Assembly: GCA_904063045.1 (NCBI GenBank)
Contig: CAJFCJ010000003.1
Coordinates: forward strand, 2,838,504-2,902,503
Direction: 5' to 3'
Source of the DNA: Dimorphilus gyrociliatus
Taxonomy: Eukaryota > Animalia > Annelida
DNA: 64,000 nt
Shown here: piece after piece, positions 1 through 64,000 of the stretch
How the letters are laid out: each line of letters starts with the position of its first letter
Numbering within the stretch: position 1 is the first letter of the stretch
Program-made: the position numbers and the translations under genes
The notes under the pieces: model-generated
What the model saw: the letters and a program-made list of their open reading frames with translations, nothing else
Told to the model about the DNA's origin: nothing
Databases searched by the model: none

Positions 1-15
1 CTACAATTGGGTCTC

Positions 16-85
16 TCCCTCCCCCTTCCCCCTTTTCTCTTTCTCACTCTCTCACTCTCTCTGTCTCTCTATCTCTCCGCCCCTC
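16..85. repeat. CT-rich low-complexity tract (within the sHSP intron)
   Basis: ctctct/ctcactct runs. Confidence 0.8.
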
Positions 86-470
86 GCTCTTTGTTCGTGT
101 TTCTTTATTTATTTTCCATATTTTCTTCATGGTACCATTCAATTCTTCATTCAATTATACAACTGTTTCATCATATTCTTGTATTTACCAGTTTATGATA
201 AAATATTTACAAAGGATGAAAATATAAATTGATTTTTTTTCCTTATAGATTAAAACATCCTTTCTTCTTTTCTTTTCTTTTCAACCATTTGTTTGCAAAT
301 ACTTATTATCTTTTGTTTGTCTCCTTACTAATTTATCTCTCATAAAATTTTTAAAAATGCATGAAAATTGAGATGATTAAGGAATTATGAATAATTAGAT
401 TATTCTATTTTGTTTCCTTAATAGTATTACAATGAAAAGTTAATTATAATGCGATTACGGTTGACTACAG

Positions 471-1101
471 GGAGCGGAGTAGTTTCGTGAGGAAGATAGA
501 AAAGCCGAGGGACGTTGATATTTCTAAACTTAGGTCTTTCTTAACATCTGATGGGGTGTTAATTATTGAAGCTCCGATGCCTCCTAGATCGTTAAATATC
601 AAGAAATTTCATCATTCACCTAGTACAATATCTAGGTGTAGATCATCGCCTCCTAGTTCTCCAACAAATTCTAGTCCCCAGACTCCATCTCACTTGCTGA
701 AGCCAAACATTCCTACTTTTTCTGGACAAAATGGAGAAAGAAGAATGTCATTACTAATAGAAATTGGAAAGTGCTTTAAACCAAAGGAAATCGCTGTTCA
801 AATATTAAAATCCGATAGGATAATGGTAAGAGCGAAACACGAAGAAAAAACAAAAGAGCTACAATCCAAGTCAAAGTTTTCTAAAGATTACGACTTAAGC
901 GAACCTATTGAAAGGTATACGCTTAGAGCGGGTTTAACAGAGGATGGCAGATTATTAATAGGTGCTTTGGGTAAGAACCATGATGCTATTACTAAATTAG
1001 CGGCTGTTGAACAAATTACTAAGGATATTGCTGCCAGGTCTAGTTCCTGTAATGTGTTAGATTTTGCTAACTTCCCTCCGGCGGTTGTTCCGCAAATCTA
1101 A
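471..1101 (+). CDS. Small heat-shock protein with two alpha-crystallin domains; last exon only, 5' part lies upstream of the window
   Basis: Acceptor ttgactacAG at 469-470 opens ERSSFVRKIEKPRDVDISKLRSFLTSDGVLIIEAP (end of an ACD). A Ser/Pro-rich linker follows, then a second ACD (FKPKEIAVQI...VRAKHEEK...FSKDYDL...LRAGLTEDGRLLIGA). Stop TAA at 1099-1101. Confidence 0.85.
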
Positions 1102-1386
1102 AGAGGAAAAAACAATTTAAGAAAACAACAGAAGTATTGAAAATATCTCTTTTTCGATAGTTTTTCTCTTCGATTGCTATGACAACTAAAAAATTTTTTA
1201 TTTTCAAAATTATTTAATTACGATTCATTTTATTTCTTCCACTTTCTTTCTGATTCTATCATTCCCTATCCATTTCTCTTTTTTCAACTTTTGGGTTCTG
1301 CTACCTGATTGATAGAAAATATAAAAAAAAGACAACTCCTGGGAAAACTTTCTCACGTTAGTATTTATAATTAAAAAATCCCCAAG

Positions 1387-1395
1387 TAGATGGCG
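1387..1395 (+). promoter_or_regulatory. CTCF-like motif core (ccaagTAGATGGCGtta)
   Basis: Matches the core of the CTCF consensus CCASYAGRKGGCR; non-coding, downstream of the sHSP. Confidence 0.45.
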
Positions 1396-2029
1396 TTAGC
1401 AACCTTTTAGGACTGATATAATTTTCCTCAATAAATGTCTTGAAAGACAAATAGAGGTGAAAAGAATATCAATTTAGGAAAGCGAAAATGTTTTTCGTAG
1501 TTAGAAAATTGGGGAATAACTTATTACAGTTTCCCTGGATGGTAGTTTGCTACGGGAAAGTTTTTTTTTTCAATCTGCAAAATACTCCAATAAGCATCTT
1601 CATTAAAGTTTTATAAACTACTCTCAATGGATTTACTAACATAAAAAACAAAATTTCAAAGGAGCCGACAGTCTTGGGAATAAACTATTTTTGGCTTTTC
1701 AGTTGCTCACGTTTCTTTCTTATATGGATGCACTTTTTGCTCAATTTTCTATTGGTTCAATCAGTTTTATCTTTGGTTTGGGAAATTTTTCCAGGAAAGA
1801 CAATAGAAGAAGAGGAAATATTTCTGAAAAAACATTTTCATTCTCGGCATAATTCAATCTTAAGTTCGTTTATTAAAATGTGCGAAGGTCTAAGAAAATA
1901 AAATATTTGATGAATATATACAAGAATCAGTTTTATGCAGAAATACAAAATCCTTTTTACGTATTCTATCGCAAGTAAACAAATATATTTCGTTTCTTCA
2001 ACAATTATAGAACAATTATATTAATTGGG

Positions 2030-2215
2030 AAAAGGGTGGAAGACAGAAATTGGAAGGGTAAAAATGAGGAAAAAAAGGAAGGAAGGAAGGAAGGACGGAA
2101 ACAAAAAGGAGGTATGGAAACAACAGAGAGAGAGAGGGAATAAGAAAGAAGAAGGAGGAGCAGGAGGAGGGGAAAAGAGAATAAGAAGAAGAGAAGAAAG
2201 AGTAAAAAAAAGTCA
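2030..2215. repeat. Purine-rich (GGAA/GA/GAA) low-complexity tract
   Basis: Nearly pyrimidine-free plus strand; generates the paired K/E/G-rich and F/S/L-rich ORFs. Confidence 0.85.
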
Positions 2216-2904
2216 AATGATGAAGTGGAATAAATTACTTTAGTCTGATTTTTTTTCTGGAAATTTTTTTAAGAAAAAAAAAAACTTAAAGAGAAAAGAA
2301 CTTTTCGAAAACTTGCATTAAAATACATTCTGCATCGCTACTTGTGCTCTTGTAACACTTTATTAACCTATGCATCAAGGTATGGGCATGCTTTTTCTTA
2401 TATACAAGTTTTTTCTTGTCCCAGCTTTGTATTTTAATATCAATAAAAAAAAGCGCTTAATCGTAGTTATATACATATATTATAACATAAAAAAGTACTA
2501 TATTTATATACTTTCTGCAACATACGTACATACAATATGATATAGAATAATAACGTAATAAAATTTAATACAATTGATTTTCTCAGCAATCGCTATTGAT
2601 AGGAAAAAATGTCATTTTCTTTATAGATATTAGGTCAAAAGCTGCGGCTATTATACTATTTATATACCCTTAGACTAAATTGGTGACGTCTTTGAAGGTT
2701 AAAAAAAAAAAAAATCTATATTATTAGGCCTATTACCAGGAAAGCTGTTGCTACGTGTCCTTTTGGTCTAGATTATGAAATATATTCAGCTTGCTTTCAT
2801 ATAAGCCAGCAATATTCCAAATTTATAATAGTGACAATAACCGTTAAAAATTTAAAAAAAAATGATGTATGAGCCGTTTTTTTGGAAAAAAAAGACACAA
2901 TTAG

Positions 2905-2970
2905 ATAAGAAAAAGAGGAAGAGAGAGAGAGAGAGAGAGAGAGAACGAATAAGAGAGCAAGAGAGAGATA
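2905..2970. repeat. (GA)n microsatellite and flank
   Basis: About (GA)12 at 2921-2944. Confidence 0.9.
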
Positions 2971-3228
2971 AAAAAAAAAACTAAGAGTGAGAGGTTTAGG
3001 AGAAGAGAGGGTTGTAATAATGAGAGAAGAGGAAGGAGTGACAATAGAGGCTTTTTTTAATTTAAAAATACCAATCGGCACCTCTGGGTAATGATTATTC
3101 AAGAAGATAAATGAGAATGAAAATAGAAAAAAAAGTTAAAAAAGAATTGTGATGAAATGAAAAGAGGCGTCGATGAATATTTGGATAAATTTTTTTTGTC
3201 ATCTATCGATAAAGAAAATATCGTTTGC

Positions 3229-3237
3229 TAGATGGCG
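3229..3237 (+). promoter_or_regulatory. CTCF-like motif core (ttgcTAGATGGCGtt)
   Basis: Same 9-mer; intergenic between sHSP and ITPR-like 3' ends. Confidence 0.4.
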
Positions 3238-4296
3238 TTTGTATTTTGCCCCTGGACGCCAAAACTTATACCATATGAGAATCAACACAATACTAAAGTC
3301 TTTTGATTCTATAGCATGAGAGGGTTTAACCGTAAATAGTTTAATTAAAATTTATTACAGTAATGGAAATATAAAGACTTAATTTAGTGTTATATTGTAT
3401 AAATGTCCATACAAATATACAGTGTAAGATATAATGTATACTATTATCTATAAAAAATAGGAGCTTTATCGCTTTTAAGCTCTATAATACAAGAATACAA
3501 CGTCCATTGGCAAATTGAATAAAGACAAATGAATTAATCATTAATATCTTTATAATATCTCTTTATTCTAGCTATTCCATTGCTATCGTTAAAAATTTTA
3601 CCAAGGTACTTTTATGTTTTTTTAGATAAATAGAAAAAGTGGACAAAATCGTCGGGTAAATGCACCAATTCGATTCGACTAATTAGATTTTACAGGGTGA
3701 AAATAAAGGCTAATTAACACTTAGACTGAATTTTTAAGTTCTTTTAAATAGTTTTATATCCTTAAAACAAAAAATAATCCTTATCCAATATTTTTAAATA
3801 GATCTTTTGGTAGTCTAACTCGAAGAGTGAGGATCAGTTTATTAAATATAGGCCTAGAAAAGAGACTGAGTGTCGATTATACGATATGCAATGGGCTGTT
3901 GTTAATTGAATGATGGTAAAAAGAAATATTTTCCTTTTTTATTAATTAGACTTACAGACAACCCATCAAGGCAAAGATTAATTTTTATTAATATATATAT
4001 ACATATATATATACTGTATATATGAAAACGTTGTAGAATCTACAAATAATTTACTTTATTATAAATATCAATAAATTAAAGAAATTTGAGCAAACTTTTT
4101 GTTTAAGATACGAATATTCAAGATATAAAAGGGTTAAATTCATAAAAAATGTCCACATATCACATATATTAATATACACGTATACTTATAATTTAGAATG
4201 TAAAGCATGCAAAGTTCGCTCCATTACTTGATTGAGAGTATTGTACAAGTCTTATTGCATTAGTCTGTAGAAATATCTTTGTCACTAAATTATCAG

Positions 4297-4305
4297 CGCC
4301 ATCTA
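4297..4305 (-). promoter_or_regulatory. CTCF-like motif core (acgtTAGATGGCGctg on minus)
   Basis: Same 9-mer in reverse orientation, about 140 nt past the ITPR-like stop codon. Confidence 0.45.
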
Positions 4306-4447
4306 ACGTCCTCGACAGTTATTTTAAACTATTTGGAGGACAATATCTTCGTTAATAGCAAACTTAAAGAGTGACATTTCAAGTATGCACCAATATTTTT
4401 GTTAAATATTTTAAGAGTTTTAAGATAGAAAAAACTGAAATGTCAAC

Positions 4448-7400
4448 CTATACTCTTTTATTACTCTTATGTTGCTGTTCCCATTCTAAGTCTCGTTTCC
4501 GTTCCATTGCCTTCATCTTCTCAGCCTCTTCTTCTTTTAATTTACTAGCAATGTAAAAAATCTGTTCCGCCATACTTTCCATTCTCATTTCATTCGAGTC
4601 TTCGTCCAACCGAAGCGATAAGGCTCTGTTCAATGGAAAAAAATCGTATGTTTCCCTCTCCAACTGTAAAAAAAGAGCTCATACAGAAGATATCTTTTAG
4701 AATTAGATTAAACTGCAAATAGTCGAATTACAAAAAATCAACTTACACTCTTGTGAACGTGCAATTCAATTGATGTATAATCGTTCCATCTTGTTTCATC
4801 TAAATGTATAAAGAAGAATAAATAAGCCCAAAGGTTATGCTCCTTTTTCACATGTTCCTCAAATCCCTAATAATGCAAAGAGATGAATAAGCGTATAATT
4901 TAATATATGCAAATATAAGCAATTTTTTTACATACCCCTCCGTGATGTTCAAAGTCGTAACTTGCCTTTGAACAAATAAAACACGATGATCTCATATCAT
5001 TTTCAACTTGCCATTTATTATCTCTCAATTCAGAGAATGTGTCAACTATAATACCAAAGATAATATTCAAACCGATAGTTGTAATAATTAGCCAAAAGGT
5101 CAGATCGAATAATACTTTATATATATAATATGTAAAGTTTTTATCTTCAGGAATTTGTAGATATTCGTAAGCTCCAGTAATGAAGCCGTGATGCAAAACT
5201 GTTATAGCACACTCGTACATAGTACTGCAAAATAGACCATTCTTTCCTGGATATAAGTCTCTAAAGGCAGCAAAAGATATAAGGGCGTATATATATATGA
5301 AAACTAATCCGAATAAGAATACCCAAAGCATTGAATAGCCATTCAGAGTAACCGCTTTTATAGCCCTTTTTAACATTTGGTTGAATTGAGCAACGTGCAA
5401 CAAATGAAATGAGAAAAAATATCCCCAGAATATTGTTCCTAAAATAGAAAATATGAAAAGACCGATATACCAGAGAGTTTCAAATGACAAAAAGTTAACA
5501 CGAAGGTTTCCCTCTACCTCCTCTTCTTCCTCCTCTATATCTTCTTTATCTGATGACTTATATTTTCTTATAAATTTACCGATATTGGGTAATTTTGGTG
5601 AGTTTGTAATAAAATACGAAATAGTCACGCACAAAGTAACAGCATTATGAAGTCCGCCAAAAATGTAAATTATGATTGGAGTAAAATCATAACGATAATC
5701 AGGTTTAATCGTTGAACCACTCTGGGGGGCTTTCCAAGTTATCATTATTGTTATAAAGATGATTAGTGATATAAAGATCATTAACATATTAAATGGATAC
5801 CAAAACTTTACAAAGAAACGAGAAAATGGATTACTAAGCACTTTTCTTGTATATTTAATATCTCTAATGATATCTTTGCTCCACTCCATAAAATCTCTTA
5901 ATTTATTACTGGGAGATGAACGGTCAACCTCGTATTTAAATTTTTCCTTAACATCATCTCGAAGAACACTTCTATCTTTTACTCTGAAGTATACCTTTTG
6001 CAGTTGATTATCTGCATTAAAAGAAGAATAAGTTAGATATTTTTAAATGGTTTCTTTTAAAAACTATGGTTTGATCAATTGTACAGACCTTTTAATATTT
6101 CAATGCTTAACGTCACTGAATTGTAAAATTTCCATATCTCTTCATTCTCTGGTTTGTATTTATAAGTTTTCTCTTCTATTTCGCATACTTTCAATAAGAA
6201 ATGGAAATACTTAAAGCCTAAATCGAGAACTTGTTCTTCTTTCCTTCTCTGATAGCATTCGATACATATTAGAAATATACTGTCAAAGTCTATTGCTTCG
6301 GCAACATCATAAGCAACTCCATGACCTCCACTATTTCGTTCTTCAACTAAAGATACTAATAAATTTATGACCGCCATTTTCAATCCCCTTATGCTCTCAT
6401 CATCGCATGTTTGAAATTGGGCTCCACGAAGAATGAAATTTATGTAATCTATTATTTTATTATCGAATACAACTGTTTGATTCGTCGCATTTCCGGATGT
6501 AAATTCAACGAGAGTACCAAGTAGTTCTGTTACTAGGCCTATACTGTGAGAGTCGATCGAAGAATATAAGAGACTTAGAAATCTAGCTGTTTCTGATATA
6601 AGATTGACAGATTTGATGTTATCAGGTTGTTCTCTTAGATAATCTTGAAGAGTAGTATTCTGACCGTCACACATTAAACCTAACAGTTTTAATACTAGGT
6701 TTATATAACCATCATCCTTATATTCCATATCTCCAACGTCACCTAGGGATTCTTTAACCATAGCCTCTAATTCCTCATCAGTCATCTCATTCGAAGTTTT
6801 AATGGGCACAACTTGATTCTTTTTGACTGATGAACTCCTCGAATTATTCTCAAAGGATATTTTAGTGTTTTCTAAATCTTTATTATTTCCCAAAATACTA
6901 CCGTTTGACGTTGATTTAATATTAATAATCTTACCATTACTTCGTCCCAAATTCTTACTATAGGAATAGGGGCTAGGAGAAATGTTTAATCTTGAAGAGG
7001 CCAGATTCATCCTGGATCCCAAAGCTCTAGAACCTAATTTTGCTCTTGATCCTAAGGCTCTAGAACCTAACATTATCCTGGCTTGTGATTTTCCAGATCC
7101 CACAATACCATTACCCATTGGCCCTTGTAATTCCATTGCTTTACCCTGTTGCATGGCCTTTTTAAGAGCTTTGGCTTGATCGACATTAATTCTGATCTTT
7201 TCTTGATGCTGGGCCATTAGAGATCTCTTTTCCTTTATTGCAATACTGGAATACTGCATTCGATTCTTAATTGCCTGGAAGAATTTTTCTTCTCTAGTCC
7301 CCAGGAAGTAATCTATTAAACTGTGTTGAACCCTTTCATTACCACCGAATAACATTGTTGCCTGAAAGGCTAAAACTTCTCTTATAATTTCTGAATTATT

Positions 7401-10400
7401 CTTTGCCAAATGGGAAAGAACGGGAAGTATTGCATTATAAGAGTTTAATGAATTTTGGACATCTTCAATCATTTTTAATGCTTTTGTATGTAATTTAGGC
7501 GTATTTAACCAATCTGGAGGTAGTTTAACTATTTCGTTGTGAATTAAACCCCTAATTAGTTTAATACATTTTACATCCAATTTTTCTTGAATAACAATAT
7601 CTCTTTCATTCACGTGATGAGTTGTAGATGATATCCTGCGAAGAACATATTAATAATATATTTTTTTAAATCGAATTATTCAAATATCGCTGTAAATCTT
7701 ATTAATCTAAGGAAATTGTTCTTACTCTAACTGCTGGACAAGCTTTCTTGCTAGAGCGTAGCGTTTATCAATTACTTTCTCCTTTTCGTCTATGAAAACA
7801 CTAAGGTGATCTTGAAATTCTTGACCTAGAGGTAGTATCTCGTCACCTTCGGGGTCAAAGTAATATTCGTCGGACGGATAACCCGTTTGAGCTCGCACGG
7901 TGTTCTCTCCGCCATATATTATTGCAAAATTTTTTGAAAATGTATTTAAAAGGGTGTTTATCTCTTCTTCGTGTTGGTAATCTTCGTCATATTGCTTCCT
8001 ACTTTCGGATTTTAGGCATTGAACATTACCACTTTTTGCAAATATTTCTTTAAATTCTTCCATAACAGCGGAAGGTATATTGGAAAGTTGACTTAAAACA
8101 GACCTCATACAATAAACAAGATGATTCATATGCGTTGGATTCGATATTAGATCAACTGTTTTTCTAGTAAAGTACATTAAAGACTCGCCTAGAGTTTGAA
8201 CAATAGTTTCTTCATTTGAATAGTTTTCTTTATCTATTTGATAGTGAATGCTAAAGAAAACTTGCAGGAAAGGTAGGGCCGCGTCAAATAGAAAGTGTAG
8301 AGTACTGTGATGAGAAATATCTCCTCCATGTTCTTTTTCCGAGTGTTCAACGCTAAAGATGAGCAATTTGTAAGATAAAAAATAATAATATGTAGGCTTA
8401 TATTACAAATAAACTTTAGTCGAGTTGTTATTTTTTGCAACGTTGTTTTTTTAACGAAAAGAATAGTCATTCAGTGAAATAAATGTATGTTATTATATTG
8501 GATAAGATATAAAGGGTATATAGAATTTAGCCTACTTACGAATTAGTTGGAGCTTTCTTTAGTAAATGTATTACAGCTTCTGGGTTATCCTCGGCGTATT
8601 TTGCAGTTGTTTGAAAGTGTTTCGATAATTGTTCTATAAACGTCCACATGTTCCTAAATATAATGAATTAAAAGTAACTAGTGTTTACAGAATACAAATA
8701 TAAAGATTAGATTACTTGTTATGATTAATTTCGTTGGGTGCCGAATCTATTCCTCCTCCAGCTGTATTAAGATAAACCCATAAAAGGAATCTTAAATATG
8801 GTCTTTTTAGATGATTATCTATGTCTGTTTTATTTAGTACATCTAATAGTTCATTTATAGTAAAGATAGTTTGGCATTGAGTTTCAATAGACTGATTTTC
8901 TCCTTCTGCACAAGTTGCCAATAGATCAACAAGAGATGCTAGATAGTCTGCTTCCTCATTTGTAGATTTTAATAGGTTATTACGTTTTTCAACAGGTTGA
9001 TCAATAACAAATGCAATATCTGTTCTGAATTGCATGAAATATTTCATTACGTACGCTTGATTGCGTTTCAGAGGTAAATCTAATTCTTCAACTTTTACCA
9101 ATGCATTAAGTACGTCCAAAAATTGAGGTGCTTTCGATTTATGCTTAGCAACAAGATGCATTAACTTTTGAATATGTTGAGGGAGAACATTCATACAAGT
9201 ATCTTTATTTCCCGTAAACACCTCTACTAGTGCCTCACCAAGTTCAGGCTCTGCTCCTTCGACTGTTAATAATATATCTAATCTATTAAATAGCCTTTCC
9301 TGTACAGTTTTATTCGATCTTGTTAAATGCTTTAATAAAAGGAAGGTATGAGCTAAAACTCGTCTCATTCCAGAATACTGATCTTTCAAATCGAAATCTA
9401 ATGGTAGAGAAAATATGGCAAAGCAACTTGAAATGATACTATGATTGTATAATATAGCCTGATTCATTGGATGAGGTTCTTCCGGTTCGTTTTCAAGTGA
9501 ACAAAATTTTCTAAATTCATCAAGAATTTCAATCATTTGTTCAATTTGCTCGGAAGACATTTTAATAGTGGTTAATCGGTTCATAATTGGTAGTAATTTA
9601 TGTATCTCTTTTTGAACCCTTGACGATTCGTCGTTTATTAGGATTTGAGCTTGAATAGCTCTTTGAAATAAGTTTTCGTTACTCGTAAAAAATCTATTTA
9701 TAAGACTCATTGATCCTGTAACCATAGTATCGTATTCATATAATGATAAATCTTTGAATATATCTATAAAGTCGATATTAAGTCCTGCGAATAAGCCAGA
9801 TTTTGCTGACATTTCCTTAAGTCTCTTCATTGCTGTTGATGATAAACTGAAAAAGTATATATTAGAGAGATTTGTTTCTTTTTATGGTTATTATCTATAT
9901 AAATTACCTTGGACTTGGTTTAAACTCTCTTGTGAGTAACTGGCCTAAAGTAGGTGAACAATCAGGTTTATTTGATTCTTCGTAGATCAATTTGAATTCT
10001 CTTATGAATCTCTAATGGTTTTGTGAAATGATTGTAAACATTTTGTATTTACAGTATATACTCTACTATAATATTTTACCTTTAATTTTGATTCGAAACG
10101 GTAATTAAATACAAGATCTAGGACTCTTATGGCTTGAACTTTTGCGTCAACGATTGCTTTTCCTTCGCGACTTTGTTTGTATCTGTCAATAGTTCGGTAA
10201 TGTTTCATTACTTCGCTCGATATTTTATCTTTGGATTTGTATGGCTTATCGTTTCTACCATCTAAAAGATTAAAAAATGGGGGAAGCAATGCTCGAATAT
10301 CGTCTCTATATCTATAAAATCCAAGGCTTATAAGGTAGTGCACTAATCGCAGAACCTGTTCAATAAGAACATTATGACCGATATCAGAGGCAGTCATGTC

Positions 10401-12047
10401 TTTGTTATCATCAAAAAATTTTGAAAGCCAGACATGTAGTTCTTTAAAGTGTTCTGTTCCACTAGTAGGCAGATCATCATGATTCAAAACTTCATCTTCA
10501 TCTAATTCATCATAGGAGAAAGTTAAATTAATTCTCTCCATGACCGCTGAATTTTTGTCAATGTCAATAAATAAACTTATTATTAAATTACAGTACTGAG
10601 CTCTTAATTGATCAGGTAGCATTTCATCACTTAGACAGAGATAAGCCTCTTCCCAAGTCAGGTAGCATAAGTCGTTAGCTATAATATTAATTGGGATAGG
10701 GTTTCTTCCATGACAAAGATTTTCGAAAAGATCAAGCTGATGTTCCAAAAATAATGTTTCATCTTTGCCAGCTGTTTCCATAAACTCCTGGAGGGGTTTC
10801 CAATTATGCTTTTTTGTTGCTACGTAGACAACCTTTGGAGTTTTTCCTATCTTTTCACCTAGTTCCGTTAAATAGACACAACTCCTGTCACCATCCTTTA
10901 ACCACTTCTGAGCAATATACGACTGATTTTCAGGAATAGATACTCCATCACAAACGCATAGTACACTTAACAAATCTAAATAATGATAATTCTTTTTCAC
11001 TTTAAGTAAATCAACAAATTCATCGATATGTTCCTTATTTATTCTATCAACTATCTTTCTATTGTCTCTTATTAGCTCCATAACCATCTGAGTAGCGCTT
11101 AATCCTTAAAAGAAACAAAATAATCATATACTATAAAAATCAAATCAATATAGAAAAGGACATAGTAAACACTAAGAAAAATATCTTACCAACTTCTCCC
11201 CCAACTGAGATTTGAGTTTTAAAAAAGTGTATGTATTTTGCTATATATAGTTCATTCTTTCTACTATTGCCCATTAAATAGGTATATAAAAGATTATAGC
11301 ATTCAACACATATGTTTGTCATAAAAACAGAATCTTTGTTTCCTCTATTGGGAAATTGTAGAATTTGAACAACTAATTCAACAATCATTAAATTCCTCAT
11401 CAGTTTTTGTCTATTCTTATCGGGTTCCGAGTTGACAATTAAAAAATCTTCTAATTCATTTATTGCCGATACAATCTCATTGCATTCACTTTCCGTTATA
11501 AACAAACCGGATGTTTTCTATTTAAATACAGTAGAATAGTTATTTTAATATATTTTAGTTAATTTATGAAAACTAATTAACCATTTCAATTAACTTTAAC
11601 AAGACTGGTACAATACCAGCAGCGTAATAGAAATTTCTACAATCGATATTCTCAACTTTCTGTAACGTGAAAGCGTCGTCGTATTGCATTTCTTTAATTG
11701 CTCCGATTGTTTTTAAACATGCAGTTGTCCATTTTAAACTATCCATTGAATTTTCACCATAACCAATAACCTTTGAAGTTTTAGAATCGACAAAGTCATC
11801 TATATTAACAATTTTTTTATGTTAATTATTCAATATCATCTTAAAATATAAATAAGTTTTCATACCCAAACTGGCGTGTAGCCAATACCCGCTAACTACA
11901 TGCTCAATTCGGCAATAAGTCTCATATTCAATGTTATCATGTTCCTAAATTGAAAGTAGAATACGTATGAACTGAATGGACTTTTGAAAACGCTGTCAGA
12001 TTATTGAATCAGCTAACAATAAGCTTTACTATATATATATTTATATT

Positions 12048-12094
<47 letters not shown>

Positions 12095-13389
12095 TAACAA
12101 TCAGAGCTTTTCGTAGTGTCTTTCTCTCTAAAATTAAACTCTCCTTTTATTTCGTTTTTACAAAAAGGTGCTAGTTTCAGCACATTCCTCTGATTGCTTA
12201 AGATTATCAGTTATTCGTTTAAATAATGATTCTTTATATTAGTATTAGTAGTTTTATGTACTATAAACAAATAAGTAAAGTATACGTACTTGAATAACTG
12301 GATGTAATTTGAATACAGTGTTAGGATTATTGGCGTCTTTAGTTAAAGAGACACTTTCATGATTCACCAGTAGATAGAGTCTTGTACAGACATGTTTTAA
12401 ACGGCATTGCTGATGCCATTTGACTTCTGATCCATCTAGATTACTTGATAATAATTCAACCTGCCAATATGTTATTGCCGACGTTGATGGAAATAATGTT
12501 TTTGGTATATTTTGATCTACAGGTCTAATCCTTAGGTGAACTAGTAAAAAATAATAAGTTTTAAGCGTTCAAAAGCATCGTAATATATAAATCTAATACA
12601 ACCGTCATCTGCTATTTCTCCCGTTAGTAGTCCTGATGCACATAGGTATGCTTCTATTTCTTTATGAAAAAATCTCACGAAATGACCAGACTTTAAAAAA
12701 TTTGTCATTTCTTTTGAAGGCTTATAACGTCTTAAGAGTCTAAATCCAGATTGTTTAACTGATAAGTTCAATTCTAAACTATCTTTATAAACTGATCTTG
12801 ATGGTAATTTAGACTTGCTAACATGAAGATATTGTCCAGGCGTTTTTACAGACTCGAAAACAATTTGATCTTCAACTTGCACAATATCGCCTTCAGCTTT
12901 TACTTTATATCTTGGCATGATTTTAAATTGAGCATTTTTAGCATTATACTCTGATAGAAATACTTTCATACTTCCAGATTTTGTTGTAGCCGTTGTTTCT
13001 GTACTACTATGTATGAACTTTTGAGTAAACAAGTGTCTTAGTTGTATCGTTTGTCCATAAAGGACTTTTCTACCAAATTGTCTCTTTTTCTCATTTTCGT
13101 TATCATCCGATTCAGCTTCAGCTGCCAGTTGTAATTGAGCAAGTTTTTCATTCGAGATGGACTCATATTTTGCCTTCCTAAACTTCTTGTCAAATTTATA
13201 TCGATTCACAACACATATTTCGAACGTAACAGACGCTGGATCAACGGCGACAGGATTTTGTCTATCCTGTCCTGATTTAACGGCAATATCCGTATGAATA
13301 GAACTTGAAAGATACGAATATACAAATCCGTGAGAATCTTCTGAATACAAGCAAATAAAGTCTCCAACATGCAAAGACTCAACAGCCAT
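4448..13389 (-). CDS. ITPR: Inositol 1,4,5-trisphosphate receptor-like Ca2+ channel, divergent class; about 14 exons, roughly 2,500 aa by hand tally
   Basis: N-terminus MAVESLHVGDFICLY; MIR/beta-trefoil (FGRKVLYGQTIQLRHLFT, VRFFH); RIH (RQKLMRN, SRKNELYIAK); RIH-associated (LGLMCDGQNTTLQDYLREQPDN); TM region with LNIIFGIIVDTFSELR; C2H2 zinc site CFICS...FEEHVKKEHNLWAY; YDFFPLNRALSL. Introns checked include 12541-12602 and the one ending gtacgt at 12289. Confidence 0.93.
7015..7070 (-). repeat. In-frame 33-nt-period coding repeat (LGSRALGSR twice) within ITPR-like
   Basis: gatcccaaagctctagaacctaa at 7015-7037 and gatcctaaggctctagaacctaa at 7048-7070. Confidence 0.85.
12030..12093. repeat. (TA)n microsatellite in an ITPR-like intron
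   Basis: Pure TA run at about 12052-12090 with an imperfect left flank. Confidence 0.95.
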
Positions 13390-15253
13390 TTTACTTTCTT
13401 AAGTCCAAGTAATTAGATTACACGAAAATATTCATTTATATCGTTTAACAATATGAATATAAAGTAAATTCTCATTCATTTAATAAAAAACTCAAAAAAG
13501 AGTATATTAATCAAAATTTAACACTTTTGCTGATATTCATAGTCGAAAGATTATAATATTCTGGCGTTAACGAAAAAGAAGGATTGCATTTTCAATATAT
13601 TCAATAATCTTATTATAATTTCTGCAACCCTTAGCAATTTTCTTATGCCTAGCCTATACACAACAGAGAATGTATACCTTAAATTTACAAATTAACAAAG
13701 TATTAGAATAGTAGAAAGAAAATCAATCATTTTCTTTTTCTTTCTAATACTCTTTTTTTTTTTCTCTCTCTATTTTTTTTTAAAGCAAAGCTTTCTCATA
13801 TTCGCTAATGACATGCTCTTTGTTTTTCTCAACAAATGTATTAGACGTATTTTATTCTTACGATATTATTTAGTTATTTTCTCTATCTATCCTTTTCAGT
13901 GACTGTTTCTAACCTTCTATTTATATTCTAGTAAATTTTTATTACGATGTTATATACTATTTTGTTTAGAATATCTGGGAATAAAATACAATTTTATTGA
14001 TAATTAAGGATATTACAACGCAGTAGCTATAAATTGGTAATTAATGTTATAATTCAGTATTAAATCTAGCAGACAAAAATAACAAACACAAATAAGAGCA
14101 GATTCTTTTAATAAGCTCTTTGCCATATTAAACATAAGCCTTAGAATAAAGAAAGTAATTTTACTACGTAGATAAGGCAAAATGGCATTCATTCCACTAA
14201 GCTAGTCATAGTATGTTCTTTCTATTATATTATTATAGGAGAACAGTGATTGCTTTTGTTTTAATACAGTAATGCCATCTATATTTTATTATTATCCAAA
14301 CTTATAATAGACGTTAAACTTTCTTTAAAAATGTCAAAAATGTTCAAATATTTAGAGCGCTATCAAACTTAGGTAATGAAACAATGGAAGGTATTTCTAA
14401 CATAATACGCAACTATGCGATTAGCTAATTTTACACTTTAGAAAAAATTCCTTGTCACGTGATCCTTTCAACTTAGGTTAAGGAAGCGAATTTCTTTCTA
14501 CATACACAGGTATTTACAACTATTTTAAATTTGAAAATGAGATATCCCAAGGCAAACGAATAAAGAAGAGTCATTAGTTAAATGGAAGGAATTTTGAATG
14601 AAAAATGTCATATAAAGATAAGAGATATCCATTGATCATGTACTATAATTTGAAGATATTTCTTATTAAATACGATCGAAAGATAGAAAAAAAATCTCAA
14701 AAAAAGAAAATAATGTAATTTACTTCCTTAGCGTTAAGAGTTACTGTATACAAAAATATGATATTATATATTTCAATATCAAGAGCGAATTTAATGAGTG
14801 TAACCTATCAAGTGTAGTAAATATGGGGAAAAAGAAGAAAAAGGAGGAGATGAGAGGATAAATGTGAATTAAAAAAGGCATTAAAGTGACTATCACAGAT
14901 ATTTATTGCTTCTATTTGAAGGTGCTGCTCTGGAGTCTAATGCATGTGGCTTTTCTCACGTTTACACATTACGACGTTTATACAATATAGAATAAATATA
15001 CACGGAAATGTCATTGTTTAATCTCAAGTTAACAAAAGTTTGGATTATCTCAAAGAATATGACGTAATAGCAGCGTTAAAGCAACAAAATAAGCACAAAA
15101 GCTGCAAGTTGATTAATTAAAATTTGTGTTTAATTAATGCCAAACGTAGATAAGCTTAATAACTTTATTTGTCACTTAGAAGGTAAGCACTTTTTAAACA
15201 ACAGTATTGAATAATAAGAAAGAAACGTTCTATCATAATTATTTGTTCTCCCC

Positions 15254-15262
15254 TAGATGGCG
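15254..15262 (+). promoter_or_regulatory. CTCF-like motif core (tcccCTAGATGGCGtta)
   Basis: Same 9-mer, in the divergent spacer between ITPR-like and the GPCR array. Confidence 0.45.
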
Positions 15263-15763
15263 TTAGTTGCAAGTGTTGTGCTGATGTTTTCGAATAGAGC
15301 TACGAGGTACACTGAGTTTATATAATCAAAACTAGCTGGTATATATTATATTTAAATAACCTATATCTAACATGTTGTATATTTAGCGGATGAGTTATAT
15401 TTCTATCACCCAACGCTATTGAGTTATATTGCTATATAGTATTTTTAAAAGCAGCAAAATTGAACAAATGCTAGTTTGTTTCGTGTATATTGAACAGAGA
15501 AAAAATACTCTTCACGGGTCAAAGTACAATACAAAAAGCGCAGAAAAAGTTGAATACGTTGGGAAAAAAATGGCTAAATTATATAGCTATACAAAATTCC
15601 CTACGTCAGATATAAACAGCATTTATAGAAAGATAGACGTAAGGGCTTGTTAGAGACCTTTTCATTCAAATTCTTAAAAGAATTTTCTTTTCTATAGATT
15701 TTATTTGTAAATGGCTATTTGATGGAAAAGAATTTAATATTTCTTATAGCTATCTATTTCCTT

Positions 15764-15819
15764 TATCTCTCTATCTCTCTATCTATCTATCTATCTTTCC
15801 CCTCTCTCTCTCTCTCTCT
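15764..15819. repeat. (TCTA)n/(CT)n compound microsatellite
   Basis: atctatctatctatct followed by ctctctctctctctctct. Confidence 0.85.
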
Positions 15820-16660
15820 ACCCCCATTTTCTATATAATATATATTTCCTTTCTATAAAAACAAGTTTTAATTCTTAAATACATATTATGCATTTTAATT
15901 TTCTTGGTGATAGGATAAACAATGAGTCATTACATTTTCTTTCTGTTGGCATTTCCCAATGTCTAGTCTGTTTATATTATTAAAGTATAGTGCACTTAAA
16001 TTCTTATAAAATAAACTTTTAATAAAAAATTCTTTAGGCTTGTAAAACTTACAAAAAAAAAATTTGTATAGTTTGTTAATAAATAGAGTGTCTATTAATA
16101 ATTTTAATTATATAATCTAATATAGTAAAAGGGTAGGACTAAAGCTCCTAAAAAATATCAGCTGACTAATACGCTTAAGTATGATTTCAAAGAATTATTG
16201 AATATCGGTGATTCGCCTATTTGAAGACGCCCAATAGAGTTGCTTTTATCAAGATTTGAATATTGTATAATAGTAGAAGGAGTTGAAGAATTTATCATTA
16301 AATAAACAAATTCGAAATATATGTTGTATATATGCAATATAACCTTTTTCCATATAGATAGCAATTATAGATTTCTGCATAAATATAGATAAATATTATC
16401 TAATTAATTGCTTATTTATTTATTTATATAACGCAAAATACCAAACTAAAGACAACGACTACTTGAAAGACATATAAAAAAATAAATTGTAGACTGAATG
16501 AACGAAGACTATAATGAATCATTCATTGCAGAATTGAACTATTTTTAAGCTCAAGGGGGGCTAGTTCACGTGCTCATAGGAATATTGAACAAGTTAATAT
16601 TATATCTTTGGAGCAGTTCTTTCAAACGATATATCGTGGCTAGTTTCCCACAAAAAGCCA

Positions 16661-19600
16661 ATGATATACTTGATTTTAAGTGTTTTGTGTGGGATAACAA
16701 TAAGTTTTTCTGGATTTTCTCCTGAAAAATGCGGACTTAGTTATTGTTTTAATGGAGGAATTTGTATACGTCAGGTTTGTTTCAATTCTTCTTTTATACT
16801 CGATTGTGCTCTGGCCTCTCGCCTGTTGGCTAAACTAGAGTACGTTTATATTTTTATGTAAACTGTATTGCAAAACTGCTGTTAAATCTACTAATTAATG
16901 ATATAAAATGAATAAAGTATTTAAATAACATATACTACTTATTTTGAATCCTTAATATCTTCTTTAATCTTATAGAATAACGAAAGTATTTGTCAATGTC
17001 CTCCGTCATCCAAAGGGAGATATTGTGAATTTCCCTTCGAGGAAATTCAAGAATGTGAGGCTGGCTGGAATCTTTTTGAGGATATTGGATTTGAAAGTTG
17101 CATAAGCTATAATTCATACCCGTTAACATTCTTTCAAGCAGTGACAGAATGCAAAAATCAAGGAGGATGGCTACTAGGAATAGATAAAAATGAAATATAT
17201 CTTGAAAACTTAAATCAAAGATTATCGTCAATACCTTATATAGAAAGTAAAACTTTTTGGATAAACTTTGAGCTGTCAAATAAATACATCTATAGAAAGA
17301 CAACATTCCCAACGTATTATGGGACTATTGGCGATAAATTTAACAATACCTTTGTACTTTCCTCATTTGATTTAAATAATATTTGTCCATATATCAGTGG
17401 CAAATTTATCACTGGAAAATATGAATCAAACCAATATTACACAGATAATTGCTATAATAAAAAACAGTACATCTGCCAAAAACCTTTAAAAATTGAATTA
17501 AAAGTTGATGTGAGTTCAAGACTATGTCAATATAATTGGACCTATTCACCAGATCTCAATAGATGCTTTTTACCTTTCGAAGTTAATTATAGTTATTCAA
17601 ATGGAGCTAGTTTGTGTTCACGTATGGGTGGCCACATTCCCATTTCCAATTCTGTTTACAACAGTAAGATCCTACATCGAGTGATACTTATTAAACAGAC
17701 TTCTGTTGGTTGTGGTCTAAATAGTCCTTGTAGAAATGGAGGAATATGCGAAATTAAAAACTATCGCAGACTTTGCAAATGTCCTTTAGGATTTTATGGG
17801 AAGTACTGCGAATTACTTCTTGAATACGATTCATGCTCTTCTAATCCATGTGGTAGTAACGGAGAATGTATAAGGCTTATAAAGGGTATTTCTCCAATCT
17901 ATATTTGTAAATGTGCAAGCGGCATATTCGGAGGCCCTTGTCCTAAACGTGCATGCCTAAATACATCTTTATGCAAACCAAATGGCATTTGCTTAGAACT
18001 TCCAGGAGGTACCTATCAATGTCAATGTCATGAAGGATACGGAGGAGTTGATTGCAGCATCACTTTCGGTACTGGTTTACCTCCTTTAAGCGAAGTATAC
18101 GGTAGTCTCCCTTCAAAATACTCTACAAAAAGTCCAATGGTTCCGCAGAAATCTTCTTTAACTTGTCCCGTATGCAGAACAACAAAACTTTGCAATTCAT
18201 CAATCAGATACGCGAATAATTGCGTAAGTATACAACAGTTTATAAAGGATATATAACTACTTTATTCCCTTGAATATAGGTTTCTTGTGTTAGCGAAATA
18301 AGTCTTAATGGATCAAAAGCTATCATAAATAAACTTAAATGCAGTCGGGAGAAATGTGAATATTATATTAATTGCATAGATTCGAAATGCGAAACAATTA
18401 AGATGTGTTGTTCGAGTCGAAGTTGTAATTTAATGATGAAATGTTCACCTAATACGTATAGTGGATTCTGTCGGAAACATTGCCATTGTAAAACATCTTG
18501 CGGTGATTTAACCGGTGAATGTGAAACGCCAGAATGTAAAAAGGATTTTTACGGACGCTCTTGTGACATATTACATAGAGAAATAAAATTTTGGCTATAT
18601 ACACCTCAACAAATGTCTAAAACGACAGAGAGATCTTATTCAACACCATGGATTAAAGATACAGAGAAACAATTAAAACTATGCTATAATTCAGACTTTA
18701 GAGGGAAGTGGGAACAGACTGAATGTCACAAGAAACTCTCAGTCGTTTGCGAAAAAAAACCCAACTATAGTTAGTTTACTTTTAATATTTAACTTGAATG
18801 TTTCCGTTTGATATAAAGTGTTTAATGCATTGAATTTTTTTGTAGATATTAATCCGGAAATTCAGATTAAAAGATACAGGAAACCGACAACAAGTGATTT
18901 TGGAATTGAATGCTCTTTTGAAGATTTATCACTAAAGGCTTCAGTCTTCTGGAAGAAAGATAATCAACTTTATCGATTTAGAAACAATGCGGATAGAATC
19001 GATGTTGAGGACATTATTACTCAATCAAAAAATTACGTAAGTTAACAATTTAAAAGGATATTAAAGTTGATACAGTATTAATAATTTATTCTATTTTCAC
19101 ATACGTAAAACATAAAAATACAGGATTCCCATTTTCGTTATTCTTCGCTAGAAGGATTTTACGTATGCATTGTAAACTATCAATATTTCGAAATATATTC
19201 AAGACCAATTCGGATCGAATTTGAAGACATCAAAATAACTTCAATCTTAAAGATAGAAAGAATTTTGGATCAATTCGAAGCTTTTAGCTTAGGAGAAAGA
19301 ATTACAGAAAAATTAAAATACCTCTTAAAGAATAATGAATATTTTCCATTTATAGATCAATCATTTAACATTAATATCGATCTAAAGAAATTTAGAGTTG
19401 ACCAATCAACAATAATCGAAAATGAGATTTACGTCAACTTTTTCGATGATGAATTTAATAAAAATTTAACATTTATTAAAGAAACATTAAAGTATGGATT
19501 TAATAAATTTATTGACAATATTTATTCATTTAATTTATTGGAAAATACTGATAAAGTTACGTTAATGAGATTGGCTGAAAGTGATGAATGTCAAGAAATC

Positions 19601-21802
19601 GTTATACAGAATTCAACTTTAGACTACAGTGCAAAATTCTCTGAAGCTAAAATTGGTACATTTTCAAAAACAACAGCTCAGTGTGCTGATGGAAGTCCAT
19701 TAGGAACTGCAATATGTTTAAAAATAGACTCAGAATATCCTACTTTTAAGAATATTAAATGGAAATCTAAAAGAGATTGTTACCCTGAACAGCTAAACAT
19801 TACACTGCAATTATCGAAGGTGTCTAAAATGTCGCAAAGTTTGACTAATCAATCGGATTCTGGACAAATTACTCATATGACTAAGACAATCATTAAAAAT
19901 CAGAATTTATCTTCAACTGATATTTCATATGTTGGTGAAATATTGGAAAATTTACAAACAACAAAAAGAGGTGTTGAAAAGCAATCTATAACTGATGTTG
20001 TTGAGATTGCTAATGAATTATTAAAAGCCCCTGCTGAACAGATTATGAAAGCTCAAATGACAACGAAATCGAGCTCAAAAGTAATTAAAGCTATTGAAAA
20101 AGTTTGTCATAATTGGAGGGGATCGACTAAAGCAAAAATATTTACGCCAAGAATTTCTGTTGAAGTTTGGCAAGGAAGACAAGTTCCTTTCAACAGTTTC
20201 CTCATTAAGAACATGACTGACGATCATCTATTACGAAATGAATCGTTTATTATGGATAATTTACCAGATTATCGTCTACTAAACGATACAGCGGCTGGAA
20301 TATTTTTTGAAAGCAGTTTAAACTTTTCAGATGAGATTCGAATAGTGACATCTGTATTCTCAAATACAAAACTATTTTGGAGAAATGCTACACAGATTCC
20401 CATTGGTAAAGTTATTAGTGCTTCTATAACAGACAAGAAATTAAGGAATTTAGATCCTCCTATATCAACTGTTTTTCAACCTGATAATAAGATAGATAAA
20501 TTACAAGAGGATAGGCTCAAATGTGTTTTTTGGGACGAGAAGGTTGAAAATTGGTCTGGTGATGGTTGCTATTTTGATCAAACAATAAACGGTAGAATAT
20601 TCTGTAAATGTGATCATTTTACCAATTTTGCTGTCCTTATGGACATTGAACGGAATGGTGCGTCTGATGATGAAGCACTTTCATATATATCTATTATTGG
20701 CATATCATTATCAATAGCTGGTTTGGGTTTTATTATTGTTTCTTTTATTGTTTTCAGGTAATAAAAACATGGCCACTTAATTAATTAACATACTAATTAA
20801 TTGCTGTTGCAGATCTTTTTCGAAGAATAAGCCTCAAATTTTAAGATTTAATTTATCATTATCGTTAATTGCTGTCAATATTATTTTCCTTGTTGGTATA
20901 AAAAGAACTGAAAACGACACTGCTTGTATAGCAATATCTGGACTTTTATATTATTTTCTTCTAACATCTTTCCTATGGATGTTGGCCGAAGGAGTCTTAG
21001 CTTTTATTAACTTTGTAAGAATATTTGATAATTATACACCAAATTTTCTCATAGTTGCAGCTATATGTTGTTGGCGTAAGTATTTATTTCTCATATTAAG
21101 TTCTTACTCTGCTAGATAGAGCATTAATTTTATTTCTTACCCTCTTCCTAAATAGTATTACCTGGCATTCCGATTACTGTTTTAGCAGTAATTGATAAAA
21201 GTCTATTTCTTGGGTTTGACGACTTGTAAGTATATTGCTTGGCTAACTGAATAATATTGAAAGAAATTTTACAACTAAATAGGTGTTGGTTAAGTGAAAC
21301 CCCATTTTATTACGGATTTGTTTTACCCGTTGGATTAATAATCCTAATTAATTTAATCTTTTTGACATTAACCTTGAAAAATCTATGCAAAAGACCAGAA
21401 GCTGCTAATGGAATAAACAAGAACAAATCTTCGAAGTACTACTTCTTATTAAGAGCCTTTCTTCTATTCTCTTTCATAATGGGGGTTACTTGGATATTTG
21501 GCTTCCTTGCAATAAAAGATGCTAAATTTACTTTCCAACTTATATTTTGCATTTTAAATGCGTTCCAAGGTTTCTTTCTATTTTTATTGTATATTCTAAT
21601 GGAGAGAAAAATACGTGAAAATTGGATGAAACTATGTGGCTGTTTACCAAGGACACAACTAAAAAAACCTAGCTTGAACCAAAAAACGAGCAAAACATCA
21701 ATAGATAATTTAATCATCAATGACAAAAAGTCAGAAGACGATAATGTGTCTGATTATATGGCTTTTGAGAAAGAGAATGAAATATCCGAAATATCAGGAT
21801 AG
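16661..21802 (+). CDS. Adhesion GPCR paralog 1 (SP-EGF-CTL-split CTL[3 EGF, LU-like, laminin-type EGF]-Ig-SEA-HormR-GAIN-7TM)
   Basis: Signal peptide MIYLILSVLCGITISFS; exon 2 from 16976 (NNESICQCPP); Ig motifs GIEC..VFWKKD..EGFYVC; GPS CVFWD...WSGDGC...CKCDHFTNFAVLM at about 20520-20645; family-B 7TM with WMLAEG and FCILNAFQGFF; stop 21800-21802. All exon phases join. Confidence 0.9.
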
Positions 21803-22122
21803 CATCTTTCACTATTTTCTTCCATGCACCGTACATTGTATTTTTTTTTTGTTTTTTTTTTGTACTTTTATGAACTTTATGAAGAAGAATTGAATAGTTT
21901 CTTCTTTTCATTATTTTTCAGCTATAAGAATTTTACTTGAACAGAAAATTAAAGACAATTAAGGAAAAATAACTAGAGGATAGAAATCATTATAAACTTA
22001 TTTTTTATAATCAGTTTCTTGTTGGTTTTTTATCTTTTCACTTTTAATTTTAGTCATTATTTTCTTCCTATGAGAGATTTTTTCTTTTCACTGTTAAAAA
22101 AACTATGAAATGAAGATATAAC

Positions 22123-22255
22123 AAAGAAGGAAAAAAGAGAAAGAAGAAAAGTAACAAGAGATGAAGAAGCATAAGACGGAGAAGAAGTAGAAGAAGAAGG
22201 AGAAGAAGAAGAAGACAAGAAGGAGACGAGGAAAACAAAGAAAAGACGTAGAGAA
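22123..22255. repeat. (GAA)n-rich purine tract between adhesion GPCR 1 and 2
   Basis: Imperfect gaagaagaag repeats. Confidence 0.8.
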
Positions 22256-22644
22256 TATTAAAAAAAAGTAATATATAGTTAGAAGATTAAGGCCTAAAAA
22301 ATTTTTATTCTTCGAAGTTTTTAGTTTTTCTTTTTTCCTTTGTTTGAACTATTTTTGGAAAGGAAACACTTTCTTACTGTTTTTCACAGCACATCGTATA
22401 ATGAGTATATTAATACACACTTATGTACTACACAGTTTATTTGCATATATTTTATTATTATTCTAAAAATATTATTTACATTTATATGTTGAAAAGATAA
22501 AAATAGACACATCTCGTAACATCACGTGATCAGCATTGAAAAAATGCTGAAACAAGAAGTAAATTTTGATAGAAAAAAATAAAAAATATCTTTATTTTTT
22601 TCATTTTCATAGTTTAATCGACGTCTACTTATAATTAAATAAGG

Positions 22645-25600
22645 ATGATTCTAACAAGATATCTGTACATATTTCTATTATTTTTAAGAGTTTATACTTC
22701 TGCTAAAAAGTTATCAACTTTAAAAGATTCATGTGACGATCGTAGTTGCTTGAATGGAGGCACATGCGTTATGACTAAGGTATGTAAGAAAAAAATATAA
22801 AAGATAGACAGCTTTTCTCAATATAAATAAATTAACAATAGACTAAGGAGAGAATATGTCAGTGTCCCCCGACATTTACTGGGAAATCTTGTGAAATTTT
22901 TGAGCAGACTTTCCCAACCTGTGAAACTTTTCAATATCCCATAACAAACTCAAACACAGGAAAGAAATACTGTCTTCTATTAGATCCAAGTATTGCTCTT
23001 GTAATTACTATATTATTCTATGATATCCAAAATGATTCATTTACAGATAATTGGATATTTGGTAATACCTTTGAAGATGCTAAAAGACGTTGTGAAAAGA
23101 CAGGCGGTTGGATGTTCAGTTTGAAAAATTATTTATCTTTCTCAAAAGATGTATCGACCATATTCGAAAATAAAGTAGCTATACCTTCAAACTTCGAGAT
23201 TTGGAACGGATTTGAAAAGATACAATCCTCGATATATTCTCTCTCTGAATATCCAATTTATTATGGAAAGATCAGTGACAACGATCAAACTCTAGCAAAT
23301 TACGATAATGTTAAAATTTGCTCAACATTAAATTCTCTTAGTAGTTCATTCACTCTTGCAGCAGGCTATTGTAAGGAAACTCTATCGTTTGTTTGTGAAA
23401 AGCCTCAAATGACAATAGATGACTTAGACTTGCATATAAATGTGACATTTTGTCCAAAGGGATGGTACTATTCTCACTGGTATAGAAAATGTTTTATGTA
23501 TTCACTCCAAACAGTTACTTTTAACGAGGCAGAGAGAAAATGTCATGAACAAGCATCAAATTTGACTCGTCCAACATCGAAAATATACAATCTGCTTCTT
23601 TATCATATATCGTTGATAGAAGAAACTAAGCGTAAATGCGCAACTATCAATAGTCAGTGCAAGTATGGTATAAGATGCAAATTTACATCAGAAAAAAATA
23701 TTTCCAAGTGTGAATGCTCTGCGAATCCTATATGTCTTGCCTCTAAGCCCAAGTTAGATAGACAGTTCTGTGGACCAACGGATAAGAATTGCACGGCCAA
23801 TGGTTGTCAAGACGGATGGTATGGCGAAAAATGCGATATTTTTTATGAGCCATCTAACATTTGGATTGGGATAAAAGCTAATGACGAAAGTTTGGATGCC
23901 GGTGGATTAACAAATCCTGAATCGTTCACAATTGAAACAAAGGGGCAAGGTCCTTGCTTAAGTACAAGTAGTAGCGGTACGTGGAAGGGAAATAGTTGCT
24001 CTGAAAATTTGACTTACATCTGTGAAATGGAACCGAAATATGGTAAATTGCTAAATTTCATTAATTGATGTCATAAACGTTCTTTTTCTATATTTCCAAA
24101 TACAAAGATCTAAAAGTAAAAATTAAGAAATCTTATATGAAAAGGAGAGATGACATGGGTCTTGAATGTGAAGTTCCCTTTGAAGGAAAGGAATTTCTTA
24201 AAGGGGTATACTGGAAGACTTTGCATGGCTATCATAGATTCGAACCGGATGAAACTAGAGTATCGATAAATCAAATGATTACAGAGATGACAGAAAGAAA
24301 TGAGGTAAATAATTTAAATTTTGTAATATATACAAACTTTGAATAATTATCTATGTTTCTTTTCTAATATTTGAATATTAAAGTTGGATATTGTCGATGA
24401 ACTTATTGTTGAAGGCCAATACACCTGCATAGCAAACTATGGACCATTCTCCATTCAGTCAGAACCAGTATCAGTTAGCTTCACATATTTAAATCTTGAA
24501 TTATATTTAAAGTTACCAAAGTTAGTTTTAAACAAGTTATCCCAACAACTAAGCAAGATTATTACGGCCAACCTGAATCGCTATTTCCAAAATACATCGT
24601 TATTTCAACTGGCATCGGATGTATTGACCATAGCAAAGCTAGAGGACACTTTCAATGGTAGTGTTATAATCTATAATACATTAAAAGTTTTCCAAAAATC
24701 AAGATCTTATATACTTACTGATGAATTTATATTATCGCAACTACGAAATCGTTTGAATGAAATGATTGATACAAACTCTCTTTTTAATAATGCGAATCAA
24801 ATTACTCCTGTCGAAATTCTAAGTTTTTCTTTTAAAGGCGAATGCGAAGAAGTCATTACTGAACATCCTGAAGGATTTAAAGTAAAATTCAATAGGGTAA
24901 AAGTAAATCATCAGTCTACAACAACACGCTTATGTTTAGATGGCAAACCAATAGGTACATGTAATTGTACGAAAGAAAACTATAAATATTCGTGTAAAGA
25001 GAATTTGGATTTCAGGAGAAAACAAGACTGTTATCCTACTTCAACAAATAATTCTGTTGAAACTGATACGTTACTGAAACTATCATTGATGAAAATAAGT
25101 AAAAGTAATATAGATGAATTACTTAATAAGTCAAAGGATATAGTTCAAAGGATTGACTTGAATAAACAAGATTACATATATACTTCTTTAATATTAGAAA
25201 ATATTGCACTTTCTCTAATTAAATTAAATCCTAAGCAGATTGTAAAGATCACGGAAATTGCTAACGAAGTGTTAAAAACTCCATTCAGAATAATTGATGA
25301 AGCTCAAAAGACGGCAAATTCAAGCTCAATAATGACTAATTCTATTGGATCTTTAGCGGAAAATGCTGAAATAGATAAACAGCAACTTAAAATTGTCACA
25401 CCTAGAATTTTAATGTTGATAGCTGATACTCAGAATAGTTCGTTCAATGTATTTTTTCATAATGGCTCATCAGCAGATAATCTTTTTCATAATGATTCAA
25501 TATCAATTGACAAAACAGATAAATCCTCATTTTTGAATAATTCTATCAGTGGAGTTTATTTCGATAGTGACCTATTTTCCAATTTAAGTCGTAGATTTTT

Positions 25601-27299
25601 TATGGCAATTTATGCTTCGTCAAAGTTTTTTCAAAATAATGATACGGTTTATCCCATTGGAAATGTTATAAAAGCGTCTCTTGCCAATGTAAAGATAATA
25701 AATCTTGATCCTCCAATAACAACAGTTTTCAAACCATACAGTAAATATGAAACTCCTAAAGAGGATCAATTGAAATGTGTATTTTGGGATAAGATAATTA
25801 GCGATTGGTCAACTGAAGGTTGTTTCTTCGAAACGATTAACAACGGAAGAATATTCTGTCAATGTAATCATTTTACACACTTCGCTGTGTTAACTAACAC
25901 CTATAAACATATAGATAGCCCCGTTTTCTTATCAATAATTACAAAAGTCGGATTGATTTTATCATCATGTGGACTTTTTTTCATTGTACTATCATTCGTA
26001 ATGTTCAAGTAAGTTTATTATATCATTTATCTTTATTTCTTTTAATTTATAAACAATTTTCAGTTTGAAATCTAAAACCCTACCAGAAATCTTTCGTTTT
26101 AATTTATCAATATCGTTAATAATCGTTAATCTATTATTCTTATTTGGTATAAATAAGACAGAGGACAATAATGTTTGTATAGCTATAACAGCCCTGCTGT
26201 ATTATTTCCTACTTGTCTCATTTGCTTGGATGCTTGCTGAGGGGATTTTAGCATTTATCCGCTTTGTTAAGGTATTTGAAAAGAAGTCAAGAAATTGGGC
26301 ATTGAAAGTTATATTTTGTTGCTGGTGTAAGTTAAAAATCTATCATCTTTTGTATTAATAAACATTGAAAATTTGTTTCTCTCTTTCAGTTATTCCTTCA
26401 ATTCCAATAATTTGCATTGGTGCTATAGATAAAGATACATTTAGAGGATACAAAGAAATGTAAGTATAATATATACAGTATTAAAATTATACAATTAACA
26501 TATAAAGAAAAAAGCGTCTATTTTTATTATTATTATTATTAGCTGTTGGTTGAATGGAAATTTATTATATTTCGGATTTTTATTACCAATTGGATTAATT
26601 TTACTCATAAATTGTGTTTTTTTCGTATTATCATTTCGAACTCTCTGTAAAAGACCGCAACAAGCTAATCAACAGAAGAAATTTTCAAAAGTATTCTTCT
26701 TGTTAAGATCATTTTTGTTCTTTACATTTTTAATGGGTTTAACTTGGATATTCGGATTTCTTGGACACAAAGACGCTAAGATGGCATTTCAAGTACTTTT
26801 TTGTTTAATGAATACATTTCAGGGTTTTTTTCTATTTTTATTATATGTATACATGGAAAAATCAGTTATGGATGGTTGGAGGAAATTAGCCTCCTCCTTG
26901 ATACCTCAAAAATTAAGAAAGGAAACATCAAGTGCAATTTCCAAAAGGAATATTATCAGAGAGAATACTTTGCCATCAGTTTCTAATGAGAATGAGATTT
27001 CAATGCACAACAATAAACATCAGACATCGAAAAGAGATAATAATTCTGATTCTTCACAGACTATAACGACTACTAAATGTTCAGAACCTATTGATGAGGA
27101 GGAAGGATATGAAGATTTAATTTTTGATAAATCTAGTCCACACAATAATCAAACCTATTATCCATTGCCTCGAAAAAGAAACAAAACTACAGATAAAGAT
27201 CAAGGCCCAACTGAAAATATATATTACGTGTATCCTGATATTCATGCAGATCAAAACGTTACTTACAAAGATGGACCAATTTATGATAATATTACATAA
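22645..27299 (+). CDS. Adhesion GPCR paralog 2 (shortest CTL insert, long Tyr-rich tail)
   Basis: ATG 22645, MILTRYLYIFLLFLRVYTS..CLNGGTCVMTK then gtatgt donor; CTL; split CTL; Ig; SEA with GSVII; GPS CQCNHFTHFAVLT at about 25860; WMLAEG; stop 27297-27299. Confidence 0.9.
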
Positions 27300-28152
27300 T
27301 ATACAGTATAACGATTATATTAGAATAGAATCATATATGCTATACATATATTTAAAATAGATACAATGCATTGATATCAGCTAGTACTTTAATTTCTTTT
27401 TAATCCTATAAGACATCTGTCTACCAATATCAATGCAATCTGATGAAGTATCCTTAAAAATATTTTAATAGCCTTGTTAAGTATTTCTTTCCATATGTGT
27501 GTAAATTACTCAGACTTCAAGGCATATACTTTGAGTAGTAATACAATTTGAGTACATGATCTTTCTTATAAAAACTTTATTTTATTTTAATAAACCTTTA
27601 GAGTAATGATAGATTTGTTATAGGCCCATTCAAAATATGTGGGATTAAACGAGTGTAAGACAAAGAAACGGAGAGAGATGGTGAGTTGGTTTATTAAGAT
27701 ATTTTACTTCCAATAACAGTGGTCATTATGCGCAACTGATATATCTATAACCAGAGCTACGGATAAAACTGATATTACAATAACAAACTAGTTGCATTTT
27801 TAGGTAATTAATTAGATAAATTGCATGGCCAACATCTATAAATAAGATATACGTCGACCGAAAACACAGCTAACATTTAGATAAGTCACATTTCTTTAAC
27901 TAGCATCGAACCGAAGAGGCTAAAAGCAAATTAGAGAATAACTGATACAAATATAAAATTCAGAAATTCTGTGAATGATGCTTATAGGTAATAATTAAGA
28001 ATATAATCATCTTAATATGATAATAAGCTTGTTAGAAAAATAATCGCTGTTGTTAATAACTATACTGAATTGATAGTTGATGGAGTGTATGAAACATTTT
28101 CGTTATTTCTGAATCGAATGTAGTATAGAAAACTATCAGTTTTTCATTAAAT

Positions 28153-31100
28153 ATGGATAATACATTTGCTATTCTTATACTATTAATTAATATTTATAGT
28201 ACCATTCCTGTAGACTGGAATAATGATAGATTACATTATTTTACATGCCTTGATAATTCTACATATTCAATAAAAAATAACGTAAGTTAACTTATATACA
28301 GTATTTGTTGTTTGAATTGAATGATTAATTTTTAACTTAATTATTTCATTCTTATTTAGAGTTCTAGTTTTGAATGCAAATGTCTTACTGCATCGCAAAA
28401 TGATTGTCAAGATTCTTTATTTAGATACAGTTGCGAAAAGCCATGGACTATGCCATCCTGGAAGAAAAAAGATTCTTATTGTTATAGAATAATTCCTTTT
28501 ATTGAATATTATTCTGGAGTACAAATGTGCTTAGATAGCGGAGGATGGCCATTGTTGAGCAGTTTAAATACTATTTCAATCTTTTTCAGACAATCTTTCA
28601 ATGTACCAAAAGATTTTTGGATTGTTCCTAAAGATTCTTATCAAATATCATCACGGATTGCTACTAATTTTAACCAAAACATCAGTCAATTGAGATTTTC
28701 TGTCGTACGTAGAAATGAAAGTCACGAGTGTAGCTTTATCAATCTCAAACAGTCTAGAAACCAACCGTTTTCGAATAAGGACGAGAGTAGGGCCCCTTGT
28801 TTTAAGAAAAAAAATTTAATCTGTAAAACTTATGGACTTGACAGCCATGTTTATTCAAATATTAACTTTTGCCCAGAAAAATGGATTTATTCACCGTACT
28901 TTAATGAATGTCTAAAATACTTTTCGCAGCCAAAAATACTTAAATCAGCTGAAAAGACCTGCAAAATAGCAAAAGCCCAGCTAGCTAAGTATCAGTCTCG
29001 GTCGCATTATGAAACTTTAAGATCAGCATTTCTTTTGAATGGGAATTTAAGAAGTTGCGATAGTTTAGGTAATTGCGATGATAAACGGTCTTATAAAGGA
29101 ATAAAGTGTGCTTGTAATAATTCAATGAACGATTCTGATTGCTCAAATTTTCTTCATAAAGGAGATTGTTTATTAAAAGAATGCCTTAGCACTTGGTATA
29201 GATGTTCTTCATCCCTCTGCGAAGGATCAAAAATATGTATAGATAATCAAATAGACCAAAGATCATCTATTATTTGCATTGACCAAGTTTTAACCTCAAA
29301 TTCTAAACCAATCGATCAGCCATGTTTAAGAAAACCCTGTAAACAAAATGAACTATGTTATTCTTTAAGCAAAGATAACTATAAGTGTATTACTATAAGC
29401 CATCAACAAACGGAGAGACTAGAATGTCATGTTTGTAGATCTACAATTGGTTTAGACGATTGCCTCTTATATGCTTCTACAAGTCAAAATTGCGTAAGTT
29501 TATAATTAATTGAAAGAAAAATAATTTAATTATCTCAATAATTAATAAAAAATTTTTTACATAGGCTTCTTGTAGAACAATAGTTAAAATGGAAAATTAT
29601 CAATTTAAATCGATTATGTTAAAGTGTAGTAATGAAAGATGTAAAAAATTTGTCGTATGTAAAAATCGTAGATGTACAAGAAAAGAATTTTGTTGCCGTA
29701 CAAAACATTGTATTAAACCAGATTATTGCAGTAAATATAGTTATGATCCACCTGGCTGCAAAAGAAAATGTAAATGTGCATGTGATTCGTACAGTGGCGC
29801 CTGTTTAAATTCTTGCCCAAAAGCATTTATAAGTACTATTTCAAAACCTGATACTATTGTTCCAAAACAATTAATGTATAGCGAAGTGAAAGGTAAAATT
29901 GAATACTTTTGTTAAAAAGCTGTTTATTATATTTGTACTTTTCAATTTTTACTAGATAGTAATGGTAGATGGTCATATCTTCAAAATATGAGCCTACCTT
30001 ATTTTTGCTCAAAATTACCATCATACGGTAGGAAAACTTATACATTTTATTGAAAAGAAAAATATCGTTATTAAACGGCAATCTTTCGTAGAAAGATCTA
30101 ACGTTTACGTTAAACGAATTGGAATAATGGGGCCTAATAATTTTGGCTATGAATGCCGATATCCAAAGGAGTATGGAGCATTTGTAAAAGAAATTATTTG
30201 GACAAGAAATAATAAAGTATTGAACTTAGAAAGAAATGTCGTTAGGCCATTAGTGGAAGATATATTGAAAGAAATATCTAACAAGAAGGTAATAAGTCTT
30301 GTATTAATAATTGATACAATCGATGCTATCTTTGCCTTGTAGAAATCTATATTTCTATTGGAAGGGAAATATCAATGTTTCATTGTTTTACCAAATGCAA
30401 AACTATCTTCAAAACCAGTGAAAGTAAGATTAAGGGTTGATAAGATGCATTTAATAATTGATATGGAAATAGTTAATAGCAGTATAGAGAAAAAATTGAC
30501 TGAAATTATTCAAAATACGGTTACTACTTTTGGGAAATATGAACCGTCCTTTGTAGAACTATTAAAAATATCCAAATTGAACTCGAAAAGTAATAGATAT
30601 TCTTACATGATTAATATCTCTCGTAGAAGGAAAAAGTTCAGCAGATACCCTCAGCAGAATGAGCAACTGTATCCTTCTGGAGAATATGAGTCATCTTTAA
30701 AACTTAAACTAAGACGCAGTCTTGAGGATAGAGAATATCCAGTATTAAGTTTGAGGTTATACTGGGAAAAATGTCAAAAAAAAGTAGTTTCTTCAAAAAA
30801 TTATGGAGCTATAACTTTTATAGGAGTAAAATATGGTAGAGTATCACGTTCAAAAGAGAGATGCTTTAATGGTAAACATATTGGAAAGGTAAAATGTTTA
30901 TTAATAAATAATACTGTAACCAAATGGGATGATAATATTATTTGGAGACCAGTAGAAGATTGTAACCCAAAAACAGATTCCTTAAACAGTAATATTGACT
31001 TAAAGAATATGTCAATAGACTTGTCAGAAAATGTAAACATAGTATTTGAGGAATTGAAAAACATAACAAAATCAAGGACTCTAAAATCGATAGATATTTA

Positions 31101-32798
31101 TTATATAAATAATATAATAAGTAATGCACAGAAAGAGGAAACATTACAAGACGAAAGCACATTTGAAAATTTATTACAAACGACAAAAAATCTATTACAC
31201 ATTGATGAAAATACAATAACTAAGACGAAAAATACGTCATTTAGTTTACCAATAATTATTAATAATGTTGAAGAAATAGCTAAAACGATCAAGTTAGATA
31301 AGGATAGCAAAAGATTCTTTACAAATGAAATATCAATTGATATAAAACAAAGTAAAAACTTTAACTTCAATTGCTTCGTCGTAAAAGATTTGGATGAAAA
31401 TGGAACATTAAATAATAATTCAATTGAGTTTAATTGGCTTGATAATGAAAGTCAGTTAAGTAATTCTGTTGCTGCTATACATTTTGAAAGCAGTCTCATC
31501 AGTGATGATGAAGATGAACGTCTTATTACTAAAATAATTTCTAAGGAAAATGTCTTTCAGATGAATTCCAGTATTAAACCTATTACTAAAATTATTAGTG
31601 CCTCCTTTACATCAGAGCGAATGATAGACATTTATCCTCCTATTACACTTGTATTTTTACCCGATAATAACCTTACAATTAAAAACTTATCAAAGATTAA
31701 ATGTGTGTATTGGGAAGATAATCTACATGATTGGTCAATGGATGGATGTTATTTTGATAGAATGGAAAATAACAGAATATTTTGCAAATGTAATCATTTT
31801 ACCAATTTTGCTGTATTACTAGATATTGAAAGGGATGATAATGAAGATTTTGAAGCCTTTTCAATTGTTACAACAGTTGGTCTATGGATTTCTATTGTTG
31901 GTTTATCCTTAATTATTATATGTTTTCTCATATTTACGTAATTATTATTATTATATTTACTATTTAAATTTACATATTTACTAATGAACTCTTTTATTTA
32001 ATACTTGAAGAAAAGATTGGAAAAGGGTTGAACAAGGCCAAATAGCTTTAACTAATTTAGCTCTCGCCTTAATTATTGTGGATACAACCTTCTTACTCGG
32101 TATAGACAAGACAGAAAATATTACAAAATGCTATATAGTATCGGCAATACTGTACTATTCTCTTTTAGTTGCATTTGGATGGATGCTAGTTGAAGGAGTA
32201 TTATCTTATATTAACTTTATTCAAGTGTTTGATACTCATATCTCACATTTCGTTAAAATAACAGTAATCTGCTGTTGGTGTAAGTAATTTATGTCCACAA
32301 TTAACAAAATAGCAACTAACTTTAATATTAATACTGCCACAGCTTTACCCGTAGTTCCGGTTATCGTTGTATCGATCGTAAATAAGGATCTATTAATCGG
32401 ATACGAAAAAATGTATTACATAATTTTTCTATTTATGGTCATTCGCTTACTAATTTAAACATTGTTTTAGATGTTGGCTGGATAGCGGAGTATTCTACTT
32501 TGGATTTCTGATACCGATTAGTTTAATATTATTAGTCAATTTAATAATATTCATAATATCATTTCTTAATATATATAAAAGTGATCATGGAAGACTCATA
32601 AAGCAACAATCAAGGGAAAGGGCATTAAAAAGGCTTCGTCTATTTCTTGCTATTACATTTGTTACTGGTTTAACTTGGATATTTGGAATGTTTGCCGTTA
32701 AAGATGCCAAATATACCTTCCAATTAGTATTTTGCCTACTCAATAGCTTTCAAGGTGGTATTCTCTTCCTTTTTTTTATATCAAGAAGAACAAGATGA
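28153..32798 (+). CDS. Adhesion GPCR paralog 3 (degenerate ectodomain, essentially no cytoplasmic tail)
   Basis: ATG 28153, MDNTFAILILLINIYST; exon 2 from 28360; LU-like domain; mini-exon 29956-30027; GPS CKCNHFTNFAVLL at about 31790; WMLVEG. The last exon, 32471-32798 (not in the ORF track), reads CWLDSGVFYFGFLIPI...FCLLNSFQGGILFLFFISRRTR*. Confidence 0.85.
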
Positions 32799-33749
32799 TA
32801 AAAAATGAATATGTTAAAGATTATAGAAACTATAGTAAACATTTAAGCTATATTTGCTACATAAGCTCTCTAATATGCTACAGACGTTTATATTAATCAT
32901 AAGTATATCGTAAATTATGTATTACAATCGCCAAATGTTCTTTCGAAAGTAAGCTCTTTCTGTTGAATACACAATTTATTGAGGTTATTGAAAACTTTCC
33001 ATGACAAAATTACTAATAAGTCGAAAAGACATGCGGTAAAACGATGATTCAGCATACAATATAGTATCCTTCTTGCTAATTCTTAATATTATAAAGCTTT
33101 AGTGCATATTCTTAACATACGTAATAATAGAGGATTGTTAATAAAGAAGAGCAGGATCTTGAAAAAGAGGAAAAGATTTATCACAGAAATTACGCAATAA
33201 TAATGAAATTAAGATATTGTAGTAATAATAAAATATATAAAATATATAAAATAAAAACTAATTGCAATTTTATAGAATTAAACAAAAAAGGAAAATTATT
33301 GTCTGAATCCAGGCCATGCGAATCGTAAAACGGTTGGATCGTGATATGAATAATTAGTAAGAATAGAATCCATATAGAGAAAATATAATAAATATAATTT
33401 CTTTATTTTGAATATTTTATAAAATTTTGGTGGATTCCTTTACTTTATTCAGACGCTACATTATTAATAATATTTATTTTATATATCTCTTATTTTTCTT
33501 TCATATGCTATTAATGGACTTTGTTAATTTAAAAATGTCAAACTATCTGTCTACCTAATAACAATTTTTTAACCAAATTTTGTACAATATTAGTTGGTTG
33601 GGTTCATTCATGAGTCACACCTGTGTGTATTGAAAATACCTAATATTCGCGCTAGGTGTAGACAACTTTAGTCAGCAGTCAATACAAGGTTTCACTCTCG
33701 TAAGAGTAATTTTTAAATTATTCTAACTACTGAAGGATACCATTGGAAA

Positions 33750-36700
33750 ATGTCTAATTTAATGATATTATTCTTACTACTGACTCTAAATTATTGTTTT
33801 ACTCTTGACTGTTTACAAAACAAATGTAAAAATGGAGGATTATGTGTTCAAATAGAGGTGAGTGAATATTTGTTCACTTAGATAGTATTATTACTTTACC
33901 CTATTGGAAAACAATGATATAAACATATTCTTCTCTTTTTATCCACTGAACGTTTATTATCATAATTCTACTTCAACTTTTATTTAGTATACATATACCT
34001 CAAACAAACTCTCTATAAAATTTTTGCCTATTAAGGACATTATATTTATTGACCTGTACTATTTTCATTAAAATTTATGCTGTGTATGTAATTTAATCTC
34101 TTCTCTATGAATATATTCAAACAAATAAAAAGAGGAAAGAGAGAGAATATCATTATCTTTAGTAATACGATTATGAAATTTCTTAAAAACTCTCTATCCT
34201 ACATTTACAGTATTTCTTTATATTATGTCAATACTAGACTTTTTTCTGACTTTTTCCCATTAGGCATATTGAAAATGCATATTATATAATATTATAAAGC
34301 AGGTTAAGAAAACTGACATTATTTCTAGATAAGAGAAAGCTATTTTTTGTCAATGTATTTCAGGGAAAAACTATATGCCAGTGTCCACCTCCATTCTATG
34401 GGGCTATATGTCAATATAGGAGTTCTCGAGGCATTTTTTGCGATGAAGGATGGAAACTCAGTACTACACAAACGTGTTTAAAATATTTTGAAAAGCGATT
34501 AAGTTTTAAAGACGCTTCGTCGAGTTGTATTGACTCGGGTGGATGGCTTATGGGATTGGCGTCGAGTTTCAAAGAACCTAATACATATTTGAATACACAT
34601 ACAAAATTACTGACAGCTTTTACTGATGTTTCAATATTTTTATCGGATACTAGAATTTGGTTGGGTATGGAAAATCATGACGAAATTATATACTCAAAGT
34701 ATGAATATCCTAAATTCTATGGAAAGTCTGGTGAAGACGATTTTAATGGATATTATATTAAGTCTTTTGATTCCATAAAAACATGTAGCTATTTGGAAGT
34801 AAACAAATTTGGACAAAGGCCTTCTTTAAATAGCATATATGACGTTGGAAGTTGCAGCCATTTAAAGAGTTACATATGTGAAAAATCACTTTCAGAATTT
34901 ACCATCCTTGAAAAAACAAAATTCTGTCCTGAAGGATGGTACTATTCACAAGATTTTAACGCATGTTTAAAGTATATACCAACACCTCTCCCATTTCAGA
35001 ATGCATCTAATGCTTGTAAACTTGAAGATAGTCATATTTCTTGGCCAAAATCACTTAAATTTAATATTATGCTGACTGAAATCAGTGTTCTAACAGAAAC
35101 GGAACTAGGATGTGGACTATACAGCCCTTGTAAGAATGGAGGGAGTTGTTTTTTAACAAAAGATGGATTTAGTAATTGCCTCTGTCCTATCGATTATACT
35201 GGAAAATTTTGTGAGAATTCTCTTGTGAAAAACGTTTGCGCTTCAAATCCATGTGGTGATGGTGGAATTTGTATTCCATTGCCAACAGGATTTAGCCTGC
35301 CGTATGTGTGTATTTGTCGAAGCGGAATAGCCATGTCTGAATGTTCAAATGATATTTGCTCTTTGATTAGTCCATGTGGTCAATATGGATCATGTGTAAC
35401 GGATCCATCAAAAACTTTGGGCTTCAAATGCTATTGCACTAGCAATTATGAAGGTGAATACTGTGAAATCTCGAAAGTAATCAAGGATTGTCCTAACTAT
35501 TCATGTGGATCATATAAACAGTGCAAACTAATTCCGTCACAAGGCCTTGACATCACGTGTGTTTGTCCTGCTGGACGTTATGGAGATAAATGTGAATTAG
35601 CTATTCCTACAGATCATCCATGTAAAACTAATCCATGCAAGAATAATGGACTTTGCGTTCCAATAACTCCTTACAAAAAAGATTACTATTGCGCGTGCCA
35701 AAGTAAATTTTTGGGAGACAAATGCGAACAAAGAGAGGTGCAGATTCCAGGTTCTTCACTAGTTTGTAATGAGGAAACAACAACACAATGCCCTGTTTGC
35801 AGTGTTAGTGGAAATCTACAGGAATGTATGAACAAAGTTGATTTGGCAAGTGGATGTGTAAGTAACACGTTTTAAAATGGTATGCACTTAGTTCAAATAA
35901 ATTTTCTTTTTTAATTATTAGAAATCATGTTCAATAATCCACATGAAAGATGACAAGACTGGTATGGAAAGAACAAGCATTAGATGCAATCAGAAAAGCT
36001 GTAAACAGCAATATACCTGTTTAACTTCACAACCCAAATGTGATACTCAAGAAATATGTTGGGGACCAATAGAGTGCCAACCACCGAATGTCTGTACAAC
36101 TGAAAATCAGCATGGAAAGGGCTGTAATTATGTGTGCAGATGTGAAGGTCCTTGCGAAGATTCAACAGGTACATGTCTTACTGGAAAATGTAAAGTTGAT
36201 TGGTATGGCACCAAATGCGATATCAAATACACACCTATCGAAATTTTAATTGGAGTTAGATTGCTTCAAAATGAAATGGTATTTACAAATGGTGCAAAAA
36301 TCGATAAAAGCATCTTAAATGATATGATAATAGACAAAAAAAATGGTAATTGTTTTAAAACTACAATTAATGGTGATTGGAAAAGCATACAATGTAATGA
36401 AAAGCATACTTTTGTTTGTCAAAAAAAGCCAAACTATGGTAAGTTTTGTACGATATAAACTATTTAAAGTTTATATATTAGCATTTATTAATAATTTATA
36501 GATAACTTTGAACAACTTGAAATTAAAAGAACAAGCATTTCAACAATTAAAGATTTAGGAATTGAATGTGTTATACCCAAAGATATTTCCAAATTATCTA
36601 AATCTGTTTATTGGAGGAAGGATAATGGATATTTTTCATTTACGAATCCTAAAAATAGAATTAATACTACTATACTATTAGATAATCTAAAAGTACTGAA

Positions 36701-39469
36701 TGGGGTAAATAGCTTTGAATTTTTTTAAATATATTCATTCTAAGAAAATAAATCGTTCTTTTACAGGATCCATTAATTTCATATTCATCTTTAGAAGGAT
36801 CTTACAGCTGTGTAATAAATTTACCAATGAAACAGTTGACGTCAAAACCAATACAAATTACTCTAAACGAGATCAGAGTTGGCTCAATAGTAAAGTTCCA
36901 TACTTCACCATCAATCTCATATGCTTCAGATCTAGGTGTTACCTTTACTCTTGAACTTAGAAATTTAATAAGTACTTTCCTATTAAGTTTTATTAAGGAT
37001 TCTGTAACAATTGAGGTTGATCTGAAAGAAGTTAGATCTGGGAGTGTAATAGTTGAAAATACTATATATATTCAACAGAATATGGCTTTGTATAAATATA
37101 ATTTAGATTATATTTTGGATACTTTAGAAGATTTCTTAAAAGCGAAAGTAGAAGATAAGGAATTTTTTACATTATTTCAGAATTATCAATATGTTAAGGC
37201 TATTGAATTTATGTCTCTATTTACAAAAAATGTATGCAGAAAGAGTAGAATTAAACATAACAAGTATGGCTATGAAGTTGAATTTAAAACAGCAAAAGTT
37301 GGCGAGAAGTCTTATACTTTGAGGAAATGCTTAAATGGAAAACCCTTAGCTGTTTCTGATTGTGAATTGTCGAATTATGGTTATCCAAAAAGGGTAAATT
37401 TTGTATGGACTCCTGAAGACGAATGTTATCCTTCAAAGACTTACAGAGAATCAACTGAAATGTTGAAAAACATCTCACGGAAGCTAATTACTGAGGATAA
37501 TGTTGAAAATATCACACAAGAGACGGAAATAATAGCTAGAAATAATGAATTGAAATCATTAGATATATCTTATATTTCAATGATAATTGAAAATATCAAA
37601 GCATCAAGGATAAAACCTCCAATGAAGGCAACATCAAATATAATAAAAATCTCCAATGAAATCCTTAAAGTTTCTGAAAATGAGATAATGGATTCTAATG
37701 ATATAACGCAGTCGAGTACAGTTCTTGTTCAATCTTTAGAAACAATTGCAGACAGAACAGTAATGCCTGATAAGCGTAAAGGCGTACGAATGTTTACTCC
37801 AAGAATTTCAATAGATATTTGGGAAGGTAGTAACGCACCTTTCAATAGTTACGTTGTTAAAAGAATGAAAGGTGATGGTCTACTAAGTAATGATTCAATT
37901 GTTGCCGAATGGAATAATCACTCTATCTCGTTGAGTGATTCTGTTGCAAGTATTTTCTTTGAAGAAAGTCTTAAACTTGAAGGGAAATTTCGAGTTGTTA
38001 CAACTGTTTATTCAAATAAGAAGTTCTTCTTAAAAAAGAATATGTCCGTAGAGCCAGCTGGAAAGATTATCAGTGCTTCAATTTCAAATTTTAGAGTACA
38101 CGATATTGATCCTCCAATATGCTCCGTTTTTCTACCAGATGACATCGATTTATCAACAGTAACTATGAACAGTCACCCTAGATGTGTCTACTGGAATTTC
38201 GAGAGAGACGAATGGTTATCAGATGGATGTAGCTATAATAGAACATATAATGGAAGAGTCTTTTGCCAATGTGATCATTTCACCAATTTTGCGGTACTAC
38301 TAGATGTAGAAAGAACTGGCGATCCCGGACACGAAGCTCTCTCATATATCTCAATCATTGGTTTATCGCTTTCTACAGCTGGATTGGCTTTTATTATCGT
38401 CTCTTTCTTTGTTATTAGGTACGTTATATTGAAAAAGCTGTATACACTTATAATAGATATATTCCTTTTTCATAGATACTTAAGAACACGGACAAAAAGA
38501 AGAAATTCTCAAATTGCCTTATTTAATTTGGCGTTAGCACTTATAGCTGTTAACATAGTGTTTTTAGTTGGAATAAGAAAAACTGAAAACCGTAATGGCT
38601 GTATTGCAGTTTCAGCTCTTTTATACTACTTCTTATTATCATCCTTCTTTTGGATGTTAGCTGAAGGAGTTATAACTTATATTAACTTTGTTAAAGTATT
38701 TGATAATTACATTTCTAATTTTATGCTTAAATCATTAGTATGCTGTTGGGGTAAGATAAAAATTAAATATGATCGTTTATAAGTAATGATTGAAAAATAT
38801 CTTTGTTTTATCAATAGGTATACCAGCCGTACCAATTATCGTCTTATCAATTGTTGATAGAAATCTGTTTCTTGGTTTTGATGATTTGTAAGGACCTTAT
38901 ATTTTTGATTATTTTACTTATACTTTTTGTTTTCATTCTCTCTTTTTTTTAATAGCTGTTGGCTTGACACAACACCTTTCTTCTATGGATTTCTCCTACC
39001 CATTGCCATAATTATAATGATTAACCTTATCATTCTAATTATGACTTTTTCATCGTTCTGTAAAAGACCTGGAAATCTAAGGAGTACTCAAACTAAAGCA
39101 CAGCGTCATTTCCTACATTTAAGAGCTTTTATCTTCTTCGTATTTGTTATGGGAACAACTTGGATATTTGGCTTTCTTGCGATCAGAGACGCTAAATTTG
39201 CTTTTCAATTAATATTTTGCATATTAAATGCTTTTCAAGGATTTTTCCTATTTTTGCTATTTATAACAAGGGAAAAAAGAGTAAGAGATGGCTGGAAAAA
39301 GTTATGTGGTTGTATAAATAGTAAAGAAACAACAACAACAACGAATTCCAGCAATGAGAAGAAAACGAAAAAAATCTCAGTGGAAACTTCACCGACTGCT
39401 GATAAAAATTTCTTTGATTTATCGAAAAGTTCAGAGGAAAACACAACTTCGAACTCGAATGATGCTTGA
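33750..39469 (+). CDS. Adhesion GPCR paralog 4 (longest CTL insert, about 5 EGF plus LU-like)
   Basis: ATG 33750, MSNLMILFLLLTLNYCFT..CKNGGLCVQIE then gtgagt donor; exon 2 from 34364 (GKTICQCPPP); SEA with GSVIV; GPS CQCDHFTNFAVLL at about 38270; WMLAEG; stop 39467-39469. Confidence 0.9.
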
Positions 39470-42400
39470 ATATTTTAATTGATTAAAATAATGGTATTTT
39501 TAAAAACTCAGTGTGGGAAAGTCATTGATACATATGTACTCATATATACCTGTATATACTGTATATAATGCCTATACAGTACGTACAGATTTATATTTAT
39601 GCAAAACAGTTTATTTGCTAGACCAACTGCATGACAACGTTGTCTAGGCGTTAAAACTGAATTCAGGGATTATTTAATGATTGTCGTTTCTGCTTCTTTT
39701 GTATGTGTATATATGTTTGAATAATTGATTCATTACTTAAATTACGAATATTAAATATTGAAGATCGTCTTCTCTTATTCTGATGTCATAATTTATTTTA
39801 TGTTGCGAATGTTTCTAGATTGCTCAAATTTATCGTTTTTGTTTATCTAAAGAAATGAAATATAAGAGATTTGTCTAAAAATTAACCTCAGAATTAAATT
39901 TCTAACTCAGTTAAACTATCTATGAAGTGTAATATCCTAAAACTGTTGTATTTCAGCTTATCATTTAGCAGTCAAACAAGAATTTATATGTTGAAGTATT
40001 CTAACCATTAACCTATATCAAACATCTTTTTAAGAATGAAGCATTTTCAGCTCTGATTTAACTTCTTTTAGTATTTTTTTTTAATTTTTTATATATATCA
40101 TATTCTTTTTCTATTATATTTTTAGAAAAAAGAAGACCAGTGTCTGTGACTCTATAAACACTACAGAAATATATGCCTAGTCTATATTTTTCTTATTTAA
40201 TTGTATAGTTATACATTTTAGCTATATCTTATAATCAGTATAAAATACATATGCTATATACTCTTTTTAATATACAATAAATTACTTTATATATTTATTT
40301 CTTGTATTCTTCTTCTATTGTATGTCAGTTCTTCTTGATTGGTTGACAAAGTTAAATTATAGATTGCGTAGAAAGAGACTCATAAAATTACAGTAGAAAA
40401 GAGATGAAAAAGATAAAACACTGAAACTAAAAGAGGAATTACTCAGATGAAGGATAGAAGAGAGGGTTAAGTAGGTCTTATTATTTAAGTAATATAATTT
40501 GTTAAATAAATGTAAGCATAAAAGCAATTCAACAATCTTAAGGGAATTGGAAAGTTATTTAAAAAAACTAGACTAGACAGAGTTTCAACTGGAAACTTAA
40601 ATTTCATATTTGGAGCTAGAGAGAGGACACTTGTGAATAAAACCTGCAATTTATGTTGAGACTAACAGTGTGGGGAACATTACTTTTTCAGGTTACATTG
40701 TTTGCATCAAGAATATCCTTATAGAAGTTAATGTACGAAAAGCTGATATTTTAATTTTATGGAAAATATTATGTTGGTATATAGATACCTTACCAAAATG
40801 TGCATGTCGTAAAGTAACTATTCAATAGCATAGAGCAATAAAGTATAATAAAAGGTATTTTATAAATCTCGTATAAACTATTCAACATTAGCCTTATACA
40901 AAAATATTTGTGAATTGTATTACTCTCCTTTCTAAAATTGTAGAAAACATAGAAAAACTGTTTATTGAACACTGAACGAAATAATACATTTTTGATTGAC
41001 AAGTACTATAAATGCTTTTCGTTAGGTAAAGATATCTAATTTTTACCGATTCCCACTATTTTCTATAACAATTTAGAATTTTCCTCTTTCGCAACAATTA
41101 TATATTAATATAACAATTATAGCTTAGTAATCAATGTTATTGCACTTATTAAATGTTCATATTTTGAAAAGATCATGAGAAATGGTCTATAAACTTATTT
41201 TTAGCTTATAGAAATTTTGAATCAGAGATAAGAAATATTCTTAGTTTTCATTTTATCGATATGGACATTATATTTCTTAAAGTGGGTAATTTCTTTTACT
41301 TTAATACTGTTTATTTATCTTCAATTCTCTATTAGCACTATTCATTTTATATATACTCAATTCAATAGAAATGATTAATAATGTTTTTCTTTACGAATAA
41401 AGATCAACGATAAGAGACGGCAATAAATAATAGACGCCCGACGAACGCAAAAGTTAATAGATATACAGTATAATCTGAGTCTCTTATAAAACATTTTATA
41501 TAAATTTGTGTCTTTCAAGTTTTGATATATTGGGAAATTTAAAGCAGGCTTTCTTGTGGCCACATGATATTCTTTTGTATAGTAGTACCTGCGTACATGT
41601 TGAAATTGAAACTTTTTAATGTTCTAGAACATTTATGGAAGTAAATTATTAAGATAAGCAAAAAAGCACAGAGAATGGCAGTCATTAATTAGGAGAATAG
41701 TGGAGAGATGGGTTAGGGAAGAAGAGAAGAGTATTGTGATTATACATACAACAAACTATGTTGAGTGAACATTTCAATTAAGTATTAACGTTCTTCGTCT
41801 TTCTATCTCTCATAATATTTATTATATTCTAAACTTTAACAAAGTATCTTAAATAGTATACTTCTTTGAAAGTTCTTCGTGTAAAAACGTTTCAAACGTA
41901 CATGATTGCGACAGTGAAGGACAGTTTATAATACATTTTATTGTTGTTGCGGCCTTTTAGATTCCAGAATTCGTTTGAGATAGCATGACACATCAATTCA
42001 GTTAGATGTCTTATATCCTTAGTCAGCACTGAGTAATTTAACCAATCCGGTTTTATACGGTTTCACGAGAAGAATATCCTTACTGAATGGCTTGAATACT
42101 ACAAATTGCTTCTTGTTGAATTTAAAACGGACCATAAATTTTGACGAAATGTCTATGATTAGAAAAAGGGAAAAACCATACTTCCTTCTGAAAAGTTATC
42201 AGGACAAAATTTCTCATTCTCAATTTATATTTGGACAGTTTTCTGTTGATGTAAGCTGTAATAGTACAATAAATTATATATTTCAGGTTTTCAAATAAAA
42301 TTATACATATTTCGATGTGGAGCTTCAAAATCAACAGTAAATCTACAATATAAATAACAAAAAAGACAAACTTGCGCAATGCAAAATTAGCAAGACAGAT

Positions 42401-43002
42401 GGCTTTATTTTGGAAAGGCTAACAGATCAGTCGCAAAAGTACAAGTGAATATACACAAAAGAAATTTATAGAAGACAATAGCATAAGAATATCTATTTAT
42501 CCCTTTTGTATGCATACGTACATATTTATGATATATGACTTGTATTTAATGACCTAAGTACCTTTGTATATACATATTATGAATAAATTCTATTTTATTA
42601 AAATATGAATTCTATTTAAATTATTCGGTTGTTAGGTAAATAGCCTGTTATTTTTAGCTCTTGTATATATGTACCAACAATCAAAGGTAAAAATCTACAT
42701 TGATTATCTATTGTTACAATATAATGCAATATTACACAAGGAAAAGGCCAGATTTTAAAGGCAGGTAATCTTTAGTAAGAGAATATTGACACAAAAACCA
42801 ATACATGCGCCTCTTTTACCATAAGAAAATTCGTTGTAGGATCTTATAATTATTAACATAACAATAAATATTCCGTCAGGGAAGTAAATTCTTTGGTCTA
42901 GTATTTTGAAATATTTTTCTCATTTGAAAAAAGGCTTTATTCAATATAGACGTTCTCCTTCTTTCTCTCTCTTATGATATTTGTTATATTCTAAAACAAA
43001 CT

Positions 43003-46000
43003 ATGTTTAATATTCTTCTCTGTATATTGTTTTCCCTACCTTGGACTCTATCATCAGAAAAATGCTCAAAGGATAGTTGCTACGACGGTCAGGCCTGTCT
43101 TGTTAATCCTTTAGTGAGTTTTAAAATATATGTGCTATTTTTATTATGTTAGCTCTTATATACATTTTAGTCTGGAAAAGTATTTTGCCAATGTTCTCCC
43201 TTTCAAAAAGAAAATTGTATAGAACCTACAATACAGGAACCGTTATGTGATATCGGCTGGACGCATCATAAAGTCGAAAATGCAACAGAATCTAATAATT
43301 ACAAATTAAACGAAACGCTTGAAACATGTGTAAAAATCTTTAATATTTCAACTTCGTACCAAAATGCTTCGTTACAATGTCAAAGAGAGGGAGGATGGCT
43401 ATTAGGAGTTAACGATTCAGCTCTTTTCACTACTTTAGATATATTTACCGAAGGTTATAAAGAGTTATGGGCTGGAATAATTATATTAACGTATCAAAAT
43501 GAAAGTAGAATATATACTCATTCTTCTTTTCCAAAGAAATTCAAAGACAACTATATAACACTTCCTTCAGACTACAACAAGACTACGGATTGTCCTTATT
43601 TTAGATTTGATAATCAGCCAACGATTCTCTTTGATGATTGCGAAAGCTCTTCAAAAATTTTCGCTTGTGAAAAAAGAAAATATTACAATAGCGACTTAAC
43701 GACAGAGTTAAATATTTGTCCCACGGGATGGTTTTATTCATTTGTCAATAATAAATGTATAAAGTATATGAGAGATGAAGTTGAATTTGAACAAGCTAAA
43801 CAAGCATGTACTAATTTTAAAGCTCATCTCGCCTGGCCTATCTCTGCAATAGGGAACTTTGCGCTTCTTAATGCGACGATAATAGCTCTAAACTCTATCG
43901 GATGTGGAGTGAATGCTCAATGTCGAAACGAAGGAAAATGCTCATTCAACGATTCCATAGATAATCCAGGGTGTATTTGCGCAAGTGGCTTCTCAGGACA
44001 ACAATGCCAAAACTATACAGTAGGAACTGGTATTCCACCAACCTATGCTTCTTGCCCTATCGGAACTTATTCTTTAAATACATGCCCATACAAGTGCCAC
44101 TGCTTCAATGATCAACCTTGTGATAATACTAATGGATACTGCCCTAATTTTAAATGCAAGGATAATTTTTATGGTTTAACTTGCGATGCTTCTTTTAAAG
44201 TACCAAACGCATGGATTGGCGTTACGAGTACAAACAACGAAGGATTCGTCTACACAAATGGTATTTCATTAAATATGGATACAATAGGCTTTACTGCCGA
44301 TAAAAGTTCCACGCAAATAAAACAGTGTCACACAATCTCAGAAGATTGGTATTTAAGTCCGTTTAAAATTTGGAAGAAATATAATTGTACCGAGAGAAAG
44401 ACATACCTTTGCGAAAAAGATTCCCAACTAGGTATATATTTATATATATATATATACATGTATATATAAATTTATATATACAGTATAAAACAACTAATCT
44501 CTTATCATAGATACTTAAAAACAAGATATTAATGTAAAATGTTGTTTATAGATACTCTCTCTATTCAAATTCAATTAAAAAGGACTGATGTAAAAAGTTC
44601 TAATAGCTTGGGAATTGGTTGTAGAATTACAAAAGCAATAGATAAATTGGCTTATAGGGATATTTATTGGGAAGTAGATGGATCTTATCATAAATTTGCC
44701 ATGCTGAAATACAATGATCTCTACGTAATCGATGTAAGTTCCTCTTTTTATAATCATTCTTTCTAAAACGTTTTTATAAGAAAATAGTAATAATTTCATT
44801 TGAATTTCGTTTCTTTTTCAGACATCTCATGAATATTTTATAAATGAAATAGGTACCAACAAGGGACGATATAGATGCATGGTTGATTTACCATACATTA
44901 ACTTAAAATCTAACGCTTTAAGTGTCAACCAAAAATCAACTTCAATTATTCTTGCTTTAATCTATAATAGTGTTACGAAACCTACGTCAAATGTAATTAC
45001 TATTACTAATATTACCTTTGAAAATGCGATTCAAGATATAAGGGATTTATCTGGAGTTTCTTTAAATTCTGAAATTATAAATGAATTTTATCTTGTGGAT
45101 ACAGGACTTTATGCAGCTTATATGAAATTCATTTATGACAATAGTACTGGTGATGTTAGTTTGCAAAGAGCCTTCTATTTAACCCGCAAAATTATACAAA
45201 AATCGATGAAAAACTATACTTTGTTGCTTGAAAACCTCAGTGTTAGTTTAAGCGATACCAAAGTTTATCCAATGAATATGTGTCCACCAATCTTTGAGAG
45301 TGCTGATAATAGAACTACTATACACTTCCCTTCAGCCTCTTTCGGAGATACCATATTTTCAGAGGAAAATTGTCTTTCTGGAAAACCCAGAGCGTCTCGC
45401 TCGTGCACTGCGTCGCCAACATTGAAGTGGAAAGGTGACTGGGAAAAGGACATTCGTTGGAATTGTGAACCAGAGATATCAAAAACAAATATCTGCCCAA
45501 TTCAAAAAAAATCGTGTCGTCCAGGAAATTTGTGTATAGAGGTAGGCTTATTGCTATATATTTTACAAATTCTAAAAACTCGAGTTTGTAGGATTGGTCA
45601 GGATATACTTGCCAATGTTCAGAAATTGATAATAAATGTGATGTAAATCATATTTATCAAGCTTGTCCGCCACAAGGTCGTCCTCATGAATTCTGGGAAC
45701 TTTCAGGTTATCACAGCGGATATTATTGTTTAAATCTTGAACAAGAATCTAATTTTTCCGTCGCTGAAGAAATATGCCAAAAATCTTTTTCATGGATTAT
45801 ATCAGTGGCTGGTGATCATAATGACCAAGCGAAACTACTAAGCGACAAATTGTTTGATCTTGGTGTTGGTAAGAACATGTGGATTAGTATGAAAAGAAGG
45901 AATGGCAAACTTCGTACAAGATTTTCTACTGTATTAGACGTACCAGATATATTTAAAAATATCACTATACCAAATTTTGATAATCAACTGACTTGCCTAT

Positions 46001-49000
46001 TTGTTGATGGAAATGTGGCTCTTAATGACCCAGACGGACGCTATCAAATATATTCAAATAATTGTTCAGAGAAACTGACAACCGTATGCGAAAGAAGAGC
46101 GACGTTTAATTATGAACTACTATCAGATAGTCCTCTTTGTTCAAAAGGATGGTTCTTTTCATTTTATTATCACAAGTGTAGAAAATTTTTCTCTGAACCA
46201 AAAAGCTTTAAAACTGCAAATGATACATGCTACAAACACGGTGCAATACTCAACACATTTTCAACTTCTGATGCCACAGGAAGAAGGGAAGCATCTAATC
46301 TTACTCTACTGGAAATGAACATGAAAGGATGTGGTTTAAATAACCAATGTTTAAATAGGGGAAAGTGCTTATTTAAGAACGAAAAGTTTGTTGGATGCGA
46401 TTGCTTACTCAATACAACAGGATCGTATTGTGAAAAATCTACTGAAAAACTGTGGGAGCTAAATAGCTGTCCAACAGGGAGATATTCCACGCCGTATTGT
46501 GATAAGATTTGTAATTGCAAAAATAATGCTTCATGCGATGTTGAAACTGGGAAGTGTCCAAGTTTCTTATGCGATGACGGATTTTATGGACCAACTTGCA
46601 GCTCTTACTTCAAATTGCCAAATCTTTGGTGGAAAGGAAATTCAATGGATTGCTGCATTATTGGACATGATGGCGAAAAATGTGGTAGTTGCGATTTATT
46701 GTATCCTTTTGTTTGCGAAAAAGATCCAGAGAGTGAAGGTAAATTAATTTAAATATTAATCCATAAAATATTATCTATCATTATAATTGTTTCAGATAAA
46801 TTTGACCTTCCAGTTGTTGAACAAGTTAAAGATCCAACTGTCTTCGATCCTGGACTTGTTTGTAAAATTCCTGACTATTATTCTCAAGTTCTCAGTAAAA
46901 CTATATATTGGATTAGAAATGATCAGCATCTCTATTATCGAGGAGAAGGGAATTTGAGACTTATGAATGAAAAAAAATATTCAACGCTGAATATAGTAAG
47001 TGAAACAGTTTTATTTTAAGTTATCAATTATACTGTATAAGTATATTATATTAATTAAATATTAGTCAGATGATAATACTAGAAAAATAGTTGGAAGAAT
47101 AGAAGGAAACTATACGTGTATCATTAAATTTCCAACATTTGAAATAGCCTCAAATCCTCTACAATTGACTTTTACAAACAAAAAGTATGTTATTCGATTA
47201 TCCATACCAGATTATAATTTAAAGAATCAGGCTAAACGTATCACTGAAGTACAGTATCTTTTTTGGAATATCATTGCAAATGAGACAATTTTCTCAAATT
47301 CGAAATTATTATTGGAAATTGAAGAACCAATACAAGAGGCTAATAATGTAACTGTAACTTTTTATGTGCATCTAGACGCTCAATCTCGAATTAGAAGAAG
47401 TACTTCTTCCAACCAACTTCCGCAATATATTATGGGCTTATCAGAGAAATTCAAAAATGCTATTATGGCTCAAGGAGATATCAAGACATTCTCTTTGGCT
47501 ACGGATACTCTTAAAGCAGTTGTGGTAGAATTCTGTGAAGAATCTTTCCTTTACCACCCGATAAGTTGGGAAATTGTATCATTTCCTAAAACAGAAACTG
47601 GAAACACTGCCGATAGTGTTCAGAAGTGTTCAAAAGGAGGCTCAATAGGGACACGAGTTTGTTCTGGTACTACATGGCAAGATCCTATATGGCAAGACGA
47701 TACACTTTGTTTTGATTACTGCTCGGAATTAAATTCTACATACCCATCAAATCCTTCAATTTCTGTTACATTTCCAAGAACACTTGAGAAGAATTCTACA
47801 AACAGCGTAGAAAAATGCGAAAAGGGTTTATTCTTTGGCGCTGCGGATTGTCTAAACGGAGCGTTTCAATCTTTTCAGTGGACGTCGGAAAAGGATTGCT
47901 TTTTTTATTGTCCAACCAGCGTAATTAAAAATCCTATTACTGGAATAGACGTTACTTTTCCCGAAACGAAAAGCAATACAAATGTTTCTAGCAATGAAAA
48001 GTGTAAAACGAACATTCCACAAGGAACAAGTTATTGTTCAAAGGGCACCTTTAGCACACCGACATGGCTAAAGGAGGCGGATTGTTTTATATATTGTAAC
48101 GAAGAAAGTGTTAAAAATCCTAAAACTTCCTTGAATACTACTTTTCCAAAAATTAGAAGCGGTGCAACTGTCAATAGTTTGGAGAATTGTACTGACGGTG
48201 TGCCTGAAGCGTCTCGTTATTGCTCGGATGATGGTTGGGAAGAGGTTATTTGGACAGAAGCAGAAGATTGTACGGTACTAACTACTATGTTAAAGAATCT
48301 CTCGAAAACAGCGATTACCGAAGATAATATCGATACTGTTACACAGCAGACGGTAGATCTTACCTTAACCTCAAATCTGACATCAAATCATATTACATTG
48401 GTTAGTACAATTGTTGAAAATGTCAAAGAAAGTGATATTGAAACAACAAAAGAAATTTTTGAGAATATAGTAACTATTGTTAGTAATGTATTAGCTTCAC
48501 CTTTAAAATCGATTGTTCAATCTCAAAGCAAATCAAATTCAAGTACAAATTTTGTTGAAGCTATAGATTACTTCTCCGAAAAAGCTATACTACCTGAAAA
48601 TCAAACTTTCTTAAATGTAGAAACATCACAAATTGCCCTGACTATTTTGAACGGGAAGAATATAGATTTTAATACGTTTTCTTTCGAAAATATTAATAGA
48701 TATGATAAAAACATCAAAAATATAACCTTGAATACTTCTCTTACTACAGTTCCTACAGACTTGGAACTAATTAATTATGGTATATACTTTGCAGACGTTT
48801 TCAAAATTTATCCTAATAAGAGAGTTATAGCTGCAATTTATGCCAATGCAAAATTCTTTGAAAGAAGCGAAGAAACTATTACGGAAAGTAAAGTAATAAG
48901 CGCATCTATTGGCAATCAAACAGTTGTAAATCTTAAAAATAACATTACTTTAATATTTCAACCAAATAATGAAACAATTAAGAATGGATACGATTGCGTT

Positions 49001-50321
49001 TTTTGGAACTTTAAAAAAGATAATTGGTCCTCAGATGGTTGTCAATTTGAAAAAGAGCAAAATGGACGTGTATTTTGTACTTGTAATCATTTTACAAATT
49101 TTGCTCTATTATTTGATCCTGATAGAGAGGACGATACTCCAGAATTTATTTCCTTTATATCAATGATTGGTCTTGGAATATCAATTGCTGGATACCTTGG
49201 AGTAATTATATCATTTGGTTTTGTCAAGTAAGTCAATTACTGTTTATACGTTTTAATTTTCTTACAATTAAATATTTTTTATAGAGAATGGAAACCGAGG
49301 GTGTCATTAATCTCTTCCTGTAACATATCAATTGCCTTTATAGCCGTTAATATAATGTTTATGGTTGGCATTAAAAGAACAGATAATCAAATATTATGTA
49401 CAGCAACCTCAGCCATATTGTTTTATGCATTTTTGGTTGCATTCTTATCAATGTTCTTTAATTCTTTTTTGCAATATTGTGTTATTCGAAATTTACTTCA
49501 TCCATTTAATAGAAACTTTATTGGGACATCGGAGAAAAAGACAGTCATTTTAGTAACTCTCTGTAGCTGGAGTGAGTAAATTACATTTTTAAAAAACATT
49601 CCATCCGTATGTTTACTTATACATTGTATGAAATTTATATCTAGCTGTTCCTATAATTCCTACTGTAGCCATGTCAATAACAAATAGAAGCCTACTTTTA
49701 GGTGATGATGATCTGTGAGTCGTTTAATTTTTTACCAATTATTTGACTTATTTTATAGTTTCATTTTTTTTAAATAGTTGCTGGATACAAAATTCGGTGT
49801 TTTTTTATGGTTTTGTTCCCGTTCTTGGAATTATCTTGATTATTAATCTTTTTCTTCTGTTTGTTTATGTACCAAGTTTTATCAAACTTAAGTATGAAAC
49901 AAGGAAAACAAAAGCTACTACAAAAAACCAAAAGAAAATTACAACAACGATAATTGCATTATATTCTAGCGCATTAACCCTACTATCAGGAATAACTTGG
50001 AGTATTGGGCTGTTGGCTATAGGAAATTCTAAGATATATATACATGTTATCTTTTGCCTCCTAAATGCTTTTTACGGTGTACTTCTCTTTTTATTTTCTT
50101 TTGTTCAGCCAGCTGTTCGTAAGGCATGGAAGGATGCTATGTTAGTCCTCACAGATAATCTGCGCACAAATTCTCAAGTGAACTTGACAGGACAAACAAC
50201 TGATGGTGTTAAGAATTCTGAAGAGAATAATATGCCAGATTTTGCAAAAAGATATAAAGGTCAAAAAAGGAATAACTTCAATGTCCCAAATGGGGGTTAT
50301 GGATACCATAGTCCATATTAA
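43003..50321 (+). CDS. Adhesion GPCR paralog 5 (duplicated ectodomain module, four tandem HormR-like repeats)
   Basis: ATG 43003, MFNILLCILFSLPWTLS..CYDGQACLVNPL then gtgagt donor; two EGF-CTL-split CTL-Ig-SEA-HormR modules; GPS CTCNHFTNFALLF at about 49085; 7TM ending FCLLNAFYGVLLF; stop 50319-50321. Confidence 0.9.
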
Positions 50322-51020
50322 AAAAGAAAATTATCAGACTAATAGATTGTTATTTCTGTTTTGTTTCTTTTTTTGGTTTTTTTGAAAGACTTTTGTCTTT
50401 CATGTAAATAACCTTTTTGTAACCTCAACAGACGTTTATAATTACATTTTATTGCATAATTCATTTTGAGAAATATTACAAATTGAAAAAGAAAAGCTGT
50501 CTATGAAAAATCAATAAAAATATAGTAAAATAAGTCTTAAAAAATTAATGTTAGGCTTTTAGACACCTAGTATAATGTCACATATTTCAACGGCTAATGT
50601 TATGCAAATAAGCACCATTTATGCGGAAACTTTTTGTTATAGCATAAGTATGAAGGAAGGAAATGTGACACCTATATTATGGCTCTGCCTTCGAATAATA
50701 ATTACGTAATCTATTTGTAGGAGATGTTTTACAACTTTTTAATCGTATAGCTCTAATAAAGAGAGTATTTGCGTAGGTTAAAAAGAAGACAAAGTACCAA
50801 AGTTCTATTAAAAAATTTCAATTAGTAGATAGTAATTGATTTAGATTGGGCCTAATGTTATAGTTTTTTGTATAATAAAGCATCCAATTTCGTAAAAACG
50901 GCCAAAGAAAGATAGATATTAAGTAAGTTAGGCAGAAGTGAAAAGACAAAGATAAGAGTTGTTAAACACAATATACATTATATTTTTCCCTTTTTTAATT
51001 CATGATAAGTAGATTGCACA

Positions 51021-51509
51021 ATGGAAAAGTTTTCAAAAATTCAACTGACGGCCATGACAGCATTAATTATGTACGATAAAGATCCTATGAGAATATTTAT
51101 TAGACCATTAGAGCTTTGGAAAGAGTATCGTAATCTCGCAATCTTTCGAATGCCCACTTACAGACCATATAGACTCATTCCGAATTTTAAAAGTTACTGG
51201 CTAAAATGGACAGAGGAACAATTTTTCTGGGAAGAAATAGACGAAAGTATGATGAAGCATATCATCTGCCAATCAGTTTTAAAGAGTGGATCAAGAAATT
51301 TACTTGTTGATGGAAAATGCGGTAAGAGGGAGGATGAAGCGTCAAAAAAGTTACAAGATTTATTTGTTGAAGGAGAGATTGTTGAGTATTATGATAATTG
51401 GAAAGATTTTCCATCCTATTACGATCAGTTTAAAAAGGATTTGCAAGAATTACTGAATATTGACTTTATCTTATGCCAATATACAAAGTATATATCTATT
51501 CATGAATAA
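51021..51509 (+). CDS. Orphan intronless ORF, 162 aa, unknown function
   Basis: ATG-initiated, complex (not low-complexity) sequence, Trp/Tyr/Phe-rich, in AT-rich DNA where ORFs of this length are otherwise all coding. No signal peptide, TM segment or recognised motif. Confidence 0.55.
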   Translation: MEKFSKIQLTAMTALIMYDKDPMRIFIRPLELWKEYRNLAIFRMPTYRPYRLIPNFKSYWLKWTEEQFFWEEIDESMMKHIICQSVLKSGSRNLLVDGKCGKREDEASKKLQDLFVEGEIVEYYDNWKDFPSYYDQFKKDLQELLNIDFILCQYTKYISIHE

Positions 51510-51781
51510 ACTATAACATTTTGTTTTCATTTCATTGTTATAAACAAGATTAAAAGTGTATATAGAAGACGTAGAAGTCTATATTATACAGTAATGTCTA
51601 TCGATACAAAAAGCCTATAATGTAAGACAATAACCTAAACCCATAGTTTACAATAGCTATTTATCAAAGTGAAAAGCATTAAATATGTGGTATCAAATTA
51701 GAGAAAATCCTATCCAAGTATATAAACATAAAAACCTTACTAGGTTAGTTACAGTAGGTCGTTGAAGACAGCCTAAATAGT

Positions 51782-52228
51782 ATGATGTATAAGATATTCA
51801 TTACAGTTTATTTGGTATTCTGCACATTGTGTTCTTGCGAAGAAATTAATCTTACGGTAATATATACAATGTATACAGTATATATACTGTATACTAATAT
51901 ATATATCAAAACAATCGATAAAAATAGCTTAAATGTAAACTTATATTCTCTTCCGTTATCTCTATTCTTATTTTTTTTTATTAAAACAAACTAGCTTGAT
52001 AAAAAGCCTGAAGAAGCTAAAGAATATTCCCTTTGTCAAATACTCTACGACAAGTCAACATGCTTAATTCTACAATCAAAGATTTCTTTTACAACCTGTC
52101 AGGAAAATTCAAGAAATTTAAACTGTTCAACAGCAAAAAGACTGGCTAAAAGATTTTTTGGACCTCAAGTGTATCAGGTAAATTTTTGCAGATGGTTCCC
52201 AAATCATGAAGATTGTCAGCGTCGTTGA
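51782..52228 (+). CDS. Small secreted cysteine-rich protein, 102 aa, two exons (51782-51856, 51995-52228)
   Basis: Signal peptide MMYKIFITVYLVFCTLCSC; phase-0 intron gtaata...aaactag; exon 2 is open for 77 codons: LDKKPEEAKEYSLCQILYDKSTCLILQSKISFTTCQENSRNLNCSTAKRLAKRFFGPQVYQVNFCRWFPNHEDCQRR*. Confidence 0.7.
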
Positions 52229-52579
52229 AATATATAAACTCTATAAAGATACATATCTTTCGCTTTCTCTTTTCTTTCTTTCATTCTTTGTGCTTGAAAC
52301 AATGTATATAATTATCATTTTTGTCTCATAAATATAGAAATAAAATCTATTAATGATAGAAAAGTTGGAATTTTCTATCAGGTTTCATTTTATAAACAAA
52401 AACATTATATTAGTCTTTAAATTTCTTCAATGTATAATTAATAAAAACATTAGTAAATGTATTTTAACAAGTTGTTAATTAATAAATTAATATGATCTGT
52501 TAAAAAACAAGCTATAAGAGTAAAAATGTCAAAAACATTATCATAGGAGAAAAGGAGTACAAAAGCAATAGTCTTTACA

Positions 52580-55500
52580 ATGATAAACTTTAAAAGTTTG
52601 TCAAATAATTTACTCACTTTAATACTACTCTGCTGTTTATTATTTAATAAAACAAAAACTGCCAATAGGCAAAATATAAGGCCGTGCTCTTCTATTGATA
52701 AAATAATTCAAGTAGGAGTCGACCCTATGGAATTTTTTCGTATTTATGAGAAAGATAGAGTAAGCGATTTTGGACCTATATCATTAAACATCAATAGTAA
52801 AGTCATATTCTTTGATTATCCAATGGAAGAAAAAGAGCATATTGGTTCAAATATACCATTGCTGATAAAAACTTTCTGTACAAGAAAAGGTTATGATAAT
52901 TTATATCAACAAATGATCTCTTGTCCATATTTTTCCTGTAAGAATTTCAATCAATAATTATAAATATTAGTTGAGTAATGTTAATTACATACTTTTTACA
53001 GTAACAATATCTTCAAAATTGTCATGTACAGGAGAAGGAAAGGATTTCAAATGTACCGTGTAGTTATTTTATTATTATCCTTATTGATTTAGTTACTTAA
53101 ATATCTTCTTAAATATTAATTAGGAGACCAAATATTTGCAGTAGAACTCGAGTTATGAGGAATATAATATGTGTAAGATGTCTTAAGAAATCCTCACCTA
53201 GTTTGTTTTTATAAAAAAGTATTTAATCGCAAGCTGTTAAAACTAATGTCTTATTTTATTTATAGCCTTTTTTAGATTTGATACGACAGAGGCAGTAGCA
53301 GTTCGTTATTTAAATGATTTTTACTGGTTATGTACTGAAAAGAGACAAAGCCAAGTATGTCCAAAAGTTTTAAAAACTCAACAAAACAGAAGCGTTTCCA
53401 TTAACAAATACATGGTATTTTCTGAAGGCAATGGAATATATATTACAACTAAAAGTTGCTCTATTTACCAATGCCATAGTTCAGCTTATGAAGGTATTTA
53501 TTTAATTAATAATTTTAGAGTAATTATTCATATTCGTTATTATGTAGATATATCTCTTGAAAACAACTTGAAAGATTTAATAGCAGATATGTATACAGTA
53601 ACAGATCGTAGAAGGATTTTTAGAGTTGTACCATATTTACAAACTTTTCAATATGGTCCAATACCAATCTATTTTTCATCCAAGTTGAAAAGGAAGAATG
53701 TAGCTAATTTTCTATGTGAACTTTTAAATGAATTTTCTCAAACTTATTATTTACTTACTTCAACATGCATTAAAGCTAAGCAACTAGTAAACAATCTCTA
53801 TGATCTAGAATCAAAACGAATGTATTTCGATTGTACTCAAACTGATACAAGTTTAAGAAATTGTAAACTAAAAGAACAATCAGCCAAACAACAATTTCTT
53901 ACTCTTTGTAGTATCCAATGTGAAACTTCTCCATTAGGTAAAAACTATAACTATACTATAAGGTTATAAACAATTAACTATTAGACAGTGCAAGTGGAAA
54001 TTTTCGGATTTTAGCTGATGGTGAAACAACTGCTAAGAGTAATACTATGAATGTGTCGAATTACATTAGAGGCCATTTACAATTTAAGATTAAATCTGTT
54101 TGGACGAACGTTCTAGCAGATTTATTGAATGAACGAACTGTTCTGGTAATATTATGATTGTTTTTAGAATATTACAAAACAAAGCATTTAACTACTTATT
54201 CAAATTTTATTTTTAAGTTAATTTGTAGTTATTTTGGATATTATAGCGGTATGTCAGTTTATGAGTCCTCTATGGTGACTAGGAAGTATTCCCTAAAAAT
54301 GAATTGTATGAACAATCCTCATACCATTGAACGTTGTATTTTTACACCATTTCATAAAGAATTCAAGTTGGAGGTTTTATTAGATGTGAGATGTTCAAAA
54401 TATAAAGATTATGGTTGTTTAGTTAGAGAAAATTAAAAAAAAAAAAACTCAAAATTCATTCAAAATTTTAAAGGTTTCCAATGTCCTGAAAAGAGTATTT
54501 ACTTTGAAGAGAGTTGTTACATCGTTAAGAATTTTAACTCACCTCAATCATATTATGATTTTAAGGCATATTGTGAATCCCAAAATATGTCAATTAGTAG
54601 TATAACTACATCTCATGAACAATTAATCTTGCATAATATATTCTTCCAAAGGCCGCTTCTTTGGAAAAGGTCGTCGCTTTCGGGTAGTATAAATATACTT
54701 TGTTAAACTGAAATACCTTGAATTCCTGTTAATCTTTTTTTTTCTAGTTCCTATCATGGCAGTAGGCTAGTCACTTATTTATCGTGAATTTATGAATATT
54801 ATATTTTTAAGAAATGTTTATTTAAAAAAAAATAGGCCATGATACAAGGATTGACTCTTCATTAAGAAAAGTTAAAGTTTCATCCGATGGCGTCCCACTC
54901 GAAATATTTGAATTTTATAATGCACCGCCACATAAAAAGTACCTATTTCCTCTTTAATAATATAAATAGTATAAAGACATATATAACGAAAATTATAAAT
55001 TTCTTGCAGAGACCGGAAATTAAATTCTTGTACTGATAGATTTAAAGAGAATATGCAAAATACCATTAAATGTCATCTTGATTCTGACTGTCTTGCTTGG
55101 TCAATTGGTTATTGTGAAAGTCATTCTTGTAAATTTAAATTTCTCTTTTCAGTTATCTGCGAAAAAAAAATAGGTAAGTCAATAGTTATTAACAACTTGG
55201 TCAAAATTATATACATATATAGAGAAAAAATGGATTGAAGAGAACTATCTGGGAAGAAGTCTTAGTTTACAGAATGTTACATCGTGTGGTGAGAATAATT
55301 TTCAATGTTCACCAGAAAGATTTTGTATAAGTGCATATTACGTTTGCGATGGAAATTTTGATTGTCCAAGTGGAAATGATGAACTAGAATGCAAATCAGA
55401 AGGAAGTTTTACTTGTGAAAATGGTGAGAAAATAGCATTAAGATTCGTTTGCAATGCAATTCAGGATTGTTCGGATAAAAGTGATGAAAAAAATTGCTGT

Positions 55501-58248
55501 AAGTTGAAAATATCTATCGAATAAGGAAAACAAAACATTATACACAAATATTTTCTATAAGATTTTAAATGTAACAACGAAGCAAGGTTCTATTTAATTT
55601 TTCTTCGAAAGTAAATTATATATATTCTGAATTCCTTATATAAGCAGTTTTCAATGTTCAAATGGACAATGCATAAACAAACAATATAGGTGTAATAATG
55701 AAAGAAATTGTTTCGACAGTAGTGATGAAAATTGCACTGAAGGTTTATTATTACTATAAATAATTAATATTTCAAATATATAAGATATATAAAAGCATCC
55801 TTTCTTTTTATTTCTCTCTCAGAATGTGGTATATATCAATTTAAATGTAAAAGAAAATGTATACATATATCAAAAACATGCGATGGAAATAATGATTGTT
55901 TGGAAGCAAATGATAATGAAGAATCCTTTGATTATTGTTCGAGAAATTTTCATGATATAATGGCTGAAAAGAAAATTTTTAAAGTTAATGTTACAAGAAA
56001 AGATTACAGATATAAAGGAAGAGGAGATTGCTTGGAGAAAACATATTTAAATAATAGAAATATAATGAGAGCTTATTTAAACCTTACGGAAACAACAAGG
56101 TGTAGACTTGTTTACGATTCTATGAGAAATTTAGTTTCTAAAACACAATTTCCATTCCATGATTCGGTGAGATGTAAAGACACAATTTGTGGTATTGGAG
56201 AATATAAATGCCAAGAATACGGCTATTGTATTACAGTAAACAATATCTGTGATAATATCAACCATTGTCCACTTGGTGATGATGAAATGAATTGTGGTAA
56301 AATCCAATTGATGGATGAATGAATAAATGAATAAACTAATAAATGAATATTGACAGATACATTTTCTCCAAGTGGTTATTTCAAATGTACAAGCCAAACC
56401 TTATTCCTATACTTAAAACAATTTTGTAATGGGATAGTTGATTGTTTATTTGGTGATGACGAAGTATTTTGTAACTATAGACACAAATGTAATACAGACT
56501 GCTTATGTTCATCGCCATATGAAATGAGTTGCAATTCTTTGAGTGTTGAACATTTGAAACTTAACAAATTCGTGAAAGTTTTAAGTATACAGAAAGGGAA
56601 AGCCTCTAACTATGATATATCCTATTCAGAAGATTTAGCATATTTGAATATTAGCGAAGGTTTATTAACCAATTTCCCCAGACTTAATTTTCCAAATATA
56701 TTATTAATTGATTTAAGATTTAATAAAATTACTAACCTAACTAACTCTTTTAGCTATCATTATGAGAAATTATCTCATATATATCTGCAGAATAATGGTT
56801 TAATTAATGTTGGAAAAGGATTTTTTGAAAAATTCAAAAATCTTCATGTTCTTGATATTTCTCATTGTAAATTAAAGTATATTGAAAAAGATGCATTCAT
56901 TGGATTAATAGAATTACGAGTATTAATAATAAGTAATAGTAAAATTAACAATTATCATATTAGTTCATTTAAGCCATTAAAGAAATTGAAATTTCTTTAT
57001 TTAAATCAAACTTTTATACATTTAAAATCTCAAATAAATTTTTTACGTAGTTTAAAAGAGTTGAAATTTTTGTATTCATCAAACTTTAGATTATGTTGTA
57101 ATGCTAGAAGTATTATAACTAGCCTTACTGAATGTACACCAAAAAAGGCATTATTTAAATCTTGTCTTGATCTAATTGGTTCAACTTTCTTAAAAAGACT
57201 AATATGGATAATGATTGTATTTTGTATTATTGGAAATTCTTTTACTTTTATATTACGTATAATAATGTATAAAAAGCCTATACATATGCTTCATGCTGGA
57301 TTAAATATAGCTGATATTTCAATTGGTGTATATTTATTAATAATTGCAGTTGTTGATCGGTACTATGATCAAAATTACATTGAGAATGATGAAAAGTGGA
57401 GAAATAGCATACTATGTAAATTCGCCGGTATTTTTGTTACAACAACAGTTCTTGGGTCTAATTTTCATCTTTTATTTATTGCTGTTGATAAATATATCAT
57501 TATCAGTTATCCATTTAAAAGTCAATATTTAACAAACTTCAAAGCTATTTCAATTTTATTGATTATATTAGTAATATCACTAACGTTGGCAATAATACCA
57601 TTTTCCTTGAACCAAGTGAATATTAATTAGTACTATAAACATAAACCAATTAAACAATATTTACAGAATTACTTTTCAAGATCTTCAGTTTGTTTCTCTC
57701 TTCATTTAACTAATGAAAAAAGTGAAGGATGGGAATATTCATTTGCCACTTTCAGCTTATTTACATTACTACTTTGCGGCTTGATAATTTTAATTTATAT
57801 GAATATTACTAAAAATATACTTAAATCCAAAACTATCATTAAAGAATCAGAATATAAGAAAAGACTTCAAAAAATCTTATCCCATAGTCTATTAATTGTT
57901 ATTACAAACGTTTTATGCTGGACTCCTATATCTATTCTAGGTAGACATTGACAAGAGCAAAGGATACATATACTAATATATTATATGTAGAGTGCACATA
58001 AAGTTTTTATGTATTCCAAAGGTATATTGGTTACTTTAGGAGTTTCAGTGGCTGATGATACTATATACGCTTGGATAATAATTGTTTTTGTTCCTATAAA
58101 TTCGTGTATAAATCCATTCATCTATTCTATTGGTGAAGTTAGAAGCATTTTTAAAAAGAAAAGGAAGAATAAAAAAGCTCAAAAGTATATAATTAAACAA
58201 TCGACAACTTATTATAATATACTTAATTATACATATATAAAATATTGA
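52580..58248 (+). CDS. GRL101-like LDLa-LRR rhodopsin GPCR 1 (SRCR-like repeats, CTL, 6 LDLa, LRRs, 7TM); in-frame TAA in predicted exon 3
   Basis: Signal peptide; SRCR-like (LICSYFGY..MNC..IERC..VRC); CTL (CPEKSIYFEESCY..VICEK); LDLa (VCDGNFDCPSGNDELEC etc.); LRR (LLIDLRFNKI, LHVLDISHCKL); LGR hinge FRLCC..CTP..SCLDLI; TM2 LNIAD, TM3 DKY, TM6 CWTP, TM7 NSCINPFIY. Confidence 0.85.
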
Positions 58249-58847
58249 TAGGGAGGGAGAGATTTTCAATTTTAGGATAAAAGATATGAAAGAATTATGT
58301 AATCAATAATTTTTAAATTAATTCTTAGCCTCAAAGCTTAAAGAATTTGCAATAGTTTCAGGATTTTTTAATTATAAAAGACAATTTTGTATATGCAAAG
58401 ATTGTAAACTACAAGAATATATTAAACAATTTAAACTGTTTAAGAACTATAAAAGACCCTATAAATTATTATTGCTATGTAAATTATTAAATAATATATT
58501 AATTTTCATGGAAAAATATAAATTATGTTTGGATGGAAACTTCAATGAAAATACAATGATTATTGACGTCTGTAAATATAACGTTTACTTTATTCTTTAT
58601 TCTGCTCTTTTTTGTACAGTTGAAAAGATCCAGAATATTAATTTTCCCCTATAATCTATGCCTTACAACGGATAATAAAGAAAAAAGAGATATATGTACA
58701 TTTGGATCTATCATGAAGAAATTTCTGTTAAGATACACTGTTTATTCAAATACTTTAATAAAATCTAATGAACATTAAAAATTGTCTCTAATATTTTCAT
58801 ATAATTAAAGTCATATAAGATTTCATGCATTACTTGATTGCGTATAA

Positions 58848-61800
58848 ATGAGATTCTTGTGTTGTTTATTATTATTTAACATAATGTTCTTAAATCTTGT
58901 TATTTTATTCAATATTTTCAAGTTAACTTGTTCAAGAGACAACTGCAAAAAATTGGATAATGTAACATTTACTAAAAATATGAAATTTTATTTTCAGCCT
59001 GTACTGGAAAAAAGGTTTTTAACCGGACCAATTACTTTATCTATTCAAAAGAAAGATTATTATATATCTGTAAATTATGATGATGAAATAAATACTGAAA
59101 TAAATTCTGGAATAATAAAAATCACTTGTTCGAGCTCTCTTTTTAATTCCGATTATTATTATAAAGTTTATCAAGTTTTAAAAGGTAATAAGATATCGCA
59201 TATAAATTTATACATATTATTTAATCTATATCTAAATTGACTTTCAGTTAAAAAGATAGTACGGTTTATATGTAAGGAAAAAAACAATATTGGAAGTTGT
59301 AATATGTAAATGAATTGTTATATTAATAAGTATAAGATAAAGGTTACTTTAATTCTATTTTATTTTAAGTGAAAGATATACGTGTACGAATAATATTGTG
59401 AGGACTATTCTTTCCGGTTCATGTCTGACGGGATATTCGCCAGGTAATATTAAAATTACCTCACTGTTTCTAATTTAGTAACATTTCTACTTTCATGAAC
59501 TTAGAATATTTCGTCTTTAAAGAAACTAATCCCCTCCAGTTGTATAGCTTTTCTAATGACAAGTGGTATCGCGTTTGCATTCGCCAAGGAGAAAGATCCC
59601 GCGCGTCTCAATGTGAAAAGAGTTTCTACCTTGACAGAGTATTCAATCGATCAGCTTCAAATTATGAAAAATCTACTTGTTTTAGTGTGAATAGTTATCT
59701 TGTGAAAGTAGATATTAAAACACTTTTCGTAAAATGCAAAAGAGAACATCTCCTGAGTATAAAAATAATAGGATCTGTTTTGACATCATAAACGTACATT
59801 TATTTTTCATAGACATGAGATATTTTACAACATTAGATGATTACACTCGTACACCAAAGAAGTTCATTGGAAAAGATAATAAACCACATTTTCCTGTTCC
59901 TGTATCTTACTTTAAGTATGGAATTCAATCCCTAATTCTGGAAGCTAATGGAAATGAGAAATCATTTTTTAATTTTATATGTAAAGTCTATGTATCACAT
60001 TATAGTTTTCTTTCCGGCGAACCTTGTAAATCAATACCTGTAACCAGCGAATGGAATGTAAAACATGGATATTTTGTATTGAAATGTCCTGAAAAAGTGT
60101 ATGAGGCTTCACAATGTACATTAAAAGTAGAACAGAATCTTAAAGCAAATCATGTAGCATATTGCAATATTAAATGTTCAGTTCAACCCCGTCTAAACTT
60201 TCCAAGTATACCCACTTACTACTAAAATTTGTGTATTGTCTAATTCGTATGATTTTTACTGAAGAGACTGCTAAAATATATATGCAAAGTTTCCTCGACA
60301 CCAACAAGAGCCAATCAAATATTTACAATCAACAAATCCCCAATACTCTTAGAGGATTATTATTTATGGATTATGAAAGAGAGAAAATTTTTGTCCAAAC
60401 TCCCCTTCTTGATAGTCACATAGCAAAAGTTGTAAACTAATTATTTTTTATTCAGAGGAATTTACTTTTATTAAAAATTTTACTACTTAGCTACTTTGCC
60501 AATACTTTAACTACAGCTTTGGTTCATATATGTTCTTGGATATATCAAAGACACAAGTCGTGACTAACTTTTATATACTTAATTGCCCGAAGAATCCAAC
60601 AAGTTTATACGATTGTACTATTCAAAGAAATTCCCAAGTTGCCTTCCAGGATATTAATTTAGAGATAATTTGTTTCAATGATCATCATACTGGTAAGAAG
60701 AGAAATTCATTTAAAAATAAAGTATATTCAAATTTAGAATGATTTAAAGATTGTCCAATGAAAAATTACTTTTCTTTGGAAAAGAGTTGTTATTACGGAA
60801 AACATTTTAAACAGAAATTAAGTTACAGAGAATCAGAGAAATTTTGCAAAAGTATAAATATGTCACTTGTTGGGATATCAACATTTCAGGAAAGAAACTT
60901 GTTTTTTGAATATAAACTGATAAAAAAATTTGGAAAGACTTTAGATGATAACAATCTATTTCCATCAGTAAGGAAATATTCAGGTTAATATCAGAATTTA
61001 ATATTGTTGTATACACTGTCATGTTAATATTTTTTTATGTTTTAGGCGATTTTTTTAAAAGTGAAAAGATTTTTCCTATTGGTATGAAAAAGACAGTGTA
61101 ATGCAATATATTAAATATTTCTACATTTTTAGGTATAAAAAGAATCCATTCCAAAAACTTTACAATACCTTCTACATCGGATAATCTTCCTCTTGATTTA
61201 ATTACAATATCAGATATTGAATTTATTAAGTTAATTAAAAATATATATACAATTATTTCTGTCTCTTAATCTATTAATAATAATTTAATCAGAAAAAAAA
61301 TTCAAAGACTATGCGAGATTAACTTCTTACTGATATATAGACGATCAGAATTTTGGAACCCTGTAACTAAGTGCGCTGCATTTGGTCCAATGGGTTATTC
61401 TTCGGCATCTTGCGATTTTAAAATGTTTTCCCAAGTCATTTGTGAATCCATATTAAGTTGATGTTATAAAATATATAAGCATATATAGTACATTATAGTA
61501 ATGGAATAATATTTCCCTACTAGAACCAATGTTTCCCCCAAAACGAAATTTAAGTAATTTAATATTATCTGCAACAGCTGCAAAATGTCCATTCAATACT
61601 TTTCTTTGCGAACCTGAAAAAGTTTGTATCACTTATTGGAGTGTTTGCGATGGAAACATTGACTGTTATTCTGGATATGATGAAGAGAATTGCGATGAAA
61701 TAAAAATCTTTCATTGCTCTCCAAATGAAACTATACCTTTACTTCAAGTTTGCGATTATAATTTTGATTGTTCAAATAAAATAGATGAAAGCAATTGCTG

Positions 61801-64000
61801 TAAATATAAAAAGAGACAATTAACAATTATACTGTATATATATATGTAATGCATTTATTTTAATGCTATTTTTCTCTATGTAGTTTCAGAGTGTGAATCT
61901 TCTGATAAGTGATTATAATTATTATTTAAAAAAGCTAATATTTTCAAGCTCTTCAATGTGATTTATTCAGTTTCCAATGTGACAATGGTCAATGCATAGA
62001 ATCAAACAATTTTTGTGATAATGAAAGACATTGCTTTGATTCAAGTGATGAAAACTGCTATACAGGTAAATAAAAGAATTTTTCAAAAATAAGTACCAGT
62101 TAGCCAAAAACTAATTTATTATTGAAATATATTAAGAATTAGATAGAACGTGCGGAATAAAGCAATATTCATGTTTCCAAAAGTGCATACGTGGAGAATA
62201 CAAATGTGATTTTGTAACGCAGTGCGAATCCCTCACTGACGAATTAATGTGCTTTGATAATTCGTTTAGTATCTTGTTTTCAATGCATGTTCAGATTTGA
62301 CTCTTTTATATTTAAGTGGAGATTTAGATCGTTGTGAAAATGATTTAAAAGATCACATCATAAGAAATTACTATGCGAGACATAAACATTTATCTAAAAA
62401 TACTACTCAGTGTAGAGTTGAATACGATTCACTCAATCAAGCGTTAACGAAAGCAAATTATCCATTTGAAGAGTTATTAAATTGTACTAATGCTAAATGC
62501 AAAATAGGTGATTATCAATGCAAAAATGTTAACTATTGCGTTCCTGTTCAATATGTTTGCGATAAAGTAGTTCATTGTTATTGGGGTGACGACGAAGAGG
62601 ATTGCGGTGAAATAAATGAAAATCTAATACATCTCTAAAATATCATATTGCATTTTTTATAGAATATTTTACTCCAAAATACTTTTATAAATGTAGGAAA
62701 AGCAATGTATTCTTAAATTTAAGCAAAATATGTGATAAGATAGTTAATTGCTTATTTGGTGACGATGAAATGATTTGTGATATAGAAGAAAATCACTTGT
62801 CCAACTGTAAAGAATATTGCGATTGTTCTAAAATTTATGAATTATCCTGTTCATTGCAATCAAGAACCAATGATATCTTAACCATATCACCGTCCTATAA
62901 ATTCGTTTCAATTATAGGAGTAAAAAAAGAAACAAATATTCAATTTGTAGATTCGAAATTACACACTTTCTTAAATATTTCGTATGGATTTCTTAAATCG
63001 ATAAGCTCTCTAGAATTTTCAAACTTGATTATAATGGATTTGCGATATAATGATATACAGTCATTAGATTATATACAACATTCACTATTCTTGAAGTTAC
63101 AATATTTGAATTTGAACGGTAATTTTAACTTGAAAATTTACAAAAAATCCTTATGGTTGCTACAAGAACTGCTATTTCTTGACATTTCGAATATAAAACA
63201 ACATTCTTTTACAAATTTAACATTTGCTAAATTAAAAAAGCTTAAAGAACTTAGAGTTATCAACTGTTCAATTAGAATAATTGGCAAAGAAATATTTCAT
63301 TCATTAACAAACATTGAAATTATTTATTTCAATAGATCTTTCTTTAATGTAAAATTAACAACGTCTCATTTAAAACGTTTAACAAATTTACAATTGATTT
63401 ATAGTGAATATAAGGATATTTGCTGTATTGTTGAAAATTATTTAGAATCAATAAAACACTGTTCTCCAAGTACTAATTCAAGAGAATGTCAATACTTTCT
63501 ACAAATCACTTCAACAAGAGTTATTTTATGGATAAATGGAATAGTGGGTCTAATTGGAAAATTTCTGTGGTTATACTTGGAAATTAAACTATGTTTTAAG
63601 AATAATATTGATGTTTTTTCATTTATATCAGTACTTTCTGATATGTTACTTAGTCTATATATAATATGTATTGTTTCTATTCATGAAATGTTTGGTTATA
63701 CATTTCATGAAAATAGAAAATATTGGATAAATACCTTTTATTTTATTGTTTTAAAAGTTATTTTTAGTTTTTATGTTTTAAATTCAAGTTTATTATTAGT
63801 ATTTACTGTTGGAAAAAGATATTACATCATTAGAACTAGAAAATTTTTCAGTAAAATCTCATTAAACATTTTCCATTGCGGTATTCTTATTATCAGTATT
63901 GTTTCCTCTTTAATACTCTGTTATTTTAAAGATGTACATAGTCTATTTCTTTTTGAAATAATATATTAATTAAAATATATTTTCTTTCAAAACCAGGAAA
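58848..64000 (+). CDS. GRL101-like LDLa-LRR GPCR 2, paralog of GPCR 1; partial, continues past the window end
   Basis: Same exon series and phases as GPCR 1, six LDLa repeats, LRRs (LIIMDLRYNDI, LQYLNLNGN), hinge YKDICC..CSP..EC, TM1-TM4, and an acceptor aaccAG at 63995-63996. Confidence 0.85.

What the first reader, a model, noticed from the sequence alone, without database searches (positions are those of the whole stretch)
5161..5196. IP3R-like channel lacks the GGGV/IGD selectivity filter
Seen: after the pore helix (TMYECAITVL) the sequence is HHGFITGAYEYL, whereas the TM6/gate (LNIIFGIIVDTFSELR) and the zinc finger are conserved. Established: canonical IP3Rs and RyRs carry GxRxGGG(V/I)GD here, and mutations in it alter conductance and selectivity. 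Inference: this is a second, divergent class of IP3R-family channel with a different filter, possibly altered Ca2+ selectivity or a non-conducting role.
Basis: partly seen in the sequence, partly recalled or inferred. Interest (0 to 1): 0.7.

Follow-up and report, generated by a model that had tools for sequence, protein, structure and literature searches.

The report
IP3RB-type channel with rewritten pore filter
This annelid gene is a real, expressed member of the little-studied "IP3RB" branch of the IP3-receptor/ryanodine-receptor channel family. Its ion filter lacks the usual glycine-rich motif, as it does in every bilaterian relative sampled, so the class is already named and only its ion handling and ligand remain untested.

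Summary
On the minus strand, 5158-5193 encodes HHGFITGAYEYL where canonical channels have GLRSGGGVGD. The given coordinates (5161-5196) sit one codon off.

**Not an artefact**
- A 7,960-nt spliced transcript contig matches the window at 100%.
- Its exon 4935-6011 runs uninterrupted through the filter.

**Identity**
- The gene spans 4451-13389 in 14 coding exons and encodes 2,540 aa.
- It is Dimorphilus gyrociliatus DgyrCDS2578.

**Rest of the genome**
- A canonical IP3R (GGGIGD, contig C20) and a canonical RyR (C19) are both present.
- There are eight divergent paralogs, including this one.

**Phylogeny**
- All eight fall in a bilaterian clade (support 100/99).
- Its nearest relatives are sponge, Capsaspora and choanoflagellate proteins, apart from IP3R-A and RyR.
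- This matches the published IP3R-B/IP3RB family, which vertebrates have lost.
- In my sample the sponge and choanoflagellate members keep GGGLGE. All sampled bilaterian members have replaced it with one of two conserved spiralian motifs (HHG..G.Y, RYGLIGD.FE) or a variant.

**What is conserved**
- The S6 gate, zinc finger and Ca2+-sensor residues are kept.
- The IP3-contact TTGR loop is lost, but the basic cluster remains.

**Verdict**
Three unfollowed notes of this scan describe the same thing on other pieces of this genome.

The parts
4451..13389 (-). Whole coding region of the IP3RB-type channel gene (DgyrCDS2578, 2,540 aa, 14 coding exons). Exons: 13389-12604, 12541-12290, 11944-11867, 11800-11582, 11517-11188, 11102-10080, 10011-9910, 9848-8715, 8652-8539, 8351-7725, 7634-6090, 6012-4936, 4866-4747, 4663-4451. 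Boundaries are good to the codon.
   Evidence: Exact exon-by-exon match of P0199 to the window. Splice joints from transcript contig X2 for 4300-10250. Pfam domains Ins145_P3_rec, MIR, RIH x2, RIH_assoc and Ion_trans on the exon ORFs.
4935..6011 (-). Channel exon: TM helices, pore helix, filter, S6 and the first half of the zinc finger, all in one uninterrupted exon.
   Evidence: The X2 contig piece covers 4935-6011 with 0 differences. Best PDB sequence matches are RyR (8e-24) and IP3R3 (9e-21). The AlphaFold2 model has pLDDT 88, and its best fold matches are the IP3R3 and RyR1 TM domains.
5179..5220 (-). Pore helix MYECAITVLHHGFI (P0199 2335-2348).
   Evidence: Helix 166-179 of the model; coordinates.
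5158..5193 (-). Variant selectivity-filter segment HHGFITGAYEYL (P0199 2344-2355). G-A-Y-E-Y-L takes the place of G-G-G-V/I-G-D.
   Evidence: The segment is conserved in the C1 paralog as HHGFITGIYDFL although synonymous sites are saturated.
5023..5136 (-). S6 helix and gate (FTYYIYKVLFDLTFWLIITTIGLNIIFGIIVDTFSELR). The positions of gate residues F2586/I2590 of IP3R1 hold F and V.
   Evidence: N217, F220, G221, I222, I223, D225, T226, F227, L230 and R231 are invariant or nearly so across 60 sequences.
4972..4983 (-). Zinc-finger Cys pair (CFIC).
4837..4854 (-). Zinc-finger His pair (HVKKEH), in exon 4747-4866.
4765..4785 (-). NDYTSIE. Its T lies at the position of the Ca2+-site Thr (RyR1 T5001, IP3R3 T2581).
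   Evidence: Motif-level alignment from my knowledge of the RyR1/IP3R3 Ca2+ site; coordinates.
6657..6677 (-). LMCDGQN. Its D lies at the position of the Ca2+-site Glu (RyR1 E3893, in CEGHN; IP3R CENHN).
   Evidence: HMMER alignment to RyR1 numbering, query 306-366 against 3871-3931; coordinates.
6492..6512 (-). LVEFTSG. Its E lies at the position of the second Ca2+-site Glu (RyR1 E3967, IP3R LTEYCQG).
   Evidence: Motif alignment. The E is present in 98 of 112 family members matched by pattern.
12512..12541 (-). VHLRIRPVDQ, the counterpart of the IP3-contact loop VFLRTTGRQ of canonical IP3Rs. One Arg is kept; T266, T267, G268 and R269 are not.
   Evidence: Alignment to this genome's own canonical IP3R exon and 36 family members.
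11395..11418 (-). KNRQKLMR, the counterpart of R504-E-R506-Q-K508-L-M-R511. The basic cluster is kept (K, R, K, R).
   Evidence: HMMER alignment to mouse IP3R1 residues 488-586; family table.
11254..11268 (-). NSRKN, the counterpart of Y567-R568-K569. Y is replaced by S; R and K are kept.

Best explanation
The gene encodes a full-length, transcribed member of the IP3RB (IP3R-B) branch of the IP3R/RyR superfamily. Within that branch it belongs to a spiralian subgroup I call B1.

It most likely forms a homotetrameric endomembrane cation channel. The moving parts are those of IP3Rs and RyRs: the S6 gate, the cytosolic Ca2+-sensor site and the C-terminal zinc finger. The pore loop has been rebuilt:
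- The flexible GGGxGD/E stretch is reduced to T-G.
- It is followed by a short helical turn, A-Y-E-Y.
- That turn puts an aromatic residue and a Glu (E2353) where the second and third glycines and the Val/Ile sit in canonical channels.

I infer that a ring of four E2353 side chains, together with the acidic turret residues (PED), supplies the cation-attracting charge that D2550 (IP3R1) or D4899/E4900 (RyR1) supply in canonical channels. On that view the channel still conducts cations, but with different conductance and Ca2+/monovalent selectivity.

It is probably not gated by IP3 in the canonical way. The TTGR contact loop, K249 and Y567 are lost. The conserved basic cluster suggests some other anionic ligand or regulatory contact.

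Shown here: the gene, its transcript, its clade, the conservation pattern and the canonical paralogs elsewhere in the genome. Inferred: tetramer formation, conduction, the role of E2353, and the ligand.
For: **The gene is real**
- A spliced 7,960-nt transcript contig is identical to the window, with GT..AG introns.
- The exons match DgyrCDS2578 exactly.

**Family architecture**
- Pfam finds Ins145_P3_rec, MIR, RIH, RIH_assoc and Ion_trans.
- The TM-domain model (pLDDT 88) is closest to IP3R3 and RyR1.

**Clade**
- In the IQ-TREE PMSF tree the window protein sits in spiralian B1 (100/99).
- B1 lies inside a bilaterian clade (100/99).
- That clade lies inside a holozoan group with Oscarella, Capsaspora CAOG_04510 and Salpingoeca (99/91).
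- The group is separated by 100/99 from the clade holding this genome's canonical IP3R-A and RyR pieces.
- The canonical genes are confirmed.
- The taxon set matches the published IP3RB family: Lottia, Capitella, Saccoglossus and leech, and no vertebrate, fly or nematode (PMC7992859; hit list).

**The filter is under constraint**
- Among 46 distinct B1 segments: H13 45/46, G15 44/46, Y21 41/46.
- Among 50 distinct B2 segments: R13, G15 and G18 50/50, D19 48/50, F21 47/50, E/D22 49/50.
- Window gene against its C1 paralog: pN 0.14 and pS 0.81 (saturated), with the filter kept.
- 18 of 21 coding differences in a related environmental transcript set are synonymous, including all three near the filter.

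**Pore machinery is kept**
- S6 and gate residues are nearly invariant across 60 sequences.
- The Ca2+-site positions hold D, E and T.
- The zinc finger is present in 107 of 112 members.

**IP3 site**
- TTGR, K249 and Y567 are replaced family-wide.
- The positions of R504, R506, K508, R511, R568 and K569 stay basic.

**P-loop model**
- Window: pore helix, then two coil residues (T-G), then the helical turn AYEY.
- Oscarella control, which keeps GGG: four coil residues (SGGG), then a three-residue turn.
Against: - There are no functional data for any bilaterian IP3RB. Permeation, ligand and location are all inferred.
- The structural models are monomers, so which side chains face the pore is not shown.
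- Single substitutions in the canonical GGGxG are known to kill IP3R pores (G2498S in IP3R2, PMC7939385). A wholesale replacement could therefore be non-conducting.
- In many molluscan B1 members the position of E2353 holds Thr, with acidic residues at other positions. The "Glu ring" is therefore not a family constant.
- I could not read the defining paper (Alzayady 2015). Equating my clade with their IP3R-B rests on taxon composition and secondary sources.
- That CAOG_04510 is their CO.IP3R-B is an assumption.
Confidence: 0.7

Rival explanations
1. It is functionally an ordinary IP3-gated Ca2+ release channel. The filter sequence differs but permeation and ligand are essentially those of canonical IP3Rs, and the eight paralogs merely provide tissue-specific isoforms.
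For: - Domain architecture, S6 gate, Ca2+-site residues and zinc finger are all retained.
- Positions equivalent to R265, K508 and R511, which from my knowledge are the three residues whose joint mutation abolishes IP3 binding, are all basic.
- IP3R and RyR pores are wide and weakly selective, so they may tolerate sequence change.
- Public annotation calls these proteins IP3 receptors.
Against: - The genome already has a canonical IP3R with every IP3-contact residue.
- T266, T267, G268, R269, K249 and Y567 are replaced family-wide.
- According to the abstract of Alzayady 2015 as I recall it, and as paraphrased in PMC9113742, the Capsaspora IP3R-B did not bind IP3.
- Point mutations in GGGxG abolish function in canonical channels.
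- Within the B2 subgroup the replacement motif is nearly invariant, which points to a specific new function.
Confidence: 0.15
2. It is a non-conducting (pore-dead) family member that acts as a scaffold, sensor or regulatory subunit rather than as an ion channel.
For: - The loss of all but one glycine of GGGxG, and of the terminal Asp, resembles dead-pore mutants.
- Two Tyr side chains now flank the presumed constriction.
- Nobody has recorded a current from any IP3RB.
Against: - The pore-lining S6 segment is conserved from Capsaspora to annelids in the sample, and F220, G221, I222, I223, D225, T226 and F227 are invariant or nearly so across 60 sequences.
- The new filter motifs are themselves under purifying selection.
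- Luminal acidic residues are retained next to the filter.
Confidence: 0.12
3. The variant filter is an artefact: a missed micro-exon, a mis-assembly, a retained intron or a decaying pseudogene.
For: None found.
Against: - The spliced transcript contig is identical to the genome across one continuous exon, 4935-6011.
- The reading frame is intact over 2,540 aa.
- The same motif class is found in dozens of species.
- There is strong purifying selection.
Confidence: 0.01

Closest known systems
IP3R-B / IP3RB family (Alzayady et al. 2015, Mol Biol Evol 32:2236; leech ip3rb1/ip3rb2 in Heath-Heckman et al. 2021, PMC7992859)
   Same: - The taxon distribution matches: Capsaspora, choanoflagellate, sponge, hemichordates, amphioxus, molluscs, annelids, brachiopods, nemerteans and flatworms.
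- No vertebrate, arthropod or nematode appears among the best 120 hits.
- The architecture is full-length IP3R-like.
- The IP3-contact loop is not conserved.
   Different: - Nothing contradicts membership.
- This gene is one of eight IP3RB paralogs in a 78-Mb genome, against two reported for the leech Helobdella.
- The accessible papers do not discuss the pore filter. PMC7992859 contains neither "pore" nor "selectivity".
Canonical IP3 receptors (ITPR1-3; IP3R-A)
   Same: - Same domain order.
- Same six-TM channel domain with pore helix, S6 gate (F and I/V), Ca2+-sensor residues and C2H2 zinc finger.
- The basic cluster of the alpha-domain of the IP3-binding core is kept.
   Different: - GGGVGD is replaced by GAYEYL.
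- The long luminal S5-P loop is absent.
- TTGR, K249 and Y567 of the IP3 site are replaced.
- The channel exon matches IP3Rs only at E ~1e-17 to 1e-21, against 5.5e-150 for this genome's true ITPR.
- It falls in a separate clade.
Ryanodine receptors
   Same: - The channel exon's best PDB sequence matches are RyR entries (8e-24).
- The P-loop aligns to RyR1 without gaps.
- The Ca2+-site motif is CDGQN against CEGHN.
   Different: - 2,540 aa rather than about 5,000.
- The Pfam scan of the seven exon ORFs found only Ins145_P3_rec, MIR, RIH, RIH_assoc and Ion_trans, and no other domain.
- GGGIGDE is absent.
- A true RyR lies on contig C19.
Non-bilaterian members of the same branch (Oscarella lobularis P0279, Salpingoeca rosetta PTSG_02461)
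   Same: - Nearly the same S6 segment.
- The same IP3-site pattern.
- Sister position in the tree.
   Different: They keep a glycine filter, GLLSGGGLGEAL. Within my sample the loss of GGG is therefore specific to the bilaterian clade, with a separate change in Capsaspora.

Membership tests
IP3R/RyR superfamily | N-terminal Ins145_P3_rec plus MIR, two RIH domains, RIH_assoc and a C-terminal six-TM ion-transport domain. | tested here: met
   Pfam hits on the exon ORFs. The same set is precomputed for P0199.
IP3R/RyR superfamily | Channel-domain fold like the solved IP3R and RyR TM domains. | tested here: met
   The AlphaFold2 model has pLDDT 88.1. The top Foldseek hits are IP3R3 (6dqj) and RyR1, with probability 1.00 and TMq 0.52-0.58.
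Canonical IP3R (IP3R-A / ITPR) | Selectivity filter GGG(V/I)GD after the pore helix. | tested here: not met
   GAYEYL occupies those positions. The filter exon is continuous in mRNA.
Canonical IP3R (IP3R-A / ITPR) | Complete set of IP3-coordinating residues: R265, T266, T267, G268, R269, R504, K508, R511, Y567, R568, K569. | tested here: not met
   An Arg aligns with R265, and 504, 508, 511, 568 and 569 are basic. T266, T267, G268, R269 and Y567 are replaced, as is K249.
Canonical IP3R (IP3R-A / ITPR) | Groups with ITPR1-3 orthologs in a tree. | tested here: not met
   It is separated from this genome's canonical IP3R piece by a 100/99 branch. The true ortholog is on C20.
Ryanodine receptor | A protein of about 5,000 aa with SPRY and RyR repeat domains and a GGGIGDE filter. 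| tested here: not met
   2,540 aa. The Pfam scan found only IP3R-type domains. The filter is absent. The true RyR is on C19.
IP3RB (IP3R-B) | Membership of the holozoan clade distinct from IP3R-A and RyR, present in invertebrates and absent from vertebrates, fly and nematode. | tested here: met
   Tree; hit taxa. The species named as having IP3RB in PMC7992859 (Lottia, Capitella, Saccoglossus, leech) are represented in my clade by proteins from the first three species. Caveat: the published reference accessions could not be checked because the defining paper is not held.
IP3RB (IP3R-B) | No high-affinity IP3 binding, as reported for Capsaspora CO.IP3R-B. | not testable with these tools
   Only the residue pattern can be read. 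It is the same in the window protein and in Capsaspora CAOG_04510.

The most novel reading that the evidence does not exclude
Bilaterian IP3RB proteins are a functionally distinct class of intracellular channel. On this reading they are not gated by IP3; the conserved basic pocket binds another anionic ligand. The glycine filter was replaced once, at the base of Bilateria, by an aromatic-plus-acidic filter (consensus G-hydrophobic-hydrophobic-x-G/D-x-F/Y-E/D). That filter would give a different ion selectivity, for example a high-affinity Ca2+ site of the EEEE type or a monovalent preference. The family then split into two conserved spiralian subtypes. It has expanded to eight genes in a miniature annelid, possibly for cell-type-specific roles like that of leech ip3rb2, which marks touch neurons.
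Probability: 0.3. Interest if true: 0.7.

Novelty: new member of a known kind. Interest (0 to 1): 0.4.

Why it matters
IP3RB is a third ancient branch of the Ca2+-release channel family, alongside IP3R-A and RyR. Many invertebrate phyla keep it, vertebrates, flies and nematodes have lost it, and it has essentially no physiology attached to it.

This report adds two points:
- In my sample, every bilaterian member has replaced the glycine filter that is treated as a hallmark of the family.
- The replacement is strongly conserved in two spiralian motif classes.

That gives a concrete and cheap hypothesis to test: selectivity and conductance of a B1 and a B2 channel, and the role of the conserved acidic and aromatic positions. 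It also warns that the automatic names these genes carry ("ITPR1/2/3-like") probably overstate what is known about their ligand and permeation.

For the scan, this explains several similar first-reader notes in this genome as one gene family rather than independent oddities.

Tried and rejected
- **Defining paper not held.** Alzayady et al. 2015 could not be opened by DOI or PMC id. I could not check whether it already describes the IP3R-B filter, or which Capsaspora accession is CO.IP3R-B.
- **Literature searches.** Filter motifs returned only canonical-channel papers, and one term (GVGD) flooded the list. A whole-word search for IP3R-B found two versions of one paper.
- **Exons were not joined by me.** I searched exon by exon by reference until search for homologous proteins returned the public protein P0199, which matches the exons exactly. 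I used P0199 for full-length work after that.
- **Tree placement of own-genome paralogs.** Split paralogs entered the trees only as their longest single ORF pieces. The RyR piece (120 aa) is a long branch, so its position relative to IP3R-A is unreliable. I draw no conclusion on the published IP3R-B/RyR sister relationship.
- **Pattern tally of Ca2+-site residues.** The family-wide count was incomplete. The first site was matched in only 32 of 112 sequences, all with D. I cite it only as partial.
- **No tetramer prediction.** I did not run complex prediction. Its pass/fail score would not show pore geometry and would not change my odds of tetramer formation.
- **Monomer models.** They say nothing about which side chains line the pore.
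- **Non-bilaterian search skipped.** I ran no further search on cnidarian, placozoan or ctenophore members. Placing the GGG loss at the base of Bilateria is therefore bounded only by sponge, choanoflagellate and acoel sequences.
- **Scan notes.** The first word search of earlier findings returned nothing.
Full report
**1. What is at the coordinates**

The window is AT-rich animal DNA, about 30% G+C. The feature lies on the minus strand, in a 329-aa ORF (4900-5889) that is part of a longer open frame.
- The pore helix MYECAITVLHHGFI is encoded at 5179-5220.
- The string HHGFITGAYEYL is encoded at 5158-5193.
- The finding's 5161-5196 encodes LHHGFITGAYEY, one codon off.
- S6 with the gate (TTIGLNIIFGIIVDTFSELR) is at 5023-5136.
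- The CFIC half of the zinc finger is at 4972-4983, and its His pair is in the next exon.

HMMER aligns the P-loop to RyR1 without gaps. GGGIGDE of RyR1 falls on GAYEYLQ. Counted from the first Cys of the CxxxxxC pore-helix motif, IP3R1's G19-G20-G21-V22-G23-D24 falls on G-A-Y-E-Y-L.

**2. It is not an artefact**

One public run (X2) holds a 7,960-nt spliced contig identical to the window.
- Its exons are 4300-4663, 4747-4865, 4935-6011, 6089-7634, 7725-8352, 8540-8652, 8715-9846 and 9908-10011, continuing from 10080.
- All skipped parts have GT..AG ends on the minus strand.
- The filter exon is continuous and shows no sequence difference.

A marine metatranscriptome (X1) holds 90-99% identical fragments of a close relative. 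Of its 21 coding differences, 18 are synonymous, including all three around the filter.

**3. The gene and the organism**

A search with the closest full-length relative returned DgyrCDS2578 of Dimorphilus gyrociliatus (P0199, 2,540 aa). Every exon translation I tested is contained in it exactly. Mapping it back to the window gives 14 coding exons from 13389 to 4451.

P0199 served as the reference for full-length work.

Pfam finds Ins145_P3_rec, MIR, RIH (three exon hits), RIH_assoc and Ion_trans.

**4. The rest of the family in this genome**

Searching the 78-Mb assembly with the channel exon gives ten loci.

| Locus | Type | Filter segment |
|---|---|---|
| Contig C20 | Canonical IP3R | GLRNGGGIGDILRKP |
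| Contig C19 | Canonical RyR | GVRAGGGIG/DEIE |
| C3 (this window) | Divergent | HHGFITGAYEYL |
| C1 | Divergent | HHGFITGIYDFL |
| C2 | Divergent | HRGLVDGIFN |
| C6 | Divergent | RYGLVGDYSEVL |
| C7 (first) | Divergent | RYGVIGDINENL |
| C8 | Divergent | RYGLIGNYDEV |
| C7 (second) | Divergent | RFGFIGELTEHL |
| C23 | Divergent | RYGLIGNYDDV |

- The C20 gene matches IP3R1 at E 5.5e-150. Its N-terminal exons carry every IP3-contact residue.
- The C19 gene matches RyR2 at E 8e-115.
- All eight divergent loci also have N-terminal IP3R-type exons.

**5. Relatives elsewhere**

An exhaustive HMMER search found 3,267 related representatives. The best come from limpet, mussel, orthonectid, flatworm, nemertean, acorn worm and amphioxus.

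The named search lists 120 proteins. They come from molluscs, annelids (Owenia, Lamellibrachia, Capitella, Dimorphilus), brachiopod, nemerteans, flatworm, hemichordates, amphioxus, an acoel, a sponge (Oscarella) and Capsaspora. There is no vertebrate, arthropod, nematode or cnidarian among them. Most are auto-annotated as "ITPR1/2/3-like".

**6. Phylogeny**

I built an IQ-TREE (LG+C20 PMSF) tree of 69 channel domains.
- A clade with GGG(I/V)GD proteins, including this genome's IP3R-A and RyR pieces, is separated by 100/99 from the rest.
- Within the rest, a holozoan group (99/91) holds Capsaspora CAOG_04510, Oscarella, Salpingoeca with its allies, and a bilaterian clade (100/99).
- The bilaterian clade comprises the acoel, a deuterostome group, and two spiralian subfamilies, which I label B2 (99/98) and B1 (100/99).
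- The window protein is in B1, next to its C1 paralog, Intoshia, Lamellibrachia and Capitella.

This composition matches the IP3R-B/IP3RB family.
- PMC7992859 describes it as present in the bilaterian ancestor, lost in vertebrates, absent from Drosophila and C. elegans, and understudied. It reports leech ip3rb2 enriched in touch neurons.
- That paper does not mention the pore or selectivity.
- The defining paper is not held.

**7. The filter across the family**

Positions are counted from the first Cys of CxxxxxC.

| Group | Filter segment (positions 13-24) |
|---|---|
| Canonical IP3R | S-H-G-L-R-S-G-G-G-V-G-D |
| Sponge and choanoflagellate members of this branch | K/R-F/L-G-L-L-S-G-G-G-L-G-E |
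| B2 (50 distinct segments) | R-Y-G-L-I-G-D-M/L-F-E/D (positions 13-22) |
| B1 (46 distinct segments) | H-H-G-L/F-V/I-D/E-G/S-x-Y-T/E/D-x-F/L |
| Hemichordates | RFGLIDGLQEYL |
| Amphioxus | RYGLMENLHKAI |
| Acoel | RYGVLEGIHNHI |

- In B2: R13, G15 and G18 are 50/50, D19 is 48/50, F21 is 47/50, and E/D22 is 49/50.
- In B1: H13 is 45/46, G15 is 44/46, and Y21 is 41/46.
- Loop lengths are equal or differ by one residue, so these are substitutions and not a deleted exon.

In my sample the glycine run is lost in every bilaterian member and kept in the nearest non-bilaterian ones. Capsaspora differs independently.

The window gene and its C1 paralog differ at 81% of synonymous sites (saturated) but only 14% of non-synonymous sites. 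They keep LHHGFITG-x-Y-E/D-Y/F-L.

**8. Other functional sites**

*S6.* F220, G221, I222, I223, D225, T226, F227, L230 and R231 of the aligned channel domain are invariant or nearly so in 60 sequences. The positions of gate residues F2586 and I2590 of IP3R1 hold F and V.

*Ca2+-activation site.*
- The RyR1 numbering puts E3893 (in CEGHN) on the D of LMCDGQN.
- The second Glu (in LTEYCQG) falls on the E of LVEFTSG.
- The Thr falls on the T of NDYTSIE. These last two are motif-level assignments from my knowledge of the RyR1/IP3R3 site.

*Zinc finger.* It is intact.

*IP3 site.*
- Family-wide, from Salpingoeca to annelids, the beta-domain loop reads VHLR-x-R-x-x-D-Q instead of VFLRTTGRQ.
- K249 is Ala and Y567 is Ser.
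- The positions of R504, R506, K508, R511, R568 and K569 stay K/R.
- Canonical high-affinity IP3 binding is therefore doubtful, but a conserved basic surface remains.

**9. Structure**

An AlphaFold2 model of residues 2170-2480, built with a 60-sequence alignment, has pLDDT 88 overall and 86 over the filter block. It matches the IP3R3 and RyR1 TM domains best.
- In the window model the pore helix ends at I2348. T2349-G2350 are coil. A2351-Y2354 form a one-turn helix. S6 starts at F2363.
- The same procedure on Oscarella, which keeps GGG, gives four coil residues (SGGG) and then a three-residue turn.
- The P-loop fold is therefore predicted to be retained, with a shorter extended segment.

These are monomer models and do not show what lines the pore.

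**10. Reading**

Shown here:
- A real, expressed IP3RB gene with a non-glycine filter that is conserved and shared by its bilaterian clade.
- Canonical IP3R and RyR genes elsewhere in the genome.

Inferred:
- It is a tetrameric, Ca2+-regulated endomembrane cation channel.
- Its permeation properties differ from those of IP3R and RyR.
- E2353 and the neighbouring turret acids supply the negative charge.
- Its ligand is probably not IP3.

The alternatives cannot be excluded without experiments: an ordinary IP3 receptor in function, or a pore-dead regulator. Conservation of S6 and of the new motifs speaks against a dead pore. The loss of TTGR, together with the presence of a complete canonical IP3R, speaks against simple redundancy.

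**11. Novelty**

The class is published and the gene is annotated, so this is a new member of a known kind. Two things do not appear in the papers I could open:
- The uniform loss of the glycine filter in bilaterian IP3RBs.
- The two conserved replacement motifs.

I could not check the 2015 paper.

Three first-reader notes of this scan (s1-081695, s1-083352, s1-082118) describe IP3R-like channels with rewritten filters on other pieces of this genome. They very likely refer to the paralogs listed in section 4. None had been followed up.

Noticed in passing
L011:2746-2919 and L011:3194-3367 (G000 contig C20, canonical IP3R gene): The canonical IP3R has two tandem, near-identical copies of the exon that encodes S6, the gate and the first zinc-finger Cys pair. 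One begins EPLFIARIIYDLLFFFIV, the other ESLFIFRVIYDLLFYFIL. They look like mutually exclusive alternative pore exons.
   Followed up: no
G000 contigs C1, C2, C3, C6, C7 (two loci), C8, C23 (loci L001-L008, L010, L012): There are eight IP3RB-type paralogs (three B1-like, five B2-like) in a compact 78-Mb genome. Two IP3RB genes are reported for the leech Helobdella (PMC7992859).
   Followed up: partly
L005 (G000 C2:3752093-3755701): In the C2 paralog an intron interrupts the reading frame directly after the filter segment HRGLVDGIFN. This may be the place where an earlier first-reader note predicts a 6-nt micro-exon.
   Followed up: no
window 7002-7070 (-): A low-complexity repeat, LGSRALGSRAKLGSRALGSRMNL, sits in the linker of the ARM3 region of the channel protein. 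It lies inside a Ser/Asn-rich stretch with no match in the solved IP3R or RyR sequences.
   Followed up: no
window 17141-27299 (+), probably continuing from 28450: Tandem adhesion-GPCR genes. ORFs carry C-type lectin and EGF, then a GPS motif, then a secretin-family 7TM domain, at least twice in a row (Pfam).
   Followed up: partly
window 487-1101 (+): An ORF with an HSP20/alpha-crystallin domain (E 3e-9) lies downstream of the channel gene's 3' end.
   Followed up: partly
window 4300-9250, run X1: A 2025 marine metatranscriptome contains fragments 90-99% identical to this gene, one of them spliced at the 6011/6089 joint. A close relative or strain of this annelid is therefore present in that environmental sample.
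   Followed up: partly

Follow-up and report, generated by a model that had tools for sequence, protein, structure and literature searches.

The C-type lectin domain (CTLD) is among the most studied extracellular folds and is taken to be one contiguous piece that shuffling moves whole. A cluster of adhesion GPCR genes in the tiny marine annelid Dimorphilus gyrociliatus raises the question of whether such a domain can be cut in two by other modules and still form a single fold. We analyzed the cluster within a window of 64,000 nucleotides (contig CAJFCJ010000003.1, positions 2,838,504 to 2,902,503; coordinates below count from the first letter of this window). With a probability of roughly 0.85, we read the second lectin domain (CTL2) of these receptors as a true nested-domain CTLD, in which an EGF-type block lies within the alpha2-beta2 loop and the two halves still make one core.

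The receptor array and its second lectin domain

All five genes share one layout: EGF, a contiguous CTL1, a split CTL2, an Ig-like domain, an HRM/GPR128_N-like domain, GAIN/GPS and 7TM. They belong to the adhesion GPCRs (class B2), with a GPS (E ~1e-12) preceding a secretin-type 7tm_2 domain (E 1e-11 to 1e-17; both Pfam). CTL1 aligns to Pfam Lectin_C end to end in five of its six copies. The N-terminal module of paralog 5 is present twice (5A and 5B), giving six CTL2 copies in five genes. The public protein P0002 corresponds to DgyrCDS2583, no Lectin_C is annotated in the public paralog 5 entry, and the Dimorphilus genome paper makes no mention of lectins or adhesion GPCRs.

16598-50318, + strand: five tandem adhesion GPCR genes (GPS and 7tm_2 Pfam matches; CTL1 against Lectin_C)
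16598 to ~21800, + strand: paralog 1 (p1)
22842-27300, + strand: p2
28360-32800, + strand: p3
34298-39466, + strand: p4
42928-50318, + strand: p5

No copy of CTL2 is the single contiguous stretch of a CTLD (PF00059): in all of them the domain breaks off after helix alpha2, is interrupted before beta2 by 66-348 residues of Cys-rich modules and picks up again nine residues ahead of the WIG strand. The N-halves measure 65 aa, except for the 67 aa of 5B; they contain C0, C0' and C1, and the entry point is fixed, the insert starting 62 to 67 residues into the domain. The C-halves of p1, p2, p4, 5A and 5B supply a WIG-type beta2, C2, C3 and the final xCE. At the exit, the beta2 Trp/Leu follows the last insert Cys by exactly nine residues in 10/10 copies from Dimorphilus and a sister species. 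As read from the sequence, the CTLD Cys framework (C0-C0', C1-C4, C2-C3) keeps its positions, each N-half contributing three Cys and each of these five C-halves another three, and the same five copies and their sister-species orthologs retain the core aromatic residues, the WIG strand and all six canonical Cys. The wording of beta2 varies among copies (WIG, WLY, LIG or WWK). By direct reading, the motifs of Ca2+ site 2 are absent: the C-halves have no EPN or QPD, and the WND position is WKG, WEQ, WKS or WKK.

17516-17710, + strand: p1 CTL2 N-half (beta0, beta1, alpha1, alpha2; C0, C0', C1); 32.6 bits with the relatives' HMM
18565-18762, + strand: p1 CTL2 C-half (beta2 FWLY, C2, C3, final VVCEK); joined halves cover HMM 2-104, 48.6 bits
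23442-23636, + strand: p2 CTL2 N-half; AF2 pLDDT 91-98; 36.8 bits with the relatives' HMM
23835-24035, + strand: p2 CTL2 C-half (IWIGIK ... YICEMEP); Pfam Lectin_C positions 39-107, 25.5-31.1 bits; VIA-align
28861-29055, + strand: p3 CTL2 N-half; 31.4 bits with the relatives' HMM
34916-35110, + strand: p4 CTL2 N-half; 37.8 bits with the relatives' HMM
36219-36431, + strand: p4 CTL2 C-half (ILIGV ... FVCQKKP); joined halves cover HMM 1-104, 49.9 bits
43708-43902, + strand: 5A CTL2 N-half; AF2 pLDDT 81-94; 36.8 bits with the relatives' HMM
44185-44424, + strand: 5A CTL2 C-half (AWIGVT ... YLCEKDS); Pfam Lectin_C positions 40/41-107, <=41.9 bits; VIA-align
46129-46329, + strand: 5B CTL2 N-half; 35.4 bits with the relatives' HMM
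46600-46728, + strand: 5B CTL2 C-half, compact, without the long-loop region; joined halves cover HMM 2-105, 44.7 bits

The original prediction had placed a split CTL2 in all six instances. Of these, p1, p2, p4, 5A and 5B are solid cases, and p3 is doubtful.

29056-29804 (intron 29494-29564), + strand: p3 insert, about 226 aa, with a degenerate first module and a degenerate terminal EGF-like module (splice sites, spliced translation)
29805-30029, + strand: presumed p3 CTL2 C-half, divergent, ending in the shared ...PSYG exon-end motif

The first module of the p3 insert departs from the canonical EGF, and Pfam found no match in the insert. The presumed C-half has no C2/C3 pattern and is interrupted in frame by a TAA (29913-29915), which may fall within a 45-nt GT..AG stretch (29911-29955). 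Neither the read-through (X at the stop) nor the mini-intron reading gave this C-half a significant HMM score. In the sequencing run that gave the spliced RNA contig described below, a fraction of 0.84 of the sequence words of this region is present.

Two distant halves and one predicted lectin fold

A profile of the N-halves (A1) matched solved CTLDs in the PDB at chain positions ~2-55, i.e. the N-terminal ~50 residues, and a C-half profile matched them at ~60-129, complementary to the first. Pfam recovers Lectin_C in intact p2 and 5A at profile positions 39-107 only, and isolated N-halves gave no Lectin_C match in Pfam. Among 1.84 billion proteins, a profile search found relatives from Owenia, bivalves, gastropods, arachnids, a mantis shrimp and amphioxus that share the CTL1-CTL2-Ig-GAIN-7TM order and have a contiguous CTL2; the original prediction had proposed a search of other spiralian proteomes. 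ADGRG-like members (P0010 of Owenia fusiformis, P0022 of Mya arenaria, P0013 of Argopecten irradians and P0110 of Oratosquilla oratoria) have CTL1, CTL2, Ig-like, GAIN/GPS and 7TM in the same order. The C-x2-GW ... C-Y-K signature recurs in their CTL2, to which both Dimorphilus halves align; theirs, however, is contiguous and 100-133 aa long, whereas that of Dimorphilus is split. Several contiguous relatives are full-length Pfam Lectin_C domains. The gap of the relatives in our alignment (A4) coincides exactly with the Dimorphilus insert, and among the 150 best relatives, separated N-part and C-part matches occur in the Dimorphilus protein only. Protein homology searches returned no match for the p2 exon and only the protein itself for P0002 region 215-458. 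As in other nested domains, the host parts are homologous to a domain that is contiguous elsewhere and the insert consists of autonomous domains (A4, Pfam EGF, SCARF1-type EGF).

For the excision experiment in silico, our model was an HMM trained on 11 contiguous relatives instead of the Pfam Lectin_C model. With the insert removed, the joined halves of p1, p2, p4, 5A and 5B each gave a single end-to-end match of 44-51 bits; alone, N-halves scored 32-38 bits and C-halves 8-16 bits against the same HMM. The one strong match that had been expected upon excision was thus obtained in five of six copies with the relatives' model, p3 being the exception.

We modeled CTL2 of p2 and 5A as monomers with AlphaFold2 (AF2). 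The p2 alignment included contiguous relatives, which favors a joined fold, and yielded pLDDT values of 91-98 in the N-half, 87-97 in the C-half and 51-67 in the insert (pTM 0.69). The 5A alignment was shallow and comprised six split sequences only; its five models had mean pLDDT values of 52-76, the pTM was 0.72, and pLDDT was about 78-80 in the insert EGFs and <50 in the linker. Foldseek matches to the p2 model were all CTLDs, and VIA-align superposed it (model range 2..198) on a solved CTLD with a Z of 16.3 over 111 residues at 2.3 A. The 5A model (range 2..239) covered 128/132 residues of Mincle at 2.1 A (Z 18.1). In both p2 and 5A the halves are thus predicted to pack into one complete CTLD, as the original prediction had anticipated. 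Its central claim, one CTLD from two distant halves, is supported by the complementary PDB matches, the contiguous orthologs, the excision result, the two AF2 models and the presence of the insert in mRNA.

The EGF block could instead have destroyed CTL2, leaving halves that are decaying relics and act as linkers without co-folding. The partial decay of p3 (degenerate first module, unscorable C-half, in-frame TAA), the invisibility of the N-halves to Pfam in intact proteins and the missing sugar-binding residues would fit such a dead domain. We consider it improbable all the same: five copies, and their orthologs in a species with only 23-56% identity in these halves, retain the six Cys, the core aromatics and the WIG strand; the N-half length and the nine-residue C-junction are fixed; halves joined in silico match the HMM as a single domain; and two AF2 models give complete CTLDs. 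Slightly less probable still is complementation in trans, in which an N-half pairs with the C-half of another chain or module (5A with 5B, or within receptor dimers) in a 3D domain swap enabled by the insert. CTLDs can form loop-swapped dimers, as in the snaclecs of snake venom, which counts in favor of this reading; p5 carries two split modules per chain, and our AF2 runs, being monomeric, are compatible with it. AF2 nevertheless closes each CTLD within one chain at high confidence, p1, p2 and p4 have a single split module, and CTL1 is complete by itself.

Expression, conservation and module content of the inserts

One spliced RNA contig of 7178 nt spans 43171-44425 (5A) and 45590-46736 (5B) without joints and splices four GT..AG introns elsewhere; the RNA comparison was confined to p5. 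In p2, 5A and 5B, both halves and the insert lie within one open exon, the observation from which the original prediction had argued against a gene-model artefact. The inserts of p1 (18224-18279), p3 (29494-29564) and p4 (35858-35921) contain a conserved GTAAGT intron. Public gene models are fragmentary here (DgyrCDS2580 covers only part of p3), which would fit an artefact in which an intron was left unspliced or sequence of a different gene was wrongly joined in. Such an artefact is very unlikely: every copy has an open, in-frame insert with a Cys pattern, the inserts are conserved in independent assemblies of the sister species, and the spliced RNA contig refutes it for 5A and 5B.

In Logan assemblies of the sister species (SRR23372228, SRR23372229 and SRR23372231), the syntenic loci keep the split in the orthologs of p1, p2, p4, 5A and 5B at 23-60% identity across the CTL2 parts. 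Per paralog, module numbers are the same and Cys counts nearly so. Each paralog pairs 1:1 with its sister ortholog in the tree, and the ten sequences group together to the exclusion of Owenia and the molluscs (clade support 100/100). The tree does not resolve how the five paralogs branch, and so gives no sequence of module gains and losses. The range of the split CTL2, as known to date, is Dimorphilus plus this one close, deeply diverged relative.

With lengths counted from the opening Cys of the first EGF through the closing Cys of the last, the inserts reproduce the coordinates and hand-counted lengths of the original prediction, with p3 now at about 226 aa.

17711-18564 (exons 17711-18223 and 18280-18564), + strand: p1 insert, 266 aa; three EGF, linker, Cys-rich module (fold putative), SCARF/MEGF-type EGF (Pfam EGF)
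23637-23834, + strand: p2 insert, 66 aa; one EGF and a truncated terminal EGF (single ORF 22842-24065)
35111-36218 (exons 35111-35857 and 35922-36218), + strand: p4 insert, 348 aa; six EGF, Cys-rich module, SCARF/MEGF-type EGF (Pfam EGF)
43903-44184, + strand: 5A insert, 94 aa; EGF, linker, SCARF/MEGF-type EGF (RNA contig, SCARF1 match, AF2)
46330-46599, + strand: 5B insert, 90 aa; EGF and SCARF/MEGF-type EGF (RNA contig, SCARF1 match)

Pfam EGF matches three stretches of the p1 insert (E 1e-11), whose spliced translation has 38 Cys and zero stops, and the p4 insert (E 1.9e-12, plus EGF_STAB1-2), which has 50 Cys and zero stops; a homology search with the p4 exon returned generic EGF proteins only (fibropellin, Delta-like). 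The solid copies have like ends, a classical EGF first and a SCARF/MEGF-type EGF last. The terminal module matches the EGF repeats of SCARF1 (8hna_B, E 8.4e-11). An EGF at both ends had been proposed; the first stands except in p3, and the last is of SCARF/MEGF type rather than strictly laminin-type. Variation between paralogs resides in internal modules, namely 0 to 5 extra EGFs plus a further Cys-rich module. On this middle module of p1, p3 and p4, Pfam gave no Ly6/uPAR match, and a profile of its C-terminal 55 aa, a part of the intron-spanning module, matched no LU (Ly6/uPAR three-finger) structure in the PDB. A CC-x4-C stretch in the middle module of p1 and its sister ortholog is only suggestive of Ly6/uPAR.

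The notion of an exchangeable arm goes beyond the observations: first and last modules are shared, gain and loss are internal only, and for each ortholog the two deeply diverged species have kept the same cassette, with no sign of exchange.

A nested lectin domain among known receptors

Selectins, lecticans (versican, neurocan) and group XIV proteins (thrombomodulin, CD93) likewise combine a CTLD with EGFs in cell-surface or matrix proteins, but there the EGF modules stand in series before or after an uninterrupted CTLD, whereas those of Dimorphilus lie inside it. SCARF1 (SREC-I) carries its EGF repeats as a tandem array on a single-pass receptor; in Dimorphilus a single SCARF/MEGF-type copy forms the re-entry module of the nested insert. 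In integrins, an alpha I domain sits in a beta-propeller and a beta I domain within a hybrid within a PSI domain. The resemblance to split CTL2 would be one of principle only (a two-segment host with a side-branch domain), the folds being unrelated and without homology; allosteric coupling has been demonstrated in integrins.

Fold searches of AFDB clusters and the ESM Atlas, which were not exhaustive, matched the CTLD part alone (TM by query <=0.50). The few long alignments had rmsd values of 20-30 A and, judged by alignment alone, look like tandem CTLDs or CTLD-EGF chains rather than nested ones; protein-atlas look-alikes of p2 CTL2 are Lectin_C plus EGF proteins. A likewise non-exhaustive literature search found no description of nested, split, interrupted or inserted CTLDs, and within the reach of these searches the topology is undescribed, as originally supposed.

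Under the nested-domain reading, an EGF-type block would have been inserted, in the ancestor of the Dimorphilus cluster, into the alpha2-beta2 loop of the CTL2 of an ADGRG-like adhesion GPCR. Beta0, beta1, alpha1 and alpha2 before the insert and beta2 to beta5 after it are predicted to assemble into one CTLD core, and the canonical CTLD disulfide pattern suggests a bond between the helix-1 Cys of the N-half (C1) and the Cys of the closing xCE in the C-half (C4), which would staple the halves. Since its exit and re-entry points are fixed, the insert would be a side branch anchored at both ends rather than a linear link, and the ectodomain would be branched. CTL2 would then most likely be the structural hub, with the EGF arm as a putative paralog-specific protein-binding surface. 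A wider proposal, to which we give slightly less than even odds, is that this is the first natural CTLD to host nested autonomous domains, with a permissive, rigidly anchored alpha2-beta2 loop and paralog-specific EGF arms, such that force or ligand on the arm would act through the disulfide-stapled CTLD hub on GAIN.

Standard domain annotation misses such split-CTLD proteins, as in the public p5 entry. The cluster offers a concrete case of a domain inserted into a domain with contiguous outgroups at hand, and points to the alpha2-beta2 loop as a position at which grafts into a CTLD scaffold may be tolerated. It also suggests that the ectodomains of adhesion GPCRs can be branched rather than linear.

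Annotation and layout of the split receptors

The AT-rich window (GC about 30%), from the annelid Dimorphilus gyrociliatus, holds five tandem adhesion GPCR paralogs (p1-p5) with a common domain order: EGF, a first C-type lectin-like domain (CTL1), a second one (CTL2), an Ig-like domain, an HRM/GPR128_N-like unit, GAIN/GPS and 7TM.

about 16600-50318, + strand: the five tandem genes, each encoding a secretin-type 7TM preceded by a GPS motif
18158-18444, 29430-29729, 35790-36095: Cys-rich module of about 80 aa in the CTL2 inserts of p1, p3 and p4, cut by a conserved phase-0 intron
30127-31938: DgyrCDS2580, a public gene model covering only the Ig-to-GPS part of p3
42928-50318: p5, one transcript in which the complete N-terminal block (EGF, CTL1, split CTL2, Ig-like, HRM-like) occurs twice in tandem, as copies 5A and 5B
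47066-49228: large p5 exon with four tandem Cys-containing units, each weakly GPR128_N/HRM-like

Pfam PF22257 matches one of the four p5 units (E 5e-4); the other paralogs have a single such unit. Public gene models in the window are fragmentary. DgyrCDS2583 (2084 aa), the public entry for p5, is placed on 44810-50318 with 96-100% identity, and its precomputed public Pfam list contains GPS and GAIN only. Since Lectin_C is absent from that list, the lectin-like domains of these receptors are invisible to current annotation.

We mapped CTL2 by stop-to-stop translation and motif mapping, which reproduced the coordinates of the original prediction and its claim that the split domain lies within one exon in p2, 5A and 5B. 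In p1, p3 and p4, one common GTAAGT intron falls within the insert. The N-half spans 65 aa (67 aa in 5B) and carries three Cys (C0, C0' and C1) in the long-form CTLD pattern. It is followed by an insert of 66 aa in p2, 90 in 5B, 94 in 5A, about 226 in p3, 266 in p1 and 348 in p4, after which CTL2 continues with a WIG-type strand, two Cys (C2 and C3) and the final xCE (C4). In all ten copies from Dimorphilus and its sister species, a deeply diverged relative known only from Logan assemblies, the beta2 Trp/Leu follows the last Cys of the insert at a distance of nine residues. Neither EPN/QPD nor WND occurs in the C-halves, which makes a calcium-dependent lectin role of CTL2 unlikely.

The first insert module is a classical EGF that starts with CG(L/V/I)N in most copies; Pfam EGF is detected in the p1 and p4 inserts (E 1e-11 to 2e-12), which contain two and five extra internal EGFs, respectively. 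The insert closes with an eight-Cys EGF whose sequence finishes (F/W/Y)(Y/F)G-x2-C. This last module had been called laminin-type, but its profile matches SCARF1 EGF repeats (8hna_B, E 8.4e-11), and a SCARF/MEGF-type assignment therefore fits better. For the Cys-rich middle module, Pfam and a PDB search with a profile of its C-terminal 55 aa returned no match to Ly6/uPAR or another named family.

One 7178-nt contig from a public RNA run skips four GT..AG introns (44734-44821, 45540-45589, 46737-46793 and 46996-47065), the second of which separates 5A from 5B, and covers 43171-44425 and 45590-46736 each without a joint. As the contig is unbroken over both inserts, the 5A and 5B inserts are present in mRNA, and as it spans both copies, they belong to one transcript. 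A short simple repeat (44426-44482) abuts the 3' end of the 5A exon and translates in the exon frame as IYLYIYIYMYI.

Two halves of one predicted lectin-like fold

A profile of the six N-halves matches solved CTLDs over their first ~50 residues (e.g., aggretin beta 2-47, codakine 2-52 and CLEC5A 1-52), and the C-half profile matches CTLDs at roughly residues 60-129. In intact p2 and 5A, Pfam Lectin_C scores above gathering but covers profile positions 39-107 only. In five of the six copies, CTL1 matches Lectin_C over its whole length and is thus complete alone, with no need of a partner. We then joined the halves without the insert and scored them with an HMM derived exclusively from 11 contiguous relatives. 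Under this excision, p1, p2, p4, 5A and 5B each gave a single end-to-end match (HMM positions 1/2 to 103/105, 44.7-51.1 bits); the same HMM gave 32-38 bits with the N-half alone and 8-16 bits with the C-half alone.

Structure prediction likewise bore out the expectation that the halves pack together: AlphaFold2 models of p2 and 5A CTL2 superpose on CTLDs across both halves. The p2 model (pTM 0.69) was computed from A4, an alignment of Dimorphilus CTL2 with contiguous relatives. Its pLDDT is 91-98 for residues 1-60, 87 for the beta2 strand (141-150) and 92-97 for 171-198, with weaker values in the insert (51-67) and the long-loop region (151-170; 55-70). Every Foldseek match in the PDB is a CTLD, and VIA-align Z reaches 16.3 (111 residues at 2.3 A, model range 2..198). 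The 5A model (pTM 0.72), whose alignment held six split sequences and zero contiguous relatives, gave a VIA-align Z of 18.1, with 128/132 residues of human Mincle at 2.1 A (model range 2..239). The two models agree on the boundaries: alpha2 stops at residue 63-64, one or two residues ahead of the insert, and beta2 begins about nine residues past it, placing the insertion site in the alpha2-beta2 loop. By the canonical CTLD pattern, C1 and C4 of CTL2 would form a disulfide.

Paralog 3 departs from the others. Its N-half is sound (31 bits with the relatives' HMM), and the first and last insert modules are both degenerate. The presumed C-half (29805-30029) shows no C2/C3 pattern and no significant HMM score in any reading. 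A TAA at 29913-29915 interrupts a frame that otherwise stays open as far as the shared ...PSYG exon end. Excision of a 45-nt GT..AG stretch (29911-29955) that includes this TAA would keep the frame. Paralog 3 may be decaying; alternatively, its transcript may lose an exceptionally short intron whose donor is weak. Of the sampled words from its CTL2 region, 0.84 occur in the RNA run that gave the 7178-nt contig.

Relatives and age of the insertion

Searching 1.84 billion representatives with a GAIN/7TM-exon profile, we found relatives in Owenia fusiformis, several bivalves and gastropods, a spider, a scorpion, mantis shrimp and amphioxus. They share the CTL1-CTL2-Ig order with Dimorphilus, whereas their CTL2 is contiguous (100-133 aa). 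In A4 it aligns with both Dimorphilus halves, the relatives' gap falling at the insert. Lectin_C aligned over its full profile in three of ten relatives scanned (P0010 from Owenia, P0025, and P0110 from Oratosquilla oratoria), with P0010 and P0110 exceeding the gathering threshold. Among the best 150 relatives there were 23 end-to-end contiguous matches; N-part and C-part matches about 150 aa apart occurred in the Dimorphilus protein only.

In the sister species, syntenic orthologs keep the gene order IP3R-like, p1 ... p4, p5, with the IP3R-like gene upstream; their protein identity is about 40-50%.

L001 1-3711 and L005 1-15130: sister-species loci (Logan assemblies SRR23372228, SRR23372229 and SRR23372231)

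These assemblies provide a useful comparison genome for the compact annelid Dimorphilus. The split CTL2 is present in all sister-species orthologs of p1, p2, p4, 5A and 5B. Between the two species, the halves are 23-56% identical and the inserts 32-60%, with equal module numbers and Cys counts of 38/38, 50/48, 14/14 and 14/14. In the tree, each paralog pairs with its own sister-species ortholog (100/100), and all ten split copies form one clade apart from Owenia and molluscs (100/100); the insertion is therefore older than the paralog duplications. It arose once the Owenia lineage had branched off, and the arm of each paralog has been stable since.

A working model for the nested arm

The original prediction knew of no described receptor with this topology. 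Non-exhaustive full-text searches likewise found no description of a nested, split, interrupted or inserted CTLD, the Dimorphilus genome paper does not mention lectins or adhesion GPCRs, and in equally non-exhaustive AFDB cluster and ESM Atlas searches the model was matched in its CTLD part only (TM by query <=0.50). CTLDs, EGFs, adhesion GPCRs and nested domains are all familiar on their own; within the reach of these searches, their combination here is new. As the most likely working model, we propose a CTLD hub bearing an EGF arm that is anchored at both ends: the C1-C4 disulfide would staple the halves into the hub, the ectodomain would be branched, and the arm would offer each paralog its own specific binding surface.
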